IMG/VR virus record: IMGVR_UViG_2563366824_000008
From: a virus
Lineage: Duplodnaviria > Heunggongvirae > Uroviricota > Caudoviricetes
Direction: 5' to 3' (one strand)
Length of the DNA stretch: 41,432 bases
In this document: piece after piece, positions 1-41,432 of the stretch
Position numbering within the stretch: the stretch's first letter is position 1
Layout: the number at the start of each line of letters is the position of its first letter
Made by a program: the position numbers and the translations under genes
Notes under the pieces: model-generated
What the model was told of the DNA's origin: nothing
What the model saw: the letters and a program-made list of their open reading frames with translations, nothing else
Database searches by the model: none

Positions 1-516
1 ATGAAATTTAAAAAATGTCTTCTGCCTGTGGCAATGTTAGCGTCATTCACTCTGGCAGGATGCCAGTCAAATGCTGATGATCATGCCGCCGATGTTTATC
101 AAACCGATCAACTGAATACCAAACAAGAAACTAAAACCGTTAATATTATTTCCATTCTTCCCGCAAAAGTTGCCGTAGACAACTCCCAAAATAAACGAAA
201 CGCACAAGCCTTCGGCGCGCTTATTGGTGCAGTCGCTGGCGGTGTTATTGGCCACAACGTCGGGTCTGGCAGCAATTCCGGAACGACGGCAGGTGCAGTT
301 GGCGGCGGAGCTGTTGGCGCGGCAGCGGGTTCTATGGTGAATGATAAAACCTTAGTGGAAGGTGTTTCTCTAACGTATAAGGAAGGCACCAAAGTGTATA
401 CCTCCACCCAGGTGGGTAAAGAGTGCCAGTTTACGACAGGTTTAGCCGTTGTTATTACCACGACGTATAACGAAACGCGTATTCAGCCAAATACCAAATG
501 TCCTGAAAAGAGCTAA
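1..516 (+). CDS. lipoprotein with glycine-zipper segment (probable chromosomal backbone gene)
   Basis: 171-aa ORF; N-terminal signal peptide with lipobox LAGC; Gly/Ala-rich stretch GAVAGGVIGH typical of glycine-zipper outer-membrane lipoproteins; lies left of the prophage junction. Confidence 0.6.
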   Translation: MKFKKCLLPVAMLASFTLAGCQSNADDHAADVYQTDQLNTKQETKTVNIISILPAKVAVDNSQNKRNAQAFGALIGAVAGGVIGHNVGSGSNSGTTAGAVGGGAVGAAAGSMVNDKTLVEGVSLTYKEGTKVYTSTQVGKECQFTTGLAVVITTTYNETRIQPNTKCPEKS

Positions 517-531
517 TGATCAGGAGGAGTC

Positions 532-1071
532 ATGAAGAAAGTTTTTCTTTGCGCCATCTTAGCCTCCTTAAGCTATCCGGCTATCGCCTCATCATTGCAG
601 GATCAACTCTCTGCTGTCGCAGAAGCGGAACAGCAAGGTAAAAATGAAGAGCAAAGGCAGCATGACGAATGGGTCGCGGAGCGCAACAGGGAAATCCAGC
701 AAGAGAAGCAACGTCGCGCAAACGCCCAGGCCGCCGCTAACAAAAGAGCGGCAACGGCAGCGGCAAATAAGAAAGCTCGTCAGGATAAACTGGACGCCGA
801 AGCCTCTGCGGACAAAAAACGCGATCAAAGTTATGAAGATGAGCTACGCAGCTTAGAGATTCAGAAACAAAAACTGGCGCTGGCGAAAGAAGAAGCCCGC
901 GTTAAGCGAGAAAACGAATTTATCGATCAGGAACTGAAGCACAAAGCTGCGCAAACCGATGTGGTGCAATCTGAAGCTGACGCAAACAGGAATATGACTG
1001 AGGGCGGTCGAGATCTGATGAAAAGCGTGGGCAAAGCAGAAGAGAACAAATCGGACAGCTGGTTTAACTAA
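532..1071 (+). CDS. secreted, highly charged coiled-coil protein of unknown function
   Basis: 179-aa ORF; RBS AGGAGG 7 nt upstream; signal-peptide-like N-terminus; Lys/Glu/Ala-rich low-complexity body. Confidence 0.5.
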   Translation: MKKVFLCAILASLSYPAIASSLQDQLSAVAEAEQQGKNEEQRQHDEWVAERNREIQQEKQRRANAQAAANKRAATAAANKKARQDKLDAEASADKKRDQSYEDELRSLEIQKQKLALAKEEARVKRENEFIDQELKHKAAQTDVVQSEADANRNMTEGGRDLMKSVGKAEENKSDSWFN

Positions 1072-1110
1072 GCGATGTCAGTAACTTCAAGCCTATGATT
1101 CGTGAGTATA

Positions 1111-1142
1111 AAAAACCCTCTGTAGTAACAGAGGGTTTTGTT
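1111..1142 (+). terminator. rho-independent terminator after the backbone operon
   Basis: CCCTCTG-tagtaa-CAGAGGG hairpin flanked by an A-run upstream and TTTTGTT downstream, directly after the 532..1071 stop. Confidence 0.6.
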
Positions 1143-1288
1143 CATTCATAGTGCAGGGTCAAATCATTCCCACTCAATTATTTACGGCAGCCATAACCAA
1201 TTGAGTGATAACATTTTTCCAAAACTTCATTTTTTTAGTACCGTTTTATATACCGTCACCGGAAATCAGTACCATGAAAAATGCCATG

Positions 1289-1771
1289 CTATCTTGTCAG
1301 GGTGTCATACTGTTTTTCGCAGACTCTTCCGGCTTCGGCTGCCTGGTCAGCATACTCTGCCAGTTGTCTGTTTCTCTCGAGAGATTTGCTGAGCACGTCG
1401 GCAAGCAAAACTCCGGTATCTGCGGCTGACGCCCCAGCGCCGACAATGGCGTTATACTGCCTGAGCTGCTCACGGATGGCAACGAGCTGTTGCTGCAACC
1501 TGCCAGCGCGAGCGGCAGCATCAAGAGCATCATTGCGCGCCTGGTCGATCCTCTGCTGCGCTTTGCGTTCATTGATCGCTTTCTCCTGTTCGTAGTGCTG
1601 ACGAACTATCTCATCTTCGGCTTTGCGCTCTTCCTTCGCCTGCGCATACCCGGCGTCGTACTGACGACTGCCGTGCACATTCCAGGCAACAACTCCTGAT
1701 GTGGCAAGAACAGCAAGCATCGCCACGATAAGCAACTGTTTCCAGTATGCTTTTACGAATGCCCAGATCAT
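1289..1771 (-). CDS. Rz-like i-spanin
   Basis: 160 aa; N-terminal transmembrane helix then charged coiled-coil; directly downstream of the endolysin; contains an embedded out-of-frame lipoprotein ORF. Confidence 0.6.
1297..1533 (-). CDS. Rz1-like o-spanin, embedded in Rz in another frame
   Basis: Frame-shifted ORF wholly inside Rz; internal Met followed by lipobox LALAGCS and a Pro/Ser-rich short body; start codon chosen by inference. Confidence 0.5.
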   Translation of the reverse strand: MMLLMLPLALAGCSNSSLPSVSSSGSITPLSALGRQPQIPEFCLPTCSANLSRETDNWQSMLTRQPKPEESAKNSMTP

Positions 1772-2397
1772 ACAGCCAGCACCTTACTGGCAATGATGTA
1801 TCGCGCGCGCCGGTCATCAATGCCGTTCCTGCCACCATTGATAATCAGAGTTACACGTGCAATATCGCCGGTATACTTCATGCAGCCTTTGCTGGAGAAG
1901 AACCAGGCCGCGCTACGAGCCGCGTATTCGTCCTGTGCCAGCAGTTCAGGATTCTCCAGCAGGTCAACTTTCAGACCGTTTCCGCAGTCACGATAGTTAT
2001 TCAAGCCGGTAATCTGGATAAGTCCGCGACCTCGGTAACTCCAGCCATCGCCAGGAGCATTGTTACCCATGCGTTTGCTGTACACCAGATTTGCGATCGC
2101 GCGCTGGCGCTCGAGTGGTAATGGCGGTTCACCAGCACGGCGACCCAGTGCATTAGCCTGTCCCTGAGTGAGACGCCCAGCCCGAACGAAGTTAGCCAGT
2201 CCGGTGACGCTGTAATTGAAATTCTCCTGCAACCTGGTGAAGCCTCCAGACTCATGCCCGACCTGAGCAATAAACATAGCCTGATCTTCTGGTTTGCTGA
2301 TACCAAACTCTCTCATCGCAGAAGTTATATGCGAGAACCAGCGTGCAGCCAGCGCCTCGCTGATACCAGCAGCTCGCTGGAATTGTTTAATCTCCAT
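1768..2397 (-). CDS. endolysin, glycoside hydrolase family 19 (chitinase-like lysozyme)
   Basis: 209 aa; motifs [12 protein letters not shown] and [11 protein letters not shown] match the GH19 phage endolysin signature as remembered; 4-nt overlap with Rz start. Confidence 0.8.
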
Positions 2398-2695
2398 GTT
2401 TAGACCTCGATACTTTGAAAATTTGAACGACGTTACCGCGCGTTTTAATAACCGCAGCTAGCATGACAGCGTTGATAATGACCTCAGATAAATCCACAGC
2501 CATTGGCGTGCGGAACCAGATTGCATAGGCAACACGAACCGGAATACTGGCCGCAGCAACAATCAGGAAATAAGCAAGCCACCCCCCCCATCTTCGATGT
2601 TGAGCTCCGTTACGCCGGAATGTGACAACGCGAATTGCTATGCCAGCACAAATAACTGCATTGGTGATAAGCAAAAAAAACTCATGCGTTACCAT
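2387..2695 (-). CDS. holin/antiholin-like membrane protein
   Basis: 102 aa with 2-3 predicted hydrophobic helices; directly upstream of the endolysin and overlapping it. Confidence 0.5.
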
Positions 2696-3098
2696 CGTCT
2701 TTTCTCCCCGGAATTAACTCGCGTGGATTATCAGAACGGTGGTAGAGCCAGATGCCAATTCGCACTGCGACAATTGCTGATACGAATGCGCCAGCAGAGA
2801 AAACAATACCTTTCTCAAAAGAGTCCTGCGTGATGGTAGGTATCAGGCTGGCTATGCCGATAAGAATTGATGCTGCTGGTTTGTAGAAAAGAAGTCCGCA
2901 GAGAAAGCTAAGCATCGACAAGAGCACGCGACGACGAATGTGATACTCTACCGCCGAGGTAACAAAAATTACCGCGCCAGCCAAAGCCCCCAAAGCAACC
3001 TCAGGAGGCACTCCTGCTATCACCGCCGCCAGAGAACTCATGCTAAGCCACTGATTTAAAGTTTCACTGGTTAGTTGAGCTGACATATTTTCCACCAT
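2682..3098 (-). CDS. holin-like membrane protein
   Basis: 138 aa with about four hydrophobic segments; first gene of the lysis cassette. Confidence 0.5.
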   Translation of the reverse strand: MVENMSAQLTSETLNQWLSMSSLAAVIAGVPPEVALGALAGAVIFVTSAVEYHIRRRVLLSMLSFLCGLLFYKPAASILIGIASLIPTITQDSFEKGIVFSAGAFVSAIVAVRIGIWLYHRSDNPRELIPGRKDDGNA

Positions 3099-3453
3099 TT
3101 ATATGCATAACGACCTCCTGAATAGTAAAGCATTATGCATAATAAACCATTTATGGTTTTTTGTTACCCCTACATTGTCATTTCTATATCTTTCACACCA
3201 GAAAAAGATCTCACTATCACGACTTGTTAAGCCTATTGCCATGCCAGAACATTTCAATCCACAGGCATTCTAACTGGATGTGTTCACTCGCAATAAATTA
3301 CTTACAACAGACTATCGAACAGTAAATAAATATTCATGCAAGAATGAGAAAAGCGCCTGCACAGGCATATCACAAATAACATTATTTTTTACTACATCAT
3401 AAAAAATCGCGTTGTAATTTTGTATGTATTTCGTTATTGGTAATTATTTTATA

Positions 3454-3494
3454 ATCCAATAAAACAGGGAGGATTACTAATAATCTCCTCCCTG
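3454..3494 (-). terminator. rho-independent terminator after the tailspike gene
   Basis: On the minus strand: CAGGGAGGA ... TCCTCCCTG stem followed by TTTTATTGG; 21 nt downstream of the tailspike stop. Confidence 0.5.
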
Positions 3495-3514
3495 CATCCA
3501 TATAATAAAATATA

Positions 3515-6415
3515 TTAATTAGTTATTTTTCCTTCCAATTCTTCAATCCTCTTTATAATATTTTTCTGACGTATACCTAATGCAGCAATCATTAGATACT
3601 GTAATTCATCATTTCTGAATGCATAGCGTTCTCCTGCTTCATGCGTAATAGTTATAGCCTCACGAACAAGGTTACCTTCATCATCATAAACAGCAGGATC
3701 TGTATCTGCATATGCATCCCATCTGTCATAGCAGATCGCTCCGTATTTAAATGGATCAAGTCCATTCTCTCTGAATATTTCCATTGCCCGTTGCACCGTA
3801 AGTCCGGCATGAAGTCTGGCATCAGCTCCCTTATTTTTTACACTATCAAGCCATTGATAAAAACCAATTTCATCAACAAGAGCTAACCCAACAGCCTGCT
3901 CTTTATCGGAAAGAGTTCTGACTTCCGTTTTCTCTGTTGCATCAGATGTATTTATAGTTGCAGTCCCTGCGTAGACCTGAGAAAAGCGGTTAACGGACCT
4001 TCCAAGTGATACCTGGTTATCAGTTGTTGGCCTTAATGTCGTCGTCGCCCATGTCGATGTAGTATCTTTAGTCGCAGAAAATACTGTTACATTCCCCTGC
4101 TTAAGTCTGACGACACCTCCATCTGTAGAGGCAAGTATCAACTCACCAGCCGCAGATGGACAATCAGCAGCATGGATATCAATATAAGCACCACCTGCAG
4201 TATTCCCATCTTTAGAACGGAACTGCATACCTCGAAAGTTTGAGTCGAATACTGCTTTCGTACTTACCCATGAATTATTGTCATGTCCGTAATCTGTATC
4301 AAACAGGTTAAGGTTATTTCCATAATTCAACTCGAGGGATTTGGTATACTCTCCAATGGCTTCGTCAAATATCGCAATAGTAAATGAACCGTGCTCACGG
4401 TTAAAGGCGATATCAGTTCCAGCATAATATTGATGCGCGGTTCCGGTATACGGATCGGATTCTGCGCCATGCACTGGATGGTTGCCAAGAATATCAGACA
4501 GGTTTGCTACTCCAAACAGATGCTTATTTCTGCGAGTATAATCGCCTGATTTATATGTTGCACCTGAATCCCATTCACCATTTGTCGCTGCAAGCGATGT
4601 TTTTAACCAATAAGACCTGTTTGTCGGAAGATTTCCCTTGTTATCACCAGTAACAGTACTTACCCAATTTTTGCCACGATGACTTACAACATCCCCTGCG
4701 CTTTTCCATACATCCATAGCACCACAGACAAGTTCATCACCTCTTATTGCCAGCCCTTCAGGCTCAAAGCTAACCGGAACTCCGATTTTAGAGTCAGAAC
4801 CATTTAACTGAGTCTCTGTATAAAGTGATGCGGCAAGTGATACAGGAAACGAACGTATTAGCGTACCACCCATATCATAAATCTGGACTGTCCTTACGCA
4901 TCTTGCAGGAACGCCACCCCAAATTGTGTAAATATATCTGCTATCTGATGTAATACCCTGAAGTGTTGCACCATACTGACCTTTACCACGAACAAGTGGA
5001 ACAGGACCATTAATCGGTCTAACTTTCATTGGGCTAGAAGAAGATTCCACTTCTTTGCGATCATATACATATAAAAATCGGCCAGTCCCAGTGTTTGATG
5101 TCGCAATTAATATGACATATCGCCCATCATTAGATACACAAATACTTGCCCGCTGCGCAAGGTTAATCAGATTATTATCACCAGGCTCACCAAATACTCG
5201 GTAATGAGTTATATCTTCAGCAGATGTTGATGCCCCTTTCCATTTTGTCTTTGAATACCCCTTCCCTCCTAGAGAGGAACCAGTCTCAGCAATTGTTGTT
5301 GTAAACAGATATAGTTCACCGTTCTCTATTGTGGCAGAAAGATCTGACCCGTGACCAAGAGGCAATGGCTCTGTAAATGTCACAACAGAAAGAGTTGAAC
5401 CATCGCTTGTATAGTGCCACTCACTGATCCTTGTGAGGGTGTCCGTTCCCCAGTTAGAACCTCCAACCTGTTGAGTGATAAAAACCTTCTCAATACCTTC
5501 ATGCCTTACACAAGCTATTCCCTGCAATGCGTTTTGTGCATTCGCATATATAGTTGGCGCATTGATATCATCACCAAAATTCAGGGTCGCAAGTTTTCTT
5601 TGTCCAATGGAGAAACTTTGCATCGGCGGATTAACGGAAATGCGAACACCATTACTGATTAGAACACCATCACCGGAGAAGCGTGAAATATCTATTTTCG
5701 ATGCATCAACTATATATTCCCCTGCAGGAACATGAACAATTTTAGAGTTTAACTGTGCATTTATAAAAGCATTTGTATCATCATTAATTAAGTCTGCTTT
5801 TGCCCCAAAATCCTTTACGCTATAAACGTCACGCATCTTATCCTGGAACGTTCGGTATACTGCTCCAGAACCATACTGAATAAACCATCCGAAACCACCG
5901 ACAACACCAGCAATTGCAGCATCCACATACTTACGCATTGAGCGATTATTTACAGCATCCTGCTCAAATGATGGATCTGCAAGGTTAGAAATTTTGTTTT
6001 GCTTTGCATCGTAATATTTTGCAAGCAAAGATGGTTTCATCAATGCACGTCTGAACCACCCAAAACATTGCTGGATCAGCATCGTCAGGTAGTCAAAGGC
6101 ATCTTCATGCACTTCGGGGAAAAATTTTCCCTGATTGCGAAGGTCTGTCTCCTGCACTACATCAAGCACACGATCTATCGTAATTCGCCATCCAGCAGCA
6201 AGCGGCGACGGAAGAACCACAGAACCGCCACTATAAGTGCCCGCCCCAGTTACCGTATAACCGGTATCCAGAACCAATTCTGTTACGTTCCCGTTCAGGT
6301 CAGACACCTGAACAACCAGGTCTGATTTTTTGAAAATACGGAAGGTATACGGAAACGATGTCGTAACGCCGTTACCGGTGTATTCGTTGTGGTCAACTTC
6401 GGTTGAGACCGTCAT
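3515..6415 (-). CDS. tailspike/tail fiber with beta-helix depolymerase-like body and C-terminal intramolecular chaperone domain
   Basis: 966 aa; N-terminal virion-attachment region; VKDFGAKADLINDDTNAF pectate-lyase-like beta-helix start; C-terminal segment (TLSDKEQAVGLALVDEIGFYQW...) resembles the self-cleaving S74 chaperone of tailspikes. Confidence 0.8.
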   Translation of the reverse strand: MTVSTEVDHNEYTGNGVTTSFPYTFRIFKKSDLVVQVSDLNGNVTELVLDTGYTVTGAGTYSGGSVVLPSPLAAGWRITIDRVLDVVQETDLRNQGKFFPEVHEDAFDYLTMLIQQCFGWFRRALMKPSLLAKYYDAKQNKISNLADPSFEQDAVNNRSMRKYVDAAIAGVVGGFGWFIQYGSGAVYRTFQDKMRDVYSVKDFGAKADLINDDTNAFINAQLNSKIVHVPAGEYIVDASKIDISRFSGDGVLISNGVRISVNPPMQSFSIGQRKLATLNFGDDINAPTIYANAQNALQGIACVRHEGIEKVFITQQVGGSNWGTDTLTRISEWHYTSDGSTLSVVTFTEPLPLGHGSDLSATIENGELYLFTTTIAETGSSLGGKGYSKTKWKGASTSAEDITHYRVFGEPGDNNLINLAQRASICVSNDGRYVILIATSNTGTGRFLYVYDRKEVESSSSPMKVRPINGPVPLVRGKGQYGATLQGITSDSRYIYTIWGGVPARCVRTVQIYDMGGTLIRSFPVSLAASLYTETQLNGSDSKIGVPVSFEPEGLAIRGDELVCGAMDVWKSAGDVVSHRGKNWVSTVTGDNKGNLPTNRSYWLKTSLAATNGEWDSGATYKSGDYTRRNKHLFGVANLSDILGNHPVHGAESDPYTGTAHQYYAGTDIAFNREHGSFTIAIFDEAIGEYTKSLELNYGNNLNLFDTDYGHDNNSWVSTKAVFDSNFRGMQFRSKDGNTAGGAYIDIHAADCPSAAGELILASTDGGVVRLKQGNVTVFSATKDTTSTWATTTLRPTTDNQVSLGRSVNRFSQVYAGTATINTSDATEKTEVRTLSDKEQAVGLALVDEIGFYQWLDSVKNKGADARLHAGLTVQRAMEIFRENGLDPFKYGAICYDRWDAYADTDPAVYDDEGNLVREAITITHEAGERYAFRNDELQYLMIAALGIRQKNIIKRIEELEGKITN

Positions 6416-6519
6416 GTTAAATCTCCAGATAGTCGCAGCACCCGTTGCGCCGCATATCTGGTTATTCTATTACCTGAAAAACCACATATGGATAGAAAGA
6501 CTGTGAATACGAATAGATA

Positions 6520-6534
6520 TTACCTTTCGGGTAA
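6520..6534. promoter_or_regulatory. candidate repressor operator TTACCTTTCGGGTAA
   Basis: Perfect copy of the recurrent TTACCT-N4-GGTAA inverted repeat, 77 nt upstream of the 6611 start. Confidence 0.5.
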
Positions 6535-6571
6535 TTTGCAAAACGTGCTGGATAGCAAACAAATTATTTGC

Positions 6572-6591
6572 TACTGTATAAATATACAGTT
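6572..6591. promoter_or_regulatory. LexA (SOS) box overlapping a -10-like element
   Basis: TACTGTATAAATATACAGTT matches the CTGT-N8-ACAG LexA consensus with an AT-rich spacer; overlaps TGTATAAAT; 20 nt upstream of the ATG at 6611. Confidence 0.7.
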
Positions 6592-6610
6592 ATTGCATGG
6601 AGAAGATAAG

Positions 6611-6868
6611 ATGCAGCAGTATCACTATCCACTGGAAGACGGATTTACCGAAAGGATTCACACGCCGGGAGGCGTCAGGTCACTGGTGGAGGGATCGCAT
6701 TTGATGAAATTACTCCGGGATCTCGATAAGGATGGATTTAATGTCGATGGCCCACTTGCCGAACTGACTGCACTGATTAACTACGTCACCAGCTCACAGA
6801 TGTCTATGCGGGATCTGCAAACACATCTCGACTATTGTGCCGAACAATTACGAAAACAAACCAGATAA
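6611..6868 (+). CDS. small antirepressor-like protein, paralogous to the C-terminal domain of the adjacent Ant
   Basis: Start taken at the internal ATG 6611 (RBS GGAGAAG) of ORF 6488..6868; 85-aa product aligns by eye with the last ~70 aa of the 7184..7879 protein (shared positions include LM-LL, DG, AELT, RD-QTH-Y). Confidence 0.6.
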   Translation: MQQYHYPLEDGFTERIHTPGGVRSLVEGSHLMKLLRDLDKDGFNVDGPLAELTALINYVTSSQMSMRDLQTHLDYCAEQLRKQTR

Positions 6869-6899
6869 GATTTGAAATTACCAAGAGGAGTGCTTATAT

Positions 6900-6914
6900 T
6901 TACCTTTGCGGTAA
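6900..6914. promoter_or_regulatory. candidate repressor operator TTACCTTTGCGGTAA inside a 12-bp inverted repeat
   Basis: Perfect motif copy lying in the loop between CAAGAGGAGTGC (6883..6894) and GCACTCCTCTTG (6924..6935). Confidence 0.45.
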
Positions 6915-7006
6915 ATTTACATCGCACTCCTCTTGTGCCATAGTAATCGGGCACTGGCAAAATCCAGTGCCGGGATTGGCGTCCCGGATTACTAAAAGGC
7001 GTATTC

Positions 7007-7026
7007 ACCGCGCAAGCGGTTTTTTT
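7007..7026 (+). terminator. rho-independent terminator (GNRA-loop hairpin plus T-run)
   Basis: ACCGC-GCAA-GCGGT followed by TTTTTT; about 140 nt after the 6611..6868 stop. Confidence 0.5.
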
Positions 7027-7183
7027 ATGCGTATAGCACGGCCACATTCGTATTATGGTGGGCTGTGTGGGGGCACCGAAAGGTGCGCCGGGTCCTTTTA
7101 GCCGGTTACGCCAACCCTGCACAGTTCACCACCAACCGATTGGCGTCGGTAGTGGTGATTAACCAGACTAAAAGGTAACCACT

Positions 7184-7879
7184 ATGACAGCTACAAAAAG
7201 CACGTCCATTTTTTCTTTCGAATCCCAAGCCGATATACGAGTAATCGTCATTAATGGTGAGCCATGGTTTATCGCTTCAGATGTTTGTCGGGCTATAGGC
7301 ATAGCAAATCATCGAGATGCTGTTAGAAAACTTGATGATGATGAGAAGGGCGTCGCTTCAACCGACACCCCTGGCGGTGAGCAAGAATCGATCATCATCT
7401 CCGAGTCAGGCCTCTACACACTGATCCTCCGCTGCCGCGACGCAGTGACACCAGGCACTATCCCCTACCGCTTTCGTAAATGGGTTACAGGTGAGGTTCT
7501 TCCTCAGATCCGCCGCACCGGAAGTTACATTAAAAACTCGCTCCCGCAGGAAGAACGCATAAAGATAGTTGCCGACCAGGTAGCCAACGCCACAGCATCA
7601 GCAGTGATGCAGGCAATGAAGATAGAGAACAAAACCTACAGTGCCCCACTGAAGCCCGGCTACCGCAGCCTGATTCACTCGCCGTCGGGTGTTCTCGGCC
7701 TGACGGAGAACTCACTGCTGATGAATCTGCTGAACCAGTTGCAGGACGACGGGCACGACGTATCGGGCGCGGCGGCGGAGCTGACCACCATGTTCTGCTA
7801 CATCGTCGGTGTGAGCAAATGCCTGCGTGATATCCAGACCCACGCGGAGTACATCAACGACAAAGCAGGGTTCTTCTGA
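7184..7879 (+). CDS. ant: antirepressor with BRO-N (KilA-N-like) N-terminal domain
   Basis: 231 aa; N-terminal region (VIVINGEPWFIASDVCRAIG...) matches the BRO-N/antirepressor signature as remembered; RBS AAAAGGTAA; C-terminal domain paralogous to the 6611 product. Confidence 0.75.
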   Translation: MTATKSTSIFSFESQADIRVIVINGEPWFIASDVCRAIGIANHRDAVRKLDDDEKGVASTDTPGGEQESIIISESGLYTLILRCRDAVTPGTIPYRFRKWVTGEVLPQIRRTGSYIKNSLPQEERIKIVADQVANATASAVMQAMKIENKTYSAPLKPGYRSLIHSPSGVLGLTENSLLMNLLNQLQDDGHDVSGAAAELTTMFCYIVGVSKCLRDIQTHAEYINDKAGFF

Positions 7880-7949
7880 CGGCGGCGGCACAGGGATGTG
7901 CCTTTAAATAATTCTGTACGATTGCAGACTGTGGGTGAATAGCGTACTA

Positions 7950-7964
7950 TTACCTCAAGGGTAA
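7950..7964. promoter_or_regulatory. candidate repressor operator TTACCTCAAGGGTAA
   Basis: Perfect motif copy 60 nt upstream of the 8025 start. Confidence 0.45.
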
Positions 7965-8024
7965 ACGGATTGGTTTCATTTTTATTAATCCGTGTAATGA
8001 ACTTATGAGATATGAGGTAATGTC

Positions 8025-8204
8025 ATGCGAAACGAAAAATTGCAGATGCGTAGAGCGCAAGCTGCCGCAAGACGTTCTTTCAATGGAAGCGTAGAGTACG
8101 TAAAAGTTACTATGACAAAAGATCACGCAAGTCGCGTATCCCGCGCTTTCTTTGATTCTCGTAACAATAAGGAAAATTATGAGTTCGTCTGCGTCGCAGA
8201 ATGA
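8025..8204 (+). CDS. small basic protein (candidate antitoxin), not in the ORF track
   Basis: 59-aa ORF translated by hand; RBS GAGGT 6 nt upstream of the ATG; overlaps the next gene by 26 nt in another frame. Confidence 0.4.
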   Translation: MRNEKLQMRRAQAAARRSFNGSVEYVKVTMTKDHASRVSRAFFDSRNNKENYEFVCVAE

Positions 8205-8724
8205 TAAAAATCAAATTGTCAGATATAAGGGTCGAGTATTGCATACGCAAAATTTCTCGGCCCTTTGTGCATCTGATCTTGAGCTGAAGAAAGTATCTGA
8301 TGCCTTTGCCCAGTATTGGAAAACGGGATACCATCCATCTCTTGGTAAAGATGCTGCATTTGCTCGTCCGACAGAAATGCTTAAACTAAATGTCAGGCAT
8401 ACTCATGTCGATAACCAAGACTATATTCCAGAAGATAGTGATAAAAAACACACTGGTAAAAAATCATCTTGGGATGCATGGAAAAATATAGCGTCTGTAC
8501 AAGTAAAATGCATACCAACAAGTGATTGCTTTTTAGTTTATTCGGTAAATCACAATCGTGATGCGCTGGTTATGTTTTTTGTTGACGCAGATGCTCACAA
8601 CATAACTGAGCAAGAAGAGTTTAAAGAGGAAGCAATCACTATCAGTTATCAATTCTTTGAGAAAACAAAAACAGAACCAATGCCTTTAGAAGAAGATCTT
8701 TTTTCTGATAAATGGAAGGAATAG
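8179..8724 (+). CDS. candidate toxin, possibly YafO-like
   Basis: Start taken at ATG 8179 (RBS AAGGAAAA) within ORF 8152..8724; 181 aa; segments DAF-QYWKTG..P.LGKDAAF, HTHVD and CFLVYS resemble my recollection of the YafO ribosome-dependent mRNA interferase family; not verified. Confidence 0.4.
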   Translation: MSSSASQNDKNQIVRYKGRVLHTQNFSALCASDLELKKVSDAFAQYWKTGYHPSLGKDAAFARPTEMLKLNVRHTHVDNQDYIPEDSDKKHTGKKSSWDAWKNIASVQVKCIPTSDCFLVYSVNHNRDALVMFFVDADAHNITEQEEFKEEAITISYQFFEKTKTEPMPLEEDLFSDKWKE

Positions 8725-8816
8725 CCCGCAGCGCAGGCTTTTTTGTGGACGAAACAAAAGTCAGTGCTACACTCATTGACGCCACATTGAGGTGGCTTAT
8801 AGATGGAAATTTCACA

Positions 8817-8978
8817 ATGAAAAAAGCATTTGCTGCACTGTTCGTTTTGTTGTCTCTGGTAGCTTCAACTCAGGCCTTTGCCGGTCGTTGTCAGCACGAC
8901 AGCGATACTGCTGCAGACGGCTCCCGCTGCGGTGGGCGTTCTGCGGATTCCCGCCCGGGCGGCGGTGGCATTCGTTAA
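8817..8978 (+). CDS. small secreted Cys/Gly-rich peptide
   Basis: Internal Met of ORF 8712..8978 begins a classic signal peptide MKKAFAALFVLLSLVASTQAFA; about 31-aa mature part; weak RBS. Confidence 0.4.
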   Translation: MKKAFAALFVLLSLVASTQAFAGRCQHDSDTAADGSRCGGRSADSRPGGGGIR

Positions 8979-8984
8979 AAAAAC

Positions 8985-9000
8985 AAGGCCGCGAAAGCGG
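8985..9000 (+). terminator. GNRA-loop hairpin ending the plus-strand insert
   Basis: GGCCGC-GAAA-GCGGCC perfect hairpin just after the 8978 stop; followed by the GTGACATGTCAC palindrome rather than a T-run. Confidence 0.35.
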
Positions 9001-9003
9001 CCT

Positions 9004-9015
9004 GTGACATGTCAC
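9004..9015. repeat. 12-bp perfect palindrome GTGACATGTCAC, copy 1 of 3
   Basis: Exact 12-mer also at 26499..26510 and 28764..28775; each copy sits just past the stop of a minus-strand gene. Confidence 0.8.
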
Positions 9016-9018
9016 GAC

Positions 9019-9432
9019 TTATAAAGATGACTGATATTTTACAACTCTGTTCATGGCATCTTTTTTCACCGAGCTGATATCAGTTCTTATTTTGGCTTCG
9101 TCATTACTGCTTATCATGCTATTAATTTTTTGCACTGACATGCCGTTTCTTTCAGCCATTGCACATACAGCAGCATCGTATGAAGAACTCGCTGCGATGG
9201 ATATCACCTTGTTACACTCAAACACAGCACCTTCAGCAATATCAGATGCCGATGAGGCTGGCTTGGTATAAGTCTTGACGTAGTGATCAATACAACTATC
9301 CTTCGCCGTCTTGGCAAGAGAAAAATCCATTTTAACTTTGTCGCAATATGCCTTATCAACACCGTCATAAACATCATAGGATGTCGAGCAAGCGGATATC
9401 AAAAATACCGATAACAGCAATAATTCCTTCAT
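9019..9432 (-). CDS. phage lipoprotein of unknown function
   Basis: 137 aa; signal peptide with lipobox LISACS; last gene of the virion operon before the plus-strand insert. Confidence 0.55.
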   Translation of the reverse strand: MKELLLLSVFLISACSTSYDVYDGVDKAYCDKVKMDFSLAKTAKDSCIDHYVKTYTKPASSASDIAEGAVFECNKVISIAASSSYDAAVCAMAERNGMSVQKINSMISSNDEAKIRTDISSVKKDAMNRVVKYQSSL

Positions 9433-9441
9433 TGTTGTTCC

Positions 9442-11916
9442 TTATTGCGGAGTGACATCCTGAGGTCGCCACCAGTATGTCTGGTTAAACTCTTTCTTTG
9501 AACGTTGCTCCATTTTACGCAAATAGCCTGGTGAAAAATACTCCTGCATCTGGTTAAAGATCATGTGATCGAGAGCCGCCTTCAAGTACCAGAGATTCGC
9601 ACCAGGCATCAAACCTTTCCCAAGCTTAACCAAATCACCACCAGTCTGCTCATTCTTCCCTTCCACAGCATTTAACGGTATGCCCTGAGCAATCTTCACT
9701 ACGTCATCAACCAGACCAGCTACCGGGCCAAGCATCGACGCTAGTGCGCCGCTCCCGTACCTGGTGTGGTCAGAGAAAAGAAAATCACCATACAACCCTG
9801 CCCCACCACCTTTTAAAAATGCATTTATCCAGAATTTAACCATGTTGTCACCGGTCATTTCTTTTGGATTTCTCCCATTAATAAGATCAGTAATCTGCAT
9901 GGAAAGAGCACCAAGCATGGTTGTGCTTGCTAAAAACGTTGCTATATATACCGCACGCCCACCAGCAGACGGCATCCCCATAGCTCTATGCCAGTGACGC
10001 ATAACTACCGAGATAGGGAACGATTTAAACAGGAAAACACTTCTCGTTAATTCACCTTTCCATGTTCCACGCTGAAGACCAGACCCTACGAACATCTGTT
10101 CACGTGCGCCCGGTGTAATAACAGCCATATCAACTTCTTCAGTTACGGCACCGAGCAGTTTACGCATTGCCTCAAATTTCACACGTTCAGGCTCACCAAG
10201 ATGTTTAACTGCTGAATCAGGGATACGCATAATGCTTTCCGGTGTCAGCATCGTATTATTACCGTTCCCCCAGTCCTCCTGTTGCGCCAGCTTCCATACG
10301 CTCCAGTCTTTGTCAGTAATCCCTTTGCTTTTCAGGATACGAAAATCAGAGTCATCGAGGCTACGAAGGTCTGGTGTCCGTGACACAACTTCTCCCAGGC
10401 TTCCCATCATGGTTACGCCATAAGCGCGCTTGTGAGCATCTGACCATGCTGTAAGCCCACTGGCACGCATTACCGCCGTTGCCGCCCAACGAGACACAGA
10501 CGGCCCCATATTATCCATCGCCCAGCGGTTAACGCTGCCAAGTAGAGATTCCATCGCCAGACCAGCGCGGCGCGCCCGCGCAAGCTCAGTACGGTTCGTT
10601 GGGTCCATAGCTTCAAGCTGGTTGCGGAATAACTGGTTCATTGGAAGGTTGGTAACCTTCGCAGACAGATATATGGTTCCAAGATCAGAGAACGATGACA
10701 GCAACGCGGATCCGAGCCTGCTGGCAACCAGCCAGTTTCTGATATTGTCAGACCAGCGCGCGATGTGAGGATTCGCAACAGGCTGTGTCTTTCCGGAAAT
10801 AAAGTTGTACAGGTTCTCTGTTTTGTTCGCCAGCCGCTCGACGCTACCGGTTTTACTCGGGTTAGCTGTTGCCGTTTCTGCCTTCACCTGATCAAGAAGG
10901 GAACGGAAAACATGATCGGGGTTTGGACCATATGTTTCCACCAGAGCAATATCTTTACTGATACCTTCCAGGTGACCAACCATGATTTCCCATAGAGAGC
11001 GATCACCATAAAGTTGCTGATATTGCAGATAGGAATCTGCATCTTTGAAATGTATCTGTCGTGATGCATTACCACGGTTAGCACGTGCGCCGGAAATTCG
11101 CATTCCGGTATCAGTAAGCTTATTCAGCCCACCAGTAGCGATCGTGTTATAAGCCTCTCCAAGAAATTCAGATAACTCGGCATCGTTCATCAGTTGTCCA
11201 TCGGCTCGGGTATAATATTTGCGATCCAGCTTACCTATAACATCGCTAACCCACTTATCCTTTGATACCGCCCCAACCTTTTCCATAGAATGATGTTGAG
11301 GGATCCCCCAGTTTTCGAGATAGCCAATGTCCCCACCAGCATCATTAAACCGGCGGCGCAGCAGCTCTGTAACTTCTCTCCACGCCTTAGCACCTTTTCT
11401 TGCTTTAGCATTGCCAGTATTTTGCCCCCGCATTTCATATACCAGGTCACGTACGCCCGCTTCATCTTCAAACAGACCAAAAAAGCGAGGATCAACTGCT
11501 TCGAATGCCTCCTGCAATTGACTCAATGCATAATCACGAGTGGCTTTTGTTCTGGACTCAACAGAGAGGAAATTCGATTTACCGTCTGCATTAAAAGCAA
11601 TAGTACGGTTAAGAGCGCCAAGTTTCCCATCAGCCCCTTGATAGCTATTGATAAATTTATCCAATCTCTGACGTGCGGCTATAGTGAGGGCCACACGACG
11701 TTTCTTTAATGCCGCTTCTCGCTGTAATTCTTCAGATGCCAATTGTGCTGCACGATATAGCCGCTCTGATTCGGAAAGTTGTCTCCACGACATCGGGTCA
11801 TCACGAGCAATGGAGCGCATATTTCGATAAATGCGGTCTTCAATGTTCTGTATTTCTCGCGCCGTTAACGTGCGCTGCGCCGCCTGCTGGACCGCTTGTA
11901 TACATTCCTGTCTCAT
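9442..11916 (-). CDS. large virion internal/ejection protein (T7 gp16-like position)
   Basis: 824 aa; tightly packed in the virion operon after two other large internal proteins; assigned by position and size only. Confidence 0.5.
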   Translation of the reverse strand: MRQECIQAVQQAAQRTLTAREIQNIEDRIYRNMRSIARDDPMSWRQLSESERLYRAAQLASEELQREAALKKRRVALTIAARQRLDKFINSYQGADGKLGALNRTIAFNADGKSNFLSVESRTKATRDYALSQLQEAFEAVDPRFFGLFEDEAGVRDLVYEMRGQNTGNAKARKGAKAWREVTELLRRRFNDAGGDIGYLENWGIPQHHSMEKVGAVSKDKWVSDVIGKLDRKYYTRADGQLMNDAELSEFLGEAYNTIATGGLNKLTDTGMRISGARANRGNASRQIHFKDADSYLQYQQLYGDRSLWEIMVGHLEGISKDIALVETYGPNPDHVFRSLLDQVKAETATANPSKTGSVERLANKTENLYNFISGKTQPVANPHIARWSDNIRNWLVASRLGSALLSSFSDLGTIYLSAKVTNLPMNQLFRNQLEAMDPTNRTELARARRAGLAMESLLGSVNRWAMDNMGPSVSRWAATAVMRASGLTAWSDAHKRAYGVTMMGSLGEVVSRTPDLRSLDDSDFRILKSKGITDKDWSVWKLAQQEDWGNGNNTMLTPESIMRIPDSAVKHLGEPERVKFEAMRKLLGAVTEEVDMAVITPGAREQMFVGSGLQRGTWKGELTRSVFLFKSFPISVVMRHWHRAMGMPSAGGRAVYIATFLASTTMLGALSMQITDLINGRNPKEMTGDNMVKFWINAFLKGGGAGLYGDFLFSDHTRYGSGALASMLGPVAGLVDDVVKIAQGIPLNAVEGKNEQTGGDLVKLGKGLMPGANLWYLKAALDHMIFNQMQEYFSPGYLRKMEQRSKKEFNQTYWWRPQDVTPQ

Positions 11917-11921
11917 TTAAT

Positions 11922-13724
11922 TTAACCTCTCAAGAAACACGCCACAGCGACATCAAACAGGCTTGAATCCTGTATTGCCTGCTCACTTTCCCTGTTCGCT
12001 TCATCCAGTACTTCACGCGCGCTGCGCGATTGTGGATTACCATCATCATCCAGCACGGTGATTATCATGTCAGGTGATTCAAGCAGCGAGTCTTCAGCTA
12101 TGCGCAGATCAATATCTCCCGCCTGATCCGCCATCATTTTTTGTTCTGCCTGTTGCAATATTTTATCAGGCTCAAAAGGAGCTACTTCGTCTGGCGTCCT
12201 GACCTCTGCTGTTTTATAGAATGAAACAGCCTGAGCATTAAGTTCACTTTCTGCCTGCTGTCTCCGAGCCAGTTCTGCTCGAGCTTCAAAAAACTGACCG
12301 CCAGGCTCGTGCGGTGCCAACGCGTTACGGGAAAATTCTAGGCGTTCTTGTGCCTGCCGGATTCGTTGATCAATATCGCGAAGTCTGGCCTGTTTATCTG
12401 ATCGAGCACGAGACAAAGCTTTACCGCTACCGGTTGGATCTTCTGCAAGAATTTGTGCACGCTGTTCAGTGAGATTTTCAATAATTCGTTGGCTATTAGC
12501 GATTTCAGACTGGTAAACCTGTCTATCTCCACGCGGCAAAAGCTGCGCGGCCTGTTCTTCAAGCAACCGATTTTCTATAGCGCGCGCCGTTACTCCATCA
12601 TCTACAGATGACAGAGCCTCATTAACTGCCTGAGACAGCAGACTCTTGCGCCCAGGAATTTCACTGAAAGATGCAGACTCAACAATGCTGGCAACGTCTA
12701 CAGGTCTCCCTTGGCTAACATCAGACATAGCTTTTCGCAGAGCCTGAATGTGAGAATTGCGCGAAAGCACGTTGATAGACACGCCTGGCGCAATATCAAT
12801 TTCAGCATGATGAGCGGCATTCGCCGCCAGTGCAGCATCGATATCAACTGGTGAAAAATTTGGTGCGTTTATAGACTCGCCGCGAGAGTTAATAAATCTG
12901 CCTACACCACCAAACGCCACCCCAAGAACAGCATCAATAGCAATTGCCTGTCGATCCAACACATCATACTGGTTAGCCATTTCGCTATAGCCACCATCAC
13001 GAAGCGTTTTTGCAGTAAGCCCACGCTGTGCCATACCAAACGCAATATTTGTACCTGCGGCATAGGCAATATCTGGCGTTGCACGTACTGCTGTTGCTGC
13101 GGCGCGTCGCACTGAACTCTCACCCGTCCGCGCAAGCTGAGCCGCCACACCTTCCGCCAGCGCACCACCAGCACGTAACCCGAGGCTCATAGGGATCAGT
13201 GTTCCGGCACCAGCAGTAATGCCCTGCACTAATCCCGCTTCCTGCGCCGTCCTGAAATCAACACCCTGTGCTGTCAGCCGTTCAAACTCAGAAAAACCCT
13301 GTAGCGAAGTTACCGCCGCTGCACCTCCGACAGGACCACCGAGCGTTGTACCGACAACAGCCTGCCCGCCCATATCGAACAACCCATAAAGAACCTGCCC
13401 GGCGGTTCCGGTTGTCGCGGCATCAGGCGTCAGCCGCTTAACCTGCTGCTCTGCTAGTTTTCTCTGCTCAGCAATGTATGAAACTGAAGTGTCATTGAGC
13501 GAGGTGTTTTCGTTAACAAACTGAGCAATCGGGGATACGATTTTATCCATCCCTGCCCATAGCAACTGATCTGGCTTTGCCACCAGTCCGGAGTACAAAC
13601 CAGACAATGCCGCTCCTACAGCATTGTCGAAAAAACCAACATCGCTGTTAAAGCCAGCTGGATTTGATGCTGCTTCGTCAAGCTGCTGATTCTGGTTTAC
13701 TGGATTAAGGCCAAAGTAACTCAT
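11922..13724 (-). CDS. virion internal/ejection protein, Gly/Ala-rich
   Basis: 600 aa; Gly/Ala-rich segments; 4-nt overlap with the upstream gene. Confidence 0.5.
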   Translation of the reverse strand: MSYFGLNPVNQNQQLDEAASNPAGFNSDVGFFDNAVGAALSGLYSGLVAKPDQLLWAGMDKIVSPIAQFVNENTSLNDTSVSYIAEQRKLAEQQVKRLTPDAATTGTAGQVLYGLFDMGGQAVVGTTLGGPVGGAAAVTSLQGFSEFERLTAQGVDFRTAQEAGLVQGITAGAGTLIPMSLGLRAGGALAEGVAAQLARTGESSVRRAAATAVRATPDIAYAAGTNIAFGMAQRGLTAKTLRDGGYSEMANQYDVLDRQAIAIDAVLGVAFGGVGRFINSRGESINAPNFSPVDIDAALAANAAHHAEIDIAPGVSINVLSRNSHIQALRKAMSDVSQGRPVDVASIVESASFSEIPGRKSLLSQAVNEALSSVDDGVTARAIENRLLEEQAAQLLPRGDRQVYQSEIANSQRIIENLTEQRAQILAEDPTGSGKALSRARSDKQARLRDIDQRIRQAQERLEFSRNALAPHEPGGQFFEARAELARRQQAESELNAQAVSFYKTAEVRTPDEVAPFEPDKILQQAEQKMMADQAGDIDLRIAEDSLLESPDMIITVLDDDGNPQSRSAREVLDEANRESEQAIQDSSLFDVAVACFLRG

Positions 13725-16234
13725 TGCGGAATATCTCCGGAGAATCTCTGACGCTTCTGTGTCAGATTAAGAACAACGGGAGAACCATCATCTTTCAGCA
13801 GATAACCAGTACCAAGTTTCACCAGGTACTGACTATCGCCGTAACTTTGCAAACCATACTGACCAGGCGGTGTTTTTATCCCGGAGCCGACAACTTGTTC
13901 ATTCCAAGCCTGATTAACCTGCTTATCGAATTGCTCTGCAGACATTCCCCACGGCAAAAGGACATTCCCCATTCCGTTATAGTCATGCACTCCACCTGTA
14001 GCTACGTTAACAGCCTGTTTCCAGACATCATTGTCAATTTCGCCTGATACCACGCCTTTTTTCGCCATCACACCAGCGTAATAATCCTTTGCGATCTCGT
14101 ATGCCATTGATGCCCCCTGAACGTCACCAGCAAATGCATCCTTCACCATGTCAGAAAACTCAAGGCGAAGATCAGCATCTTTAGGCATCGGAATACCTTT
14201 CGCATCATCAGTACCTTTACGAGCCGCCGCGCCAGCAAGAATTGTCTGCGCAGCGGTTTCAGGAGACACGGAAACATCCGGATTAAACCAGTTTTTTTCT
14301 GCCAAAATACCACCAGGCTTATCCATCAGTATCCCGGCAACGGCAGCAGATGGAGCGTTGGCACTGATCTGCTGTAGTGCTGACATATACACCTGCCCAC
14401 CACCAGTGCTCTGCCTGATGGTATCGAGATATGCTGCCTGTTGGGAAACTGGAGCATCACGAAAGAAAACACCGATCTGATTGGCCTCGTCTTTGGAAAA
14501 GAACGTCAGTGGAGTGCCATATGACTTAGCAAGGTCACTGACCTGAGCGGCACGCAAGGCAACGCTCTGTCCAAAGTTATCCTTATTGCTCATGTCGATA
14601 GGCTTTGCCTGTCCTGAGGCAAGAGAGAACTGCACAGGATCCGACTGCCGCTGCTTTATCACCTGATTTGCAGCCGAAACAACGTTGTCATAAAGAGCTG
14701 CGCGAGACGCATAACCCTCCCCTGTCTCACCAGTATCCGGGCGTAATTGCTCAACATATGCTGTAATGCTGCTTGTCGGCATGTTGCGGAAAGAGCCTAT
14801 ATACTGTCCGGCGATCTGCGTATTCTTAAAATCGGTATATCGCAGGTTTCCTTCTCTGACTCCATAAGCTGCAATAAAATCAGCCTCACCAGGTGGGTTA
14901 GGAAATTCAACGCCACGCATATACGCAGCCGTCGCATCGCGAACCTGGCTGTCAATCATCGTTTTATATTCAGCCTGCTGCTGCCGACGCAGTTGATCCG
15001 CCTGCCGCATAAAACTTGCCTGAGCCTCAGGAGATGCCGCATCGAATGCTGCATTACCGGTATAGCGTTTGGTGTTGGTTGGAATTGTTGATAAACCAAG
15101 TGCTGCACTGACACCAGCAGTTAACTGCTGATCACTGTATGGCTGGCTACCGTTCTCATGATGGATAATGGCTGCACAAAGCGCCTTCAGGGTATCAGGA
15201 TTAGATGCATCGAGAGGCTCATCAGCAGAAACGCCAAGTTGTTCGCACACTGCTTTGATATACGACATAGTGTCATTTTTATCAGCAGGCGGTGCCCAGC
15301 GATTAATTATCTCGCTGACGGTATCAATACCCTGCCTCTGATACGACATCAGGTTCCGCCCTAATGCACGAATCCCGTGTTCAGGTGTTTCGAATTTAGC
15401 AAATCGACCATCATCACCGGTCTGGCCTACCCACGGATTAGTTTTGCTGTATTCGAGATTTCCTGGGTTATTGTTGCGTATGCCACGGGCACGCTCGGAA
15501 GAGTCACTATCTGCTACAGCACGGCGAGCTCCAGCAGCAGTATCACTTAACTCGCCATTACTTTGGATGAATGCGGTCGCATTGTTTGCCGACCACTGGG
15601 ACAATGCAGCATCAGCAACCTTCTCTTTAAACTCGATTTTCTTGGCCTGGATTTGCTCGTTGCTCCAGCCATGTGCAACACCGTACTCCTCAATTTGCTG
15701 GAAAGTTTGCTTGTTAGCCAATACGTATGCGGCGTTGTCGCCATACAATGCTGCGGCATTTTTACCATTGTTCAGCAGTGTCGCCTGAAACTGGCCTTCT
15801 TCGTAGGCATTAATTTGCCCTATCTCGTGTCGCCCGGCCTGCGTAGTGAACTGAATGCGCTGCTGCTGCGCCTGCTGCATGAAAGCATTACGAGCCTGTT
15901 CATCCGGCAGCGACATAGCCAGTTGTTCGACCTGAGCATCAAACTGCTGCGTATACTCATGGCCTTTTCCAATAGCATTTTTCCCTTTCAGGTTAAGCAA
16001 TCCTGTTTCAGGATTATTCAGCAGATCGCTGCTTATCTGACTGAGGTTAAGAGATGCCTCCTGAGCCAGAGCGATATTGGCACGCTGTTTTGCCTGCCCC
16101 AAAACATCAATTGCCTTTGTCCCTGCCCGAACAAAAGCATCACCAATACCTTGCTGAGAAAACGTCTGCAAGCCTGCTGACTGAACTCCACGACTCTCAA
16201 CCTGACGTCCGGATACTGTTGGTACGACTGGCAT
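13721..16234 (-). CDS. large virion internal protein with a conserved RNNNPGN-containing domain
   Basis: Start set at the internal ATG with RBS GGAGG (ORF 13721..16309), abutting the stop of the upstream gene; 838 aa; function of the motif region not established. Confidence 0.5.
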   Translation of the reverse strand: MPVVPTVSGRQVESRGVQSAGLQTFSQQGIGDAFVRAGTKAIDVLGQAKQRANIALAQEASLNLSQISSDLLNNPETGLLNLKGKNAIGKGHEYTQQFDAQVEQLAMSLPDEQARNAFMQQAQQQRIQFTTQAGRHEIGQINAYEEGQFQATLLNNGKNAAALYGDNAAYVLANKQTFQQIEEYGVAHGWSNEQIQAKKIEFKEKVADAALSQWSANNATAFIQSNGELSDTAAGARRAVADSDSSERARGIRNNNPGNLEYSKTNPWVGQTGDDGRFAKFETPEHGIRALGRNLMSYQRQGIDTVSEIINRWAPPADKNDTMSYIKAVCEQLGVSADEPLDASNPDTLKALCAAIIHHENGSQPYSDQQLTAGVSAALGLSTIPTNTKRYTGNAAFDAASPEAQASFMRQADQLRRQQQAEYKTMIDSQVRDATAAYMRGVEFPNPPGEADFIAAYGVREGNLRYTDFKNTQIAGQYIGSFRNMPTSSITAYVEQLRPDTGETGEGYASRAALYDNVVSAANQVIKQRQSDPVQFSLASGQAKPIDMSNKDNFGQSVALRAAQVSDLAKSYGTPLTFFSKDEANQIGVFFRDAPVSQQAAYLDTIRQSTGGGQVYMSALQQISANAPSAAVAGILMDKPGGILAEKNWFNPDVSVSPETAAQTILAGAAARKGTDDAKGIPMPKDADLRLEFSDMVKDAFAGDVQGASMAYEIAKDYYAGVMAKKGVVSGEIDNDVWKQAVNVATGGVHDYNGMGNVLLPWGMSAEQFDKQVNQAWNEQVVGSGIKTPPGQYGLQSYGDSQYLVKLGTGYLLKDDGSPVVLNLTQKRQRFSGDIPQ

Positions 16235-16779
16235 TATAATCCTCCGGGTAATCTGGTTCCTGCTGCTGCCCCGATTGGCGCAGGAGTGCTTTGAGTAAAC
16301 GGACTCCACGTCCCACCAAACATCTGGTACGCACCGTATGCCTTCAGAGGCGCAGTGAGCAATGTTGTTGCTGCTCCCACATTCCCCTGTTTACGGGCTG
16401 AACTGGCTTCTGCTTTATAGTTGGCAGCCTGAACCTGATAACCGTAAGCCTCGCGTTGCGCGTTATTCACCGTCGTCAGCGAATCAAGAGCGCCAAACTG
16501 GGCAGTGTCGCCAAATATATCCAGCGCGTTACCTGTAGATAAATCAGCGCCGGTAGCCCCCATTGTCGCCGCCTGTGTACCAAGCCGCTGTCGGGTCTCT
16601 CTGCGTCGTTGCTCAGCTTCAGCGTTACCTCTGTTTATTGCATCATTTGCCTGAGCTGTGGCTATATCTGCGTTCGCTTCTGCAACCTTCGAGGCATACT
16701 TTCCCTGTTGGTACTGGGTGTATGCCTGAATGCCACTCATGGCGAGCATTGCGCCACCAGCAATAACCGGATCGCACAT
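16234..16779 (-). CDS. virion internal protein (gp14-like position)
   Basis: 181 aa, Ala/Gly/Gln-rich; assigned by position. Confidence 0.45.
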   Translation of the reverse strand: MCDPVIAGGAMLAMSGIQAYTQYQQGKYASKVAEANADIATAQANDAINRGNAEAEQRRRETRQRLGTQAATMGATGADLSTGNALDIFGDTAQFGALDSLTTVNNAQREAYGYQVQAANYKAEASSARKQGNVGAATTLLTAPLKAYGAYQMFGGTWSPFTQSTPAPIGAAAGTRLPGGL

Positions 16780-17243
16780 TATTTTCTCTCCATGTGAAAT
16801 CTGTGGAAATTAAGACCAAGAGCACCATAAGGCGCGGCTTCTTCAAGCCTGAATCCAAGCCAGTGCAGCCATGCTTTGGCAACATGGTTTCGCTCGTCGA
16901 CGTAGTTTTCCAGGCGCGGATAAACTGCCAGCATCTGCTGCAATACAGGGCGGCAGTGGCGCAGAAATGTCTTCTGATATTTTTCAATACGGCTGGTTCC
17001 TACCAGCCATGGCGTACCATTGCCACCGATCATTGACGCCGGAGATACACCAAACATGGTTACCAGTTCTCCGTTCGCGAACCCTGACCAGGCCATAGTC
17101 GCAGTGCGAAGACCAACGCGCAGCGCATCTTCGGTAGTCATCAGCGATACCGCATACAGTTCGTCAATATCAGCCTGACGAACATCCGGCAAAATCATCT
17201 GAAGATGCTCTTCGGTAGCGGGAATAATTTGAACATCGATCAT
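16779..17243 (-). CDS. virion protein (gp13-like position)
   Basis: 154 aa; 1-nt overlap with both neighbours. Confidence 0.45.
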   Translation of the reverse strand: MIDVQIIPATEEHLQMILPDVRQADIDELYAVSLMTTEDALRVGLRTATMAWSGFANGELVTMFGVSPASMIGGNGTPWLVGTSRIEKYQKTFLRHCRPVLQQMLAVYPRLENYVDERNHVAKAWLHWLGFRLEEAAPYGALGLNFHRFHMERK

Positions 17244-19714
17244 CAGAATCCCCCAACAGTAAGGCGAGGAATAACGGCAAGAACAGACAGCGGCAACGGG
17301 TCAAGCTGACGGATTTTTACACGCCCGTTTTTGCCCCAGTTACTGTCCAGTTTCACTTCTACTTTTCCGGTAGCATCATCAACAGGATCATCGTAGAACT
17401 CGAATTCACGCTGTGGATATTCGTACCATTTACCGCCGGGCGTAGTCGCCCAGATGCCGCGACTGGCATTCACAACCAGAGTAACGGACGGGATCACCTG
17501 TTTTTTGTCCAGCAGCGTTTCCTGTCCGTTAATGTTGATATCCAGTGTTTCGAATTCAGCAGTTATTGGCAGGCCGATGTGCACAACAGCCCCCGGTGAT
17601 TCCAGCGTGACGGCACCTCCGGAAACCACTTTTTGTGGTTCCACGTTCGCATCAGAGAGGATGTTTACGGTCTGGCCTTCAAGATGAGACAAGCCGCCAA
17701 ATGTCCGGCGCGCCATCTGCCAGTTCGTGGTGGCCACATTCCTGAGGGATGGCGGGACGTTCCTGTTAGCACGAACCACTACTGCGGTATTGCTGGTTAC
17801 AGAAATAATGTCGCAACGTAATTCTTTTGACACTTCATCGCCAGTATCAGGATCAGCTCCGGTATAAGGGAACTGTAGTTGCGCACCAACATCACTACTG
17901 GTGAAGTACGCACCACCAGAAACACTGATTGTATATTCCGCGTGGTAATCCCATTCACCAGAACCACCAGTGATGGTCATCGTTCTGTCAGACGTATTTC
18001 TTCCATCATAGCTAAGGCCAGAATCAACAAAGAAAGCATCTTCATCGCTGGTAAATAAACGGCTGGACAGTCTCTCGATGTATCTCACTGTTTGCCCGTT
18101 AACGGTTCTGTTAACGACGAAATACACCGCATCTTCATTGCCTTCGCTGATACTGCATGTGCTTTCATATTTTCCGGTACTGGATTGTGGTGCCCATGCA
18201 AAAACCTGCTGATCACGCAAATAGGTCATCACCAGTAATTTACCGTCATCACGAATGCAGAAGGCACTGGAGTAAGGGACAATCGAGAAGCACCAGTCAA
18301 CAATGCTGTGCTTCTGAAAAAGATGATTGGCAAGGATAGTAAGGTCGTTCCCCTGATAGCCGTCAACATCGAATGAATAGGCCAGATCACGGACAACACT
18401 GCCTTTCTCCTGGACGAACAGAGCAATATTCGCCACGGCAATTGGTGGGACGTTGCTTGAGCCATTTGATCCCTGAGAGCTGAATGCAAATGATGATGGG
18501 GTTAACACTTTGTTCTGGTCGCCGGTGATGACGTACTCACCTCCGGAAGTCAGCGCCACCAGCGAACCAACATCAATCAGGTGGCGGATCTCATTAACCT
18601 GACGCCCGGCATAGGTGTAGATAATTCTATCGTCATCCTGCGTAGGATTGCTTTTGCCAAAATCCTTATAATCCCCAGTACGGCTGGCCCAGATAGTCTG
18701 AGGGAACGCAGTCGATGCGGCGAAGTAAAGACGCTGTTGATAATAAACAACAGTGCCAGGATAACCATTAACACTGTTCCAGGCATATTTAGCCCATTTA
18801 TAGCTGGCATTATCCTCGCCAACGACCTGCGAAGGGATATAGGAAATCACCTCAGCAGTTGCAGTAGTGCCATTTACAGCAGTTATACGGGCAATGCCAA
18901 AACCACTGTGCAGATACTCCCACTCAATGCCAGTATCATCATCACCGGAGCCGCCCCAGCCATCCCATGATGTGCCTTCTGTATGCGAAGGGCGCAAAGT
19001 GCCTGTTTTGCCTGCTGTAACGGCGCGATAGTAGTTACTGTCTGCACGGCGAATATCGCCAATCGACGTACTCTTACTGGTTTCCCATACCGGTACTGAA
19101 TCCACTGCTGGCTGTTCCAGATAGAACAATTTGCCAACCTGCTCCGCGCCAAAAATAGAGGCGCTTGCCGTTAACGTAATTGTCCCGGTGCTGGCGCTGG
19201 CATAAACCGTCACTGACTCGTCAATATTGATATCTTCAAATGGCCCGTTCTTCGTTACCACATCAACCAGTTGCCAGTTGTCATGCGCATAGCGGCGCAA
19301 CTCTTTCGGCGGGTATGCCGGATGAACCAGCGTAAGCACGTCTGCGCTTTGCGTGAATTTAATTCTGAACAGATCGGCTTCAGTATATGGCGTGGCAATT
19401 TCATAAATAACATTGCTGCTGTTCAGCACCAACGCACCATCTTTGATAACGCGCATGTACTGGTGTCCGAACTCCAGAGCATAGGTCTGAACCGTCGAGA
19501 ACTGGAACGGGATCAGGCGGCATTTCCGATTTGGGTATTTGGCGGCACCAACAAAACGCGTACCAGGTCGATTCTCAACGCCGCCATACTGCCGCACGAT
19601 AAAGTTATCGCACTTGCGCAATGCCACCTGGTACTTCGCCATGTCGATACGACCATACAACGATGGTCCAATCTCACCACCGGCAAAGCTGGGCTGGATC
19701 CAACTGATAGCCAT
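17243..19714 (-). CDS. tail tubular protein B-like (nozzle)
   Basis: 823 aa; size and position after a ~200-aa protein match T7 gp12; N-terminus loosely resembles gp12 as remembered. Confidence 0.5.
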   Translation of the reverse strand: MAISWIQPSFAGGEIGPSLYGRIDMAKYQVALRKCDNFIVRQYGGVENRPGTRFVGAAKYPNRKCRLIPFQFSTVQTYALEFGHQYMRVIKDGALVLNSSNVIYEIATPYTEADLFRIKFTQSADVLTLVHPAYPPKELRRYAHDNWQLVDVVTKNGPFEDINIDESVTVYASASTGTITLTASASIFGAEQVGKLFYLEQPAVDSVPVWETSKSTSIGDIRRADSNYYRAVTAGKTGTLRPSHTEGTSWDGWGGSGDDDTGIEWEYLHSGFGIARITAVNGTTATAEVISYIPSQVVGEDNASYKWAKYAWNSVNGYPGTVVYYQQRLYFAASTAFPQTIWASRTGDYKDFGKSNPTQDDDRIIYTYAGRQVNEIRHLIDVGSLVALTSGGEYVITGDQNKVLTPSSFAFSSQGSNGSSNVPPIAVANIALFVQEKGSVVRDLAYSFDVDGYQGNDLTILANHLFQKHSIVDWCFSIVPYSSAFCIRDDGKLLVMTYLRDQQVFAWAPQSSTGKYESTCSISEGNEDAVYFVVNRTVNGQTVRYIERLSSRLFTSDEDAFFVDSGLSYDGRNTSDRTMTITGGSGEWDYHAEYTISVSGGAYFTSSDVGAQLQFPYTGADPDTGDEVSKELRCDIISVTSNTAVVVRANRNVPPSLRNVATTNWQMARRTFGGLSHLEGQTVNILSDANVEPQKVVSGGAVTLESPGAVVHIGLPITAEFETLDININGQETLLDKKQVIPSVTLVVNASRGIWATTPGGKWYEYPQREFEFYDDPVDDATGKVEVKLDSNWGKNGRVKIRQLDPLPLSVLAVIPRLTVGGF

Positions 19715-20322
19715 CAGGACAACCTCGCAATGGTAAACTCGTCAACCGGTGGCTGTGGTTCCTGTGATTCATTCTGGCTATGCGAGCCAGCACTAAGAAT
19801 CACGCGATTGTACATATTGAGGGCAAACGTACCGAGGTCTGCATTCCCAGTCAGCGCCATGTTAATAGCTGCCGCAAGACGCCAGGCCAACGCCTCCATA
19901 AAAATGGCATCAAACATGTTCACATCTGTAACGCGAGAGACATACTTGAGCCATGCCTGAGGCTGGTCTGTGTAGATCAACTTTCCTGTTCCGTTGGTGT
20001 CTGCACCAACTTCGTACTGAACGCGCATTGGTGCTGCTGGATTGCGTACACCAGGAAGCATAATTTCAGTAATGCGCAGACAATCGGACGGGTACTGGTA
20101 CGCATATTCCCAGTCAAGCGGTGGATTGCTCGTATCTGCAAGCGCCACGCGTTTGGTAGCAAAGTTCCAGTCAAAATCAGAAAGCACAGCATCACGGCAG
20201 GCCTCAAAGTGCAGCGAACATTCCCCCGCTTCCTTGTTGGCTTCCGTCAGGCTGTTAATGCTGCGGCTATTGCCAATATTGGACAGCGCACGATTACAGA
20301 TCTCTACTACAGAGGCCATCAC
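19714..20322 (-). CDS. tail tubular protein A-like (gatekeeper)
   Basis: 202 aa; position and size match T7 gp11. Confidence 0.45.
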   Translation of the reverse strand: MMASVVEICNRALSNIGNSRSINSLTEANKEAGECSLHFEACRDAVLSDFDWNFATKRVALADTSNPPLDWEYAYQYPSDCLRITEIMLPGVRNPAAPMRVQYEVGADTNGTGKLIYTDQPQAWLKYVSRVTDVNMFDAIFMEALAWRLAAAINMALTGNADLGTFALNMYNRVILSAGSHSQNESQEPQPPVDEFTIARLS

Positions 20323-20648
20323 TCACCTCCGTTACCGTACAGAGTTTCAGCCGCTGATTTTTCTACATCCCCGGAAACAGGAGCAATCGCCATATCAGTG
20401 ATCTGCAGATCGGCGCTGCGATTAACACCATCGTCAGTTTCTCTGGCAGACAGGCCTCGAATAACAGCCTTTGCAGTTATCATCACTTCTGTTCCGACGC
20501 CCTGAGGTTGCGCCTTCAGCTTATTCAATGTGTCGTTATTAAGAGTGATGCACAGCCCCCACGGGTATTCATCGCGAGTTCTGGTTTCTCCGCTCTCATC
20601 CTGGTAGCTGTCAGTGCCGGTTTTGAGGTTTACGAGTTCCATATACAC
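20319..20648 (-). CDS. virion-associated hypothetical protein
   Basis: 109 aa; 4-nt overlap with downstream gene. Confidence 0.4.
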   Translation of the reverse strand: MYMELVNLKTGTDSYQDESGETRTRDEYPWGLCITLNNDTLNKLKAQPQGVGTEVMITAKAVIRGLSARETDDGVNRSADLQITDMAIAPVSGDVEKSAAETLYGNGGE

Positions 20649-20692
20649 TCCTGCAATAAAGGGGCCGAAGCCCCTTGTCTGATTCGCGAGGC

Positions 20693-21037
20693 TTACACGC
20701 CCAGTTCTTTACGCTTATCTGCGATCTTCTCGCGGAGCGTTTCGGCTTTGGCGTTATGGCGTGGCTTCTCGTTAAAGAGCAATTCGTACTCTTCACGGAG
20801 CTTATCCAGTTCACCATCATCTGACACATCGTTGATGATTTTGGTGCTGGTTGCTGCCATAGACACCTTTCCTGCTACCTTTGCTTTTGCCTGTCTGGCT
20901 GCATCGTTAACAGGTTCCAGTGCGCTACCAGGCTCACCTTCGTATTCGATTTCTGCCCCCTCCGGCCACAGTGTGTTATGGATATGAGAGAGGCGCAGAA
21001 CGCGGTATCTTGGTTTCTCACCTGACATCGAAATCAC
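20693..21037 (-). CDS. virion-associated hypothetical protein
   Basis: 114 aa; charged C-terminal helix. Confidence 0.4.
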   Translation of the reverse strand: MISMSGEKPRYRVLRLSHIHNTLWPEGAEIEYEGEPGSALEPVNDAARQAKAKVAGKVSMAATSTKIINDVSDDGELDKLREEYELLFNEKPRHNAKAETLREKIADKRKELGV

Positions 21038-21038
21038 C

Positions 21039-21476
21039 TTAACCAGTTACTTTTGAGCGGATCGGGTACGGTGTATTGGCATCAACATCCAGACTGATAC
21101 CCGCAGTGAATTTGCCGGCCGTTAGTGGGCCAGTTGCGACGGAGTAGTTAACACGCAGATATCGCTGAACACCGGCAGGCACCTTTGCAGAAACAACTCG
21201 TTTACCTGCTGTCAGGGTAGCCTTTGCCAGTGCGCCACTATCATAAATAGTGGACCATGAGCTGTTATTCTCACTCGTCTGCAACTGGATGTTTACAGTT
21301 GCCTCACCACTTGCCGTGGCGGCTTCGTTAACCAGCGCCCAAAACTCAAGCGGGTAACCCACGCCGATATCGCGACGATTTCCATCAATTGGACCTAGAT
21401 CGATTACGTCAGTAGAAGCCGCGGTATCAGTTACCGCCTGTGCTTCGGAGAACATCAACAGTTTGTCGGTGATCAT
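21039..21476 (-). CDS. putative capsid decoration or accessory protein
   Basis: 145 aa; immediately downstream of the major capsid gene; Thr/Ala/Gly-rich. Confidence 0.4.
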   Translation of the reverse strand: MITDKLLMFSEAQAVTDTAASTDVIDLGPIDGNRRDIGVGYPLEFWALVNEAATASGEATVNIQLQTSENNSSWSTIYDSGALAKATLTAGKRVVSAKVPAGVQRYLRVNYSVATGPLTAGKFTAGISLDVDANTPYPIRSKVTG

Positions 21477-21527
21477 CTTCTTTCTCCATTAGTGGGCCTG
21501 TTACGACCCACAGGTTAATAACAGGCG

Positions 21528-22520
21528 TTACACCACGCGGGCTTCTGTTTCCAGAAGCGCATCAGTTTCACGGATTGGTACACCACGGAATGAAGTCCAC
21601 CACTCGCCTTCTGTCTCTTTTACGCTGATCGCCAGAGATGTTTTCTCCAGAGATTGCAGATCAAGAGCCTGGCCTACAGTGCGGTTCATGTAGAACACCG
21701 GGCGACCCATTCCACGGTTTGGAATGCGATGCAGTGCTTTAACCATCAACTTCGCAATATTTGCGGCAGAGGAAGGTTCTGAAAGATTGCTGACATCGAT
21801 GTTTGCAATGCGAACAACATAACGCCAGTCACGCAGAGCAAGTCCGTTGTCCCATTTGTAATGGGTGCGATAGCCTTCGTACTTGCCGCCATTAGCATCT
21901 TCCAGTGTCACCTGGCCTTTATCTTCCATCTGGATGCCAGCCTTCTGCCCTTTCGGGAAGATGCCATGCACGGTGTTTTCGCCCCACACCACTAACCAGA
22001 TTGAGGTGTTATCTGTACCCGTGCCACCAGCATCAATGATGTTCTGAGCATTACCCGCAGACAGGCTGGAATAGCGGGAGGACAGTCCCATAAACTGCTG
22101 AGGGTTAACGCTGGAATCACCATAAAACAGCGTCTGCGCCATCTGCTGATTCATCGCTTCAATAAATGCGCGGTCTTCAGACAGGCGGAATTCAGCGGTA
22201 TTGCCGTTCAGATTAGCCAGTGACTTATCGACTTCAGCATAGGTTTCCAGCATGCCAACGGAATCGGTTACCTGCACTGTGGTTGATTTGCTTGGCTGTA
22301 CGCCATAGTTCAGCAAACGCCAGGTAGCTGAAGGTAAACCAGAACGAATGGTGGTTCGGTGTCCGGTAGGAAGGTTCCCTTCGACAAAAGGCATATCCTG
22401 AAGGATCGGGTTAGTTTGACCGAGAAGCTCGATAATCTTATCGACTTTCCCGTTTGGATCGACGCGCTTACCCCAGTCAGCCAGCGTTAGCGCAGTTAAG
22501 CCTTTAACAGCCATTGTCAT
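21528..22520 (-). CDS. major capsid protein
   Basis: 330 aa; follows the scaffold gene; size and composition typical of HK97-fold capsid proteins of T7-like podoviruses. Confidence 0.7.
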   Translation of the reverse strand: MTMAVKGLTALTLADWGKRVDPNGKVDKIIELLGQTNPILQDMPFVEGNLPTGHRTTIRSGLPSATWRLLNYGVQPSKSTTVQVTDSVGMLETYAEVDKSLANLNGNTAEFRLSEDRAFIEAMNQQMAQTLFYGDSSVNPQQFMGLSSRYSSLSAGNAQNIIDAGGTGTDNTSIWLVVWGENTVHGIFPKGQKAGIQMEDKGQVTLEDANGGKYEGYRTHYKWDNGLALRDWRYVVRIANIDVSNLSEPSSAANIAKLMVKALHRIPNRGMGRPVFYMNRTVGQALDLQSLEKTSLAISVKETEGEWWTSFRGVPIRETDALLETEARVV

Positions 22521-22528
22521 TTCCTCTC

Positions 22529-23230
22529 TTATTTGCCATAGAGCACTTCGGCCGCACTACGCTGGCCTTCATTACCACCGGTGACCATGCCATCTTCAGA
22601 CATCGCCTTTCCGATTTTCACGAACGTTTTGACCAGATCAGGGTGATTACCCAGCCCGGTGGTGTTCAGATATTCTTTGAGTTCAGGTGTCCCGAACTGG
22701 TCAAGCGCACGCTGTGCGGCGCTAAGGTTAGAAATCAACTTGTCGCCACCGATTTCTTTGTCAGCTTTTACATCCGCAGCCCACTGCTCGGTTGTTTTCT
22801 GCCAGGCTTCTGCCTGGCGCTGCTGAACACCTGCCAGAATCTTCGGATAAGCATCAACCAGCTTTTGCGCTTGCTCGTTGGTCAGGTTAAGTTCTCGCGC
22901 CACCGGCTCGAATTCCTTCAACGCTTCTGTATCCAGCTCTACGCCTTCGGCAGCCTGAAACTCGTACTTCTCAGGCGCACCCTCTGGTTTATCGCCGTCC
23001 TTTTTTTCATCCTGCTTATCGTTTTCAGGCTTTTTGTCATCAGCAGGTTTATCGCCATCAGCAACAGGTTGTGGCTTATCACCTTCCTGTTGTGATGGAT
23101 CACCAACTGGAGCAGGGTTATCACCTGCAGGCGCTGACGGTTCTGACGCAGCCGGAGCTGCTCCACCATCGACTGGTTGCTCATTGCAAAGACGGCGATA
23201 CAGCAAACGCTCAAATAAATTCATGATCAC
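22529..23230 (-). CDS. scaffolding protein
   Basis: 233 aa; acidic, Pro/Asp/Lys-rich low-complexity N-terminal half and helical C-terminus; lies between portal and capsid. Confidence 0.55.
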   Translation of the reverse strand: MIMNLFERLLYRRLCNEQPVDGGAAPAASEPSAPAGDNPAPVGDPSQQEGDKPQPVADGDKPADDKKPENDKQDEKKDGDKPEGAPEKYEFQAAEGVELDTEALKEFEPVARELNLTNEQAQKLVDAYPKILAGVQQRQAEAWQKTTEQWAADVKADKEIGGDKLISNLSAAQRALDQFGTPELKEYLNTTGLGNHPDLVKTFVKIGKAMSEDGMVTGGNEGQRSAAEVLYGK

Positions 23231-23523
23231 TCCTGTTCACTGGCCTCTTTGGCCATCTTCAAATACTGTTCAGGGCAATGCGCCATAACGCGCTGAAACA
23301 GTTCCAGCGCCAGATTGCGTTGCCCCTCATTAAATGCCATTGCCATAGCGTCCATCGGTGAGATAGCGGAAAACACACGGCCTTTCTCCAGCACCGACCA
23401 GACAACGCGACGCCCCTGTTTACTGCTCATGACAAAGCGAATGTCATCAATTTCACGCTGCGCCATGTCACGTTGCTTACGGGCGTTTTCTTCTTTCAGT
23501 TGATCGTCTTCGTAATCTGTCAT
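23227..23523 (-). CDS. hypothetical head-module protein
   Basis: 98 aa; 4-nt overlaps with portal and scaffold genes. Confidence 0.4.
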   Translation of the reverse strand: MTDYEDDQLKEENARKQRDMAQREIDDIRFVMSSKQGRRVVWSVLEKGRVFSAISPMDAMAMAFNEGQRNLALELFQRVMAHCPEQYLKMAKEASEQE

Positions 23524-25199
23524 TGTGATTGCCCACCCTGACCACTAACTGCATTCGCCATAGCTGACAAAACACTCGGATCAGAAGTTTTAGCTTCGCT
23601 TAGCGTTTTGGCACCCTGTGCCGCCGCCATCCCCATCGCCATCATTTGTTGCTGCTGTTGCTGCTGTGCCCGTTGCTGGCGAGCCTGCTCAACCTGTTCC
23701 TGCGGAACAATGACGGTTGGAGACACTCCGGACATATCAGCGAATGCATCGATCGCCTGATCAACGTTGAGTTTGTCGAGAGCTTCTGGTTTCGCTTGCG
23801 CAAGTTGACCAATGAAGTTAACCGTGGACGCCAGACTGGACAGGCCGATAGACTTCTGCGCCTGAGCCATGACGGAAATGTATTCGACCTTCAGGGGCAT
23901 ACCTTCCATCACGTCTGGCGGTGGCGGCAGCATGTTTTTACGCACCATCATCGAGAAAGAGCGATCAATGAGAGGATTAAGACATTCGTCGTTCAGGCGC
24001 TCCAGAACCGGCCCCAACATCAGAAGTTTTTCTTCTTTCATTTCGATCACCGCTTCCACAGGCATCGAGCGGGTATTGATGTTCTGCAACATCATGAACA
24101 GATCGACAAAGTAGGCGCTGTTAATGATTTGACGAGTGTCCTGAATGTCTGCCACCAAATCTGCTGTACTGGGGTTAACCAGATAAGCAGGCCTGAAACC
24201 ATCCTGACCAGTAATCTGATCGATATACGTGATGTCGCCAGGAAGAAGGGAGGCACGCTGATTCTTGAGGGAAGTCGGAGCAACCATCGGCGGATTGGTG
24301 GCTTTATCAATCAACTGCGACTTGCGCTTCTGGAGAAGCTGCAATGCCTTAACAGGTCCAAGCGCCAGCATACCAGGGCATGATGATCCATAAACATCTT
24401 CGCCATTAACTTCCCAGCGCGGAGCCATAATTGGAAACTCATCGAATCCGGACTCACGCAACAACTTGTCGTTATCGCCACCAACCTCGTAATAAACCGA
24501 TTTGAATGGCTTGTTCTTGCTATCCAGCTTCGATGTATCGCGGTCAATGTTCGGGTAAACCGAATGCATCACTTCAATCCACTTCTCGTAGGTGCCGCTT
24601 TCCCACATGCTTTTTACGGATTCGCTGACGTTATTTAGCCCGAACTCCTGAACAAGCTGACGAACAGTCATAGAGAACTTGCGAAAACAGGTGTCCACAC
24701 TGCCACGAGGTGAGTTAGCCAGGTAGTAACTGCCTATCGGGAATGGCATTGTGCGAATGATGTCCTCATCATCCTCCAGCACTGCCATTGCACCAGTGCT
24801 ATATGTGCCTAGGCTTCCGTATAACTGCGGCAGTGACTGATAGAGATTCGACTTATTGAACATATCGTTCATGCGGTTCTGCACCGCCTCAAGCCACAAC
24901 TTAACAGGGCCATAATCCATCATTTCAGGATCTGGCGTAGCCAGGCGAAACCACGGACGCGCGGGGCTTGTGATGCCTGACATCATGCCGCTGGCGAGAG
25001 TGCGCGCCGCCATAGTCCCGGTCGAATCAATAATGCGTGTATTGCGTCGATCGTTACGGTTGACCTCAGAAGTCAGAAAGCGGGAACCACGCGGGTTGAT
25101 GTAATCACTCAACTCGCGCCAGTGCGGCTCGAACGACTGACGCTCGCTTTCAAGTTGTGCGAACTGTTTGTTCAATCGCTCTTTAGTTGTTTCCGCCAT
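23520..25199 (-). CDS. portal (head-to-tail connector) protein, T7 gp8-like
   Basis: 559 aa; C-terminal Gln/Ala/Met-rich tail; follows the large terminase across the tRNA insert. Confidence 0.7.
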   Translation of the reverse strand: MAETTKERLNKQFAQLESERQSFEPHWRELSDYINPRGSRFLTSEVNRNDRRNTRIIDSTGTMAARTLASGMMSGITSPARPWFRLATPDPEMMDYGPVKLWLEAVQNRMNDMFNKSNLYQSLPQLYGSLGTYSTGAMAVLEDDEDIIRTMPFPIGSYYLANSPRGSVDTCFRKFSMTVRQLVQEFGLNNVSESVKSMWESGTYEKWIEVMHSVYPNIDRDTSKLDSKNKPFKSVYYEVGGDNDKLLRESGFDEFPIMAPRWEVNGEDVYGSSCPGMLALGPVKALQLLQKRKSQLIDKATNPPMVAPTSLKNQRASLLPGDITYIDQITGQDGFRPAYLVNPSTADLVADIQDTRQIINSAYFVDLFMMLQNINTRSMPVEAVIEMKEEKLLMLGPVLERLNDECLNPLIDRSFSMMVRKNMLPPPPDVMEGMPLKVEYISVMAQAQKSIGLSSLASTVNFIGQLAQAKPEALDKLNVDQAIDAFADMSGVSPTVIVPQEQVEQARQQRAQQQQQQQMMAMGMAAAQGAKTLSEAKTSDPSVLSAMANAVSGQGGQSQ

Positions 25200-25213
25200 T
25201 TCAATGACTCCGG

Positions 25214-25420
25214 TTACTGACCAAGCAGCGTTTTACCGCTGGTATTAGCGGTTGATGTGTCGCCCTGAGAACCGGTAAGCAGCGTAGAACTACGACCAGC
25301 AGCAGCGCGACGGCGACGTGTTTCTTCGTCGCGGGCATCAACAACGGCGGCATCCTGCTCCTGTGGTGCTGCCTGAACTTCTGGTGTTGCAGGCACTGAT
25401 GGTGAGCTACCCATGCACAT
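25214..25420 (-). CDS. small hypothetical protein upstream of portal
   Basis: 68 aa, Ala/Arg-rich; weak RBS; could be spurious. Confidence 0.3.
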   Translation of the reverse strand: MCMGSSPSVPATPEVQAAPQEQDAAVVDARDEETRRRRAAAGRSSTLLTGSQGDTSTANTSGKTLLGQ

Positions 25421-25510
25421 ATCAATGACTCCGTACGCAATTAAATTATTACCAATTTAACCACATATGATTTATTTATCGTAGAAGGTTGACATTTGAC
25501 GCGTGAATTA

Positions 25511-25525
25511 TTACCTTTCAGGTAA
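25511..25525. promoter_or_regulatory. candidate repressor operator TTACCTTTCAGGTAA with adjacent TTGACA
   Basis: Perfect motif copy; TTGACA at 25489..25494 immediately upstream; 320 nt before the tRNA. Confidence 0.45.
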
Positions 25526-25847
25526 CTAAAGAGCTCATTCCGGCTACTAACCTGACTGGCTTGTCGTTAAATTGAACAGGTAGAGTGAGATTTTATTTTG
25601 AGCAGTACGGCGTATGGCACATGCGCCGATAGCGGTCTGGATACGTTTAAGGGGCACCCTCCCTTGCTCGGGCAAACGAACCAGGTAGCCGGAATGTGCA
25701 AGTCGAGCGGTTTTATTCCGCGCACGGGGATTCACCATCCCGGCGATTCGGTGTGACGCCTCGGAAGAGACGAGGGTACAACGATGAGAGCATTTATGGA
25801 GCCGCGACAAAGTGTGGCGCCTTAACAGGCTAAGTGCTCTCAGCGTT

Positions 25848-25924
25848 GTGGCATTAGCTCAGTTGGACAGAGCAACCGCCTTCTAAGCGGTTGGTCGCAG
25901 GTTCGAATCCTGCATGCCACGCCA
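25848..25924 (+). tRNA. tRNA-Arg, anticodon UCU (argU-like)
   Basis: 77-nt cloverleaf folded by hand: acceptor GTGGCAT/ATGCCAC, D arm GCTC/GAGC, anticodon stem ACCGC/GCGGT with loop CTTCTAA, T arm GCAGG-TTCGAAT-CCTGC, discriminator G, encoded CCA. Confidence 0.9.
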
Positions 25925-25967
25925 GAATCACGCCTAAGGACCGTGATACCAGAAGTTCCAGGTGCTT

Positions 25968-26010
25968 GGCGGTGATGGTTTCCCTTGAAGGACTATCACC
26001 GCCCTTTTTA
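25968..26010 (+). terminator. rho-independent terminator after the tRNA
   Basis: GGCGGTGAT ... ATCACCGCC 9-bp stem followed by CTTTTTA. Confidence 0.5.
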
Positions 26011-26122
26011 CAGCAGGACGCCATTGCGATGACTTCATGCTGTAAACCCGTACAGCCACGGAAGGCATAACTCATTGCTTCCAGTTCGCCCGGTTCGCCG
26101 GGCATTTTTTTAAGGTGAGATT

Positions 26123-26494
26123 ATGAACGACCAGCAAATCGAAAAAGAAATCGTTGAGAAAGGCAAAACGGCACCGCGCGTTACGCCAGACCATATCGAA
26201 GGCATTATTGCTCAGGAGGCATATTTCACAGCAGAAGATGGTGCCTTTGGCAAAGCCATAAAAGCGAAACATACTGGCGGAGAGGTAAACTACCAGCCGC
26301 ACGAATCACTTTCTCTGCTGACGTTCTGCGTCCTGGTGCTGCGCAACGGCTTCACCGTCACCGGAGAGAGCGCCTGTGCAAGCCAGGAAAACTTTGATGC
26401 AGAAATTGGTCGGAAGATTGCCCGGCAGAATGCTGTAAACAAAATCTGGATGCTCGAAGGTTACTTGCTGAAGCAGAAGCTAAGCGAGCAATAA
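26123..26494 (+). CDS. hypothetical phage protein (possibly Gp49-like)
   Basis: 123 aa; RBS AAGGTGAG; on the opposite strand to flanking terL and portal; family assignment from memory only. Confidence 0.6.
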   Translation: MNDQQIEKEIVEKGKTAPRVTPDHIEGIIAQEAYFTAEDGAFGKAIKAKHTGGEVNYQPHESLSLLTFCVLVLRNGFTVTGESACASQENFDAEIGRKIARQNAVNKIWMLEGYLLKQKLSEQ

Positions 26495-26498
26495 CACC

Positions 26499-26510
26499 GT
26501 GACATGTCAC
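26499..26510. repeat. 12-bp perfect palindrome GTGACATGTCAC, copy 2 of 3
   Basis: Exact repeat; 5 nt after the 26494 stop and about 75 nt after the terL stop. Confidence 0.8.
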
Positions 26511-26512
26511 AA

Positions 26513-26540
26513 ACAGCCAGCCGATGAGCTGGCTTTGTTT
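26513..26540 (+). terminator. rho-independent terminator of the tRNA insert
   Basis: AGCCAGC-cgatga-GCTGGCT followed by TTGTTTT. Confidence 0.55.
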
Positions 26541-26584
26541 TATCCTCATCAGAGGATATCAACGACATTATCCCCACCAGCGGA

Positions 26585-28060
26585 TTAAGCATATGGATCG
26601 TAATCTGTGATGGCCTTGCCTTGCTGGTTCTGCTGCCCGGGAATTCGCAGACGCTTCGACACAGGGAACGCAAACGTCAGCAGTAGCGCATCGCCTTTAC
26701 CAGGAGAACGCCCAAGCCGCTCCTTGATATCTTCCTTCGGTTCGATAACGATTTTACCGTCCACTCGAACTTTGTACTCTGCCGCAGACAGGTCGTCCGC
26801 TGTTTCCTGGTCATCCAGCATGCCGCCCAGCCTCAGCCATGTCTTACATGAGTTGAACATCTCCCCACGCTTGTTAAGCATCTGCGGGTCAGTGGACGCA
26901 CCGCCGAACGGAACAAGTTGCCATGTACGTCCCCAGCCATCACCGATTGACTTCAAACCGGTTCCGTAACCGAAGTCGATGAACACCGCGTCAGCCTGAT
27001 ACTGGTCTTCAAAGTCAGCGATACGCTTCGCCATAATCAGATCGTCGGTTGTCTTGTTGCCAGTCCATAGCACCTTACTGTGCAGCCCCTGCCGCAGGTA
27101 TATCGCCGCGTCATCAACGCCTGAATATGCCGGGTCAACACCGATTATCACCGGAGCATGCGCCACCTGCGCAGCGGTTACCACCCGTTTCATTGCCTCA
27201 TCAGTAAGACCGGTAGGGATAAACTGCAATTCAGATGCATCAGGGAATATGCCGCGCACACGGATTTTAACGAAGTCGCTGTCTTCCCCGTAGTCATCAA
27301 CCCATTTCTGCAACTGCTGTTTGTTAGTGCCTTCCACCGTCCGGCTGTCAATCTGCGCAGTTTTCCAGCGGTGTTTATATTTGCGGAAACATTCACGGAA
27401 TCGCCCGGTATTACGCGTCGGGTTTCCGAACGCCACCCAGATAATCTCAGTGTCTTCGTCCGTTAGCGCACCTTCGGCAACTTCCCACACCAGATCCGCA
27501 ATATTCGACGCTTCATCGAATACCACGATGATGCGTTTGCGCTCGTTGTGTAGTCCGGCGAATGCCTCAGTGTTGTGCTCAGACCAGGGGATTGCGTCAG
27601 CTCGCCACCGCTTGTCGTGTCCAGGGTCATTGCTGTACATCGCGGTAGCTGTACAGGTAAACCAGTCTTTCGTGATAGCAAGGTTTGACCACTTGATAAT
27701 TTCCGGCCAGGTCTTCGTTCGTAGCTGGTTGTCGGTGTTGGCGGTCACCACGACCTTACAATCCTCGCAAGTGGACATGCCCCAGTTGATCAGCATTGAG
27801 ATGAATGCGGATTTACCAATACCGTGACCCGAAGCACGTGCCAGCATAAGCGGCTGATAGCGCGTCTCTGGATTCTGCAGGTGATCACGTATCTCTCGGA
27901 ACGCATCGGCCTGCCACTGACGTGGACCGGTGGCATGTGCCAGTTCAGTACCCTCTTCCCCCCACGGGAACGCATAGAGGGCATAGCCAAGCGGATCGTG
28001 AGTGAACCCTGCAATATCCTCGATCAACTGCTCTTCAGGAGATAACGCTGTATCTGTCAC
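26585..28060 (-). CDS. terL: terminase large subunit
   Basis: 491 aa; Walker A-like GHGIGKS; acidic ATPase motif VVFDEA; C-terminal nuclease-like region; 4-nt overlap with terS. Confidence 0.85.
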   Translation of the reverse strand: MTDTALSPEEQLIEDIAGFTHDPLGYALYAFPWGEEGTELAHATGPRQWQADAFREIRDHLQNPETRYQPLMLARASGHGIGKSAFISMLINWGMSTCEDCKVVVTANTDNQLRTKTWPEIIKWSNLAITKDWFTCTATAMYSNDPGHDKRWRADAIPWSEHNTEAFAGLHNERKRIIVVFDEASNIADLVWEVAEGALTDEDTEIIWVAFGNPTRNTGRFRECFRKYKHRWKTAQIDSRTVEGTNKQQLQKWVDDYGEDSDFVKIRVRGIFPDASELQFIPTGLTDEAMKRVVTAAQVAHAPVIIGVDPAYSGVDDAAIYLRQGLHSKVLWTGNKTTDDLIMAKRIADFEDQYQADAVFIDFGYGTGLKSIGDGWGRTWQLVPFGGASTDPQMLNKRGEMFNSCKTWLRLGGMLDDQETADDLSAAEYKVRVDGKIVIEPKEDIKERLGRSPGKGDALLLTFAFPVSKRLRIPGQQNQQGKAITDYDPYA

Positions 28061-28653
28061 TGATTACCATCCTGACGTTCTTTGAGTCGCTTCCTGGCTG
28101 CTGCTATGCGATCAGCAATTGTCACATTCACATTAACATCCAGACGTTCTTTGAACGCGTTGACATCAACATGCTTACCAATCAGTTCTAGGTTCTTCAC
28201 CTTGTCAGGCCATTTAATTTTTTTGAGGATTGTCTCTATCGAATCCTCGTTCATGTTCATGATGGTCGATGACAGATCAAAGCCACTAAGCGTAGTGCGC
28301 CAGATTTTCGGCCACTCACGGATTGGTTTAAGGCTCCCATCGTCGTTGAGGATATCGATCACGTCCATCTGGTCGATCTCCACCAGGCGCATGAGAACGT
28401 AATCAGCACTGACGCGCATTCGTTTGTTGCGCTCCTCCATCAACTCGGCAATCCGTTTTTGAATGCGTTCATCGCGCATCATGACACTGGCTTTAACTGC
28501 CGCTGTATTTGGGGAAAATCCTGCGTTAATCGCTGCCTGAGTCTGGTTTTCAGGCGTTTTGATGTATGACTGGCAATAAGCCTCCTGCATTGCTGTTAGT
28601 GGCTTAAATTGCGTTGATTTGCGTTTATAGGTTTTAGGTTCAGCAGGCATCAT
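28057..28653 (-). CDS. terS: terminase small subunit
   Basis: Start set at internal ATG-ATG with GGTGG RBS (ORF 28057..28731); DNA-binding N-terminal region; directly upstream of terL. Confidence 0.65.
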   Translation of the reverse strand: MMPAEPKTYKRKSTQFKPLTAMQEAYCQSYIKTPENQTQAAINAGFSPNTAAVKASVMMRDERIQKRIAELMEERNKRMRVSADYVLMRLVEIDQMDVIDILNDDGSLKPIREWPKIWRTTLSGFDLSSTIMNMNEDSIETILKKIKWPDKVKNLELIGKHVDVNAFKERLDVNVNVTIADRIAAARKRLKERQDGNQ

Positions 28654-28763
28654 AACCACCGTGGTAATAGTTACCGTTGTGGTAATAGTACCATGCAAAA
28701 TAAAGCCGCCATAGTTGGCGGCAGTATTCAAAACCCATCAAATTCATCATGCATAATCTACTC

Positions 28764-28775
28764 GTGACATGTCAC
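28764..28775. repeat. 12-bp perfect palindrome GTGACATGTCAC, copy 3 of 3
   Basis: Exact repeat overlapping the stop of the 28772..29113 gene, about 30 nt upstream of the terS ORF. Confidence 0.8.
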
Positions 28776-29113
28776 ACTATTAATTTCGTTTCATGCCAGC
28801 CTTTAGTCACCCAGCATTGCGAGTCACCATTACACGGGCATGAATTTACAGGAACTCTCTCGCCGCACTTACCGCAACGTTTTCTGCTGATCGATTTTAT
28901 ACGCCAGTGCACGCGTGCATCATCCTGGCGGATCAGTAACGCTATATACTCACCAAATTCGTAAGGCGCACGCCCGGGGCGACGCGTGGCACAGTTACGC
29001 TCCAGCATTTCAATTTCCTGAGCATCAAGCACAATCTCCAGCTTACGCACACCAGATGCAGCTTGTCTGGCTCTCTGAGCGGCTTTGCGCTCTGCTGCTG
29101 ATTTAGCCATCAA
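28772..29113 (-). CDS. zinc-ribbon protein, candidate late-gene regulator
   Basis: 113 aa; C-terminal CGKCG...SCPCNGDSQC cysteine cluster; last early gene before terS. Confidence 0.45.
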   Translation of the reverse strand: MMAKSAAERKAAQRARQAASGVRKLEIVLDAQEIEMLERNCATRRPGRAPYEFGEYIALLIRQDDARVHWRIKSISRKRCGKCGERVPVNSCPCNGDSQCWVTKGWHETKLIV

Positions 29114-29145
29114 TATTTACCTTTATCGCGAACACCTTTACCGGT

Positions 29146-29388
29146 TTATCTCCTTTGCATGGCACGTAATTTTTTCAGATGGTTCTCCTGCTCTGTTTCA
29201 GCCAGGATCTGGTGATATTCTCTGTGATCAATGTGTTCGAATAAATTATTGAATTTTCGGATGCACACTCTTCCAGGATAGCCATCCATCCTCTTGAAGA
29301 ACACTGAGTGATCAGTACTACGAATGATTTTTACTGGATAGCCAGCGCTATCGGTGTATATCTGACCACGTTGAATCAGAGAGAACAT
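29146..29388 (-). CDS. hypothetical early protein
   Basis: 80-aa ORF in the early-left operon. Confidence 0.45.
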   Translation of the reverse strand: MFSLIQRGQIYTDSAGYPVKIIRSTDHSVFFKRMDGYPGRVCIRKFNNLFEHIDHREYHQILAETEQENHLKKLRAMQRR

Positions 29389-29454
29389 TCGTTTATCCCC
29401 AGATAAAAATATAGCAATACCAATTACATAAAATACTTCAGGCCAAGCATCATT

Positions 29455-30114
29455 TCACCCCTGCGGCGGTTCTGGTAGAGGCATCCAGTGGGTTACCTCT
29501 TTGAGATACAGGTCTTCGCCATCACCGTCATCCCAAGTGGGATTGCCATCATTAAACCAGTCGCCATATACGCCGACCTGAGTGTTGGGGATGTTTGGTG
29601 GGTAGTTGTTTTTAAAGTCAGCTGCTAACACATAGCATTGTCGCTCTCCCATTTCTGGCATTCGCTCACTACAGCTTATCCAACCATCCGGAGTTACCGG
29701 ATAGTTTCCGGGTTCTTTAATGTGCAAGCGAGGCTCACCATCTTTTGGCTCAGGCCACTGGCGCTCCATGTTGATCTTCAATTTATCTTCCATAGCAGCG
29801 GTAATTTCAGCATCGCTGATGCCAGCACGGCGCTGTGCATCCCACAACAGAAACTGCATATCAGCCCACTCGCTAAGATCGTCTGGTTCGGCTGCGGCTT
29901 CCAGTGCCTCTTTTGAGAGATGTTTCAGCGGACCAATGGGGCCAACGCAGCCAAATGTGGAGTCAGACCATTTGGCATGCTCGTGGCGAATCTGTTCGCG
30001 TTCCAGTGATGCCAGTGCAATTCGTGCCAGTTCCATTTGTTCGCCACGAGTAAGTCCGTTATCAAGCGGATTTTTAATGAATAATTTGATACGTTCTTTG
30101 GTTATAGCGCTCAT
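29455..30114 (-). CDS. hypothetical early protein with Trp/Asp-rich C-terminal domain
   Basis: 219 aa; C-terminal region resembles a phage domain of unknown function (DUF551-like, from memory). Confidence 0.45.
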   Translation of the reverse strand: MSAITKERIKLFIKNPLDNGLTRGEQMELARIALASLEREQIRHEHAKWSDSTFGCVGPIGPLKHLSKEALEAAAEPDDLSEWADMQFLLWDAQRRAGISDAEITAAMEDKLKINMERQWPEPKDGEPRLHIKEPGNYPVTPDGWISCSERMPEMGERQCYVLAADFKNNYPPNIPNTQVGVYGDWFNDGNPTWDDGDGEDLYLKEVTHWMPLPEPPQG

Positions 30115-30115
30115 A

Positions 30116-30813
30116 TCACTCTCCTTTGATGCGAATGCCAGCGGCGCGGATTGCAGCGATGACCTCAGAAACTTTGTATGCCATTACCGTTTGGTAATCC
30201 TCGTGAAAATCTGTTCGATGAAGCATGCTGCTACGTTCTGGGAGCGATATTTCCCGTGCTTCCAGTTCTGCTATGCGCTTCTCTGCGGATTCCAGCGCCG
30301 CAACCAATTCGTCTACAGTTCCGGCAGCTTGCAGTGCGTAATCGGTAATAGCCATCTCATGATCAATTTCAGTACCGTTCTCATTCGTTGAGGTGATAGC
30401 AAAATAATCAGAGTCGATTTCGTTATCAGCTAAGTGGCGTAGCGTATCGGCAACAAGCCGGCCGTTTTCGATTAGCAGCTTCCCAACCGTAAGAGCAATT
30501 TCCTCGTTCTCCTGGTCGCGGGATTTGATGTACTGCTGGTTTCTTTCCCGTTCATCCAGAAGCGCCAGCACAGTAGCCGGATTGGCTGCGGCGATGAATT
30601 CAGCATTGGCCTGCTGTTCCATTTGGAAATCTTCATCGAAACCGCTTTCAGGATGCGCTCCTTCAATTCTGCAAATGGGAATATATCCAGCAACTTCACG
30701 ATGAATTAGCGCATCATCACCATCAAATCGGCTCTCTCCATATTCGAGCGACCACTCACCACACGTTGCTTTCTCTGCCTTTTCACGCAATGCCTGATAG
30801 TCAATCTTGTTCA
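30116..30813 (-). CDS. hypothetical early protein, coiled-coil
   Basis: Start set at GTG with GGGAGA RBS, just past the upstream stop (ORF 30116..30895). Confidence 0.45.
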
Positions 30814-31103
30814 CTGGTTGTCTCCCTTGCAGGGCTTTCGAATGTATCAAACTCAAACAACTTAACCACGTCATCAAACAGGACATAATCGCCATCAGGA
30901 TCTTCAGTCATGTCAGCGCCACAATCCTGACCGAACGAGTCACAACCATCCATATCAAGCTCGTATCGCTTCAGGTTTGCGATATTTGATAAATTCAGCG
31001 CCAGTACAGCCAGGTCATAAACCTCTTCGGCAGTGACATCGCTGTTCAGTCCCATTTCATGGCGATATATGATTTTTTCTACTCGTTGTTTTGTGATTGT
31101 CAT
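30801..31103 (-). CDS. small acidic hypothetical protein
   Basis: 100 aa; strongly acidic C-terminal half; ATGA overlap with the upstream gene. Confidence 0.45.
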   Translation of the reverse strand: MTITKQRVEKIIYRHEMGLNSDVTAEEVYDLAVLALNLSNIANLKRYELDMDGCDSFGQDCGADMTEDPDGDYVLFDDVVKLFEFDTFESPARETTSEQD

Positions 31104-31573
31104 TTTTGCTCGCCTCCCTGTTCTTCCAGAAAAATACGCATAGCCTCAAGCATCTCTTCGGTGTCATACGGTGACAACTTGTCACGCAGGATGTGTTCAA
31201 TGCTGTTAATGAACTTGCGGATTGCTTTGCGTTCAATTTCAGCCAGGAAAGCATCAGTGGCTGGAATGGGCTTTTGTGGTGATATAGCAATGCGAATTGT
31301 CTCAATGTCTGGATCTGTTTCCGCTGCTGGCACCTTGATATAACCCATCTGCACCCCATTCATGATGAACCTGCGACGGTCATCACATATCGCCTTTAGC
31401 CCCGCATTCTCAGCCGCCAGAGCATTAGCACGCACCAGTTGCACTTCCAGTTGCGTTGCCAAATCGCTGATCAGCTTTGCCACACTGCGCATATCAACGG
31501 CACCACATTCTGCTTTCAGTTCCGAAGCCATCTCATGCCCGGCGGCAACTAACCCTTTGATATTACTTTCCAT
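31100..31573 (-). CDS. hypothetical early protein
   Basis: 157-aa ORF; 4-nt overlap with the downstream gene. Confidence 0.45.
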   Translation of the reverse strand: MESNIKGLVAAGHEMASELKAECGAVDMRSVAKLISDLATQLEVQLVRANALAAENAGLKAICDDRRRFIMNGVQMGYIKVPAAETDPDIETIRIAISPQKPIPATDAFLAEIERKAIRKFINSIEHILRDKLSPYDTEEMLEAMRIFLEEQGGEQK

Positions 31574-31634
31574 CTTTACCCTCGCTTATCCACATAACTT
31601 ATTGATTACATTGATAACTAAAAAGATCGTCGAT

Positions 31635-31982
31635 TCAGAACTCTTCGATGTTCCAGCCGCCACCTGCTTTCTTTGGTTTAACCGTTACCCCGATGATTCG
31701 GAACGGATACTGATCTGCGGCTACTTTGGTTTTCACCCTGGCGTCGTCGGTCCAGAATCCCCCTTTCACTTCGTGCAGTTCCATCTCTCCGGTGGCGAGC
31801 ATCACAGCGAAATCGGGCGTATAGAACGTGTTGTCAGCTAACCGCAGCTTGATACCCTCGAATCGATACCAGGCGATTTCCCCTGCACGTTTACGCTGCT
31901 CAAGGTGCTGGCAATACGCAGATTCTGTTTTGTTCATCTGGCCTGTTTTGAGTCGACCAAGAGCCTGTATCTGTTTTCTCAT
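31635..31982 (-). CDS. phage protein of unknown function, possibly nuclease-like
   Basis: 115 aa; segment FYTPDFAV...ELHEVKGG suggests a PD-(D/E)XK-like fold (DUF1064-like, from memory); operator overlaps its RBS. Confidence 0.45.
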   Translation of the reverse strand: MRKQIQALGRLKTGQMNKTESAYCQHLEQRKRAGEIAWYRFEGIKLRLADNTFYTPDFAVMLATGEMELHEVKGGFWTDDARVKTKVAADQYPFRIIGVTVKPKKAGGGWNIEEF

Positions 31983-31985
31983 GAT

Positions 31986-32062
31986 TTACCTCTAAGGTAA
32001 TTAAAAACCACATAAGACACGAAATCAATAGAGTTTAGAATATTTTGTTACCTTATAGGTAA
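31986..32062. promoter_or_regulatory. two candidate repressor operators between P-like and downstream genes
   Basis: TTACCTCTAAGGTAA (31986..32000) and TTACCTTATAGGTAA (32048..32062). Confidence 0.5.
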
Positions 32063-32099
32063 TTGTTGAGGCGTAAAAAAATGCGCTATCGCGCTGGTA

Positions 32100-32900
32100 T
32101 TACTTGATAAATCCTGCCGCCTTTCCCCGCCTGTATTCCTCCATCAGCCACTGCGCCGGTGTTATTCCCCCGAGGGTGGCGGCGTTAGGCATGCACCCGA
32201 AACTTCGCCCTGGTGGATGGTAAACGTCTCTCCCTGTGTCCGGAGGTGTACTCATGGGCTCTGGCTTTGCCTGTATGCTGATCACCGGATCGGGTATCTG
32301 CTGTCCGGAAGCCACCTTTTTCGCCCAATCATCGAGCAACCTGCGCGCGTGTTTCTCAACCTCAATCTCGCTAAGCTGGCGCTGATACATTGCACGGCGG
32401 GTATCACATACGACCCAGTACATAACCGGATGCCGCCACGGGAATCTTTCGGGACCACCAGGATATAAACTTTTTTCCTTGCTGTACCGGTGAAACTCCG
32501 CCATCACATCGTCAATGGTGACGCCAAGAACCATCTTGCTGTCTTTGCACCACTTGATGAATTGCCCTGGCGACGGCCAGAACGGAGATTCACTGGCGCG
32601 GGCGTGGCGCATACCAGCAGAAACCTGTTCACGGGTTCGGATCCCCCCTTCGGCAAACGCAGCAATCCACTGCTGTTTTGCAGCGACTTCCTGCTCTGGC
32701 GTCTTCAGGTTGGTTACCACTGCCGCCGGAAACAGTTGTTTCAGCTGTTTGAAAAGGGCATCAACAAGCCTCTCTGCTGACATGTTCACCACATTGTCAT
32801 TGTTGACGTACTGATGCTCATAACCTGACATGCGAGAAAGGGCTTCTCCGTCACGGTTTTGTATCGCGGTAAAAACGTTGTTCACAAGAAATCCTCCCAT
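32100..32900 (-). CDS. replication protein P-like (DnaB helicase loader)
   Basis: 266 aa; segment QQWIAAFAEGGIRTREQVSAGMRHAR...PFWPSPGQFIKWC aligns with lambda P as I recall it. Confidence 0.7.
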   Translation of the reverse strand: MGGFLVNNVFTAIQNRDGEALSRMSGYEHQYVNNDNVVNMSAERLVDALFKQLKQLFPAAVVTNLKTPEQEVAAKQQWIAAFAEGGIRTREQVSAGMRHARASESPFWPSPGQFIKWCKDSKMVLGVTIDDVMAEFHRYSKEKSLYPGGPERFPWRHPVMYWVVCDTRRAMYQRQLSEIEVEKHARRLLDDWAKKVASGQQIPDPVISIQAKPEPMSTPPDTGRDVYHPPGRSFGCMPNAATLGGITPAQWLMEEYRRGKAAGFIK

Positions 32901-33697
32901 GCTTCAGGGCTGTTCCAGTGCGGAACGTTGTTATCAGGTAATGTTGATTGCTTCTGTCTGCTAATCTGCAGCCGCCTTGCCAGCTTCTGCTCCCACTGTG
33001 CCTGATGGTATGCCTTACCCTCAGCCATCCAGTAAATTCTGAACTCTGCAAGTTCCTGTGCTGTTGGCAGACTGTCCAGGTAGATCCCCTGCAATGAGCT
33101 TTTCCGAAGAAAGTCATCTGATGGCTGCCATTGTTCATGCATGACAAATTTGCCTAATTGCCCTGGCCCACCAGGAGGAACAAAGTTATTCATCACGGCG
33201 TTGTTTGCGCCGGGGTCATGAGGCACAGAACCTCGGGTTTTTGTCCTGCTCTCCCTCTCTTGGTTAAATGACTGGTTATATGACTGGTTCTGGATCCCGT
33301 TTTTGGGATCATTCAACATCCCGTTTTTGGGATCATTCAACATCCCGTTTTTGGGTATATTCCCGTTTTCGGGAACATTACCGTTTTCGGGTTCATTGCT
33401 CCCTTTCCGGTTGCCTTTAATGTTCCCGTTTTTGGTTATATTAAGAGAGAAAACCCGCACTCTTTTCGTCGCTCCCTTTCTCTCTCCGGTATCTGAAATA
33501 AGCCCCATTTTCATGAGCGATATAAGTCCGGCCTGCACGGTTTTTTTATTCAGGCAAGTGTCTTTAACGAGGCGTTCTATGCTGGGGTAGCAGAGGTTAT
33601 ATTCATCGGCTCTGTCAGCCATCGAGAGCAGTATGAGCTTTAATGATGAGCTACCTGGATCTGTCTCCCAGGCCCAATCTGTTGCATGTCTGCTCAT
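32882..33697 (-). CDS. replication initiator O-like protein with in-gene origin iterons
   Basis: 271 aa; N-terminal winged-helix-like domain; central repetitive linker (PKNGMLND x2 and related) encoded by DNA direct repeats; C-terminal domain upstream of the P-like gene. Confidence 0.65.
   Translation of the reverse strand: MSRHATDWAWETDPGSSSLKLILLSMADRADEYNLCYPSIERLVKDTCLNKKTVQAGLISLMKMGLISDTGERKGATKRVRVFSLNITKNGNIKGNRKGSNEPENGNVPENGNIPKNGMLNDPKNGMLNDPKNGIQNQSYNQSFNQERESRTKTRGSVPHDPGANNAVMNNFVPPGGPGQLGKFVMHEQWQPSDDFLRKSSLQGIYLDSLPTAQELAEFRIYWMAEGKAYHQAQWEQKLARRLQISRQKQSTLPDNNVPHWNSPEAWEDFL
33294..33445. repeat. iteron array (candidate origin of replication)
   Basis: Two perfect 24-bp units ATCCCGTTTTTGGGATCATTCAAC (33294..33317, 33318..33341) followed by 3-4 degenerate CCCGTTTT(T/C)GGG-containing units. 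Confidence 0.6.
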
Positions 33698-33712
33698 GAT
33701 TAATCTCCGCTA

Positions 33713-33949
33713 TCAGCTTGAATGTTGTGGGGAGGAATTAATCATGATCTGCTTAATCTCTGCCCTGATACGACGGTTTGATTCCATGGTGCACTCAACA
33801 CAGTGTCCGTTGTAAACCCAGCGTTCACTGTCATGTCCGTGCTTACATGGTTTTCCGGTGTAGTAGCGTTTAAGTCCGCGCTTTGCGGCATCAATACGTG
33901 TAATGATTTCCATGGTAAGCCCTGTTATTAGTATTGGGATTACGGTCAT
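33713..33949 (-). CDS. small zinc-ribbon protein
   Basis: ORF 33713..34003 trimmed to an internal Met because the annotated start overlaps an operator-like site; CKHGH...CVEC cysteine/histidine cluster; exact start uncertain. Confidence 0.4.
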   Translation of the reverse strand: MTVIPILITGLTMEIITRIDAAKRGLKRYYTGKPCKHGHDSERWVYNGHCVECTMESNRRIRAEIKQIMINSSPQHSS

Positions 33950-34014
33950 TTTGTGCTGACACAAAAAAAAGATCAACCACATTTGGTTTTTTATTACCCT
34001 CAAGGTGCGAATAG

Positions 34015-34042
34015 ATATGAAAAGACCGCCGGATGGCGGTCT
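34015..34042 (-). terminator. weak rho-independent terminator after the cro-like gene
   Basis: Minus strand: AGACCGCC-atcc-GGCGGTCT then TTTTC. Confidence 0.4.
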
Positions 34043-34063
34043 ACAGAGGGTTGTGGCTGGATA

Positions 34064-34294
34064 TCATGAGTAGAAGAAGTATGCCAGTTCTGCTTTTGAG
34101 CGCAGCCATTGTCTTGATTTACAGGCTTTAAAAAGCCCATTCATCAATACCTTACCTGGCATTTTGCGCTTACCTGTTAAGTGAGTCTGGATATAGTGAC
34201 TCGTCGTTCCGGCTTCCTGTGCGAAGGCTTCACGCTCATCCGGAGTAAGTGCAAGCCAGTGCTTTTTGAAATCGAAATGTCCGTTATCGCTCAT
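34064..34294 (-). CDS. Cro/cII-like helix-turn-helix regulator
   Basis: 76 aa; HTH-like segment QEAGTTSHYIQTHLTGKR; first gene of the leftward early operon, divergent from the repressor. Confidence 0.55.
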   Translation of the reverse strand: MSDNGHFDFKKHWLALTPDEREAFAQEAGTTSHYIQTHLTGKRKMPGKVLMNGLFKACKSRQWLRSKAELAYFFYS

Positions 34295-34330
34295 AGCTAT
34301 TGCCTGATATTTATTTCAGATAATAAATAT

Positions 34331-34393
34331 TCACCTATAAGGTAACAAAAATCAAGAATAGTTACCCATGAGGTGCATTTACCTGTTGGGTAA
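34331..34393. promoter_or_regulatory. immunity-region operator cluster (three sites) with divergent promoters
   Basis: TCACCTATAAGGTAA (34331..34345), TTACCCATGAGGTGC (34362..34376), TTACCTGTTGGGTAA (34379..34393) in the 154-bp gap between divergent regulator genes. Confidence 0.6.
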
Positions 34394-34448
34394 TATTGCT
34401 TTAAATTGAATCATCTTCTGATTCAGATATGAGGCGATTTTCCAGAAA

Positions 34449-35033
34449 ATGAAAAGTATCCAGGACGTCCGCAGGCAAAATCTCAACGACTTGATCGACC
34501 GTGAATTCAATGGTGTTCAGACGCGGATGGCAGAAAAACTTGGAACTCAGGCAAATCTGGTAAACCGCTGGGCTCTTGGCAAGAAGGTTATCGGCGACCA
34601 GGTTGCGCGAAAAATTGAAGCTGCCGCCAATAAACCCCGTAACTGGCTTGATATCGATCGCTCGCTTTCTCAGGAAGGTTTTCAGCCTGTCGGCCCAAGC
34701 GACATTGGTCAGCTGGCGGCTCACAACCTGGAACGCTGGATGAGCGAAAGCCGCGACCTTTCAACACAGGGAAAACTTCACCGCGCATCCGGCGTCGCCC
34801 AGGTGACAATCAGCCGCCTGTTAAACAATGAGGTCAGCGTTTCCATTTCCACCCTGGAGAATGTTGCATCCGCATTCGGGCGTCACGGCTATGAATTACT
34901 GATTCACCCGCACGACCCTGCGACTATCAACTATGACCGCTCGCGCTACGCATTGTTACCCGAAACAGAGAAGGCAAAGATCGAAAGTTACATTGAATTT
35001 GTCATCAGCCAGAACGAAAAAAACAAACAATAA
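34449..35033 (+). CDS. prophage repressor candidate with two HTH domains and no autocleavage domain
   Basis: 194 aa; two XRE-like HTH segments (QTRMAEKLGTQANLVNRW and HRASGVAQVTISRLLNN); no LexA-like Ala-Gly / Ser-Lys cleavage module seen; followed by its own terminator. Confidence 0.6.
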   Translation: MKSIQDVRRQNLNDLIDREFNGVQTRMAEKLGTQANLVNRWALGKKVIGDQVARKIEAAANKPRNWLDIDRSLSQEGFQPVGPSDIGQLAAHNLERWMSESRDLSTQGKLHRASGVAQVTISRLLNNEVSVSISTLENVASAFGRHGYELLIHPHDPATINYDRSRYALLPETEKAKIESYIEFVISQNEKNKQ

Positions 35034-35053
35034 AATCATATTTTTCAGTAAGT

Positions 35054-35078
35054 AAGCCGCCTCATGGCGGCTTTTTTA
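35054..35078 (+). terminator. rho-independent terminator after the repressor gene
   Basis: AAGCCGCC-tcat-GGCGGCTT followed by TTTTATT. Confidence 0.65.
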
Positions 35079-35090
35079 TTGCCAGCAAGA

Positions 35091-35167
35091 TTACCTTATG
35101 GGTAATTTTTTTAACTCATATCTATTGACATCAAACCAGATACGCATAATCATTACCTCAACGGTAA
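35091..35167 (+). promoter_or_regulatory. rightward early promoter flanked by two operators (oL/pL analogue)
   Basis: TTACCTTATGGGTAA (35091..35105), TTGACA (35125..35130), CATAAT (35145..35150), TTACCTCAACGGTAA (35153..35167). Confidence 0.55.
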
Positions 35168-35186
35168 CAGACCGAGGTAACAAATT

Positions 35187-35339
35187 ATGCAGTGGAAAAT
35201 CATCAACGGTTGGTACTGCGTTACTGCATGCGGATTCATGAGCTGGAAGTTCCGCACCTTACAGGAAGGCATTAAGTGGGCTTTCGTCAGCAAAGAAGCT
35301 CGCGATGTGGCCAACGATAACGAGATATGGGAGGGCTGA
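35187..35339 (+). CDS. small hypothetical protein, not in the ORF track
   Basis: 50-aa ORF translated by hand; RBS GAGGT 7 nt upstream; first gene after the rightward promoter. Confidence 0.4.
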   Translation: MQWKIINGWYCVTACGFMSWKFRTLQEGIKWAFVSKEARDVANDNEIWEG

Positions 35340-35341
35340 TA

Positions 35342-35641
35342 ATGAACGTTAATCAGCAGAAAAATCTTCAAAAAATCATGCTGGCATTCGACAAGGACTA
35401 CCGCCTGTCAGAACAGATATATGACCGACAAGTTGAACTGATTGAGAGCATCCGACTTCATCAACTGTCCTCAACTTTCGACGTTGTAACAGGCAAAGGC
35501 GTTCGCCAGGAAGTACTGGAGGCTGCTAAAGACAGCCCTGAGTTCGAAGAACTGATGGATGCCTATCGGCGAGAGGCAATGGCAATTATCGCCCGCTGGG
35601 ATCTGGCGGATCAGCTTGATGGACAGAGGGACGCGGCATGA
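35342..35641 (+). CDS. hypothetical early protein
   Basis: Start set at ATG 35342 with RBS GGGAGGG (ORF 35327..35641); 99 aa. Confidence 0.5.
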   Translation: MNVNQQKNLQKIMLAFDKDYRLSEQIYDRQVELIESIRLHQLSSTFDVVTGKGVRQEVLEAAKDSPEFEELMDAYRREAMAIIARWDLADQLDGQRDAA

Positions 35642-35844
35642 AACCAACACTCCTCTCATTGCTGCGAGGTGGAAAACACAGCATCAGAGATATGGCAAAG
35701 ATTCTTGGTATCTCAAGATCGAAGGTTTCTTGGTTCATCGCTGAGCTTGAACGTCGCAAATGGGTAGAGGTAACCAGGAGCGCAATATATTTCCACGATG
35801 GAACCCGTTCCAACAAGCAGAACGAATACAAGGTTAAGTTATGA
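35638..35844 (+). CDS. small winged-helix DNA-binding protein
   Basis: 68 aa; HTH-like segment IRDMAKILGISRSKVSWFIAELE; ATGA overlap with the upstream gene. Confidence 0.5.
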   Translation: MKPTLLSLLRGGKHSIRDMAKILGISRSKVSWFIAELERRKWVEVTRSAIYFHDGTRSNKQNEYKVKL

Positions 35845-36662
35845 ATACTGGCATCTATTTCGACATCAGCAATGAGGACTACCACGCCGGTGACGGCGTG
35901 AGTAAGTCGCAACTGGACATGGTTGCCAAGAATCCGGCGCTTCTTAAATGGGTTCAGGCAGCACCAGAAGACGAAGAGAAAAAGTCTGCACTAGATATGG
36001 GAACTGCATTGCACTGTCTGCTTCTGGAACCTGGAGAATTCGACAAACGCTTCATTGTTTCACCAAAGTTCGATCGTCGGACGAAACAAGGTAAAGCTGA
36101 CGAAGAAGCATTTCTTCGTGATGTAGCGGATATGGGGATTGCGGTACTTGATGCCGAGCAGTGGCGGAAACTGGAGCTGATGCGTGATAGCGCAATGGCT
36201 CACCCGGCGGCACGCTGGATGCTGGAAGCACCTGGTTACTGCGAAGCATCAATGTACTGGAACGATGAAGAGACTGGTGAGTTGTGCCGCATTCGTCCAG
36301 ACAAATGGCTGAACGAGCACAACGTGATCGTCGACGTGAAAAAGGTTGCAGATATGGACCGTTTTGCACGCCACATCGAGGAATTCCGCTACCACGTGCA
36401 GGACGCAATGTACCGCGAAGGCGCAATGAAGGTTACTGGTCAGCCGCATGGTTTTTTCTTTCTTGCCGTGAGCGAAAGCATTGATTGTGGTCGGTATCCG
36501 GTACGCGTGTTCGAGCTGGATGCGCCGGATGTCGATGCCGGGCACGCTCTGTTCCGCCGGGATCTGAATACCTATCACGAATGCCGCATCAACGATGAGT
36601 GGGGCGGAGTGGAAATTATTAAACGCCCTGACTGGGCACGTAAACAGGATATGTACGTATGA
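35841..36662 (+). CDS. recombination exonuclease, PD-(D/E)XK-type
   Basis: 273 aa; D..(D/E)xK-like motif around VIVDVKK; immediately upstream of and coupled to the annealing-protein gene. Confidence 0.55.
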   Translation: MNTGIYFDISNEDYHAGDGVSKSQLDMVAKNPALLKWVQAAPEDEEKKSALDMGTALHCLLLEPGEFDKRFIVSPKFDRRTKQGKADEEAFLRDVADMGIAVLDAEQWRKLELMRDSAMAHPAARWMLEAPGYCEASMYWNDEETGELCRIRPDKWLNEHNVIVDVKKVADMDRFARHIEEFRYHVQDAMYREGAMKVTGQPHGFFFLAVSESIDCGRYPVRVFELDAPDVDAGHALFRRDLNTYHECRINDEWGGVEIIKRPDWARKQDMYV

Positions 36663-37540
36663 GCAATGATATCGCAATCACATCACAACCAGGCGCAACT
36701 GTAGGTACTGCTGCGGCAATCTTCAGCCCGGAGGGCATGAATCAACTGGTGCGTTTCGCGGAGTTGATGTCACAAAGCAAAGCGACTGTACCGAAACATC
36801 TTGAAGGCAAACCTGCCGATTGTCTGGCGGTGACCATGCAGGCGGCACAGTGGGGAATGAATCCTTTCGCCGTGGCGCAGAAAACGCATGTGGTAAACGG
36901 AACGTTAGGCTACGAAGCACAGTTGGTAAACGCGGTCGTATCCTCTTCCAGCCTGCTAGCGACACGCCTGAATTATCGCTGGAGCGGTGACTGGTCGAAT
37001 GTTAACGGCAAAACAGATAAATCACCGAATCTGACGGTAACTGTGTCAGCAGTTCTTAAAGGAGAAGCAGAACCCCGTGAGCTTACCATCAGTATGGCGC
37101 AAGCCGGAGTGCGTAACTCTCCATTGTGGGAACAGGATCCGCGCCAGCAACTTGCCTATCTTTGCACGAAACGATGGGCTCGCTTGCACGCTCCTGATGT
37201 ACTTCTCGGTGTTTACACCCCTGACGAATTACAGGAAACGGCACCGCGCGTTGAGCGAGACATTACTCCGCAAACGACCACTGCTGCGGGAATGAACAGT
37301 CTGATCAACGCTAAACAAGTGAAAAAGCCTGATGAGCAAACGCGTAAAGCGGATAGCCGTGATCCAGAAGAAATGCTAATGGCCTTTACCAGCGCAGCGA
37401 TGAATTACAGCACTGTCTCCGAACTGGATAAAGCTTACAAATACATTGCACAAAAACTTTCAGATGATGACGAACTGCTCGCAAAAGCCACCGACGTTTA
37501 CAGCGTTCGTCGGGAAGAATTAAACGAAACATCTATGTAA
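36659..37540 (+). CDS. single-strand annealing protein, lambda Bet (Red-beta)-like
   Basis: 293 aa; ERDITP and SPLWEQDPRQQLAYLCTKRWARL segments resemble Bet as I recall it; paired with the exonuclease. Confidence 0.6.
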   Translation: MSNDIAITSQPGATVGTAAAIFSPEGMNQLVRFAELMSQSKATVPKHLEGKPADCLAVTMQAAQWGMNPFAVAQKTHVVNGTLGYEAQLVNAVVSSSSLLATRLNYRWSGDWSNVNGKTDKSPNLTVTVSAVLKGEAEPRELTISMAQAGVRNSPLWEQDPRQQLAYLCTKRWARLHAPDVLLGVYTPDELQETAPRVERDITPQTTTAAGMNSLINAKQVKKPDEQTRKADSRDPEEMLMAFTSAAMNYSTVSELDKAYKYIAQKLSDDDELLAKATDVYSVRREELNETSM

Positions 37541-37589
37541 CCACCACCGCGGCGCCACGCGCGCCGCACTGCAACCAAGAGAGGTATTT

Positions 37590-37838
37590 ATGAAAGGTGC
37601 ATTAGGTAAGAAGGAACTCCTGGCGGTGGTGCCACTGTCATGGAGCACTATCGACCGCATGGAGCGCGCAGGGGAATTTCCTAAACGCTGGTATATCACT
37701 GACAAACGCTGCGCATGGAACCGTGATGAAGTTGAGCGTTGGCTTGATGAACGTCAGGCAGCAAGCCCGGCAGAGTTCCAGGGTAAAAAGCCTCCTGTTC
37801 AGCAACGTGTATATCGTCCTGTGAGCAACGCTGCATGA
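37590..37838 (+). CDS. AlpA-family regulator / excisionase-like protein
   Basis: 82 aa; LLAVVPLSWSTIDRMERAGEFPKRWYI matches the AlpA/Vis-type HTH signature as remembered. Confidence 0.55.
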   Translation: MKGALGKKELLAVVPLSWSTIDRMERAGEFPKRWYITDKRCAWNRDEVERWLDERQAASPAEFQGKKPPVQQRVYRPVSNAA

Positions 37839-37947
37839 GTGTGCTGCTAAGGCACTGGAGCAAATGGTCAGGATGGTACTTATTCCTGGCCTCTGTTTCA
37901 GCATGGCTTTATCTGCTGGCATTAATTTTCAGAGAGGGTTGGATTAA

Positions 37948-38247
37948 GTGAGAAAGTTAAGCCGACTTGAAAAATATCACATGAATAAGGTTTCAATGCG
38001 CAGTCCGTCAAAGATTGTCGCCGTTACTCCTGCGGCGATAGAGATCGAAAAACGCGCGATTGAAAGAGAGAAAAAAGGGCAGTTCCGCATTGCCGCTCAC
38101 CTTTGGCTTCAGTGTATGGATGTTGCTTCTGGTGATGTTGAACGTGCAAGGATCGCGGTTCGCAGGGACCAATGTATCACAAAAGGTAACGGCCTTCGCC
38201 GTGGCGACTATAGCGGCATAGGATGTTGCGGGGTGGTTTATGAATAA
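37948..38247 (+). CDS. small regulator-like protein, possibly PerC family
   Basis: 99 aa (GTG start); segment KKGQFRIAAHLWLQCM loosely resembles PerC-type activators; overlaps the next gene (ATGAATAA). Confidence 0.35.
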   Translation: MRKLSRLEKYHMNKVSMRSPSKIVAVTPAAIEIEKRAIEREKKGQFRIAAHLWLQCMDVASGDVERARIAVRRDQCITKGNGLRRGDYSGIGCCGVVYE

Positions 38248-39343
38248 ACAAAACAATAATATAAAAGGTAATATCATGAGCAAGGTAGGCGATTATTTCT
38301 TTGAATTTCCCGCATCACGAGGAACGCAGGGAAGCACTGTAATACTTATGATGACAGTACCAGCAAGAGCACTATCGAGAGTATTGGCAACCGACAATAC
38401 GGGAAGTACCCTTGAACGTTCTCAACGTGAAATTAATCCAACCAGGGTAAAAAAGTTTTATCAATATTTAGTCAACGCTTACGAGAAAAAGGAACCATTT
38501 ATTGTTCCACCATTGGTCGGAAATTGTAACTCAGAAATAGAGTTCCATGAGATTGGAAATACTAATGTCGGTTTAGTTAGATTTCCTATGGATGCAGAAA
38601 TAAAATTATTCGATGGACAGCATCGTGCTGCAGGATTAGCTGAGTTCTGCCGTAATTATGGTGAAACAATTATGATTCCTCTTATGCTTACGCATAACCT
38701 TCCTTTGAAGGCGCGTCAGCAGTTCTTTTCTGACATTAATAATAATGTTTCAAAACCATCTGCAGCAATTAATATGGCGTATGACGGACGAAACGATGTT
38801 GCCCAAGAAATGGTGTCTTTCCTGTCGCAACATGACACTTTTGCAGAAGTCACTGACTTCGAGCACAACGTTGTTCCGTCAAAGTCAAACATGTGGGTGA
38901 GTTTCAAAGCATTAAGTGATTCAACATCAAAATTTTGTATTCATAATGGAAAAAAACTAGAAATTGGTAACATCGAGTCAGTATGGGAATCATGGTTATG
39001 TCTTACACAACTAGAAGCAATTCGCCATGGTACAAAGCAATCAGAATACAAAAGAGAATATATCCAGTTTCATGCAGTGATGATTAACGCTTTTGGTTAT
39101 GCTGTTCAGCAAATGATGGTTAATCACTCAATAAAAGAAATAATTTCAATGATTGAAACATTATGTGCAAACACTGACTTCGCAGAAAGAGAGAATTTTT
39201 TCCTAATGGATAATTGGGTTGGGATCTGCACGAAAGCAAGCCAGGAAAAACTATCAGTTATTGCTAATGTAGCAGCACAGAAAGCGGCAGCAAACAGGCT
39301 GATACAAGCCTTTACCAAAGGAAGTCTGGGAGCAGAACAATGA
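38240..39343 (+). CDS. DGQHR-domain protein (DndB-like, ParB/sulfiredoxin fold)
   Basis: 367 aa, DndB-like length; signature FDGQHR present (KLFDGQHRAAGL); translationally coupled to the downstream methyltransferase (ATGA overlap). Confidence 0.6.
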   Translation: MNKQNNNIKGNIMSKVGDYFFEFPASRGTQGSTVILMMTVPARALSRVLATDNTGSTLERSQREINPTRVKKFYQYLVNAYEKKEPFIVPPLVGNCNSEIEFHEIGNTNVGLVRFPMDAEIKLFDGQHRAAGLAEFCRNYGETIMIPLMLTHNLPLKARQQFFSDINNNVSKPSAAINMAYDGRNDVAQEMVSFLSQHDTFAEVTDFEHNVVPSKSNMWVSFKALSDSTSKFCIHNGKKLEIGNIESVWESWLCLTQLEAIRHGTKQSEYKREYIQFHAVMINAFGYAVQQMMVNHSIKEIISMIETLCANTDFAERENFFLMDNWVGICTKASQEKLSVIANVAAQKAAANRLIQAFTKGSLGAEQ

Positions 39344-39987
39344 AAAAATACACGCTAATCTATGCAGATCCACCCTGGGTATACCGGGACAAAGCCGCAG
39401 ATGGTAATCGCGGCGCTGGTTTTAAATATCCAGTTATGAGTGTGCTGGATATCTGCCGCCTTCCTGTGTGGGATTTGGCCGATGAAAACTGTCTGTTGGC
39501 CATGTGGTGGGTGCCAACACAACCACTCGAAGCACTAAAAGTTGTTGAAGCCTGGGGATTCCGTCTGATGACCATGAAGGGCTTCACGTGGATAAAATGT
39601 GGTAGTCGACAACCAGATAAACTGGTTATGGGTATGGGACACATGACTCGCGCCAATAGTGAAGATTGCCTGTTTGCGGTAAAGGGAAAACTACCTCCGC
39701 GCATTAATGTAGGTATCGTTCAGTCATTTACCGCACCGCGGCTTGAGCACTCAAGAAAACCAGATGTCGTTCGTGAAAAACTTGTGCAATTGTTAGGCGA
39801 TGTTTCTCGCATTGAACTGTTCGCCCGCCAGTCGTCTCATGGCTTCGATGTTTGGGGTAATCAGTGCGAAGACCCGGCAGTACAACTACACCCTGGATAC
39901 GCGTTGGATATCGGCGGATTAACAAATGCATTCAGCAATGCTCCGCTGTCACCAACAGACAACCAGGGGCGGGAGCGTGCTGCATGA
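39340..39987 (+). CDS. MT-A70-family N6-adenine DNA methyltransferase
   Basis: 215 aa; catalytic motif DPPW (IYADPPW) near the N-terminus; size typical of phage MT-A70 enzymes. Confidence 0.7.
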   Translation: MKKYTLIYADPPWVYRDKAADGNRGAGFKYPVMSVLDICRLPVWDLADENCLLAMWWVPTQPLEALKVVEAWGFRLMTMKGFTWIKCGSRQPDKLVMGMGHMTRANSEDCLFAVKGKLPPRINVGIVQSFTAPRLEHSRKPDVVREKLVQLLGDVSRIELFARQSSHGFDVWGNQCEDPAVQLHPGYALDIGGLTNAFSNAPLSPTDNQGRERAA

Positions 39988-40178
39988 ACAGGGCATCACC
40001 AGCAGATTTAAGGAAATGCCTTGAAACTGCAAACATGCTTGCACACAGCGGGATCAGGTTTGTTCCAATTCCCGCTGTCACTGATGCTGAATTTGCAACA
40101 CTGTCAGCAATATTCGCAGATAAAATTGAATCACTGGCAGCAGAAGCCGAGATGGAAGAAAATCAGCAGAATAATTAA
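39984..40178 (+). CDS. small hypothetical protein coupled to the methyltransferase
   Basis: Internal ATG of ORF 39864..40178 overlapping the methyltransferase stop (ATGA); 64 aa; acidic C-terminus; ends 3 nt before the integrase stop. Confidence 0.4.
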   Translation: MNRASPADLRKCLETANMLAHSGIRFVPIPAVTDAEFATLSAIFADKIESLAAEAEMEENQQNN

Positions 40179-40181
40179 ACG

Positions 40182-41432
40182 TTATTCCCCCGCCATCCAC
40201 TTCTCAAACTTCGACGGGGAGAACGGAATCAGATCCGTATGCTCCCCGTTAATCCAGGAATCAATCATATCGGCCCACTGCTGCAACATGTAGGCGCGCT
40301 GTCTGGCGTATTCCGCTTTGTTATATACGGCGCGCACACCTTTCTGCTCATGTGCCAGAGCCTTTTCAATCCAGTCTGAAGGATAACCAGCCTCATGCAA
40401 CAACGTACTGGCTGTACGGCGCATATCGTGTACGGTGAAGCCCTGAATATGCTCACTATCTTCATTTATTATTTTCACCGTTCTGTCGATCAGAGAGTTC
40501 AGCGCGGCATTAGATAATGGCTTCCGGAAATTGTAACGACCAGGAACCAGATATTCACTTCCACCAGCGCACATCTGCAACCCGACCAATATATCCTGAG
40601 CCTGTTTAGGCAGGTAAATAACGTGCGCCCGGCTTCCCTTCATGCGGTCTGAAGGAATTGTCCATGTCCATTTTTTAAAATCTATTTCATCCCACGTTGC
40701 GTTGGTGAATTCGCCTTTACGAACCATAGTGATAAGCACCAGCTTTAAAGCCATTTTCATAGTGCCCATAGCACCAATGACATCCAGCGCGCGGAAGAAC
40801 AGGCCAATTTCTTCTGGTGTCAGTGTTCGCTCTCTTGGTTTAAATATGGCGATAGACGAAGGTTTAATGTCAGCCGCAGGATTAAACAAACCATGACCAC
40901 GGTCATTGGCGTGACGGTATACGCTGCTGATGATCTCCCTTGCCTGTACTGCTGTTGCCCGACCACCGCGTTCGACAATCCGGTCACACAAATCACGAAC
41001 CATCGATGTGGTAATTTCAGTCATCATTTTGTTGCCAAGAACTGGAAGTATGTCACGGTCGATCACCGCCTGCTTCATTGCGCGGGTACTGTCAGCCAGG
41101 ATGACGTGTTTCATATAACTGTCGGTATGTACCGTAAACGTCTCGGCACCACGAATCTTTTTGATACCGTCACGTTTAGCCGCAGCCGGTGACTGGCCTG
41201 CTTTAAGCAGCTTCTTTGCAGCAATCAGTTCTTCTCTCGCTTCTGCCAGGCTGATACCGTCACGCCCATACTGCCCGATTACCAGTGTTTCGCGGCGACC
41301 GTTGATACGGTAGTCATAGCGAAACGAGACCGTGCCTGACGTAAGCACAGCTACATACAGCCCGTCACGATCGGAGACCTTGTACAGTTTGTCCTGCGGC
41401 TTGAGGTTTTTTAATTTTGTATCGGTAAGCAC
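40182..41432 (-). CDS. int: tyrosine integrase, P4-type; N-terminus truncated by window edge
   Basis: 416 aa visible; reading frame still open at position 41432; N-terminal LTDTKLKNLKP...FRYDYRINGRR arm-binding signature; C-terminal HDMRRT and RAVYNKAEY catalytic motifs. Confidence 0.9.
   Translation of the reverse strand: MLTDTKLKNLKPQDKLYKVSDRDGLYVAVLTSGTVSFRYDYRINGRRETLVIGQYGRDGISLAEAREELIAAKKLLKAGQSPAAAKRDGIKKIRGAETFTVHTDSYMKHVILADSTRAMKQAVIDRDILPVLGNKMMTEITTSMVRDLCDRIVERGGRATAVQAREIISSVYRHANDRGHGLFNPAADIKPSSIAIFKPRERTLTPEEIGLFFRALDVIGAMGTMKMALKLVLITMVRKGEFTNATWDEIDFKKWTWTIPSDRMKGSRAHVIYLPKQAQDILVGLQMCAGGSEYLVPGRYNFRKPLSNAALNSLIDRTVKIINEDSEHIQGFTVHDMRRTASTLLHEAGYPSDWIEKALAHEQKGVRAVYNKAEYARQRAYMLQQWADMIDSWINGEHTDLIPFSPSKFEKWMAGE

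Follow-up and report, generated by a model that had tools for sequence, protein, structure and literature searches.

The prophage analysed here raises the question of what a 15-bp palindrome, repeated at sites far apart in the genome, is for and which protein reads it. The window (the whole stretch of DNA analysed, 41,432 nucleotides) is a phiV10/epsilon15-type (Uetakevirus) prophage, with more than 300 related prophages. An exact scan of the window for TTACC-N5-GGTAA returned ten perfect copies, at 6520, 6900, 7950, 25511, 28671, 31986, 32048, 34379, 35091 and 35153, against a mean of 0.01 in dinucleotide-preserving shuffles. The initial annotation had listed nine of these, all of which we recovered, and had missed the copy at 28671. 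When one mismatch was allowed, 28653, 34331 and 2948 joined the list; the match at 2948 is intragenic and is probably a chance occurrence. The variants given earlier at 34331, 34362 and 33994 are present, with one, two and two mismatches, respectively, and together with 28653 make four degenerate copies. Combining the ORF list with the phiV10 annotation gave a coding map on which non-coding DNA makes up 7.9% of the window, and this fraction indeed holds all ten perfect and all four variant sites (P ~1e-11 for the ten), as had been claimed. The sites occupy nine separate intergenic regions spread over 6.5-35.2 kb; 28671 would be coding only if the small terminase gene began at its long-form TTG, and it sits between a terminator (28722-28705) and the likely true terS ATG at ~28651.

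The palindrome is a perfect inverted repeat, a symmetric 15-mer of the form (A)TTACC-N5-GGTAA(T), with A or T in every case at the centre of the spacer. A first spacer base of T, noted before as a constant, holds for the nine copies then known, but 28671 has G, and across five genomes the base is T in 46%, A in 30%, C in 12% and G in 11%. At orthologous sites the half-sites are invariant and the spacers differ.

The regulators of the prophage that are relevant here are as follows.

34449..35033, plus strand: Rep, the lysogeny repressor, with an N-terminal HTH DNA-binding domain and a C-terminal oligomerisation/Ant-binding part
34064..34294, minus strand: Cro-like small regulator, divergent from rep
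6611..6868, plus strand: Ant, a small SOS-controlled antirepressor of the ~86-aa class, beside the tailspike gene
6572..6591: LexA box TACTGTATAAATATACAGTT, over the -10 of the ant promoter

Rep is 99.5% identical to phiV10 gp40, and its residues 1-190 match SPC32H Rep (5D50_A, 4e-42 in phmmer; 5D4Z was matched too), to which it is 43% identical. A Pfam search with Rep gave HTH families only and no peptidase S24 domain. Ant matches the SPC32H anti-repressor (5D50_E) at 1e-46 and is 86% identical to it, and its gene lies beside the tailspike gene as in SPC32H. The LexA box contains a perfect CTGT-N8-ACAG (6574-6589), is conserved in five genomes and aligns with the boxes of SPC32H, epsilon15, phiV10 and BUCT711. 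In PDB entry 5D50, SPC32H Rep and Ant, the homologues of the two window proteins, were crystallised together. A summary in PMC9638917 states that the SPC32H Rep tetramer binds palindromic sites and that tetrameric Ant breaks the Rep tetramer, and PMC9986798 describes in this Rep a DNA-binding domain at the N-terminus and, at the C-terminus, a tetramerisation domain of the DNA-looping type. In phage ZX5, which has an identical repressor, over-expression of the repressor cuts lysis-gene transcripts by >99.9% (PMC9782041). The initial annotation did not recognise this epsilon15-like Rep/Ant switch.

The region between rep and cro and the PL-like promoter on the rep side carry five of the sites.

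34379..34393: O1, a perfect copy over the weakly predicted rep promoter, whose -35 is at 34378
34362..34376: O2, TTACCCATGAGGTGC, degenerate with two mismatches, 17 bp from O1
34331..34345: O3, a TCACC half-site with one mismatch, lying over the -35 element and spacer region predicted for cro
34348-34320, minus strand: cro promoter TTGTTA-17-TATTAT (consensus prediction)
35091..35105: distal operator of the PL-like rep-side early promoter, 19 nt upstream of the -35
35125..35153, plus strand: PL-like promoter TTGACA-17-AATCAT (consensus prediction)
35153..35167: proximal PL operator, whose first T is the last -10 base and which covers the transcription start

The layout had been considered unlike that of lambda, but three operators with spacings of 17 and 31 bp lie between the divergent rep and cro genes, and this triplet is conserved in epsilon15, SPC32H and BUCT711. 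O1 is syntenic with epsilon15 33341, SPC32H 34390 and BUCT711 6418, the O2 equivalents (epsilon15 33358, SPC32H 34407, BUCT711 6401) are perfect and each 17 bp from O1, and the TCACC variant of O3 is kept in epsilon15 (33388) and SPC32H (34437). At PL, five of five genomes have a perfect TTGACA, a 17-nt spacer and an abutting operator. The PL operators are 62 bp apart in phiV10, epsilon15, SPC32H, Tyrion and L089 and 63 bp apart in BUCT711.

Further sites belong to the replication, terminase and tRNA units.

33994..34008: degenerate operator with two mismatches, between the cro terminator and the replication genes
32048..32062: perfect distal operator of the promoter restarting transcription after the replication-gene terminator
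31986..32000: perfect proximal operator that directly adjoins the -10 of TTGATT-17-TTTAAT (32028-32000, minus strand) and precedes the DUF1064 gene 31635..31982
28671..28685: operator flush with an extended -10 on the minus strand, TGgTACTAT, ahead of the small terminase gene
28653..28667: second operator upstream of terS, with one mismatch, 18 bp from 28671 and extending over the ribosome-binding site of terS
25511..25525: operator that includes the -10 of TTGACA-17-TACCTT (25489-25517, plus strand), a promoter facing the tRNA-Arg unit
25848..25924, plus strand: tRNA-Arg (UCU), downstream of this promoter-operator

The 62-bp pair at the post-replication promoter recurs in phiV10, epsilon15, SPC32H, Tyrion and BUCT711, and degenerate copies match 33994 at phiV10 33112, epsilon15 33729, SPC32H 34778 and BUCT711 6031. 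The arrangement at 28671 is repeated at phiV10 87, epsilon15 12, SPC32H 12, Tyrion 67, L089 3185 and L090 3339, and 28653 has equivalents at phiV10 105 and epsilon15 30. Syntenic with 25511 are phiV10 3252, epsilon15 2932 (a labelled repressor-binding site), SPC32H 3175 and BUCT711 34569. A second protein had been suggested for the TTACCC..GGTGC variants at 34362 and 33994. At these positions, the copies in epsilon15, SPC32H and BUCT711 are perfect or degenerate in other ways, and we therefore read the variants as decayed, weak members of a single operator family.

The remaining three sites accompany the antirepressor and YafO-like modules.

6520..6534: operator between the divergent tailspike and ant genes, with the ant start site ~55 bp downstream
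6900..6914: operator flush with the -10 of the isrK-C4-bro promoter, TTGAAA-17-TATATT (6872-6900)
6951..7136, plus strand: isrK-like RNA (6951-7026) and C4 antisense RNA (7051-7136), leader of the Bro-N gene
7184..7879, plus strand: Bro-N domain protein (Pfam PF02498, 2e-21), putative second antirepressor, a role taken from annotation only
7950..7964: operator flush with TACTAT (7945-7950) and followed by a small ORF and a YafO-like toxin ORF (8025..8724)

The two RNAs were identified with Rfam (RF01394, isrK-like, 77.4 bits; RF01695, C4, 77.7 bits with a gathering score of 45). The epsilon15 counterpart of 6520 is annotated as a repressor site (19895-19911); in the window, 6520 is placed where it would occlude neither the ant nor the tailspike promoter. 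At 6900 the half-sites are invariant and the spacer varies in phiV10 and Tyrion.

Several of the sites stand in a fixed register with the promoters, which are consensus predictions. In at least five window promoters, the -10 hexamer and the operator share one base, the hexamer's final T being the operator's first; in five genomes, 34/96 operator flanks have a -10-like hexamer ending on this T, compared with a background of 5.8%. Two window promoters each lie between two operators whose spacing is exactly 62 bp. The scan of the prophage and related genomes that had been proposed gave, besides the ten copies here, 8-11 copies at syntenic intergenic positions in phiV10, epsilon15, SPC32H, Tyrion and BUCT711. 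The palindrome is also present in partial Serratia-type loci: in two with Rep 54-56% identical to that of the window, we found 12 and 11 matches with at most one mismatch, including 6 and 7 perfect ones, versus 0.3 expected. The RefSeq record of epsilon15 labels seven ATTACC-N5-GGTAAT copies as 'protein_bind: repressor, lysogeny', and the window has copies in synteny with these annotated positions near terS, in the gp3/tRNA region, between ant and the tailspike gene, at PL and at the post-replication promoter. The operator system is thus already annotated in epsilon15, and the window is a fresh example of a known system.

From these data, we consider it about 85% probable that the palindrome is the Rep operator, placed at some ten promoters, and that the Rep/Ant switch works as follows. 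Rep, an XRE-type HTH protein of the SPC32H/epsilon15 family, would act as a tetramer and would stay uncleaved in the SOS response. Every transcription unit would have its own sigma-70 promoter and operator copy; the units in question would be the rep-side early, cro, post-replication early, terminase/late, tRNA-Arg, isrK-C4-bro and YafO-like ones. In most of them the operator begins at the last -10 base, and bound Rep would occlude the transcription start. The 62 bp within a pair correspond to about six helical turns, and since the tetramer would have two DNA-binding pairs, a single one could hold both sites and enclose the promoter. The three rep-cro sites would set the balance between Rep and Cro; the palindrome is probably bound by the Cro-like protein as well. 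DNA damage would remove LexA from the 6572-6591 box, Ant would be made and would pull Rep tetramers off the DNA, and all operator-linked promoters would fire together. It had been proposed that one repressor governs many scattered promoters, and this is most likely correct for the antirepressor modules, the YafO-like pair, the tRNA-Arg unit and, within the early operon on the cro side, an additional promoter. Since one repressor most likely controls their promoters, the inserts on the plus strand that are linked to operators are probably not expressed in the lysogen, in line with their earlier assignment to repressor control.

The choice of Rep as the binding protein deserves scrutiny. The motif could be bound instead by the Cro-like protein or by a regulator such as phrog_536 (28772..29110), and it would then shut down or activate units in lytic growth. 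The Cro-like protein, which matches phrog_35 (transcriptional repressor), is 59-86% identical across five phages and thus more conserved than Rep, which is only 42-78% identical across phages sharing the same invariant half-site. As the motif stays constant while Rep diverges, co-variation cannot tie it to Rep over the Cro-like protein, and Rep, the Cro-like protein and phrog_536 are not separable computationally as binders; sites also precede late units (terS, the tailspike region), where an activator would be expected. However, the recognition-helix segment N-L-V/I-N/S-R-W of Rep is kept in 19/19 aligned homologues, in agreement with the invariant half-site, and the epsilon15 record assigns the sites to the repressor. 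An operator over the -10/+1 is in a repressing, not an activating, position. In lambda-type switches, Cro and repressor share operators, so that Cro would bind in addition to Rep and not in its place. SPC32H Rep is itself reported to bind palindromic sites (PMC9638917), and we regard a binder other than Rep as unlikely.

A comparison of the layout with mycobacteriophage stoperators had also been drawn, in which Rep, as in L5/Bxb1, would sit inside transcription units and block elongating RNA polymerase. The 28653/28671 pair, at the start of the late operon, has a promoter-like site and a terminator (28775-28705) upstream of it; there it could halt read-through from the early operon, and its assignment is ambiguous. 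Site 33994 directly follows the cro terminator. Yet a symmetric motif cannot be orientation-dependent, only 10-14 copies exist, none lies within an operon between genes without a promoter, and at least five abut a -10 hexamer in fixed register; the 31986/32048 pair comes after a terminator and brackets its own promoter. Few, symmetric and fused to -10 hexamers, the sites have the features of classical promoter operators, dispersed over the genome, for a tetrameric repressor and not of stoperators, which are very improbable here. Scarcely credible is the view that the repeats are primarily conserved module-border junctions favouring cargo exchange. Copies do border variable cargo (Bro-N, the YafO-like module, DUF2335 in BUCT711, the tRNA unit), and each differing cargo gene carries its own copy, but 15 bp is short for homologous exchange, invariant half-sites with free spacers are the signature of protein recognition, and neither the -10 register nor the 62-bp pairing would have a role in such exchange.

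The Rep operator system can be compared with several known switches. As in lambda OR/OL, the divergent repressor and cro genes are separated by three operators that differ in strength, and the leftward early promoter also has repressor sites; unlike the lambda repressor with its RecA-stimulated self-cleavage, Rep has no autocleavage (S24) domain, operators occur at at least five other promoters including that of the late operon, and 62-bp pairs surround single promoters. Phage P1 also has one repressor with operators at many genome-scattered promoters, and its immI region (c4 antisense RNA, icd, ant) resembles the window antirepressor unit, which is preceded by a C4-family RNA and has a repressor-controlled promoter. 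P1 C1, which is not known to be an XRE HTH protein, recognises asymmetric 17-bp operators (ATTGCTCTAATAAATTT), whereas the window has a symmetric 15-mer, an XRE HTH repressor and a primary antirepressor that is small and LexA-controlled. L5/Bxb1 share the many copies of one repressor site beyond the immunity region, but stoperators are asymmetric, orientation-dependent, present in 24-34 copies and block elongation away from promoters, in contrast to the 10-14 symmetric, promoter-fused sites here. Inactivation of the SPC32H homologue by Ant, described in PMC9638917, is a further difference from lambda. Rco of pLS20 has an N-terminal HTH and a C-terminal tetramerisation domain, with a fold as in SPC32H Rep, and as a tetramer loops DNA between operators 75 bp apart, bridged across promoters (PMC9986798); the 62-bp pairs would fit this picture if Rep loops DNA, although Rco, from a Gram-positive plasmid, has direct 8-bp repeats as its sites.

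The closest likeness is to SPC32H/SPN1S/epsilon15, with homologous Rep and Ant, a LexA box at the ant promoter and the ATTACC-N5-GGTAAT palindrome at matching genome positions. Compared with SPC32H and epsilon15, the middle rep-cro operator and the post-cro site of the window are degenerate, and the operator upstream of the lysis genes in epsilon15 (24704) is absent from the window. The operator-linked isrK-C4-bro and YafO-like units, in turn, are present in the window and absent from epsilon15 and SPC32H; the YafO-like module is shared with TL-2011b.

An exact scan of the window identified ten perfect copies of the operator, the palindrome TTACC-N5-GGTAA (6520, 6900, 7950, 25511, 28671, 31986, 32048, 34379, 35091 and 35153), compared with 0.01 expected by chance in dinucleotide-preserving shuffles. 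The nine copies listed in the initial annotation are all present; the tenth, 28671, had been overlooked. Tolerating one mismatch added 28653, 34331 and 2948, of which 2948 lies within a gene and is probably a chance match. All 14 sites (ten perfect and four variant) fall into the 7.9% of the window that is non-coding according to a gene map based on the ORF list and the phiV10 annotation. The first base of the spacer, described earlier as always T, shows a preference for T but follows no rule. The sequences TTACCC..GGTGC at 33994 and 34362, with two mismatches each, do exist and had been proposed as sites for a second protein. After comparison of syntenic sites, TTACCC-N4-GGTGC was rejected as a separate motif: the position of 34362 carries perfect sites in epsilon15, SPC32H and BUCT711, and at the position of 33994 the sites of the relatives are degenerate in differing ways. 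Therefore, these variants are decayed operator copies.

Site 28671 is coding solely if terS, the small terminase gene, uses a long TTG start. We rejected this, because a terminator (28722-28705, minus strand) precedes the site and is overlapped by the long start, and because terS of the relatives starts downstream of the equivalent site; the true start is likely the ATG at about 28651 on the minus strand. The annotated terS start of phiV10 (record position 41; phiV10 41-125, window 28640-28775) is probably wrong as well: the annotated 5' end encloses the terminator and two operators, and the likely ATG lies about 80 nt further downstream. The terS operator pair comes after a promoter-like site and the terminator, and only at this pair is a roadblock role possible.

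Similar numbers of perfect copies were found in the complete relatives: 8 in phiV10, 11 in epsilon15, 10 in SPC32H, and 9 each in Tyrion and BUCT711. Of these 47, 44 are plainly intergenic and the other three lie within dubious annotated ORFs (the 5' end of phiV10 TerS and Tyrion gp39). In two partial loci, one of a metagenome-assembled phage and one of a Serratia-type prophage, Rep (the lysogeny repressor) is 54-56% identical to that of the window; these loci contain 12 and 11 matches with at most one mismatch, including 6 and 7 perfect ones, vs 0.3 expected. Tyrion, BUCT554 and the loci L089 and L090 were covered by search tools alone. The spacer changes between orthologous sites while TTACC and GGTAA are retained, and its centre is A or T in 48/48 sites. 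A literature text search with the motif string gave no relevant match. A dispersed operator set is already on record for a relative, since the epsilon15 RefSeq entry has seven 'protein_bind: repressor, lysogeny' features with the sequence ATTACC-N5-GGTAAT. The slots occupied by operators are the same in every genome compared.

Operator slots conserved between the window and its relatives
Upstream of terS: pair, 18 bp spacing
gp3/tRNA region: single site
ant/tailspike region: single site
After ant: single site for every cargo gene
Rep-side early (PL-like) promoter: pair, 62 bp spacing (63 in BUCT711)
rep-cro region: three sites, the first and second separated by 17 bp
Behind the cro terminator: one degenerate copy
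Behind the replication genes: pair, 62 bp spacing

Relatives carry copies at two further positions. Ahead of their lysis genes, epsilon15 (24704) and, with one mismatch, phiV10 and SPC32H have a copy; none was found in the corresponding interval of the window between the tailspike and lysis genes (3099-3514), which also lacks the O-acetyltransferase gene of phiV10 and contains only a two-mismatch sequence at 3429. Relatives also share a conserved one-mismatch copy, TTACCTTAAAGGTAT, which precedes the integrase gene by about 55 bp (L001, which is phiV10, 26870; L002 26882; L005 26960). Its position would be just past the window end at 41432, where the window stops at the int start codon.

Most operator sites adjoin a sigma-70 promoter predicted from the consensus by a weight-matrix scan (background 95th percentile: 10.3).

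Predicted promoters adjoining operators
6872-6900, plus strand: TTGAAA-17-TATATT, score 14.1, final base is also the first of operator 6900
35125-35153, plus strand: TTGACA-17-AATCAT, score 11.1, final base is also the first of operator 35153
32028-32000, minus strand: TTGATT-17-TTTAAT, score 11.2, final base is also the first of operator 31986-32000
7945-7950, plus strand: TACTAT, weak, adjoins operator 7950
Minus strand: TGgTACTAT, weak, adjoins operator 28671
25489-25517, plus strand: TTGACA-17-TACCTT, score 10.8, -10 within operator 25511
34348-34320, minus strand: TTGTTA-17-TATTAT, score 11.6, predicted cro promoter overlapping O3, the 34331 site with a TCACC half-site

Across five genomes, a -10-like hexamer ends on the first T of the operator in 34/96 flanks vs 5.8% in the background. 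At the PL-like promoter, a perfect TTGACA with 17 nt spacing is present in 5/5 genomes, and the distal operators 35091 and 32048 are located 19 nt upstream of the respective -35; the rep promoter is predicted only weakly. Such features characterise classical operators, which block initiation.

In IMG/VR, the window is contig IMGVR_UViG_2563366985_000004. Its immunity region shares 97-98% identity with Escherichia phage phiV10 and the relatives of this phage in the genus Uetakevirus. Rep (34449..35033) has 194 amino acids, is 99.5% identical to phiV10 gp40 and matches SPC32H Rep over its full length (PDB 5D50_A, E 4e-42); it contains HTH domains and no S24 peptidase domain. Summaries of the SPC32H work describe Rep as a tetramer that binds palindromic sites, with a single tetramer being enough for repression (PMC9638917), and as a three-domain protein that binds DNA with its N-terminal domain, dimerises through the middle one and tetramerises through the C-terminal one, the fold of which has been connected with DNA looping (PMC9986798). 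The operator pairs would suit a tetramer carrying two DNA-binding units. Over-expression of the identical repressor of phage ZX5 lowered lysis-gene transcripts by more than 99.9%, with no operator mapped (PMC9782041).

Four lines of evidence point to Rep as the binder: the annotation of epsilon15, the summaries on SPC32H, the three operators lying between rep and cro, and the conserved recognition helix, in which N36, R40 and W41 are invariant in 19 homologues. The Cro-like protein (34064..34294, minus strand) is likewise highly conserved. In lambda, Cro and the repressor share operators, and by analogy the Cro-like protein probably shares these sites. A search for co-varying divergent pairs found both the motif and the recognition helix conserved in every lineage reached, a pattern that fits binding by either protein. 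One scan of IMG/VR gave more than 300 related loci, and in the 80 listed Rep is 99-100% identical to that of the window. The only distant match in the phage collection, Pseudomonas phage PseuP_224, was dropped as a comparison, having an S24-type repressor with a different recognition helix; no short inverted repeats were detected in it at the settings used.

The switch has an SOS input, formed by a LexA box and the antirepressor Ant. Ant (6611..6868, 85 amino acids) is 86% identical to SPC32H Ant (5D50_E, E 1e-46), the antirepressor co-crystallised with Rep, where tetrameric Ant is summarized as breaking the Rep tetramer (PMC9638917). The perfect LexA box at 6572-6591 ahead of ant is kept in SPC32H, epsilon15, phiV10 and BUCT711 and covers the probable -10 of the conserved ant promoter TGGATA-17-TACTGT. 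Site 6520 precedes the ant start by about 55 bp and also lies upstream of a conserved TAGAAT. This TAGAAT (minus strand), adjoining a lone GGTAA half-site, forms the sequence ATTCTATTACC (6461-6475), which lies between ant and the tailspike gene and is invariant in five genomes; it probably serves as the -10 of the tailspike promoter, although no good -35 was found beside it.

We conclude that the window sites are the operators of a repressor-antirepressor switch that is already known, a real and well-supported assignment that reveals no new kind of regulation; here the switch is seen in an E. coli prophage of the phiV10 type to which a few additional cargo units are linked by operators. The core of the initial annotation, one repressor acting at many scattered promoters, holds as a prediction from sequence, but its comparison with mycobacteriophage-type stoperators fails on symmetry, copy number and promoter linkage. 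Phage P1, where C1 repressor operators are dispersed over the genome, is the better analogue. The likeness extends to P1 immI: at 6872-7879, a promoter under repressor control is followed by two RNAs and a Bro-N gene.

Elements of the Bro-N unit
6951-7026, plus strand: isrK-like RNA (Rfam), after the strong promoter fused to operator 6900
7051-7136, plus strand: C4 antisense RNA (Rfam)
7184..7879, plus strand: Bro-N gene, downstream of the C4 antisense RNA

According to the operator map, the lysogen would keep the genes for the Bro-N protein, the YafO-like toxin and tRNA-Arg silent, as well as the late genes; the map also predicts which genes fire together upon DNA damage, and it provides targets for the tetramer and looping model derived from SPC32H structures. 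Prophages of the phiV10 type abound in E. coli, where O157:H7 and further pathogenic lineages carry them. The half-site is invariant over the Rep family sampled (42-100% Rep identity; Escherichia, Salmonella, Klebsiella, Enterobacter and Serratia-type hosts), and therefore immunity specificity may not reside in operator recognition. In this reading, to which we give a probability of about 0.3, any Rep could silence any family member, specificity would lie in the pairing of Ant with the Rep C-terminus, and the strictly conserved 62-bp pairs would form promoter-enclosing micro-loops held by one tetramer. If true, shared operator recognition would confer cross-immunity across the family, possibly between phages of different enteric genera, and Ant would carry the specificity.

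The cargo units vary among the relatives. For the leader of the Bro-N unit, conservation in phiV10 and Tyrion is about 90%, and the stretch 6957-7159 of this leader recurs in many Stx phages with about 80% identity. A perfect 12-bp inverted repeat (CAAGAGGAGTGC/GCACTCCTCTTG, 6882-6893/6924-6935) flanks the -10 and operator 6900; it is altered in phiV10 and absent in Tyrion. A tRNA-Arg(UCU) gene (25848-25924, plus strand), found at the same place in SPC32H, appears to be transcribed from the predicted promoter whose -10 lies within operator 25511. Since it occupies the opposite strand, ORF 25854..26105 (minus strand), a homologue of phiV10 p04, is probably no real gene. The module at 7880-9018, behind the TACTAT fused to operator 7950, comprises two ORFs, a small one (8025..8204) and one resembling YafO-family toxins (8152..8724), and TL-2011b is the only phage record to share the whole module. 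In BUCT711, the same slot is taken by another cargo gene (DUF2335), which comes with an operator copy too.

Follow-up and report, generated by a model that had tools for sequence, protein, structure and literature searches.

A probable SPC32H-type LexA–Ant–Rep induction switch in a phiV10-like prophage of Escherichia coli, with a second antirepressor module downstream of ant

The closest described counterpart of the locus analysed here is the induction switch of the Salmonella phage SPC32H. Kim and Ryu reportedly found in 2013 that SPC32H and SPC32N are two nucleotides apart genome-wide, and that a change in the SPC32N LexA site overlapping the ant promoter leads to constitutive Ant and the lytic cycle. 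In the same account, the repressor Rep is said to stay uncleaved during the SOS response while ant is negatively controlled by LexA, and the antirepressor Ant is said to be structurally distinct from the antirepressors of siphoviruses and myoviruses. At the molecular level, the Rep tetramer that binds DNA contacts two palindromic sites, and it is broken up by an Ant tetramer that binds two Rep dimers (PMC9638917). The tetramerisation domain of Rep is described in a secondary paper as being of the DNA-looping type.

Related logic is found in other phages. For Salmonella prophages, a review that refers to the 2013 study describes how LexA self-cleavage allows an antirepressor to be made and the repressor to be inhibited (PMC7380047), and LexA-repressed antirepressors elsewhere include Tum of coliphage 186, GfoA and GfhA of Gifsy-1 and Gifsy-3, Tum of Fels-2 (PMC3121763) and AntC of N15. 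The locus studied here resembles Tum, GfoA, GfhA and AntC in that a small protein shut off by LexA would inactivate a non-cleavable repressor (logic as in PMC7380047). No relationship in sequence was detected: Ant matches PHROG families 450, 15539 and 1760 only and no Pfam family, and the likeness is one of function. The position of the antirepressor gene beside the tailspike gene of a podovirus also recalls the immI region of P22. In contrast to P22, control by LexA is proposed here, Ant has 85 residues rather than about 300, and no mnt or arc gene lies between the tailspike gene and ant in the list of open reading frames. The ant locus is not a P22-type immI. Furthermore, a P22 ant mutant stays SOS-inducible (PMC7380047), since the C2 repressor of P22 is cleavable.

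We analysed a window of 41,432 nucleotides, meaning the whole stretch of viral DNA under study, and conclude that the phage very probably uses the LexA/Ant/Rep switch of the SPC32H type. For this phage, we infer LexA binding, SOS inducibility and the Ant–Rep interaction from homology and the literature. The finding is correct, but the mechanism has been published for the orthologous phage SPC32H and is not new: the locus is the E. coli counterpart of a known switch. The added value lies in the neighbouring module, in which a Bro-N antirepressor is controlled by a Rep operator and gated by IsrK/C4 antisense RNA. The coordinates of all features are collected in Table 1.

Table 1 Features of the ant locus, the rep region and the downstream antirepressor module (positions in the window; a dot marks features without a strand).
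Feature	Position	Strand	Basis and details
Rep-type operator TTACCTTTCGGGTAA	6520..6534	.	Between the divergent tailspike and ant genes
Probable ant promoter	6549..6577	+	-35 TGGATA 6549-6554, 17-bp spacer, -10 TACTGT 6572-6577
LexA (SOS) box TACTGTATAAATATACAGTT	6572..6591	.	18/20 consensus match; alignment to SPC32H and epsilon15 boxes; invariant arms
Shine-Dalgarno GGAGAAG of ant	6599..6605	+	Direct reading; invariant in alignment
ant, 85-aa antirepressor, SPC32H Ant orthologue	6611..6868	+	PDB 5D50_E; SPC32H identity; PHROG 450
Promoter TTGAAA-17-TATATT (6872-6900) and operator TTACCTTTGCGGTAA (6900-6914)	6872..6914	+	Promoter scan 10/12; operator over -10 and start
IsrK-like sRNA / c4-a1b1 element	6951..7026	+	a1 6976-6982; b1 6992-6999; intrinsic terminator 7007-7026
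C4-type antisense RNA	7051..7136	+	Loops b' 7094-7101 and a' 7108-7114; Rfam C4 77.7 bits (gathering score 45)
C4 target sites	7140..7175	+	a2 7140-7146 TTGGCGT; b2 7168-7175 CTAAAAGG, over the Shine-Dalgarno of the 7184 ATG
Second antirepressor, 231 aa	7184..7879	+	Bro-N residues 17-107; Ant-like C-terminal domain 150-226
Operator copy	34379..34393	.	Divergent intergenic region between rep and a cro-like gene
rep, 194-aa prophage repressor, SPC32H Rep orthologue	34449..35033	+	PDB 5D50_A and 5D4Z; tblastn; Pfam
Operator pair, 35091-35105 and 35153-35167	35091..35167	.	62 bp centre to centre, downstream of rep

The prophage and its Ant and Rep proteins

Judged from its sequence, the window is an E. 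coli prophage of the phiV10/epsilon15-like kind, genus Uetakevirus. The region is 95-98% identical to the E. coli podoviruses phiV10, vB_EcoP_ZX5, TL-2011b and O157 typing phages 9 and 10. For the Salmonella phages epsilon15, SPN1S and SPC32H, the Enterobacter phages Tyrion and BUCT554 and several Klebsiella phages, the identity is 67-80%. The stretch from 6440 to 7200 is present, over at least 80% of its length, in 391 of 5,426 complete E. coli genomes (about 7%), and the small gene is labelled "hypothetical protein" in every RefSeq E. coli genome listed. Another IMG/VR record, UViG_2563366985_000004, is as long as the window and carries ant at identical coordinates. Two Uetakevirus prophages, one of them assigned to the phiV10 species, have been reported to show 21- and 47-fold induction by a DNA-damaging microcin (bioRxiv 10.64898/2026.05.26.727859).

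The original prediction had pointed to a small antirepressor-like gene directly downstream of the LexA box, and comparison with the crystallised SPC32H Ant identifies this gene more closely. Its product aligns over residues 2-84 with PDB 5D50_E, the 86-aa SPC32H chain named "Anti-repressor protein" (E = 1.4e-46), and 72 of 83 residues (87%) are identical to the annotated SPC32H ant product. Among PHROGs, it matches families 450 (E = 7e-48) and 15539, both of "unknown function", and the C-terminal part of family 1760, "anti-repressor"; no Pfam or NCBIfam model matched. A 126-aa open reading frame starting at 6488 was rejected as the gene in favour of the start at 6611, which is fixed by the homology to the 86-aa Ant and by the Shine-Dalgarno sequence.

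The repressor is related to SPC32H Rep over its full length, with matches to the "Repressor" chain 5D50_A (E = 4e-42) and to the isolated C-terminal domain structure 5D4Z (E = 4e-20). The earlier description of this protein as a repressor with two helix-turn-helix domains and no autocleavage domain agrees with the Pfam search, in which residues 106-147 of Rep matched HTH_3, residues 21-61 gave a weak HTH-like match and no Peptidase_S24 domain was returned. No S24-like sequence was found in the whole window by tblastn with E. coli LexA and lambda cI queries, for which the best E value was 0.8. The putative recognition helix NLVNRW is common to both Rep proteins, which fits the identical operator half-sites of the two lineages.

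Taken together, the phage shares with SPC32H (PDB 5D50, 5D4Z) the genus Uetakevirus, a closely similar Ant, a two-domain Rep lacking S24, a tailspike gene divergent to ant, a LexA box in the equivalent place of the alignment, and the operator upstream of it. The rep gene lies elsewhere, in an operator-flanked immunity region. The features of the SPC32H type, namely an Ant homologue, a Rep homologue without S24, a LexA box at the probable ant promoter and the synteny, were thus all found in the window. The phage differs from SPC32H in its E. coli host and in Rep, which is 41.8% identical to SPC32H Rep by tblastn. Given 42% identity for Rep against 87% for Ant, the binding of Ant to Rep in this lineage is assumed.

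The LexA box and the ant promoter

The 20-nt LexA consensus is TACTGTATATATATACAGTA, and an E. coli-type SOS box has the form CTGT-N8-ACAG with an AT-rich centre. The box upstream of ant, TACTGTATAAATATACAGTT, deviates from the consensus at positions 10 and 20, which confirms the predicted match at 18 of 20 positions. Its CTGT and ACAG arms are perfect and all eight central positions are A or T. This is the sole site with three or fewer mismatches to the consensus in 41.4 kb, and 100 dinucleotide-preserving shuffles yielded none. The shorter pattern CTGT-N8-ACAG occurs three times in the window against 0.43 expected; the copies at 21498 and 26040 were not accepted as SOS boxes on account of their GC-rich centres. 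In the ant box, the centre, ATAAATAT, differs from that of SPC32H, ATGTTTAT, and is nearer to the consensus.

Alignment with related phages places the box column for column in register with those of phiV10, SPC32H, epsilon15, PAT1, Tyrion and BUCT554, and its distance to the ATG does not vary among them. The spacing from operator to box (37 bp) and from box to ATG (19 bp) is fixed in nine phages of E. coli, Salmonella and Enterobacter; two Klebsiella phages have a weaker box (ATGT...ACAG), displaced by one base. Between SPC32H (TACTGTATGTTTATACAGTG) and SPC32N (TACTGTATGTTTATAAAGTG), the intergenic region from tailspike to ant differs by a single base, a C to A change that turns the CAG of a box arm into AAG.

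Conservation within the population was assessed in 80 loci from IMG/VR whose encoded Ant is at least 98% identical. An intact CTGT-N8-ACAG at 19-20 nt from the start codon was found in 75 of them. The seven sequence variants of the box differ solely at central positions 7-12 and never in CTGT or ACAG, and arms that stay invariant around a variable centre are the pattern expected of a functional LexA site. Among the other loci, one (L087) has unrelated sequence in place of the left half of the box, two are cut at a contig end and two lack the anchoring start-codon pattern. At one of the cut contig ends, the sequence is that of a sequencing adapter. Since the Ant search of viral contigs returned only relatives of at least 98% identity, these counts speak for conservation at the population level rather than across deeper diversity.

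These observations bear directly on the possibility that the palindrome is an AT-rich inverted repeat that arose by chance, or an ordinary -10 element, in either case without LexA function, with induction proceeding by another route. We consider this very improbable: the shuffled sequences gave no comparable match, the arms are constant in the 75 loci around a varying centre, the box is kept across genera at a background identity of 67-78%, and the promoter difference between SPC32H and SPC32N falls within the box only.

The relation of the LexA box to the ant promoter was then drawn from the alignment. The -10-like sequence TGTATAAAT that had been said to overlap the box is present at 6575-6583, and it contains one candidate -10, TATAAA (6577-6582). 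The other candidate, TACTGT, forms the left arm of the box itself. Relatives show no variation in the blocks CGTGCTGGATAGCAA and TACTGT, and the Klebsiella phages keep the geometry in the form TGGAAA-17-TATATG; the promoter listed in Table 1 is favoured on account of these invariant blocks and of the geometry retained in the diverged Klebsiella sequences. A further hexamer, TTGCAA (6536-6541), beside the operator, was rejected as a -35 because close relatives differ in it and no -10 follows at a distance of 16-18 bp. The hexamers of the favoured promoter are weak and the consensus promoter scan did not call it, and so we infer, rather than read directly, the exact overlap between box and promoter. 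Whichever -10 applies, a box whose 3' end lies 19 nt from the ATG must overlap the -10/start region.

We propose the following sequence of events. In the lysogen, host LexA bound to the box would cover the -10/start region of the ant promoter and keep the 85-aa Ant silent, while Rep, a two-domain helix-turn-helix repressor lacking self-cleavage, would occupy TTACC-N5-GGTAA operators across the genome. Upon DNA damage, activated RecA would promote the self-cleavage of LexA and ant would be transcribed. Ant would then bind the C-terminal domains of Rep and take it off its operators, so that lytic genes are expressed and lytic growth follows. SOS induction through a LexA-repressed antirepressor, rather than through repressor self-cleavage, had been suggested for this DNA before, and the orthology with SPC32H in Ant, Rep, gene order and box supports it.

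Rep operators and the copy upstream of ant

The window contains 10 exact copies of TTACC-N5-GGTAA, against 0.04 expected from shuffles, and three of them flank rep. Two pairs of operators lie 62 bp apart, at 31986/32048 and 35091/35153, and epsilon15 has two pairs with the same spacing, at 32555/32617 and 35907/35969. This pairing is consistent with a single Rep tetramer touching two palindromes. The copy predicted just upstream of the LexA box is indeed one of the 10. Its epsilon15 counterpart is annotated 'repressor, lysogeny', and six further epsilon15 sites with the same motif are annotated as repressor-binding sites too. From the start of the operator to that of the LexA box the distance is exactly 52 bp in nine phages, and 53 bp in the Klebsiella phages.

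The original prediction had suggested control of ant by both host and phage, in which Rep bound at 6520-6534 would also regulate the gene, and ant would answer to LexA and to Rep occupancy alike. Such regulation could take the form of repression by looping to the operator at 6900-6914, 380 bp away, or of activation from about -57. The first half of the suggestion stands, in that the operator is a genuine member of its family at a conserved position, with an offset to the box that is kept at 52 bp in E. coli, Salmonella and Enterobacter phages and at 53 bp in Klebsiella phages despite a diverged spacer. The Rep tetramer, which binds two palindromes and has a tetramerisation domain of the looping type, would be suited to such an arrangement, and operators lie on both sides of ant in the window.

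The regulatory half of the suggestion fares less well. With its centre about 57 bp before the putative ant start, the operator lies beyond the core promoter and upstream of the likely -35. In 22 of 63 close relatives, phiV10 among them, its right half reads GGTGA and is thus imperfect, and SPC32H and epsilon15 lack the downstream partner operator. In SPC32N, moreover, the upstream operator is intact, yet Ant is reportedly constitutive, which would mean that Rep alone is insufficient to repress ant. We therefore regard true dual control as rather unlikely, although Rep may act on ant through looping or upstream contact.

The site could equally serve the divergent late promoter of the tailspike gene, with ant left under LexA only. 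In epsilon15, predicted Rep operators precede several structural or late genes, including those for terminase, portal and tailspike. In the window, the interval from the operator to the tailspike ATG contains a conserved -10-like TAGAAT (6469-6464, minus strand), which together with a TCCATA at a 17-bp spacing gives a putative promoter TCCATA-17-TAGAAT at 6492-6464 on the minus strand. All relatives have a distance of about 105 bp between the operator and the start of the tailspike gene. Against this role, the operator centre is about 70 bp upstream of the putative tailspike start and thus outside that core promoter as well, and the promoter scan called no minus-strand promoter there. We hold a role at the tailspike promoter to be a reasonable possibility, short of a favoured explanation.

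The downstream antirepressor module and its possible role

Directly downstream of ant lies a module that sets this phage apart from SPC32H and epsilon15, namely the extra Bro-N antirepressor under IsrK/C4 control. The module is present in phiV10, ZX5, Tyrion and Klebsiella phage OXA245phi3.2, and absent in SPC32H, epsilon15, PAT1 and BUCT554. Phages phiV10, Tyrion and OXA245phi3.2 keep the arrangement at 6872-6914, in which the operator overlaps a strong promoter. Another promoter-like site, TTTACA-17-CATAGT (6916-6944), is likewise conserved, and its predicted start coincides with the Rfam isrK match. A perfect 12-bp inverted repeat (6882-6893/6924-6935) gives a strong fold (z = -5.4); it was rejected as a conserved element, since phiV10 has only a degraded copy and Tyrion and OXA245phi3.2 have none.

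The RNA elements of the module are well matched to one another. The segment 6951-7026 scored 77.4 bits with the Rfam isrK model (gathering score 50) and 45.1 bits with c4-a1b1. The a' and b' loops of the C4-type RNA are exactly complementary, over 7 and 8 nt, both to a1 and b1 upstream and to a2 and b2 downstream. Among the relatives, Tyrion and OXA245phi3.2 have b1, b' and b2 all altered in step, and Tyrion has a1, a' and a2 altered in step as well, which is genuine covariation.

The gene that these RNAs would control encodes a protein with a Pfam Bro-N match (E = 2e-21) and matches to PHROG families 130 and 1760, 'anti-repressor'. Its Ant-like C-terminal domain shares 43% of residues with the small Ant (E = 3e-16) and also matches 5D50_E in a separate comparison (E = 1.9e-13). 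In phiV10, the Bro-N gene ends early, at residue 181, so that most of the Ant-like domain is missing, and the module is thus dispensable in at least one viable phage.

Two described systems have the same layout, the immI region of P1 and P7 (c4-icd-ant) and isrK-orf45-anrP of Gifsy-1 (PMC4825925). The module shares with them a promoter overlapped by an operator, an a1/b1 (IsrK) element followed by a terminator, a C4 RNA with a' and b' loops, and a2/b2 targets over the Shine-Dalgarno sequence of a Bro-N antirepressor. It differs from both in lying directly downstream of the LexA-controlled ant with no intervening terminator, and in the C-terminal domain of the antirepressor under its control, which is a homologue of the SPC32H-type Ant. 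By these elements, the module is an RNA-gated antirepressor of the P1 immI and Gifsy-1 isrK-orf45-anrP type, placed in tandem with a predicted LexA-gated Ant.

The tandem arrangement suggests how the two antirepressors may act in turn, as a two-stage latch in which the small Ant is released by the SOS response and the Bro-N protein with its Ant-like domain follows. Inactivation of Rep would derepress the promoter at 6872-6900 and lead to a second Rep-binding protein, thereby creating positive feedback, and pairing between the C4 and IsrK RNAs would gate the translation of the gene at 7184-7879. A sequence scan found no terminator between ant and the IsrK-like a1/b1 element, and SOS-induced ant transcripts would consequently carry an IsrK-like 3' end. 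This end could act as a sponge for C4, or free the ribosome-binding site downstream, in the way described for the activation of anrP by IsrK in Gifsy-1. If the latch were real, it would turn a transient LexA signal into a self-reinforcing, Rep-independent commitment to lysis; we put it forward as speculative and consider it improbable as a whole.

In conclusion, the main value of this analysis is annotation, since it assigns a predicted function to an Ant family for which Pfam and NCBIfam hold no model and PHROGs give "unknown function" (phrog_450). With the mechanism established in the Salmonella relative SPC32H, no new question is opened. The analysis predicts that common E. coli prophages related to the O157 typing phage phiV10 are SOS-inducible through LexA and Ant, and not through repressor cleavage. 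The second, RNA-gated antirepressor, which shares the Ant domain and stands in tandem with ant, may provide a modest and testable extension of this switch.

An RNA-gated antirepressor module downstream of ant

Directly 3' of ant, which encodes the small antirepressor Ant, lies a module like those of P1 immI and Gifsy-1 isrK. It comprises a promoter overlapped by an operator of the prophage repressor Rep, an IsrK/a1b1 element, a C4 antisense RNA, a2/b2 targets covering the ribosome-binding site, and the gene of a Bro-N antirepressor. The C-terminal domain of this protein shares homology with the small Ant. In contrast to the phage studied here, the Salmonella relatives SPC32H and epsilon15 lack this module. 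In phiV10, the first 181 residues of the Bro-N antirepressor are 99% identical to the window protein; the sequence diverges thereafter and ends at 194 aa, so most of the Ant-like C-terminal domain, intact in the window protein, is missing.

The region of the C4 RNA is also overlapped by short ORFs. The one labelled "ash family protein" in the annotation of phage ZX5 stops 5 nt upstream of the Bro-N gene ATG; it may correspond to Gifsy-1 orf45, which has to be translated for anrP to be expressed.

A crystal structure exists for the Ant family. No Pfam or NCBIfam model covers this family; PHROGs lists it as phrog_450 with "unknown function", and its product is called "hypothetical protein" among the RefSeq E. 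coli genomes listed.

Coordinates of the features described (window unless another genome is named)
Feature	Coordinates	Detail
ant	6611-6868	
immI/isrK-like module	6872-7879	
Inverted repeat	6882-6893 / 6924-6935	CAAGAGGAGTGC / GCACTCCTCTTG
Operator inside the repeat	6900-6914	
Short ORFs over C4 RNA	7065-7178; 7055-7162	
Bro-N antirepressor, phiV10 (L001)	3282-3961	
Stretch with weak promoter-like sequence and operator	7922-7964	TTGCAG-17-TACTAT
Operator in this stretch	7950-7964	
ORF 3' of this operator	8152-8724	YafO-toxin Pfam match, E = 9e-6
Further operator copy	25511-25525	
tRNA gene	25848-25921	Rfam, 73 bits
Paired operators	31986-32062; 35091-35167	
Paired operators, epsilon15 (L006)	32555-32631; 35907-35983	
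Altered LexA box, L087 (IMGVR_UViG_2563366870_000004)	~1440-1500	…GGGGAAGACCCATAAACATACAGTT
Contig end, L088 (IMGVR_UViG_3300045988_013119)	1-73	AGATGTGTATAAGAGACAG

Operators and the inverted repeat

A perfect 12-bp inverted repeat encloses one operator downstream of ant. Its RNA fold reaches -28.6 kcal/mol (z = -5.4), and only RNA reading through from the ant promoter would adopt this fold. The repeat is degraded in phiV10 and missing from Tyrion and OXA245phi3.2.

The paired operators of both the window phage and epsilon15 are spaced exactly 62 bp from centre to centre, which suggests a single Rep tetramer spanning two palindromes approximately six helical turns apart.

Further operators were also observed. 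One overlaps the end of a weak promoter-like sequence, and the ORF 3' of it may be a toxin-like accessory gene controlled by Rep. Another lies near a tRNA gene within the phage.

LexA box variants among relatives

In the relative L087, the LexA box has unrelated sequence in place of its left half, as if the box had been split by insertion or rearrangement, and this phage may be a natural LexA-blind variant. The contig end of L088 adjoining the LexA box carries what we take to be the Nextera transposase adapter sequence; if this recognition is right, that end would be an assembly artefact. The Klebsiella Uetakevirus-like phages L010 and L011 keep the operator upstream of ant, and their LexA box has a left arm ATGT (TATGTATATATATACAGTAT) with a 1-bp shift; SOS control in these phages may be weaker or differently tuned.

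Follow-up and report, generated by a model that had tools for sequence, protein, structure and literature searches.

Why should a temperate phage keep two antirepressors that share one protein fold, and what would the second do that the first cannot? The question is raised by two genes in a stretch of DNA of 41,432 nucleotides (hereafter the window), which belongs to an epsilon15-like (Uetakevirus) temperate phage of E. coli. The preliminary description of these genes saw in them a common C-terminal module, encoded once alone under the control of LexA and once fused to a BRO-N domain. It was further suggested that such a split separates SOS-triggered induction from another signal. The answer we arrive at, with a probability of about 0.6, is that the phage encodes the Ant fold twice, in both cases with specificity for the repressor Rep and in each case under a different control circuit, Rep itself being a non-cleavable repressor that is removed by protein antirepressors. 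On this view, a known small SOS-controlled antirepressor recurs as the C-terminal part of a larger protein with a BRO-N domain, and antisense RNAs restrain the latter. The two-gene arrangement is a variation on phage switches already known and does not constitute a new kind of system.

Two genes and the fold they share

The small antirepressor gene, ant (6611..6868, + strand), encodes an 85-residue protein that is an ortholog of the Ant protein of phage SPC32H. It matches the SPC32H anti-repressor chain in the PDB (5D50_E) with an E value of 1.4e-46 and about 87% identity, and it also matches the PHROG family phrog_450 (7e-48). Compared with its orthologs, the gene has a dN/dS of 0.07-0.18, indicating purifying selection. 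Upstream of it lies the LexA box TACTGTATAAATATACAGTT (6572..6591, +), which agrees with the E. coli consensus at 18 of 20 positions; its core, CTGTATAAATATACAG at 6574-6589, has the form CTGT-N8-ACAG and is followed 22 nt downstream by the ATG of ant. It is the single A+T-rich CTGT-N8-ACAG site of the whole window, and it is kept in four lineages (the window phage, SPC32H, Tyrion and a Klebsiella phage), which supports the earlier proposal that the standalone copy is controlled by LexA. In SPC32H, ant is reportedly under LexA control as well, and the binding of Ant to Rep is said to have been established there, with the PDB entries 5D50 and 5D4Z. According to papers that cite this structure work, SPC32H Ant is a tetramer. 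A 126-residue open reading frame starting at 6488 was rejected as a gene-caller artefact; it runs across the putative operator as well as the LexA box. The records of E. coli phages and genomes that were examined label the small ant gene “hypothetical” or mis-call it as this 126-residue frame.

The second gene (7184..7879, +) encodes an antirepressor of 231 residues. Both its coordinates and its BRO-N assignment had been given correctly: residues 17-107 (7232-7504, +) match Pfam Bro-N (PF02498) with an E value of 2.4e-21 and 76.6 bits against a cut-off of 25.6. A helical linker follows at about residues 116-147 (+), and residues 148-231 (7625-7876, +) make up a complete Ant module, of which residues 150-226 match 5D50_E with an E value of 1.9e-13. 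Like the small protein, the 231-residue protein matches phrog_450 (6e-36). When the two products are aligned by BLASTP, residues 2-75 of the 85-residue protein pair without gaps with residues 150-223 of the larger one, with 32 identities in 74 positions (43%), 57% positives and an E value of 3e-16. The similarity first noticed by eye is therefore significant, and the motifs that had drawn attention to it (LM-LL, DG, AELT, RD-QTH-Y) all fall inside this alignment. The module had been called C-terminal; this is right for the BRO-N protein but not for the small one, nearly all of which aligns. As the idea of a duplicated module implied, the two genes are paralogs, and the module they share is the whole fold of SPC32H Ant (PDB 5D50). 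Synonymous sites between the two paralogs are saturated, so the duplication is not recent. The BRO-N gene is also under purifying selection, with a dN/dS of 0.07-0.21 in the BRO-N part and 0.15-0.25 in the Ant module. A search of the stretch between the two genes (6869 to 7183) returned no LexA box, so the BRO-N gene is without one.

An AlphaFold2 model of the 231-residue protein, built on 35 aligned sequences, reached a mean pLDDT of 72, with values of 61-77 in the module. When this model was searched against the PDB with Foldseek, no hit had an E value under 0.001 and 5D50 was missed, so the claim of Ant homology rests on sequence statistics. It is worth pointing out that neither the full-length model nor the small helical module makes a good Foldseek query. 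Pfam contains no family for the Ant fold, and its PHROGs label is “unknown function”. From the homology with SPC32H Ant, we infer that the fused module may bind Rep.

Rep, its putative operator and the RNA leader of the BRO-N gene

The repressor Rep (194 residues; 34449..35033, +) matches the SPC32H repressor, chain 5D50_A, with an E value of 4.1e-42 and 41.8% identity by tblastn, and is the presumed common target of both antirepressors. Homologs of Rep and homologs of Ant are found in the same 35-36 phage records. The identity of the small Ant does not track that of Rep: the Salmonella proteins are 42% identical for Rep and 87% for Ant, and those of Klebsiella 45% and 64%. Co-variation of the sequences therefore gives no support; identities of Ant or of the module could be set against those of Rep in only 3-4 lineages, and the comparison is uninformative.

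The palindrome TTACC-N5-GGTAA is found 13 times in the window against an expectation of 0.45, an excess of about 30-fold, and 18 times in SPC32H (0.65 expected), where the sites are clustered round rep and one of them lies upstream of ant. In the window, rep is flanked by operator-like pairs at 34331/34379 and 35091/35153. Another copy, TTACCTTTCGGGTAA (6520..6534), lies upstream of the small ant promoter; four lineages share it, though its spacer varies among them. The copy TTACCTTTGCGGTAA (6900-6914) is located between the tandem promoter-like sites before IsrK. The true spacing is 5 nt; with 6 nt between the half-sites, no operator-like sites are found. Judging from this distribution, the palindrome present at the promoters of both genes is probably the Rep operator.

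The leader of the BRO-N gene begins with two tandem promoter-like sites (6872..6944, +), which were located by a promoter scan and a motif search: TTGAAA-17-TATATT at 6872-6900 and TTTACA-17-CATAGT at 6916-6944. The Klebsiella phage, Tyrion and phiV10 have kept the hexamers and the operator half-sites, the N5 spacer being variable; in the Stx-phage copy of the leader, the operator-like palindrome is absent. Downstream of the promoters there is an sRNA of the IsrK family (6951..7026, +; Rfam RF01394, 77.4 bits against a gathering score of 50), closed by its own terminator-like hairpin, which the terminator scan placed at 7007-7026. It is followed by a C4 antisense RNA (7051..7136, +; Rfam RF01695, 77.7 bits against a gathering score of 45). 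The fused copy had been said to stand behind its own terminator and leader, which it does, and these turn out to be the known IsrK and C4 RNAs. Both RNAs were also found in four related loci, and in the Stx phage the IsrK stretch matches Rfam c4-a1b1 as well.

The predicted fold of C4 (-45.6 kcal/mol) leaves both of its pairing sites unpaired, the loop CCUUUUAG at 7094-7101 and ACGCCAA at 7108-7114. Perfect complements of these sites, of 7 and 8 nt, are present both in the leader of the BRO-N gene (7140..7175, +), as UUGGCGU at 7140-7146 and CUAAAAGG at 7168-7175, and within IsrK, where UUGGCGU lies at 6976-6982 and CUAAAAGG at 6992-6999. The leader target at 7168-7175 covers the Shine-Dalgarno sequence of the BRO-N gene, whose ATG is 9 nt downstream. 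These pairings were obtained with an ungapped search limited to the unpaired segment of C4; unconstrained RNAduplex returned long, uninformative duplexes. Compensatory pairs of C4 site and target are seen in the Klebsiella phage (CCGUUUAG/CUAAGCGG), in Tyrion (CCUUUGUAG/CUACAAAGG and AGACCAA/UUGGUCU) and in Stx1 AU5 (CCUUUUUC/GAAAAAGG), and the pairing of C4 with IsrK and with the leader co-varies across four lineages, the window and these three others. Because C4 is complementary to the ribosome-binding site of the BRO-N gene and to IsrK, and because this complementarity co-varies, the second gene belongs to a cassette of the P1-immI / Gifsy-1 isrK-anrP type. Inside C4 (7055..7162, +) lies a 35-codon upstream open reading frame of uncertain status, a possible counterpart of Gifsy-1 orf45 or P1 icd. 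It has no Pfam match, and it is not conserved as a frame of its own: in the Klebsiella phage, as the alignment reads, it lacks the stop and continues into the ATG of ant. The view of this frame as a homolog of icd/orf45 or “Ash” was given up for these two reasons.

Relatives of the module and the proposed role of the second antirepressor

Phage vB_EcoP_ZX5 carries the region with 98% identity at the DNA level. Its ORF4 is the ortholog of the 231-residue protein, with a module 98.9% identical, and its Rep is identical or nearly so to that of the window. According to the ZX5 paper, overexpression of ORF4 lowered the lysogen titre from 1e9 to 1e6, an effect not assigned to one domain, and brought rep mRNA down by 75% (Li et al. 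2022, PMC9782041). The sections consulted say nothing of the small Ant, which is annotated as hypothetical, of the RNA leader or of the shared module; a text search of the paper for SPC32H and LexA found neither term (PMC9782041).

Among 5426 complete E. coli genomes, 238 (about 4%) contain 80% or more of the stretch that spans the two genes (6500-7900), and these include O157 and O103 strains. The BRO-N cassette is absent from SPC32H, from other Salmonella relatives and from PAS61, whose Rep is the same as that of the window, and the BRO-N gene is frameshifted in phiV10 and in the O157 typing phages 9 and 10; the cassette is therefore dispensable. Internally deleted copies of the gene and 5'-truncated ones occur among P0135, P0138 and P0131. 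There are also natural chimeras, P0078 among them, which begin like the small Ant, have the module of the BRO-N protein as the source of their C-terminal half and keep the LexA box; these arose through deletion between the paralogs. The standalone 95-residue type-B module proteins of the protein database were considered as products of an independent gene and rejected; the one examined is a remnant, truncated at its 5' end, of a BRO-N fusion.

The Ant module is also found fused to AntA, Phage_pRha, ORF6N and P22_AR_N, which together with BRO-N makes five unrelated N-terminal domains. In every genome examined it is accompanied by a Rep of the SPC32H type, whatever the N-terminal domain, and one AntA-module gene belongs to a prophage with a Rep that shares 99% identity with that of the window. 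The regulatory cassette differs from form to form: a LexA box for the standalone protein, IsrK/C4 for the BRO-N fusion, arc/sar for the P22_AR_N fusion of TL-2011b and an sRNA-Xcc1-type antisense RNA for the AntA fusion, the Rha and ORF6N fusions being represented by protein sequences alone. A wider reading, which we offer tentatively and find rather doubtful, is that the Ant fold serves as a portable, Rep-specific “warhead” in at least five antirepressor chassis, the examined ones bringing their own sensor, and that Rep would integrate two to three independent inputs per prophage. As Ant is tetrameric, the standalone and fused forms might also meet in mixed tetramers, whose properties would be new.

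In the mechanism that we propose, the small Ant (6611..6868) would be the primary SOS trigger. Cleavage of LexA would free its promoter, and the Ant tetramer would then bind Rep and lift the Rep tetramer off its operators, as established for SPC32H. BRO-N-Ant (7184..7879) would belong to a P1-immI-like cassette with two locks, one on transcription and the other on translation. The former would be the tandem promoters with their Rep-operator-like palindrome; the latter would be C4, which, coming from the same transcript, would pair with the ribosome-binding site and stop the translation of BRO-N-Ant. IsrK, a short terminated product of the same promoter, would titrate C4 and so open the ribosome-binding site. 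Under these two locks, BRO-N-Ant would be produced once Rep is missing or its removal is under way. It would bias against lysogeny on infection and act as a positive-feedback lock-in after SOS, and the C4 of a resident prophage would silence an incoming copy in trans. In SPC32H, 85 residues are enough, and the role of the BRO-N domain is left unaccounted for by this explanation, which is a point against it.

The idea in the preliminary description, that the second gene is an independent trigger, would have IsrK/C4 sense a non-SOS signal such as stationary phase or low Mg2+ and BRO-N-Ant made in a stable lysogen. It draws its strength from Gifsy-1, where IsrK is up in stationary phase and in low Mg2+, its overexpression activates the translation of AnrP and induces the prophage, and spontaneous induction in minimal medium is lost when the isrK promoter is deleted (PMC4825925). 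The same RNA family precedes the BRO-N gene of the window, and the ZX5 lysogen spontaneously releases 1e7 PFU/mL. We nevertheless consider a separate trigger unlikely, as the palindrome that flanks rep is also on this promoter; if bound by Rep, it would keep IsrK and BRO-N-Ant off in the lysogen, and the circuit would follow the inactivation of Rep. Such a placement suggests that the gene acts after Rep removal or on infection. A search of the leader for a sensor element found none.

The fused module may, on the other hand, have another business altogether. It might mainly tetramerise or bind a heterologous repressor, the real activity (DNA binding or prophage cross-talk) being that of BRO-N. 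The tetrameric state of SPC32H Ant would fit this, as would the mere ~40% identity between the paralogs, the documented antirepressors against non-cognate repressors (PMC3121763) and a BRO-N part that evolves at least as slowly as the module. What makes it improbable to us is that an SPC32H-type Rep accompanies the module in all genomes examined, that a constant C-terminal part behind five unrelated N-terminal domains is the part expected to give specificity, and that ORF4 acts on the lysogeny decision of ZX5 itself (PMC9782041). We give very little credence to the remaining view, by which the BRO-N gene is the decaying remnant of a mobile antirepressor cassette with no role in this phage. The frameshifted, deleted and truncated copies and the relatives devoid of the cassette, PAS61 included, do speak for decay, but the window copy is intact, the dN/dS of 0.15-0.25 holds across phages of Escherichia, Enterobacter and Klebsiella, compensatory changes have been kept at the RNA pairing sites, the stretch persists in those 238 E. 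coli genomes, and the ZX5 ortholog is active when expressed (PMC9782041).

Seen as an Ant fold encoded twice against one Rep, the locus is an unusually clean case in which nature has taken multi-domain phage antirepressors apart: the C-terminal fold has a solved complex with its repressor and works alone in a sister phage, and the N-terminal domains (BRO-N, AntA, Rha, ORF6N, P22_AR_N) and the regulatory cassettes are interchangeable. Two old questions, what BRO-N-type domains add and why there are several antirepressors for one repressor, become testable in ZX5 or phiV10. There is a practical side as well, as most of the stretch (at least 80%) is carried by about one in 25 complete E. coli genomes, and its key small gene goes by “hypothetical” or is mis-called in the records examined.

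Comparison with known systems

With the Ant/Rep system of SPC32H, the window shares the ortholog of about 87% identity, its position between the tailspike and injection genes, the LexA box and the upstream palindrome; by sequence, the last 84 residues of the BRO-N protein belong to the same fold family as SPC32H Ant. Unlike the window, SPC32H has the standalone gene only, whereas the window adds IsrK, C4 and the BRO-N fusion of a ~40%-identical paralog, and the two Reps are only 42% identical. Domain shuffling among the phage BRO-N/KilA-N/Rha/ORF6N/AntA/P22_AR_N regulators has reportedly been described, and an Ant module behind BRO-N, AntA, Phage_pRha, ORF6N and P22_AR_N is shuffling of this kind. 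It differs in that the Ant fold is also an autonomous protein with a proven function, and we found no listing of it in the literature among the known C-terminal partners of such regulators.

The immI region of P1/P7 is said to consist of the c4 antisense RNA, icd and ant behind a C1-controlled promoter, the promoter of P1 immI being under the main repressor via Op51. The cassette of the window resembles it in many ways. The C4-family RNA is on the same transcript as its target, on the same strand and upstream of the antirepressor gene; it has two pairing sites, with targets upstream (a1b1, here IsrK) and at the downstream ribosome-binding site; the site differences between lineages parallel the heteroimmunity of P1 and P7; and a palindrome that resembles the putative operator of the main repressor lies on the tandem promoters. 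Unlike P1/P7, the effector is an Ant fold of the epsilon15 type and not P1 Ant, and the icd-like upstream frame is not conserved, the Klebsiella phage having lost it as a separate frame.

In the isrK-orf45-anrP locus of Gifsy-1, IsrK with a read-through terminator likewise precedes the antirepressor gene (Hershko-Shalev et al. 2016, PMC4825925). Small antirepressors under LexA control have precedents, and FsoA is a precedent for an antirepressor controlled by the repressor of its own phage (Lemire et al. 2011, PMC3121763). Like the window, Gifsy-1 combines a LexA-gated small antirepressor, GfoA, with a larger IsrK-gated one, AnrP (PMC4825925, PMC3121763). The two differ in the repressor family, and a single effector fold shared by both antirepressors is demonstrated for the pair of the window alone.

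Two antirepressor genes with one effector module

Both genes lie on the plus strand as first described, small ant at 6611..6868 (85 aa) and the gene for BRO-N-Ant at 7184..7879 (231 aa), in an epsilon15-like phage whose DNA here has 95–98% identity to TL-2011b, vB_EcoP_ZX5 and phiV10, E. coli phages of the same type (Uetakevirus). The likeness of the two products, noticed by eye in the preliminary description, is real and far above chance: BLASTP aligns residues 2–75 of small Ant with residues 150–223 of BRO-N-Ant at 43% identity over 74 residues without gaps (E 3e-16). The match covers essentially all of small Ant rather than a sub-module of it. Synonymous sites are saturated between the paralogs, so the duplication is old. 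The BRO-N assignment of the larger protein was also correct (Pfam Bro-N, residues 17–107).

The module has a solved fold. Small Ant matches the anti-repressor Ant of Salmonella phage SPC32H in PDB entry 5D50 (chain 5D50_E; E 1.4e-46, ~87% identity), and residues 150–226 of BRO-N-Ant match the same chain (E 1.9e-13). The repressor of that complex, Rep (5D50_A), has its counterpart in the plus-strand gene at 34449..35033 (E 4.1e-42; 42% identity to SPC32H Rep). According to Kim & Ryu (2013), SPC32H Rep is reportedly not cleaved in the SOS response and is instead inactivated by Ant, whose promoter is under LexA. Rep and Ant homologs occur in an essentially identical set of 35–36 phage records.

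Small Ant is far more conserved than its target Rep, with 83–87% against 42% identity in comparison to Salmonella phages, and 60–64% against 45% in comparison to Klebsiella phages. The gene is a "hypothetical protein" in those records of E. coli phages and RefSeq genomes that were examined and an "anti-repressor" in some Salmonella phages, and phrog_450, which both small Ant and BRO-N-Ant match, is labeled "unknown function" in PHROGs; such annotation is at odds with the function and structure known from SPC32H. The small ant gene is often called as a 126–127-aa ORF (6488–6868) that runs across the operator (YYL[ST]GN) and the LexA box.

Control of the two genes

The proposed LexA control of the standalone gene is supported by a near-consensus box at 6574–6589 (CTGTATAAATATACAG), 22 nt upstream of the ATG, which is conserved in SPC32H, Enterobacter phage Tyrion and one Klebsiella phage. 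A second element is the palindrome TTACC-N5-GGTAA, with 13 copies in the window against 0.45 expected and 18 against 0.65 in SPC32H, where they cluster round rep with one upstream of ant. In the window, pairs flank rep (34331/34379 and 35091/35153), another pair lies at 31986/32048, and single copies are found at 6520, upstream of the small ant promoter, and at 6900, between two promoter-like sites leading into the RNA IsrK. At the latter, the half-sites are kept in four epsilon15-like phages with a variable 5-nt spacer, and the Stx-phage copy of the leader is without the palindrome. From this distribution, the motif is probably the Rep operator, present at both promoters. The motif is identical in the window and SPC32H despite the divergence of Rep.

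Other copies are remote from the immunity region, at 25511, upstream of a tRNA-Arg(TCT) gene (25848–25924), and as a close pair at 28653/28671 (28653–28685) inside the minus-strand ORF 28057..28731, the positional counterpart of the SPC32H small terminase gene. A third single copy, at 7950–7964, abuts a weak promoter-like site found by eye (TTGCAG-17-TACTAT). A toxin-antitoxin-like two-gene operon is located here (7922–8724), directly 3′ of the BRO-N gene; its 59-aa ORF (8025..8204; phrog_6685) extends into a second, YafO-toxin-like gene (8152/8179..8724; Pfam YafO_toxin 9e-06, just above cut-off; phrog_1651); by virtue of the palindrome, this pair may belong to the Rep regulon. Further along, iteron-like tandem repeats at 33261–33397 (2.6 copies of a 24-bp unit, ATCCCGTTTTTGGGATCATTCAAC, followed by 3.1 of an 18-bp unit) are found within the minus-strand ORF 32882..33697. 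Its positional counterpart, SPC32H_044, is annotated as a "putative DNA replication protein", so the repeats are probably the replication origin.

The separate terminator and leader proposed for the BRO-N gene can now be named. The terminator (7007–7026) is that of IsrK itself, and the leader consists of IsrK (6951–7026; 77.4 bits) and the C4 antisense RNA (7051–7136; 77.7 bits), both far over their Rfam gathering scores. The predicted C4 fold leaves two sites unpaired, CCUUUUAG (7094–7101) and ACGCCAA (7108–7114). Perfect complements of both are found in the BRO-N leader, UUGGCGU (7140–7146) and CUAAAAGG (7168–7175), the latter covering the Shine-Dalgarno of the gene, and again in IsrK (6976–6982 and 6992–6999). 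The C4, leader and IsrK sites co-vary in a Klebsiella phage, Tyrion and an Stx1 phage, as in CCGUUUAG with CUAAGCGG and CUAAACGG, CCUUUGUAG with CUACAAAGG and CUACAGAGG, or AGACCAA paired with UUGGUCU at site a of Tyrion. The Stx-phage IsrK stretch also matches the Rfam model "a1, b1 targets of C4". The same layout is known from the immI region of phages P1 and P7. If Rep binds the palindrome, the BRO-N gene would be doubly blocked in the lysogen, in transcription by Rep and in translation by C4.

Stx phages have the same leader in front of an unrelated type of antirepressor (ORF6N + P22_AR_C) without the Ant module, which makes the leader a mobile regulatory cassette. Nor is the distance between the two circuits fixed, since TL-2011b has ~1.1 kb between small ant and IsrK (L001 3491–4579) that is absent from the window and whose sole annotation is "similar to hypothetical protein".

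The module in other settings

Searched exhaustively with a profile, 1.8 billion cluster representatives yielded only 69 with the Ant module (E ≤ 0.001), so the family is small; named records come from enterobacterial hosts only. The module stands alone or follows one of five N-terminal domains, BRO-N, AntA, Phage_pRha, ORF6N and P22_AR_N, and at the loci examined each fusion has its own control cassette in front. The P22_AR_N fusion is TL-2011b gp42 (L001 6488–7672; module 91% identical to the window's), which, besides the other two, gives that phage three Ant-module genes. It adjoins an Arc-like repressor gene and sar antisense RNA, a layout matching P22 immI, in a segment absent from the window. 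The AntA fusion is found in E. coli, in a prophage located at guaA (L009 9780–10531) with a Rep 99% identical to that of the window. This copy, between the early-left operon and int, is internally deleted; an sRNA-Xcc1-family RNA (62.9 bits) precedes it, with a loop, CUUUGAAG, that complements the ribosome-binding region of the gene (CUUCAAAG) and an upstream copy.

Parts of the two paralogs have also been joined. Natural 84-aa chimeras combine the N-terminal half of small Ant with the C-terminal half of the module from BRO-N-Ant (L012 3820–4480), with the junction at DGHDVSGAAAE, common to both. The whole IsrK-C4-BRO-N segment is deleted there, while operator and LexA-like box are kept upstream and the YafO operon downstream; the chimera arose through deletion between the paralogs. 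The BRO-N gene itself is mosaic (BRO-N 85% and linker 19% identical to the Klebsiella phage, 68% and 88% to Tyrion), which points to exchange at domain boundaries.

The role of BRO-N-Ant and its relation to known systems

Most likely, small Ant is the SOS trigger and BRO-N-Ant an immI-type second antirepressor. Small Ant would act as SPC32H Ant does, and BRO-N-Ant would turn this fold against the same Rep; it would be made only if Rep is missing or undergoing removal and IsrK exceeds C4. On infection it would bias the phage away from lysogeny, and after SOS it would provide a positive-feedback lock-in. C4 made by a resident prophage would keep an incoming copy silent, and lineage-particular C4 sites would define immI specificities. 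The bias on infection agrees with data on ZX5 ORF4, the BRO-N-Ant ortholog (module 98.9% identical): when ORF4 was overexpressed in infected cells, lysogens fell from a titre of 1e9 to 1e6 and rep mRNA dropped by 75% (Li et al. 2022, PMC9782041). Neither SPC32H nor LexA turned up when the text of that paper was searched, and the sections consulted name neither small Ant nor the RNAs.

The same phenotype contradicts decay of the BRO-N gene, as does purifying selection: against the Tyrion and Klebsiella orthologs, dN/dS is 0.15–0.25 for the module and 0.07–0.21 for BRO-N, next to 0.07–0.18 for small ant. The gene is nonetheless dispensable, being absent from SPC32H, other Salmonella relatives and E. 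coli phage PAS61, whose Rep is the same, and frameshifted in the Ant module of phiV10 (L002) by a 16-bp deletion (window 7726–7741; annotated as 194 aa + 29 aa). The split two-piece tblastn match in O157 typing phages 9 and 10 is very likely the same lesion. That the fused module has another target, or an oligomerising role alone, is weakened by its constant association with the same Rep across unrelated N-terminal domains at the loci examined. An independent, non-SOS trigger through IsrK is plausible in light of the work on Gifsy-1, where IsrK turns on translation of the antirepressor gene that follows it and has sequences complementary to those of a processed RNA 3′ of IsrK (PMC4825925), but the putative operator on the IsrK promoter weakens this reading.

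We found no published description of what these phages show, namely two antirepressors, three in TL-2011b, that have the structurally solved Ant fold in common as their effector and are subject to different control cassettes. The two-gene arrangement is common in E. coli, with at least 80% of the stretch (6500–7900) present in 238 of 5426 complete genomes. Every component, however, is of a known kind. LexA-gated small antirepressors are known from SPC32H, Gifsy, 186 (Tum) and N15 (AntC), and C4/IsrK-gated ones from P1 and Gifsy-1; the latter has two antirepressors in one prophage (GfoA and AnrP), its isrK-orf45-anrP arrangement is seen again in the IsrK-C4-BRO-N locus, and domain shuffling among BRO-N-type regulators is familiar. 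Set beside these systems, the two genes are useful as a natural dissection of how antirepressors are built from modules, and do not represent a new mechanism.

Follow-up and report, generated by a model that had tools for sequence, protein, structure and literature searches.

The window, as we call the whole stretch of 41,432 nucleotides analysed here, is a phiV10/TL-2011b-like Uetakevirus prophage. Between a small gene (6611-6868, 85 aa) and the antirepressor gene ant, it carries a spacer of 315 nt (6869-7183), a place where the GenBank and RefSeq records of these phages mark only a terminator and the Bro-N gene, RNAs being absent. The regulated gene is the following.

7184-7879, plus strand: ant, encoding a Bro-N-type antirepressor of 231 aa (Pfam Bro-N, E = 2.4e-21; PHROG anti-repressor Ant, E = 2.8e-61)

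The column of the ant ATG is at least 90% conserved in alignment A2, and overexpression of the ant orthologue in vB_EcoP_ZX5 promoted lytic growth (PMC9782041). The sequence-only reading of this DNA had described the flanking genes as two antirepressors. This holds for the downstream one as a Bro-N antirepressor, whereas the upstream gene shows homology only to the C-terminal domain of the downstream Ant (43% identity). A LexA box is found 5′ of this small upstream antirepressor gene.

Two Rfam families, isrK and C4, match side by side on the plus strand directly 5′ of ant, both above their gathering scores. Folded as a 265-nt RNA (6936-7200), the region reaches -110.8 kcal/mol against -83.5 ± 4.6 kcal/mol for dinucleotide shuffles (z = -5.89), and 0 of 200 shuffles were as good. 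The folding and Rfam checks proposed together with the idea that a stable non-coding RNA lies in this interval thus both gave positive answers. For comparison, 120 viral contigs yielded 102 C4 loci and 58 distinct combinations of recognition elements; these loci are not phylogenetically independent, and the pattern used to scan the collection fixed GCCGG, CCGGT and CCAACCC, so that the second C4 hairpin and part of the a′ element could not vary. The leader part of the spacer comprises the following features.

6951-7026, plus strand: IsrK-like leader or short sRNA (RF01394 in Rfam; 77.4 bits, gathering score 50, E = 5e-15, model positions 1-77)
6951-6957 / 6964-6970, plus strand: leader hairpin 1, with compensatory changes at 7 of 7 pairs
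6971-6975 / 6982-6986, plus strand: leader hairpin 2, its stem 94% paired
6976-6982, plus strand: a1, putative decoy copy of a2, UUGGCGU in the loop of hairpin 2, complementary to C4 a′
6992-6999, plus strand: b1, putative decoy copy of b2, CUAAAAGG in the single-stranded linker, complementary to the C4 b′ loop
7007-7026, plus strand: intrinsic terminator ACCGC-GCAA-GCGGT followed by seven U, found by a terminator scan and part of the isrK model

Three hairpins picked out earlier from the letters are recovered here, namely the 8-bp hairpin GGCACTGG / CCAGTGCC (6950-6971), the CCGGGA / TCCCGG hairpin (6970-6987) and the GNRA-loop terminator with its T-run, which the terminator scan also detects. 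Because the stretch 6951-7026 matches the IsrK family, a short transcript ending at 7026, as had been suggested, is expected. The short IsrK-like RNA would then have its 3′ end at this terminator, C4 and the ant mRNA presumably requiring read-through. Among the 58 relatives, 54 carry a T-run between b1 and C4, and it is nearly invariant in alignment A2; b1 is situated about 65 nt 5′ of C4 in most of them. The c4-a1b1 family (RF03163) reaches 45.1 bits at 6938-6990, 1.6 bits under its gathering score of 46.7.

Downstream of the terminator lies the C4 gene, whose elements are labelled as in P1 (b′ for the loop, a′ for the junction).

7051-7136, plus strand: C4 antisense RNA gene (RF01695 in Rfam; 77.7 bits, gathering score 45, full-length match to model positions 1-87, E = 1e-13)
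7057-7133, plus strand: predicted mature C4 of 77 nt, with ends taken from the P1 annotation
7056-7072 / 7115-7131, plus strand: long acceptor-like stem, 95% paired, 10 pairs changed on both sides
7073-7086, plus strand: GAAA hairpin GCACC-GAAA-GGTGC, 5 of 5 pairs compensated
7087-7106, plus strand: second C4 hairpin, fixed by the search pattern and hence uninformative for covariation
7094-7101, plus strand: b′ recognition element CCUUUUAG, loop of the second hairpin, perfect complement of 6992-6999 and 7168-7175
7108-7114, plus strand: a′ recognition element of the single-stranded junction, ACGCCAA, complement of 6976-6982 and 7140-7146

With the same model, the C4 of P1 itself scores 68.8 bits. 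The predicted 77-nt piece would start at a G preceded by AU and end in ACC, as annotated in P1, and its minimum free energy structure is the canonical tRNA-like fold (-45.1 kcal/mol). Compensatory changes affect 16 of the 23 consensus pairs of C4, and the GCACC-GAAA-GGTGC hairpin noticed at the outset is part of this fold.

Several open reading frames lie over these hairpins. It is very improbable that they encode real small proteins, whether from an 88-aa ORF (6835-7101, plus strand), a 96-aa ORF (6832-7122, minus strand) or ORFs of 35-37 aa. They exist mechanically, and the 35-aa ORF matches PHROG 20442 (E = 2.4e-8), but they overlap two RNA families and a terminator, the annotators of phiV10, of TL-2011b and of RefSeq called no genes in the spacer, and the PHROG match is most simply explained by ORF calls made across C4 genes. 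The earlier reading had remarked that the two ORFs listed here overlap the hairpins and have no RBS; among the 58 relatives, coding conservation of such ORFs is not consistent.

The sites complementary to C4 at ant, together with an alternative structure, are located as follows.

7136-7149, plus strand: a2 hairpin CCGA-UUGGCG-UCGG, with a2 (7140-7146) in the loop, 7 nt past the predicted C4 3′ end
7168-7175, plus strand: b2 target CUAAAAGG, overlapping the ant Shine-Dalgarno AAGG (7172-7175), 8 nt before the ATG
7126-7158, plus strand: alternative helix between the C4 3′ arm (7126-7132) and a copy of the 5′ arm further downstream (7152-7158)

The nested hairpin noticed before ant (7126-7159) is present in the sequence. 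The sequence CTAAAAGG occurs just twice in the 41 kb window, at 6992-6999 and 7168-7175. The spatial arrangement is maintained among relatives: a2 lies 5-12 nt 3′ of C4 in nearly all of them, a b2 site complementary to the loop is found 33-43 nt 3′ of C4, and in relatives with a cleanly called start codon b2 ends 1-15 nt before the conserved ATG.

In the window sequence taken alone, duplexes between C4 and its sites are only moderately better than those formed with shuffled targets (p = 0.008 to 0.11), and the case therefore rests on the comparison of the family. In the 58 distinct relatives, covariation links the recognition elements of C4 to both target pairs, and compensatory changes are seen in the helices. 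The a1:a′ helix is 97.6% paired in 44 relatives, all variable columns co-varying; a′:a2 is 97.3% paired with compensatory changes at every variable column, and the inner stem of the a2 hairpin also co-varies. The b′ loop sequences vary widely, from CCUUUUAG in the window to CCUUUGUAG in the L014 type, and track their targets. Counted by columns, b1:b′ and b′:b2 reach 53-61% of paired cells (61% for b′:b2), a weak figure since MAFFT could not align this length-variable loop. We therefore relied on a permutation test of duplexes, so that the covariation of b′:b2 comes from the alignment-free test only. In this test, duplexes of the b′ loop with the downstream region have a native mean of -12.5 kcal/mol against -7.1 kcal/mol across loci (p = 4e-30), and those with the upstream region -11.4 against -8.1 kcal/mol (p = 1e-19); for the three comparisons of own-locus with other-locus pairing besides loop-to-downstream, p ranges from 1e-18 to 1e-19. 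Family matches, architecture, complementarities and their covariation are the points shown by this analysis. The covariance check proposed earlier found the paired positions conserved with compensatory changes, and together with the C4 and isrK matches and the complementary sites this argues that ant is probably controlled at the RNA level, as had been supposed.

These data also bear on two other ways of silencing ant. One, a protein-independent attenuator, holds that the terminator 7007-7026 alone sets ant expression, the remaining hairpins merely stabilising the RNA. The leader does contain a canonical intrinsic terminator, and partial read-through is documented for IsrK, but this would account neither for the duplication of the sites and the way they co-vary with the loop and junction of C4 nor for the overlap with the Shine-Dalgarno. 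We consider such a simple attenuator very improbable and regard termination as one layer of the module, not the whole.

The other is the model of the earlier reading. In P22-like phages, ant is controlled by sar, a small RNA whose template is the strand opposite to the ant leader. A comparable cis-antisense RNA blocking ant translation is hardly credible here: although the ant leader is highly structured, all its structured elements match plus-strand families, and the covariation fits pairing of C4 with targets on the same strand. A consensus scan of 6869-7183 revealed no promoter-like site on the minus strand, and there was no sar-type Rfam match even at E ≤ 10. The P22 analogy drawn initially is hence replaced by a candidate trans-acting regulator of the C4 type, encoded upstream on the same strand. 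What remains comparable is a small RNA preventing ant translation in a temperate podovirus, with an opposite-strand origin in the immI sar system, unlike the window C4.

Upstream of the leader, the following sites were identified.

6872-6900, plus strand: predicted distal sigma-70-like promoter, TTGAAA, 17-nt spacer, TATATT (10/12 in a consensus scan)
6916-6944, plus strand: proximal promoter-like site, TTTACA, 17-nt spacer, TG-CATAGT, predicted start at about 6951
6900-6914, no strand assigned: putative repressor operator TTACCTTTGCGGTAA, between both promoter-like sites
6882-6893 / 6924-6935, no strand assigned: 12-bp perfect inverted repeat CAAGAGGAGTGC / GCACTCCTCTTG, flanking the operator TTACCTTTGCGGTAA

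The -10 hexamer of the distal site abuts the operator, and the start predicted for the proximal site coincides with the 5′ end of the IsrK match. The two promoter-like sites, which are consensus matches only, thus bracket an over-represented palindrome: the motif TTACC-N5-GGTAA, with at most one mismatch, has 13 copies in the window where 0.45 would be expected, and the HTH repressor gene (34449-35033) is flanked by pairs of copies. The operator copy at 6900-6914 is conserved among relatives, and binding of the repressor to it is predicted by homology.

The 12-bp inverted repeat announced around the operator copy is indeed present (6882-6935), one base to the left of the 6883 first given, but it does not belong to the structured RNA. 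It lies 5′ of the inferred start at about 6951 and is missing from close relatives that keep the RNAs: in TL-2011b-type relatives its left arm has disappeared and the right arm is kept along with operator and RNAs, and in phiV10 a perfect 41-nt palindrome with the operator at its centre takes its place. An RNA hairpin formed by this repeat could therefore be ruled out, and it is to be seen as promoter and operator sequence acting at the DNA level, within promoter-spacer DNA.

These features echo the immI operon c4 - icd - ant1/ant2 found in phages P1 and P7 (Citron & Schuster 1990, via PMC8198154), in which full repression of ant needs C4 (PMC8198154). According to the NC_005856 annotation and PMC8198154, P1 presents on one strand the order seen here, where operator and promoters are predicted ones: operator, tandem promoters, a1, b1, the 77-nt tRNA-like C4, a2 directly 3′ and b2 at the RBS, and its leader likewise contains two hairpins and a terminator-like hairpin. 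By position relative to the annotated P1 record, the site 6872-6900 would be the counterpart of P2c4/P51a and the operator copy that of Oc4/Op51; the site 6916-6944 would correspond to P1c4/P51b, and in P1, too, about 7 nt separate the -10 of P1c4 from the first leader hairpin. The P1 repressor has many dispersed operators, as does by prediction that of the window, with an asymmetric 17-bp C1 site in P1 and the TTACC-N5-GGTAA palindrome in the window. The recognition sequences are different as well (UUGACAG and GUUAGUG in P1, UUGGCGU and CUAAAAGG in the window), and the P1 leader scores just 35 bits with the isrK model, compared to 77 bits here. P1 is a plasmid prophage whereas the window is an integrated podovirus, and the window Ant, a Bro-N protein of 231 aa, differs from that of P1. 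Finally, P1 has icd between b2 and ant, to which it is translationally coupled, whereas the window is devoid of icd and its b2 lies on the Shine-Dalgarno of ant itself, not on one belonging to a coupled ORF further upstream. As the ant ATG (7184) is just 8 nt past b2, leaving no room for icd, the operon is not an orthologue of that of P1, though it follows the same RNA logic.

Taken together, the 315-nt spacer appears to be an immunity module of the phage P1 type, made of a repressor-controlled promoter, an IsrK-like small RNA, a C4 antisense RNA and the ant RBS. More precisely, we propose, with a probability of roughly 85%, that it serves as the control region for an antirepressor operon of the immI type, in which C4 acts on the ant RBS and the IsrK-like RNA serves as its decoy. 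Processing, translational block, decoy role and repressor binding would follow from homology. Transcription would proceed from the two tandem promoters bracketing the prophage-repressor operator, starting at about 6951 for the proximal one. The first 76 nt would give the IsrK-like RNA, composed of two hairpins, a linker and the terminator 7007-7026 and bearing the copies a1 and b1 of the C4 sites. Read-through of the terminator would produce transcripts holding C4 (about 7057-7133), which, being tRNA-like, is presumably excised by RNase P and trimmed at its 3′ end as in P1. Mature C4 would then pair through a′ (ACGCCAA) and b′ (CCUUUUAG) with a2 (7140-7146) and b2 (7168-7175) on the ant mRNA. 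Since b2 covers the Shine-Dalgarno, ribosome binding would be blocked and Ant not made. In P1, C4 pairing also causes premature termination of transcription. Lysogeny would in this way be shielded from leaky ant expression, with an immunity specific to the a′/b′ sequence.

The short IsrK-like RNA, which carries both a1 and b1 and has the more extensive complementarity to C4, is most likely a target mimic that ties up C4 and turns ant on, like an excess of IsrK in Gifsy-1. The duplex that C4 could form with IsrK amounts to -53.3 kcal/mol, the one with the ant leader to -41.0 kcal/mol. Cofolding of C4 with either of them at minimum free energy gave no net energy gain, as expected from kissing interactions falling outside the model.

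The Gifsy-1 locus isrK - orf45 (STnc1160) - anrP shares with the window the leader family, a terminator that gives a short and a read-through RNA in Gifsy-1 and is predicted to do so here, a C4-shaped segment and then an antirepressor gene. There, the IsrK promoter drives transcription of anrP without translation, and IsrK provided in trans raises translation 139-fold (PMC4825925). The short and read-through isoforms of IsrK, its Hfq binding and the trans-activation of the antirepressor are documented for Gifsy-1 only. In that system, a processed RNA of about 80 nt, STnc1160, was detected 3′ of IsrK, and translation is de-repressed by G28A and G31A, which lie in the a1 loop, as well as by C159U and C162U in a′ (PMC4825925). 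The Gifsy-1 switch has been read as alternative cis structures combined with translation and coupling of orf45, and we found no mention of C4 (Hershko-Shalev et al. 2016, PMC4825925). The AnrP to AntQ cascade of Gifsy-1 has no evident counterpart in the window, but both have a small ORF that starts at an AUG and overlaps the C4 segment.

7055-7162, plus strand: ORF of 35 codons at the position equivalent to orf45, AUG within the 5′ end of C4, stop codon 21 nt short of ant; poorly conserved and of doubtful coding capacity

By analogy, an alternative folding could silence the mRNA in the window, the short IsrK activating this leader ORF and coupling opening the ant start, with the C4 segment being mainly a part of the mRNA. 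Translation of orf45 and coupling were indeed demonstrated experimentally in Gifsy-1 (PMC4825925), where a1-loop mutations in cis also raised basal expression, which a pure decoy model would not predict. In favour of this possibility, the AUG of the 7055 ORF is kept in 51 of 58 relatives, and a conserved alternative helix joins the C4 3′ arm to the downstream sequence (88% paired in 44 relatives, with both partners changed at 6 of 7 pairs). However, no evident Shine-Dalgarno precedes 7055, and the frame is not conserved: it stops at 14-18 codons in 7 of the 58 relatives, runs into ant in many, and the peptides are unrelated, so that a conserved leader peptide was rejected. In the window, 7150-7156 can also pair with 7178-7184 across the ant start codon. 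As a conserved hairpin hiding this codon, the pairing was discarded for lack of significant covariation (native -7.4 against -6.9 kcal/mol across loci, p = 0.10). The covariation of a′/a2 and b′/b2 and the tRNA-like fold are, on the contrary, predictions of a trans-acting processed RNA, and a processed species of about 80 nt does exist in Salmonella. We therefore find a Gifsy-1-style cis switch rather unlikely as the principal mechanism. It is not mutually exclusive with the antisense action of C4 that we favour.

The alternative helix 7126-7158 can form only in the unprocessed read-through RNA. As the C4 5′ arm, its 3′ arm and the downstream repeat of the 5′ arm co-vary, the precursor may either release C4 or form a long hairpin displaying a2. 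We tentatively put forward that the read-through transcript could be a three-state RNA switch which, together with the IsrK sponge and the LexA-controlled small antirepressor, would constitute an RNA-only bistable circuit, although this extension seems at present speculative. If true, read-through of the terminator would set the ratio of repressor to anti-repressor RNA in this circuit, and the three-state switch would unify the literatures on P1 c4 and on Gifsy-1 IsrK, which do not cite each other.

Other mobile elements employ related arrangements. In APSE phages of Hamiltonella (LR794146, PMC7313666), isrK, C4 and a Bro-N gene are annotated likewise, with putative antisense regions, and the sequence is 70-72% similar to that of the window over about 210 nt, host and phage type being different. 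In that record the names are swapped relative to P1, a′ standing for the loop and b′ for the junction. The CI RNA of P4, with seqA and seqC, is like the window C4 a processed small RNA with complementary sites on both sides, and was called a structural homologue by the authors of the IsrK study (PMC4825925). However, P4 CI terminates transcription of replication genes, whereas the window C4 is predicted to block the RBS of an antirepressor.

The RNAs of the spacer are not new, both elements being already curated Rfam families, and no new concept is required, as this kind of regulation has been known since 1990. The module is thus a well-known type of phage switch, without prior annotation in the phiV10/TL-2011b group of phages. 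Of 5426 complete E. coli genomes, 941 contain matches to the interval at megablast level, mostly at lower identity or over part of its length and in other prophage types. The annotation of these phages can now be corrected, and spurious ORF families called over C4 genes become recognisable. For the biology of these phages, the proposed module would account for the silence of ant in phiV10/TL-2011b-type prophages and define the short sequences setting their immunity specificity.

The spacer upstream of ant (6869-7183) had been described in the sequence-only reading as densely structured, and this observation is confirmed beyond chance: the RNA 6936-7200 has a predicted folding energy of -110.8 kcal/mol, whereas dinucleotide shuffles average -83.5 +/- 4.6 (z = -5.89). 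All six listed elements were found again on reading 6000-8200, the 12-bp perfect inverted repeat being present at 6882-6893 / 6924-6935, one base away from its first description. A stable non-coding RNA had also been considered possible, and the suggested Rfam scan indeed places isrK and C4 antisense RNA in the spacer, two of the three gathering-level matches of the whole window. The P22-type small antisense RNA proposed as a parallel found no support, nothing sar-like appearing in a permissive Rfam scan.

Elements of the leader (window positions; strand where assigned)
6900-6914: candidate operator copy TTACCTTTGCGGTAA, flanked by the 12-bp inverted repeat arms
6916-6944: proximal promoter-like site, TTTACA, 17-nt spacer, TG-CATAGT, predicted start ~6951
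6938-6990: c4-a1b1 (RF03163), permissive scan, 45.1 bits, slightly short of the gathering score of 46.7
6951-7026, +: isrK (RF01394), 77.4 bits, gathering score 50
6976-6982: a1, UUGGCGU, loop of leader hairpin 2
6992-6999: b1, CUAAAAGG
7051-7136, +: C4 antisense RNA (RF01695), 77.7 bits, gathering score 45
7094-7101: b', CCUUUUAG, loop of the second C4 hairpin
7108-7114: a', ACGCCAA, single-stranded junction of C4
7140-7146: a2, UUGGCGU, loop of a small hairpin
7168-7175: b2, CUAAAAGG, overlapping the AAGG Shine-Dalgarno, 8 nt before the ant ATG (7184)

Given these matches, hairpins 6950-6971 and 6970-6987, both as described, correspond to hairpins 1 and 2 of IsrK, and the terminator at 7007-7026 (GCAA loop, seven T) is that of IsrK. 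The GAAA hairpin 7073-7086 is the first of those inside C4, and the nested hairpin 7126-7159 combines the a2 hairpin with the 3' arm of the long stem of C4. The inverted repeat is promoter/operator DNA. From the mature ends of P1 C4 (5' G after AU, 3' ACC), mature C4 would be 7057-7133, exactly 77 nt, a piece that takes the canonical C4 fold in predicted folding (-45.1 kcal/mol). CTAAAAGG has no copy beyond the b1 and b2 sites within the 41-kb window.

Relatives were collected by scanning viral contigs for the invariant C4 core as a pattern (GCCGG, CCGGT and CCAACCC kept fixed), yielding 120 loci, related to one another, of which 102 have the long C4 stem; among these 102, loop and junction sequences occur in 58 distinct combinations. 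Matching partners are visible by eye, for the loop GTCCTTTGTAG with CTACAAAGG before the ATG and TTTCCGTATGCG with GCATACGGAGG, for the junction AGTTCCAAC with ATTGGAAC and CTACCAAC with TTGGTAG. The b' loop varies in length, which precludes column-by-column alignment; the elements of each locus pair much more strongly with their own flanks than with those of other loci.

Mean pairing energy, native against cross-locus (kcal/mol)
b' to b2: -12.5 against -7.1, p = 4e-30
a' to a2: -9.9 against -7.4, p = 2e-19
b' to b1: -11.4 against -8.1, p = 1e-19
a' to a1: -9.9 against -8.0, p = 7e-18

Spacing is near-fixed, with a2 5-12 nt and b2 33-43 nt after C4, and a1 ~80 nt and b1 ~65 nt before it. Where the start codon is cleanly called, b2 ends 1-15 nt before the ATG, and a T-run separates b1 from C4 in 54/58 loci. 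Conservation of the paired positions in related phages, by which the structured region was to be judged, is borne out by the compensated helices of the alignment of the whole module (A2).

Pairing in A2 (n = 44)
a1:a': 97.6% of cells paired, all variable columns compensated
a':a2: 97.3%, all variable columns compensated
Leader hairpin 1: 90.9%, 7/7 pairs compensated
Leader hairpin 2 stem: 94.1%, 3/5 pairs compensated, 2 invariant
C4 long stem: 95.1%, 10 pairs changed on both sides
First C4 hairpin: 92.6%, 5/5 pairs compensated

RNAalifold on the C4 segment alone gives 16/23 compensated pairs. The loop CAAAAU of leader hairpin 1 (6958-6963, A2 columns 21-26, within GCAAAAUC) is strongly conserved on a co-varying stem. 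In the viral contigs L046 (9709-9796, 10365-10452) and L084 (two matches), a second complete C4 module lies within a few hundred bases of the first and differs from it in loop and junction; these look like immunity modules in tandem, each with its own specificity.

This arrangement echoes that of P1 (NC_005856), whose order is Oc4 (Op51), P2c4 (P51a), P1c4 (P51b), a1, b1, C4, a2, b2, icd, ant1/ant2, with a 77-nt C4, a2 3 nt after it and b2 at the icd ribosome-binding site; Rfam matches to C4, c4-a1b1 and a sub-threshold isrK are arranged there as in the window. Unlike in P1, ant is targeted directly, with no icd. P1-type logic is the best-supported reading of ant control: read-through transcripts would provide C4, whose a' and b' would pair with a2 and b2 and block the ant ribosome-binding site, so that no Ant would be made to inactivate the prophage repressor. 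In P1, full ant repression needs C4 (PMC8198154).

The short IsrK-like RNA bears a1 and b1 and could form a longer, stronger duplex with C4 than the ant leader could (-53.3 vs -41.0 kcal/mol). In Gifsy-1, anrP is transcribed from the IsrK promoter and left untranslated, IsrK in trans activates translation 139-fold, and mutating IsrK G28 or G31, or downstream C159 or C162, de-represses it (PMC4825925). By our mapping, G28/G31 fall in a1 and C159/C162 in a'. The same study reports a processed RNA of ~80 nt, STnc1160, downstream of IsrK and makes no mention of C4 (PMC4825925). The most economical view is that IsrK is a C4 decoy. A model of alternative cis structures combined with orf45 translation was proposed for Gifsy-1 (PMC4825925), and we keep it as a live rival because an a1 mutation in cis raises basal expression there, which misfits a pure decoy. 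In the window, the positional equivalent of orf45 is a 35-aa ORF across C4 (7055-7162) that stops 21 nt before ant. Against this model, neither frame nor peptide is conserved in 58 relatives: the frame stops after 14-18 codons in 7 and in many others continues into ant, giving peptides unrelated to one another. A 2025 review also finds the nucleotides of orf45 conserved but not its amino acids (PMC12197685). Likewise, the hairpin predicted over the ant start codon (7150-56 / 7178-84) has no significant covariation in relatives (p = 0.10). The 35-aa ORF (codons at 7055-7159) matches PHROG 20442 (function unknown, E = 2.4e-8), which probably consists of spurious ORF calls over C4 genes. Another helix joins the C4 3' arm (7126-7132) to a repeat of the 5' arm further downstream (7152-7158), forming the outer part of the nested hairpin. 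Possible solely in unprocessed RNA, it is 88% paired in relatives, with 6/7 pairs changed on both sides, and has an equivalent in P1.

Two promoter-like sites lie one on each side of the operator; the start predicted for the proximal one falls where the isrK match begins, and P1c4 stands in the same relation to its own leader. The window contains 13 copies of the palindrome TTACC-N5-GGTAA, where 0.45 would be expected (2948, 6520, 6900, 7950, 25511, 28653, 28671, 31986, 32048, 34331, 34379, 35091, 35153), with pairs on both sides of the gene of an HTH protein (34449-35033), the candidate prophage repressor, that has no S24 peptidase domain. From this dispersal and these pairs, it is most likely the site of the prophage repressor. 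The C1 operators of P1 are similarly genome-dispersed, and this podovirus has a comparable network of candidate operators. The 12-bp inverted repeat is not conserved in relatives, TL-2011b-type loci keeping the right arm alone, within the proximal promoter spacer; it is a DNA-level feature. In phiV10 (L001), a 41-nt perfect palindrome, GGAGTGCTTATATTTACCGCAAAGGTAAATATAAGCACTCC, is centred on the operator ~150 nt upstream of C4, and the TTTACA -35 hexamer that the proximal promoter has in the window is absent. In TL-2011b-type relatives (L003 1991-3079; L014, L070, L087, L096), the left of the operator is replaced by ~1.1 kb in which a further operator copy, TTACCTTAAAGGTAA, is found, so that the IsrK promoter does not adjoin the small upstream antirepressor gene in these phages.

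Of the two antirepressor genes said to border the spacer, the downstream one (7184-7879) encodes an antirepressor of the Bro-N type (Pfam E = 2.4e-21; PHROG anti-repressor Ant E = 2.8e-61), whereas the upstream 85-aa gene (6611-6868) has homology solely to the C-terminal domain of this Ant (43% identity). Overexpression of the orthologous antirepressor of vB_EcoP_ZX5 favoured lytic growth of that phage (PMC9782041). A LexA/SOS box close to consensus, TACTGTATAAATATACAGTT (6572-6591, 1 mismatch, 0.01 chance matches expected), lies ~20 nt upstream of the 85-aa gene. Since the candidate repressor has no S24 peptidase, SOS induction probably works via a small antirepressor under LexA control, along the lines of Gifsy phages or phage 186 Tum. 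Beyond ant (region 7950-8724), a 59-aa ORF (8025-8204, PHROG 6685) with a third operator copy in front of it (7950-7964) overlaps a 181-aa protein with a YafO-toxin domain (PF13957, 26.3 bits, cutoff 25); the two may be a repressor-controlled toxin-antitoxin-like pair. The genome also carries a tRNA-Arg gene (anticodon TCT, 25848-25924; Rfam 73.3 bits, also ARAGORN).

This kind of system has been known since 1990 and is Rfam-curated, and APSE phages already have isrK, C4 and Bro-N annotated together (PMC7313666). The window belongs to a Uetakevirus like phiV10 and TL-2011b, with 95-98% identity across this region; megablast finds matches in 941/5426 complete E. coli genomes, with at least 80% query coverage in 432. 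Yet the phiV10 and TL-2011b records mark here the terminator and Bro-N gene alone, and RefSeq E. coli genomes the Bro-N protein alone. What is new is modest: RNAs missing from the records of this phage group, direct targeting of ant without icd, and co-variation across the family, in which a' and b' each change together with their upstream and downstream sites. A tentative proposal, to which we give about one chance in four, is that the IsrK decoy and the triple-covarying arms form a switch made of RNA alone, set between a repressor RNA and an anti-repressor RNA; if true, it would connect the P1 and Gifsy-1 literatures.

Follow-up and report, generated by a model that had tools for sequence, protein, structure and literature searches.

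The stretch of DNA analysed here (the window, 41,432 nucleotides) is a phiV10/epsilon15-like (Uetakevirus) E. coli prophage. It carries a two-gene cargo of 0.76 kb (7966..8722) placed in an expression slot of the phage backbone, the slot consisting of a sigma-70 promoter, an operator for the phage repressor Rep and an intrinsic terminator (Table 1). The original prediction had described two overlapping reading frames, the first with a strong ribosome-binding site, followed by a secreted-peptide gene and a hairpin. All of these elements are present: the two frames are co-oriented, start behind the Shine-Dalgarno sequences GAGGT and AAGGA and overlap by 26 nt, and the downstream hairpin is a bidirectional terminator.

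Table 1. Positions of the cargo genes, of the elements that frame them and of the repressor gene in the window
Feature	Position	Strand	Remarks
Hairpin GGCACA-GGGA-TGTGCC followed by TTTAAAT	7887..7908	+	Inverted repeat directly 3' of the Bro-N antirepressor gene
Sigma-70-type promoter	7922..7950	+	-35 TTGCAG (7922-7927), 17-nt spacer, -10 TACTAT (7945-7950); read from the sequence
Epsilon15-type repressor (Rep) operator ATTACCTCAAGGGTAAA	7949..7965		Predicted; abuts and overlaps the -10 hexamer
5' UTR, specific to the cargo	7966..8024	+	Shine-Dalgarno GAGGT at 8014-8018
Small gene, 59-aa basic protein	8025..8204	+	ATG 8025, Shine-Dalgarno GAGGT 8014-8018, stop 8202-8204
Large gene, 181-aa YafO-family protein, pI 5.8	8179..8724	+	ATG 8179, Shine-Dalgarno AAGGA 8169-8173, stop 8722-8724
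Intrinsic terminator AGCCCGC-AGC-GCAGGCT followed by TTTTTT	8723..8745	+	Right edge of the slot; stem begins within the stop codon of the large gene
Signal-peptide gene, 53 aa	8817..8978		Downstream of the pair
Bidirectional terminator	8986-9003		Downstream of the 53-aa signal-peptide gene
Master repressor Rep, 194 aa	34449..35033	+	Two HTH domains (Pfam HTH_3/HTH_26), no peptidase domain

The left edge of the slot is a weak terminator, the 7887..7908 hairpin, which is kept in AR_0086, in phiv142-3 and in diverged loci. Alignment sets the left recombination junction of the cargo at about 7965/7966, AR_0086 and phiv142-3 parting from the window right after GGTAA, and in alignments with prophages of different cargo the junctions coincide exactly with the operator (left) and with the terminator stem (right). 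Promoter and operator are backbone sequence common to prophages with other cargo, and so is the terminator 3' of the large gene, which diverged loci keep in the form AAGCCCGC-N4-GCGGGCTTTTTT. The content of the slot differs among otherwise near-identical prophages: the promoter/operator occurs in 174 of 5426 E. coli genomes, the pair in 61. As a self-contained unit with promoter and terminator between conserved phage genes, the locus is reminiscent of phage morons and cargo hotspots. Unlike in morons, exchange is confined to the coding cargo, with the same promoter, operator and terminator kept throughout, and the slot promoter is predicted to be controlled by the repressor (morons are usually regarded as expressed from the repressed prophage).

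Two additional candidate elements were rejected. A structured 5' UTR was discarded as the hairpin at 7965-7993 is no better than shuffled sequence (z -0.77), and an antisense RNA or ORF in the small gene was discarded on three counts: no minus-strand promoter, codon-phase variation that matches the plus frame, and a minus frame that is disrupted in locus L008. The minus strand across the small gene does contain a terminator-like site (8146-8125) and an ORF (7950..8126).

The protein encoded by the large gene had been likened, in its central region, to YafO, an mRNA-cleaving toxin of the BECR fold whose antitoxin gene precedes the toxin gene (PMC11980606, PMC8546651). The resemblance is real at the level of profiles and of the predicted fold. 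Pairwise BLASTP against E. coli YafO returned no similarity; the Pfam search, by contrast, places the protein in the YafO family (PF13957, YafO_toxin) and not in an unrelated one, although the match is a marginal pass (26.3 bits against a cut-off of 25, E 8.1e-6; residues 46-152 on profile positions 3-92 of 101). The same profile is matched by 48 of 69 aligned relatives, with a best E value of 1e-39. In a profile-profile comparison (hhalign), residues 18-161 align with residues 3-132 of YafO (probability 99.35%, E 6.6e-21), so that the core is homologous to the toxin of the E. coli dinB-yafN-yafO-yafP operon over the whole of its length. NCBIfam searches and searches of PDB sequences (phmmer, hmmsearch) gave no match for either the large or the small protein, and a profile scan of species-representative genomes found no relatives.

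Conserved positions of the large protein are F43, G56-K57-D58, R63-P64, R73-H74-x-H76, T114-S115-D116, Y121, R127 and A139-H140. Seven of them (F43, G56, P64, H76, S115, Y121 and H140) are invariant or at least 90% conserved across 69 sequences including E. coli YafO, which itself departs from the consensus at three columns (P64, S115 and the residue before H140). The motifs common to the large protein and YafO are FxxY(W/K), G(K/R)D, (R)HxH, (T)SD, LVY and (A/P)H; the catalytic residues of this family are not known to have been determined by experiment. The original prediction also held that the protein is extended at both ends relative to YafO (132 aa). Indeed, it has a 17-aa N-terminal extension and a conserved 20-aa C-terminal tail (162-181, MPLEEDLFSDKW), and, in addition, about 35 residues are inserted internally following the HxH strand (about 78-112).

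An AlphaFold2 model built from an alignment of 68 sequences reached a pLDDT of 91.6 (57 with 24 close homologues), and in this model the fold is RelE/HigB-like, of the RelE/ParE (BECR) superfamily. Foldseek searches of the model against PDB and BFVD gave nothing significant, the best PDB match being HigB2 (E 0.2). Compared with solved RelE/ParE toxins (V. cholerae HigB2, M. tuberculosis HigB1, YoeB, YafQ, RelE), identity is 3-17% for the matches ranked 1-11, and the large protein is longer by about 70 residues, which make up the insertion and a C-terminal helix and tail. Judged from these alignments, the large protein is a divergent, long-form member of the YafO family.

The small gene encodes a protein of pI 10.0 and charge +4.6, with an N-terminus rich in Arg and Ala and a conserved core, VKVTMTKEHAxRVSRAFYDSRNDKxNYEFVC. 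It matches PHROG 6685, a family that carries no functional annotation, and had no match in Pfam, NCBIfam, PADLOC or PDB, antitoxin families included; the Pfam and PDB-sequence searches recognised no DNA-binding domain. The earlier remark that it does not look like a YafN or RelB antitoxin was borne out. E. coli YafN is a Phd/YefM-type acidic protein of 97 aa, whereas the partner here is an unrelated basic one: BLASTP produced no alignment between the two, and the YafN sequence scores nothing against an HMM of the small protein.

All loci examined have a homologous or equivalent small ORF directly 5' of the large gene. A detectable homologue is found there in all 47 loci whose large protein is at least 44% identical (the loci fetched at that stage), and down to this 44% identity the frame, start codon and Shine-Dalgarno sequence are intact in every locus. 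More distant loci have a small basic ORF of 59-84 aa in the equivalent position. Among the very distant partners, those in L045 and L052b score with the HMM of the small protein and those in L052a and L054 do so weakly; homology to the upstream partners in L003, L053, L055, L056 and L143 received no statistical support from this HMM. We treat the latter as positional analogues only. In L052, the small gene is tandemly duplicated.

Could the 59-aa ORF be a leader or a frame open by chance, with the large gene being an orphan YafO toxin or a remnant that has lost its activity? The small ORF is indeed left without PGAP annotation in RefSeq E. coli chromosomes, and prophage YafO toxins have been reported as orphans (PMC10449497). 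This explanation is nevertheless extremely improbable and already contradicted by sequence conservation. Besides the intact small ORF, the small gene has a dN/dS of about 0.2 and its third codon positions vary twice as much as the first and second (0.148/0.137/0.283 at positions 1/2/3). The large gene, for its part, has a dN/dS of 0.06-0.1 and its product retains 36 invariant residues across 24 homologues. The presence of the upstream ORF in every locus, its dN/dS and its third-position variation lead us to regard the small ORF as a real gene.

The two genes are strictly co-inherited and overlapping, with a toxin-antitoxin architecture: adjacent, co-oriented, co-transcribed and co-inherited small and larger genes are what is expected of a type II layout, and the antitoxin-position gene comes first and the toxin-position gene second, as in YafN-YafO. 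The pair is present in three phage backbones (podovirus, lambdoid and siphovirus), its two proteins diverge at parallel rates across loci, and they contrast in charge (pI 10.0 against 5.8). The small protein is a candidate antidote or partner of the large one.

We then turn to the control of the pair, which had been credited with its own operator-marked promoter near 7950. The promoter and the palindrome exist but are not the pair's own. The promoter falls below the 9-of-12 threshold of our promoter scan; a TTGnnn-17-TAATAT design precedes the pair also in L036, L038, L040, L043, L044, L049 and L008. The palindrome, TTACC-N5-GGTAA, has 10 exact copies in the window against 0.45 expected, and the arrangement of a -10 hexamer followed by the operator recurs at 6895-6914 and 35147-35167. 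Identical palindromes are annotated 'protein_bind repressor, lysogeny' in the epsilon15 record NC_004775.2. Epsilon15 thus has the same 17-bp repressor-binding palindrome (ATTACC-N5-GGTAAT), with copies likewise spread over the genome, also ahead of the antirepressor region. By contrast with these dispersed operators, one operator of the window is predicted to gate accessory, toxin-type cargo, an arrangement for which a literature search found no published account. The dispersed C1 operators of P1 and its immI region offer an analogy to the Rep operators, and the antirepressor region of the window holds C4/isrK RNAs, as does P1 immI.

Rep is predicted from sequence to be the trans-acting regulator of the 7949-7965 operator. 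Its gene is flanked by operator pairs (34331/34379 and 35091/35153), and the protein is 99.5% identical to the phiV10/ZX5 repressor; ZX5 Rep acts as a repressor that blocks lytic transcription, as shown at the level of the whole phage (PMC9782041). Since a canonical Rep operator overlaps the -10 hexamer, the operon is predicted to be shut off in the stable lysogen, bearing in mind that an operator at the -10 need not mean full repression in lysogens. A private autoregulatory operator at 7950 was rejected for the window, the palindrome being phage-wide, Rep-annotated backbone sequence. The same palindromes are moreover present in phages that do not have the small protein, so it cannot be what primarily binds them.

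These observations bear on the view of the pair as a type II toxin-antitoxin or abortive-infection moron of the classical, self-regulated kind. It would be expressed in the lysogen, its promoter would be repressed by the small protein or by the complex, and stress or phage attack would free the toxin, thereby stabilising the prophage or aborting infections. We hold this view to be rather doubtful. It would accommodate the toxin-antitoxin-like architecture, the strict co-inheritance and the movement of the pair among phage backbones, and prophage toxin-antitoxin modules are often seen in the literature as possible defence (PMC9836087, PMC10449497). It also draws on two observations in other loci. 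In the lambdoid phage L049/L145, the palindrome precedes the pair, is absent elsewhere in 20.6 kb, and no close Rep homologue is present; because this lone copy accompanies the pair, the palindrome may also matter to the pair itself. In addition, L003/L006/L007, L043 and L049 have at the promoter of the pair another palindrome, TGACG-N4-CGTCA, that occurs only once per locus, which hints at autoregulation in the variants that carry it. Against this stand, in the window, an only operator that is the phage-wide Rep operator, a promoter, operator and terminator shared with prophages that carry unrelated cargo, the palindromes of phages without the small protein, and a small protein with no recognisable DNA-binding domain. 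As to the abortive-infection or defence role proposed originally, it was not upheld: neither protein has a match in PADLOC-DB v2 at E<=1, and gating by the repressor argues against constitutive expression in the lysogen.

The original prediction had further drawn a parallel with the SOS control of yafNO, which we could not confirm as a direct link. There is no LexA box (CTGT-N8-ACAG) in 7880-8024; unlike at yafNO, where LexA acts directly on the operon promoter, the pair has the operator of the prophage repressor instead, and it sits in a prophage cargo slot rather than in the dinB operon. The window has LexA boxes only at 6574, 21498 and 26040. The one box in this region, at 6574-6589, stands before an Ant-like gene that lies 1.4 kb upstream of the pair, so any link to SOS would run via the antirepressor and Rep. 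Expression would still be expected to rise after DNA damage, as it does for YafN-YafO.

To the reading that the pair is a YafO-type RNase toxin with a neutralising partner, gated by Rep via the prophage cargo slot, we give an even chance. The large protein would most likely arrest translation by cleaving mRNA, like YafO, a proposal suggested by its family, its fold and its conserved His, Arg, Tyr and Asp residues. The small gene is probably translationally coupled to the large one, and its fast-evolving 59-aa product would be the obligate partner of the large protein, most likely neutralising it by direct binding in the manner of a type II antitoxin; the order of the genes, their overlap, their strict co-inheritance and the complementary charges of the products point in this direction. 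The operon would come on along with the adjacent antirepressor genes once Rep is inactivated (DNA damage acting through LexA and Ant on Rep), or alternatively when the phage infects a naive cell. The pay-off might lie in taking over the host, in committing the prophage to induction or in excluding competitors.

Some features count against this reading: the large protein is acidic overall and has extra segments, and the small protein is basic and has no recognisable fold or family. Most ribosome-binding RelE-type toxins, unlike the large protein, are not acidic, and most antitoxins are. There might be no toxin and antidote at all, the large protein being built on a YafO scaffold but serving as an early-function phage RNase, or as a factor associated with the ribosome, and acting on particular transcripts during lytic growth, and the small Arg-rich protein its cofactor or a specificity or RNA-binding subunit. 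Such a division of labour would agree with Rep-gated expression, that is, in the early or induction phase, with the acidic pI of the large protein and its insertion and conserved tail, both missing from YafO, and with the basic, Arg/Ala-rich N-terminus of the small protein; there is no agreement yet on whether YafO itself needs the ribosome or on how specific it is (PMC8546651). It is, however, quite improbable. In the YafO family the antitoxin gene usually comes before the toxin gene (PMC11980606), as in the overlapping small-then-large arrangement here; antitoxins that co-evolve with their toxins typically diverge fast and in parallel with them, as the small protein does; and the tandem copies of the small gene in L052 fit a dosage-sensitive antidote.

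A bolder proposal, which we consider rather unlikely, is that the pair is an effector deployed by the phage in the induction or infection phase and serves neither addiction nor defence. The RNase, on its YafO scaffold, would be on only after Rep inactivation; the Arg-rich partner would found a new family and would either time or neutralise the RNase with no DNA-binding role or direct it to RNA; and transcription would be wholly under Rep via a plug-in slot. It would follow that a similar unannotated partner exists for many of the prophage YafO toxins now called 'orphan'.

Taken as a whole, the original interpretation is partly supported. Current ideas are not overturned, and the toxin family call is already present in automated annotation. 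If the reading of a Rep-gated toxin and neutralising partner is true, a previously unrecognised and unannotated partner (antitoxin) family would be added to the small, poorly understood YafO branch, and its existence could account for the frequent reports of prophage YafO toxins that lack an antitoxin. A toxin-type module would be tied to the lysis-lysogeny switch via the master repressor and not via autoregulation, so that the toxin would act in the induction or infection phase, with an SOS link that is indirect only. The Rep-gated slot of uetakeviruses, whose alternative cargos have no assigned function, would then be a place to seek new early effectors of phages.

The two overlapping ORFs lie where the original prediction placed them, each preceded by a ribosome-binding site, and share 26 nt (coordinates are collected in the table). 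Conservation shows the 59-aa ORF to be a genuine gene: a homologue stands immediately 5' of the large gene in 47 of the 47 related loci (those fetched by that stage, with a large protein at least 44% identical), its dN/dS is about 0.2 compared to 0.06-0.1 for the large gene, and its non-consensus fractions are 0.148, 0.137 and 0.283 at codon positions 1, 2 and 3, respectively. An antisense frame in the small gene is disfavoured, as it runs against the codon-phase pattern and is broken in the related locus L008. In matched locus pairs, the small gene had a dS (0.25-0.8 over 8025-8177) 3-5 times below that of the large one (0.7-3 over 8206-8721), which could stem from recombination, from an added constraint on the mRNA or, as the comparison covers 51 codons, from noise.

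Features of the pair and its surroundings (window coordinates unless a comparison locus is named)
Feature	Position	Strand	Remarks
Rep-type operators (start positions)	2948, 6520, 6900, 7950, 25511, 28653, 28671, 31986, 32048, 34331, 34379, 35091, 35153
Tailspike gene	3515..6415	minus
Ant-like gene, 86 aa	6611..6868		5' of it, Rep operator 6520-6534 and perfect LexA box CTGTATAAATATACAG 6574-6589
Predicted Rep-gated promoter upstream of isrK/C4 RNAs	TTGAAA 6872 / TATATT 6895-6900		operator 6900-6914
c4-a1b1, isrK and C4 antisense RNA elements	6938-7136	+	Rfam: c4-a1b1 6938-6990, 45.1 bits (slightly below gathering score); isrK 6951-7026, 77.4 bits; C4 7051-7136, 77.7 bits
Bro-N antirepressor gene	7184..7879		directly before the pair in feature order
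Sigma-70 promoter of the pair	-35 TTGCAG 7922-7927, -10 TACTAT 7945-7950	+	17-nt spacer; judged good
Palindrome ATTACCTCAAGGGTAAA	7949-7965		abuts the -10 of the pair's promoter
Small gene, 59 aa	8025..8204	+	ATG 8025; GAGGT 8014-8018
Large gene, 181 aa	8179..8724	+	ATG 8179; AAGGA 8169-8173
Signal-peptide gene, 53 aa	8817..8978	+	own promoter-like site TTGACG 8776-8781 / TATAGA 8798-8803; bidirectional terminator follows
Lipoprotein-like gene, then virion structural genes	downstream	minus
TGACG-N4-CGTCA in comparison loci	L003 5779, L006 5714, L007 3837, L043 3759, L049 3735

The originally proposed resemblance of the large protein to YafO was upheld by profile methods. Pairwise BLASTP detected no similarity to E. 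coli K-12 YafO; an HMM search placed the protein in the Pfam YafO_toxin family (PF13957; 26.3 bits, cut-off 25), which is matched by 48 of its 69 aligned relatives (best E 1e-39). When the close family was compared, profile against profile, with a canonical YafO alignment built from 131-135-aa proteins, the probability was 99.35% (E 6.6e-21) and residues 18-161 paired with YafO 3-132. Both share the motifs F43xxY(W/K), G56-(K/R)-D, R63-P64 and (R)H74-x-H76, together with T114-S115-D116, L-V-Y121 and A139-H140. Compared to YafO, the large protein has some 17 extra N-terminal residues (disordered in the model), a ~35-aa insertion following the HxH strand and a conserved C-terminal 20-aa tail (MPLEEDLFSDKW). 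Its AlphaFold2 model reached a pLDDT of 91.6 with a deep alignment and 57 with a shallow one, and gave no significant Foldseek match. On the profile, motif and structure evidence, the large protein belongs, as a genuine though diverged long form, to the YafO branch of BECR-fold toxins; its activity is an inference. This branch is reported to degrade mRNA and to have the gene order antitoxin-toxin (PMC11980606), and the ribosome dependence of YafO is disputed (PMC8546651). The family is small: a word-index search returned 27 cluster representatives, all from Enterobacterales, and profile searching across 1.84 billion representatives yielded only 70 matches at E<=1e-3. The long-form toxin already has a name in automated annotation, PGAP calling the copies in Escherichia phage TL-2011b and E. 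coli chromosomes 'type II toxin-antitoxin system YafO family toxin'.

As originally judged, the small protein is not YafN-like: no similarity to YafN was found, and neither the single sequence nor a profile matched Pfam, NCBIfam, PADLOC or the PDB. It matches PHROG 6685 (function unknown) and is basic (pI 10.0, net charge +4.6), the pI of the large protein, YafN and YafO being 5.8, 5.5 and 7.0, respectively. Its 13 cluster representatives come from Salmonella, Lelliottia, Hafnia and metagenomes; an Arg/Ala-rich N-terminus precedes the conserved core VKVTMTKEHAxRVSRAFYDSRNDKxNYEFVC. The two proteins diverge in step, as seen from small versus large protein identities of 54% versus 60% in Serratia and 43% versus 49% in L008. 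Small-protein homologues are detectable as far as L052b (L052a and L054 score weakly), and more distant relatives carry, at the small-gene position, a basic 59-84-aa ORF without a Pfam match. In L143, a canonical 131-aa YafO has a 62-aa basic ORF, of the kind left unannotated, upstream in place of YafN. In L052, a 44%-identical relative, the large gene follows two small-gene paralogs in tandem (~1630-2040), one of 71 aa with the C-terminus NHEFVL and one of 55 aa with the C-terminus NNEFCCAE. The small protein is the obligate partner of the large one, given that the genes are strictly linked and overlap and that the proteins diverge in parallel and are oppositely charged; its most economical role would be that of a proteic antidote.

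The predicted operator-marked promoter of the pair stood in part: promoter and palindrome exist, the former being kept as TTGnnn-17-TAATAT in diverged loci, but the pair does not have the palindrome to itself. The window holds 10 exact copies of TTACC-N5-GGTAA (0.45 expected), rising to 13 dispersed copies when at most one mismatch is allowed. Palindrome pairs flank the gene of the 194-aa double-HTH repressor, Rep (34331/34379 and 35091/35153), another pair (31986/32048) precedes replication genes, and those at 6520 and 6900 mark the other two promoters of the region. At 31986, the GGTAA half-site is also the Shine-Dalgarno sequence (GAGGTAAtcATG) of a minus-strand gene (31635..31982). In the epsilon15 RefSeq record, seven palindromes of this type carry the label 'protein_bind: repressor, lysogeny'. 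Rep is 99.5% identical to the phiV10 and vB_EcoP_ZX5 repressor, and overexpression of the ZX5 repressor abolishes lytic transcription (PMC9782041). The same palindromes are present in phages without the pair, which rules out the small protein as their primary binder. Rep would repress the predicted pair operon in the lysogen, and the operon would be derepressed together with the antirepressor genes. SOS regulation as in yafNO was not borne out, the pair having no LexA box; an SOS link, if any, would be indirect, from LexA through Ant to Rep.

The window, IMG/VR contig UViG_2563366985_000004, represents an E. coli prophage of the Uetakevirus type, similar to phiV10 and epsilon15, its region 7880-9020 being 99.3% identical to TL-2011b. 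The 'LexA-controlled module' of the original prediction is the operator, LexA box and 86-aa gene at 6520-6868. The C-terminal domain of the Bro-N antirepressor (PHROG 450/15539/1760) and epsilon15 gp19 are homologues of the product of this gene, which is probably a small SOS-controlled antirepressor. The RNA elements lie between a predicted Rep-gated promoter and the Bro-N gene, a region that looks, by analogy, like the c4-ant arrangement of P1 immI set in a podovirus. Downstream of the pair, the 53-aa signal-peptide protein has a Gly/Arg-rich tail (PHROG 14503), and its gene is retained regardless of the upstream cargo. A convergent 137-aa gene (9019-9432, minus strand) encodes a lipoprotein-like signal (…FLISAC); its position is a second variable one, because other small genes stand in its place in phiV10 and AR_0086.

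Among 5,426 complete E. coli genomes, the promoter/operator is present in 174 and the pair in only 61. The same promoter/operator precedes a 210-aa protein in E. coli AR_0086 (L140 2605-3237) and two tiny ORFs in phiv142-3 (L057 2598-3074), cargos that are all of unknown function and have no Pfam or PADLOC match; the whole arrangement is absent from phiV10. In alignments, identity extends through the operator GGTAA and resumes at the terminator stem, so that the cargo is 7966..8722, and promoter, operator and terminator (8723-8745) are prophage backbone. The predicted Rep-gated promoter/operator and the terminator form a plug-in slot in near-identical prophages that differ in cargo. This slot is where most relatives of the pair lie, in epsilon15-like prophages whose hosts include Escherichia and Serratia; a siphovirus (L003/L006) has the pair between its tail genes, and lambdoid phage L049 has it after Q and the lysis genes.

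In the corresponding lambdoid contig (L145 13396-13437, equal to L049 3735-3776; order Q, lysis genes, pair, glycosyltransferase), a Rep-type palindrome precedes the pair as the sole copy in 20.6 kb. The contig has no close Rep homologue, only a 29%-identical HTH protein; its sister phages have neither pair nor palindrome, and no sampled copy from an epsilon15 context is more than 62% identical to the L049 large protein. Either an unsampled donor supplied the whole slot, or the palindrome is important for the pair as well. A second palindrome, TGACG-N4-CGTCA, has a single copy per locus, located 40-115 nt 5' of the small gene in every case. The loci come from three unrelated phage backbones, namely siphovirus, lambdoid and one epsilon15-like. 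In these variants the palindrome is a candidate for a private operator of the pair; the window lacks it.

The core of the original interpretation stands, because the finding is real and the genes form a YafO-family pair that resembles a toxin-antitoxin system; a role in defence or abortive infection has no support. A literature search found no publication on this pair. The pair combines a long-form YafO toxin, an unrecognised partner family and predicted control, within a swappable cargo slot, by the prophage repressor instead of a private operator or LexA. The 59-aa ORF is without annotation in RefSeq E. coli chromosomes: PGAP names the large gene a YafO family toxin and omits the conserved ORF (L141 2458-2760 in E. 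coli 13E0780; 61 RefSeq genomes). Prophage YafO toxins, including those of Pseudomonas prophages, have been described as orphans (PMC10449497). Omission of the partner ORF from annotation may explain such 'orphans', and the published Pseudomonas examples may hide similar partners.

Follow-up and report, generated by a model that had tools for sequence, protein, structure and literature searches.

Why should a tRNA gene stand on the plus strand of a phage genome, inside a packaging and head module that is read from the minus strand? The window analysed here, meaning the whole 41,432-nt stretch of IMG/VR record IMGVR_UViG_2563366824_000008, comes from a phiV10-like Uetakevirus. On one flank of the tRNA insert lie the gp3 gene (25214–25420, minus strand) and the portal gene (23520–25199, minus strand; PF12236), and on the other the large terminase gene (26585–28060, minus strand), followed by the small terminase gene (28057–28731; PF03592). 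ARAGORN places a tRNA-Arg gene (anticodon UCU, tct) at 25848–25924 on the plus strand, and Rfam, in a cmscan of 25000–27000, calls the same gene as a member of RF00005, with 73.3 bits against a gathering score of 29. It is the sole tRNA gene of the window, has its 3′ CCA encoded and is annotated as tRNA-Arg in KP869107, in agreement with the initial annotation, which had described a canonical tRNA-Arg(UCU) at this place.

The tRNA is real but ordinary. It had been proposed to serve late-gene translation, and AGA and AGG do occur at 8.0 and 5.5 per 1000 codons across the phage, several-fold above the values typical of E. coli (about 2 and about 1 per 1000). The proposal is supported only in part, however: the capsid, portal and terminase block surrounding the tRNA (20508–28731) contains no AGA codon at all, the AGA codons are found in tail, tailspike and early genes, and the tRNA is itself within an early, repressor-controlled unit.

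Upstream of the tRNA, TTGACA at 25489–25494 on the plus strand can be read from the sequence as the −35 hexamer of a putative early promoter. The best −10 candidate, TACCTT at 25512–25517 (plus strand, 17-nt spacer), is weak, matching at 3 of 6 positions, and a consensus promoter scan made no call at the TTGACA/TACCTT site. The candidate −10 and the likely start site are overlapped by an operator copy, TATTACCTTTCAGGTAA (25509–25525), a palindrome of the form TTACC-N5-GGTAA. It belongs to a repeat family, D3, with copies at 6518, 7948, 25509 and 35089, and related palindromes lie at 32043 and 34326; sites marked 'repressor' and 'IHF' are annotated at the homologous place in the epsilon15 record. 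The operator is real, and repression in the lysogen is implied, as had been suggested when TTGACA and the operator were first noted ahead of the tRNA.

Downstream, three plus-strand hairpins match the intrinsic-terminator pattern of a G+C-rich hairpin with a T run. T1 (25968–26003; 14 pairs, then CTTTTT) is kept across the 28-member Uetakevirus class, with its 5′ half deleted in epsilon15. T2 (26088–26103) is a GCCCGG-TTCG-CCGGGC hairpin followed by ATTTTTTT; it passes strict terminator criteria, is present in epsilon15, whose record lists it as a rho-independent terminator, and immediately adjoins the Shine-Dalgarno sequence AAGGTGAG of a gene for a 123-aa protein (26123–26494, plus strand). 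T3 (26515–26534, plus strand) stands 3′ of this gene and is annotated in the phiV10 record as a terminator for the opposite-strand terminase genes. The gene is followed, as previously noted, by the 12-bp palindrome GTGACATGTCAC (26499–26510) as well as by T3; the palindrome has exact copies at 9004, 26499 and 28764, three observed against 0.1 expected. The initial annotation had a single terminator between the tRNA and the gene where there are two, and it called the gene co-transcribed. The gene does lie on the same strand, 3′ of the tRNA, but with two hairpins before it and no promoter-like site found between T1/T2 and the gene in the window scan, co-transcription would need read-through and remains uncertain.

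The 123-aa protein matches Pfam PF13876 (118.5 bits, with the curated cut-off at 27; E 1.8e-34), a membership that the initial annotation had missed. Acb4 of phage SPO1 has been placed in PF13876, and the Acb4 family defined as PF13876 (PMC11722364). When the family profile is compared with the Acb4 structure (PDB 9e4w), about 40 residues, all that can be aligned to the solved protein, match the Acb4 core (E 3.8e-5). The product is thus a predicted anti-CBASS nucleotide sponge of an immune-evasion family, homologous to Acb4 by family profile; such a sponge would form a tetramer whose nucleotide-binding pockets take up CBASS signals.

The initial annotation had also remarked that the long leader ahead of the tRNA could hide a second non-coding RNA, and such an RNA was found. 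A structured RNA of about 245 nt occupies 25607–25851 of the plus strand. Its 5′ domain (25607–25775) is made up of helix H1 (25608–15/25621–28), helix H2 (25637–40 and 25643–47, paired with 25675–79 and 25681–84), a near-invariant 19-mer (25684–25702), a variable hairpin (about 25705–25724), helix H4 (25727–31/25737–41), a pseudoknot (25733–36 with 25750–53) and helix H5 (25759–63/25771–75), whose loop is GGAAGAG. The 3′ domain (25779–25851) is a long-range helix closing a variable three-way junction; the helix pairs CAACG-AT-GAGAGCA (25779–25792) with TGCTCTC-AG-CGTTG (25835–25848). The element ends in GTTGTGG (25845–25851), which overlaps nucleotides 1–4 of the tRNA. Homology to mEp460 and to Stx2c phages stops at 25851, the same GTTGTGG boundary is found in SfV and ST64B, and the 5′ boundary is sharp in every context compared.

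The structure, five helices and a pseudoknot, is backed by covariation. Among 44 non-redundant copies, 90.3% of cells at the proposed pairs are paired, against 30–45% when the partners are slid, and 18 pairs have changed on both sides, against 5–9. The covariation score is 0.329 against at most 0.078 for slid partners, and none of 500 shuffles reaches the observed value. In the distal half of the 3′ helix, pairing is preserved by differing sequence pairs across classes, and the minimum-free-energy fold recovers this helix. Our covariance model (R1) scores 152 bits at the window copy; across the loci searched (lambdoid, P1-like, Uetakevirus, SopranoGao and genome-derived) its matches are full-length, at 116–190 bits. 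Of 130 copies retrieved by an independent motif, 123 have the exact 19-mer. A long-range pairing between the 5′ region and the 19-mer, suggested by RNAalifold, was set aside; the 19-mer is invariant, and natural variants (GGTAACCGG) break one of the proposed pairs.

The element is undescribed in the databases and papers searched. Rfam at gathering thresholds over the whole window gives no match in the leader, and the Rfam 15 cmscan of 25000–27000 at E ≤ 1 returns, besides the tRNA, only a spurious antisense match on it; no riboswitch, T-box, ribozyme or sRNA family of Rfam 15 matches the leader. No description was found in the literature searched (on the 19-mer, P1 trnI/ban, phiV10/epsilon15 and structured prophage RNAs), and wherever annotation was shown the element is unannotated, apart from hypothetical ORFs drawn over it in some records, on either strand. 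The STnc100/PasD sRNAs (RF02076) resemble the element in being leader-associated RNAs of prophages (bioRxiv 10.64898/2026.05.13.724894). The leader segment of SfV and ST64B that starts at the GTTGTGG boundary gives STnc100 (RF02076) matches of 35–39.5 bits (E about 1e-5), below the gathering score of 47; these lie downstream of the element, not inside it, and STnc100 has no Rfam match in the window.

The element is widespread and heads early operons in many temperate phages that are unrelated to one another (lambdoid phages, P1-like phage-plasmids, Uetakeviruses and Stenotrophomonas phages). Of 5426 complete E. coli genomes 1840, about a third, have a match, and the carriers include Stx2c and Stx2a Shiga-toxin phages; in K-12 MG1655 the one locus checked, the CPS-53 remnant, has no copy. 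Phage Ayreon can be grown on K-12. C4 and IsrK are encoded too, at other places, in the window and in several carriers.

Placement is for the most part promoter-proximal. The element begins 40–115 nt downstream of a repressor-controlled early promoter in mEp460, mEp390, Stenotrophomonas phage BUCT709, Ayreon and the window. The first four have four different operator types and one order, namely cI, OL operators, 40–115 nt, element; their OL operators match the OR operators of the same phage and overlap a sigma-70 promoter, and a terminator follows cI in mEp460, mEp390 and Ayreon. Near-consensus promoters stand at the place equivalent to that of the window's promoter in Ayreon, SfV, mEp390 and BUCT709. 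The window follows the same plan, with promoter and operator, about 85 nt, and then the element. A tRNA lies directly behind the element in 45 of 130 loci; P1-type loci have a tRNA(CAU) 18 nt upstream, and in some copies T-arm-like hairpins or a tRNA remnant are seen in or after the 3′ domain.

The cargo of 25 representative loci is what early-left operons typically carry, int/xis among it, and a Pfam search of 117 downstream ORFs from these loci found no N-type antiterminator, although a divergent N could escape Pfam. No N gene is annotated in Stx2a_WGPS2 or Ayreon. SfV orf33 was weighed as a possible N analogue and rejected, since it lacks both an arginine-rich motif and a Pfam match. By strict criteria, same-strand intrinsic terminators occur within 800 nt downstream of the element in 7 of the 21 sequence classes, compared with 3 of 143 background windows; a permissive predictor shows no enrichment (49% of loci, 37% of background windows).

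The reading that we favour, with a probability of roughly 0.4, is that the element may be a leader acting in cis to sustain elongation by RNA polymerase across untranslated RNA and terminators. This is suggested because a covarying RNA stands just after an early promoter, with no recognisable N and with strong terminators enriched behind it, and because the tRNA cargo is the kind of transcript that rrn-type antitermination protects. We take the region to be an accessory transcription unit, early and under repressor control, set into the late packaging and head module on the opposite strand, in the order promoter/operator, about 85 nt, 245-nt RNA cassette, tRNA-Arg(UCU), T1 and T2, Acb4-family gene and final terminator. 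The RNA is an autonomous cassette, exchanged horizontally and heading the repressor-controlled early transcripts of many temperate phages. We infer an effect on RNA polymerase, Rho or terminators, in which the RNA would act in cis on the polymerase molecule that made it. The folded 5′ domain, which includes the invariant loops and the pseudoknot, would sustain elongation over long stretches of untranslated RNA, such as the tRNA here, and past downstream terminators, such as T1 and T2, so that the cargo would be expressed only upon derepression.

The mode would resemble that of lambda nut/N or HK022 put, without kinship to either. HK022 put suppresses termination without a phage protein, and nutL and putL lie at the equivalent promoter-proximal place (PMC9378689). 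Like put, the element is a cis-encoded RNA shortly after a repressor-controlled early promoter, in lambdoid phages without a functional N-type system there. Put is about 70 nt long, has two stem-loops and occurs twice, at PL and PR, whereas the element measures 170–245 nt, has five helices, a pseudoknot and a second domain, and is present in one copy; any antitermination here is a candidate activity. Homology to put was rejected, the R1 model giving no match at E ≤ 1 in HK022 22000–32000, a stretch picked so as to span the immunity region.

Like nut/N, the element heads an early-left operon, but neither an N gene nor a boxB-type hairpin was recognised. As in lambda nut and the boxB-boxA-boxC arrangement of rrn leaders, boxA-like strings (UGCUCUUU, UGCUCUCA, GCTCTTTAA) lie downstream of the 5′ domain, and as in rrn operons untranslated RNA is carried behind the element. 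Unlike the boxA of nut or rrn, the string is in most cases base-paired, and not every variant conserves it. UGCUCUUU or UGCUCUCA forms the 3′ strand of the 3′ helix, and some variants swap in unrelated sequence with the pairing intact; three classes without the 3′ helix have a free GCTCTTTAA after a hairpin. TGCTCTCA, at first taken for boxA, is mostly the 3′ strand of the covarying helix, and boxA is therefore retained as weak evidence only.

Several observations weaken the cis-acting reading. The element is dispensable and exchangeable, since SfV shares the promoter and first early-left gene with Ayreon yet has neither element nor N-like ORF, and epsilon15 has lost most of the element while keeping T2 and the 123-aa gene. 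The P1 copy lies 2.3 kb from Pban, immediately after tRNA-Ile, without the 3′ domain and with no strong terminator behind it; in SopranoGao the element comes after the lysis genes, close to one end of the genome; and the mEp460 type, the largest lambdoid class, has no strong intrinsic terminator within 800 nt. The mostly paired boxA-like string counts against the reading too, as does the outcome of a covariance-model search for a second, putR-like copy serving the rightward operon, which found none except for a tandem pair in one locus (L027).

Dispensability would suit the alternative that we judge nearly as likely, in which the element is a stable early RNA acting in trans, excised by tRNA-processing enzymes. 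Its invariant loops would bind a conserved host or defence factor, and together with the tRNA and the Acb4 homologue it would make up an early host-takeover or counter-defence module. RNase P cleavage at 25847/25848 would set its 3′ end here, and 3′ processing of tRNA-Ile its 5′ end in P1. The recurrent tRNA or tRNA-like neighbours, whether fused at the 3′ side, 18 nt upstream or present as remnants, are consistent with this, as are the co-located anti-CBASS gene, the horizontal exchange of a cassette with sharp boundaries (unrelated cargo replaces it in SfV), and unpaired nucleotides that are near-invariant from Escherichia to Stenotrophomonas phages; an sRNA-like 3′ end could explain the strong terminators that a third of classes have shortly behind the element. 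Stable RNAs of unknown function come from the tRNA cluster of T4 (species 1 and 2 RNAs), and P1 C4 and P4 CI are regulatory RNAs processed by RNase P from phage leaders. These are precedents for a non-coding RNA beside tRNA genes in an early phage transcript, although they have no sequence or Rfam relationship to the element. Against action in trans, the element lacks its own promoter or terminator in most contexts and is always inside a longer operon, nearly always promoter-proximal, neither of which would be required of a free-standing sRNA gene; we can point to no target or partner, and reading the window spacer by eye we noticed no complementarity to downstream sequences.

It is unlikely that the element is a sensor, riboswitch-like or tRNA-sensing, tying the early operon to a small molecule, a defence signal or a tRNA. 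Its complexity is aptamer-like (multi-helix junction, pseudoknot, invariant junction nucleotides), it has a 5′ leader position with terminators downstream in some contexts, and in the window an anti-CBASS gene follows; more speculatively, the H1 loop contains UGGC, complementary to the tRNA 3′ GCCA, and the H5 loop contains AGA. The genes downstream are heterogeneous (early-left operon, ban, tRNA, acb4), the conserved core is not overlapped by any consistent expression platform, and in the window the tRNA gene stands between element and terminators. The H5 loop is replaced in one class, and the searches for riboswitch and T-box families gave no match.

We find it similarly improbable that the element is an RNA processing or stability module without a specific partner, such as a structured 5′ end that shields the mRNA behind it or separates tRNA from mRNA. 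It does adjoin tRNAs and stands at the 5′ end of long leaders, and the epsilon15 record has an RNase III site in the same intergenic region, though on the other strand, but simple stabilisers need neither some 245 nt nor a pseudoknot nor a 19-mer kept this exactly. That the leader is conserved as a small protein-coding gene or DNA-level site, with no RNA, is very improbable despite the hypothetical ORFs annotated over it, because each frame is interrupted in most of the 92 distinct copies (open in 36% of them at most), on which the coding reading was rejected, the compensatory substitutions include G-U pairs workable on the plus strand only, and the orientation is always that of the upstream promoter.

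The locus thus holds known items that are confirmed, namely the tRNA, the operator and the Acb4-family gene, and a new one, the structured RNA, which sits where lambda and HK022 place their early-expression switches, in phages without a recognisable N protein. It is conceivable, and we advance it tentatively, that the element is the first member of a new class of phage regulatory RNA, either a protein-independent control of elongation unrelated to put or an early RNA engaging a conserved host, tRNA-related or defence component, and in either case one of a set of interchangeable 'early-leader RNA cassettes' swapped by temperate phages at the heads of early operons; in ST64B a 3′ helix of this type is joined to a different 5′ domain. 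If it acts in trans, the element would be a new RNA of early host takeover or counter-defence. Should it control elongation, it would represent a second way, unrelated to the known one, of achieving antitermination without a protein, and would bear on how early genes are switched on in Stx and P1-type prophages.

At 95.6% identity, the stretch 25201-26600 matches Escherichia phage phiV10 and the O157 typing phages 9 and 10, all of the genus Uetakevirus (epsilon15 group). Its leader and tRNA region is flanked on one side by gp3 and the portal gene (23520-25199, Pfam Head-tail_con) and on the other by the large and small terminase genes, all on the minus strand. ARAGORN calls one tRNA in the whole window, tRNA-Arg(tct) at 25848-25924 (+), and with 73.3 bits it clears the Rfam tRNA model's threshold of 29, bearing out the canonical tRNA-Arg(UCU) of the initial annotation. 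The equivalent of 25848-25924 is annotated as tRNA-Arg in the typing phage 9 record. The phiV10 record leaves the tRNA unannotated and has instead an antisense 83-aa hypothetical protein, PhiV10p04 (3154-3405 in the retrieved phiV10 locus L002; window 25854-26105, minus strand), an ORF that is probably spurious.

Upstream, TTGACA at 25489-25494 (+) reads as a -35 hexamer; its best -10 candidate, TACCTT after a 17 nt spacer, is weak, and a consensus promoter scan did not call the site. A 17 bp palindromic operator follows at 25509-25525, one of a repeat family of the form TTACC-N5-GGTAA dispersed through the window (further copies at 6518, 7948 and 35089, related copies at 32043 and 34326), and the epsilon15 record labels the same site ‘repressor’. 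These scattered copies suggest a P1-like plan, with one repressor presiding over several dispersed early units. Between the tRNA and the 123-aa gene (26123-26494, +), where a single terminator had been described, two terminator-like hairpins were found, T1 (25968-26003) and T2 (26088-26103), the latter abutting the Shine-Dalgarno sequence; T3 (26515-26534), another such hairpin, lies 3′ of the gene. The earlier description of tRNA, TTGACA, operator and palindrome was accurate on checking. The palindrome, GTGACATGTCAC (12 bp), has three copies in the window (9004-9015, 26499-26510 and 28764-28775; 0.1 expected). One of these lies ∼30 nt before the small terminase gene, one immediately 3′ of the large terminase gene and one where the minus-strand late block has its far end; a late regulator may bind there, or the copies may mark late-unit boundaries. 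Iteron-like 24-nt direct repeats, ATCCCGTTTTTGGGATCATTCAAC and variants spaced by 18-45 nt, cluster at 33287-33443, possibly a replication origin.

Homology searching with the leader alone (25441-25847) found 25607-25847 to be ∼82% identical to unannotated DNA of lambdoid phages (mEp460, cdtI, Ayreon, 2H10, and Stx2c and Stx2a phages), and 25607-25769 to be ∼80% identical to P1, P7, D6 and other phage-plasmids; a core also matches Stenotrophomonas phages and Klebsiella phage SopranoGao. Whatever the context, the 5′ edge is fixed to the base, at 25607/25608, and the last four bases are nucleotides 1-4 of tRNA-Arg, giving an element spanning 25607-25851 (+). With its invariant 19-mer GGTAGCCGGAATGTGCAAG (25684-25702) as query, at least 120 viral contigs were found, and these gave 101 distinct cores. 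The conservation of the 19-mer is not a search artefact, because an independent motif, the loop of helix H1 plus AGCGGTC, retrieved essentially the same loci, with the exact 19-mer in 123 of 130, one substitution in five and truncated epsilon15-type remnants in two. Among species-representative genomes the element was found only in Enterobacterales, except for two oddly labelled MAG bins. These bins (L149 and L161, labelled Oscillospiraceae and Bacillota) carry the exact 19-mer, L161 with a full-length match of 186 bits, and are most simply mis-binned enterobacterial phage DNA. The element is matched in 1840 of 5426 complete E. coli genomes, with no annotation beneath it among the 30 matches listed; the K-12 MG1655 prophage remnant CPS-53 has no copy. 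Two full-length copies occur on one viral contig, L027, ∼800 nt apart on the same strand (3989-4170 and 4796-4975, minus).

The element is a structured RNA, as covariation in 44 aligned non-redundant copies attests, and the earlier suspicion that the leader hides a second non-coding RNA was thus well founded. For the model tested (four helices plus a pseudoknot), standard pairs fill 90.3% of cells, a figure that drops to 30-45% once the 3′ partners are slid; both sides have changed in 18 pairs (5-9 in slid controls), compensatory cells number 141 (at most 32 in controls), and the covariation score is 0.329 (at most 0.078 in controls), a value reached in 0 of 500 shuffles. A pair in H1 exchanges G:C for A:U (20 versus 23 sequences), H2 passes from CTGG/CCAG through CCGG/CCGG to CCAC/GTGG, and a pseudoknot pair changes from C:G to A:U in three sequences. 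In the 3′ domain, 3′ of helix H5, a long-range helix joins CAACG-AT-GAGAGCA with TGCTCTC-AG-CGTTG around a variable insert, and its distal half keeps pairing via GAGAGCA/UGCUCUC, AAGAGCA/UGCUCUU, GAGCGCAC/GUGCGCUC and AGCGCA/UGCGCU. Thermodynamic folding of the window sequence alone yields H1, H5 and a 3′ three-way junction, and the G-U pairs are compatible with the plus strand only. Each reading frame is open across the element in at most 36% of 92 distinct copies, and an Rfam search of the leader gave no match at E≤1. T-arm-like hairpins (GGTTCGATTCC, GGTTCAATTCC) occur within variable 3′-domain inserts among loci L104, L077, L013/L007 and L100; the L104 insert contains a near-complete tRNA-like sequence not called by ARAGORN, and L085 has a tRNA 5′ remnant 3′ of GTTGTGG.

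In 67 of the 97 loci with a callable upstream ORF, that ORF encodes a CI/LexA-type repressor on the same strand. The early-left layout was checked in four phages, each with a different operator sequence: mEp460 (TTGC-N7-GCAA), mEp390 (GTAGGATATCCTAC-type), Stenotrophomonas BUCT709 (TGTTAGA...TCTAA) and Ayreon, whose depositors annotated the promoter and terminator. All share the order cI, operators over a good sigma-70 promoter, 40-115 nt, element, and in each the operators before the element match the phage's own OR; a terminator lies 3′ of cI in mEp460, mEp390 and Ayreon, and none was identified in BUCT709. The element thus heads the early-left transcript as its promoter-proximal leader, and the window follows the same plan, with promoter and operator ahead of the element. 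In P1 the element, without its 3′ domain, lies 14 nt 3′ of tRNA-Ile (trnI) and ∼100 nt 5′ of ban, in the C1-controlled ban operon. Of 130 loci, 45 have a same-strand tRNA next to the element; this is tRNA-Arg(UCU), fused at the 3′ boundary, or a P1-type tRNA(CAU) 18 nt upstream. The 117 downstream ORFs from 25 representative loci are ordinary early-left cargo (ParB-HTH, DUF2303/YfdQ, 5′-nucleotidase, RdgC, Ead/Ea22, int/xis). Carriers of the leader RNA tend to have the isrK/C4 anti-repressor control module in common: this P1-type immI RNA pair, found by Rfam in the window at 6951-7026 (isrK, +, 77 bits) and 7051-7136 (C4 antisense RNA, +, 78 bits), is also present in mEp460, SfV and Ayreon.

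Epsilon15 has lost, by deletion, all of the element beyond its first ∼36 nt, as well as the tRNA and the 5′ half of T1; promoter, operator, T2 and the gene are all still there. SfV shares with Ayreon the cI terminator, an identical TTGACA-16-CATAAT promoter and a 100% identical first early-left gene. Its leader slot has no element and holds a 98-aa ORF, not N-like, and an opposite-strand ORF, with the last bases of the element and the 3′ flank still present (AGCGTTGTGG-TGAATGCGG). In ST64B the slot holds a different ∼270-nt sequence, then a helix of the same type (CAACAGATAAGAGTT...AACTCTTATCGTTGTGG). These variants show the element to be a cassette that can be exchanged or dispensed with, set within a modular early leader. 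The ST64B leader (2800-3175 of locus L169) is unannotated, its 3′ helix ending in GTTGTGG; its first ∼70 nt are kept in SfV (2518-2586 of L168), its first ∼60 nt have further matches in other phages of Salmonella, Klebsiella, Yersinia and Pectobacterium, and it may represent a second early-leader RNA family. From the GTTGTGG boundary, SfV (3151-3366) and ST64B (3156-3274) match STnc100, a prophage sRNA family, at 35-39.5 bits, a likeness that is sub-threshold only (gathering score 47).

The put RNAs of HK022 are ∼70 nt, form two stem-loops and lie at both PL and PR (PMC9378689), whereas the element has one copy per locus, save for the tandem pair in L027; a covariance model built on its 5′ domain found no second copy near the rightward promoter. 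Homology to put was rejected, the same model matching nothing at E≤1 in HK022 22000-32000. No N-type protein family was recognised by Pfam among the 117 downstream ORFs. By strict criteria, the 800 nt after the element contain a strong intrinsic terminator in 7 of 21 sequence classes (background windows: 3 of 143), the mEp460-type and P1-type classes not being among the seven; a permissive predictor gave no enrichment. BoxA-like strings, a lead only, are found at two places. One is the 3′ strand of the 3′ helix, where they are mostly base-paired; the other, in the three classes without that helix, follows a hairpin and overlaps the terminator of a convergent gene.

Our leading interpretation, at a probability of about 0.4, is that the element would control elongation in cis, as a promoter-proximal leader acting on the RNA polymerase that has just transcribed it. 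Such a role would explain why it lies close to the promoter in immunity systems that are unrelated, why N is missing, and why terminators (in the window and in a third of classes) and untranslated cargo come after it. It would leave unexplained the repeated association with tRNAs, the settings in P1 and SopranoGao, and how SfV manages without the element. The cassette behaviour, tRNA neighbours, invariant loops and company of an anti-defence gene would follow if the element were a processed RNA acting in trans, an alternative nearly as likely, though one that names no partner and does not need the observed promoter-proximal position. That it is a sensor, or a processing or stability module, is in each case improbable.

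The tRNA had been proposed to serve late-gene translation. Phage-wide, AGA and AGG stand at 8.0 and 5.5 per 1000 (12,657 codons, from crude ORF calls, some of them spurious), and typical E. coli frequencies are several-fold lower. The capsid, portal and terminase block (20508-28731) contains zero AGA codons, these being located in tail, ejection, tailspike and early genes. The tRNA, which by its position would be transcribed from the early promoter, is plausibly of benefit to the phage, but its neighbouring genes are not the ones it serves; the earlier proposal is only partly supported.

The 123-aa product belongs to Pfam PF13876 (Phage_gp49_66; E 1.8e-34), the family of the SPO1 anti-CBASS sponge Acb4 (Chang et al., PMC11722364); against the Acb4 structure 9e4w the protein alone gives E 0.006 and a 20-sequence family profile E 3.8e-5. 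Because T1 and T2 intervene, the gene would be co-transcribed with the tRNA only if both are read through. Among the 117 downstream ORFs, one has a match to a Tad2-like (Thoeris anti-defence) domain, and some L083-type loci, from Uetakevirus relatives, have a longer 207-aa protein behind the tRNA and terminators. The predicted immune-evasion gene would fit an early, repressor-controlled unit, and the slot behind the element may hold differing anti-defence cargo from phage to phage.
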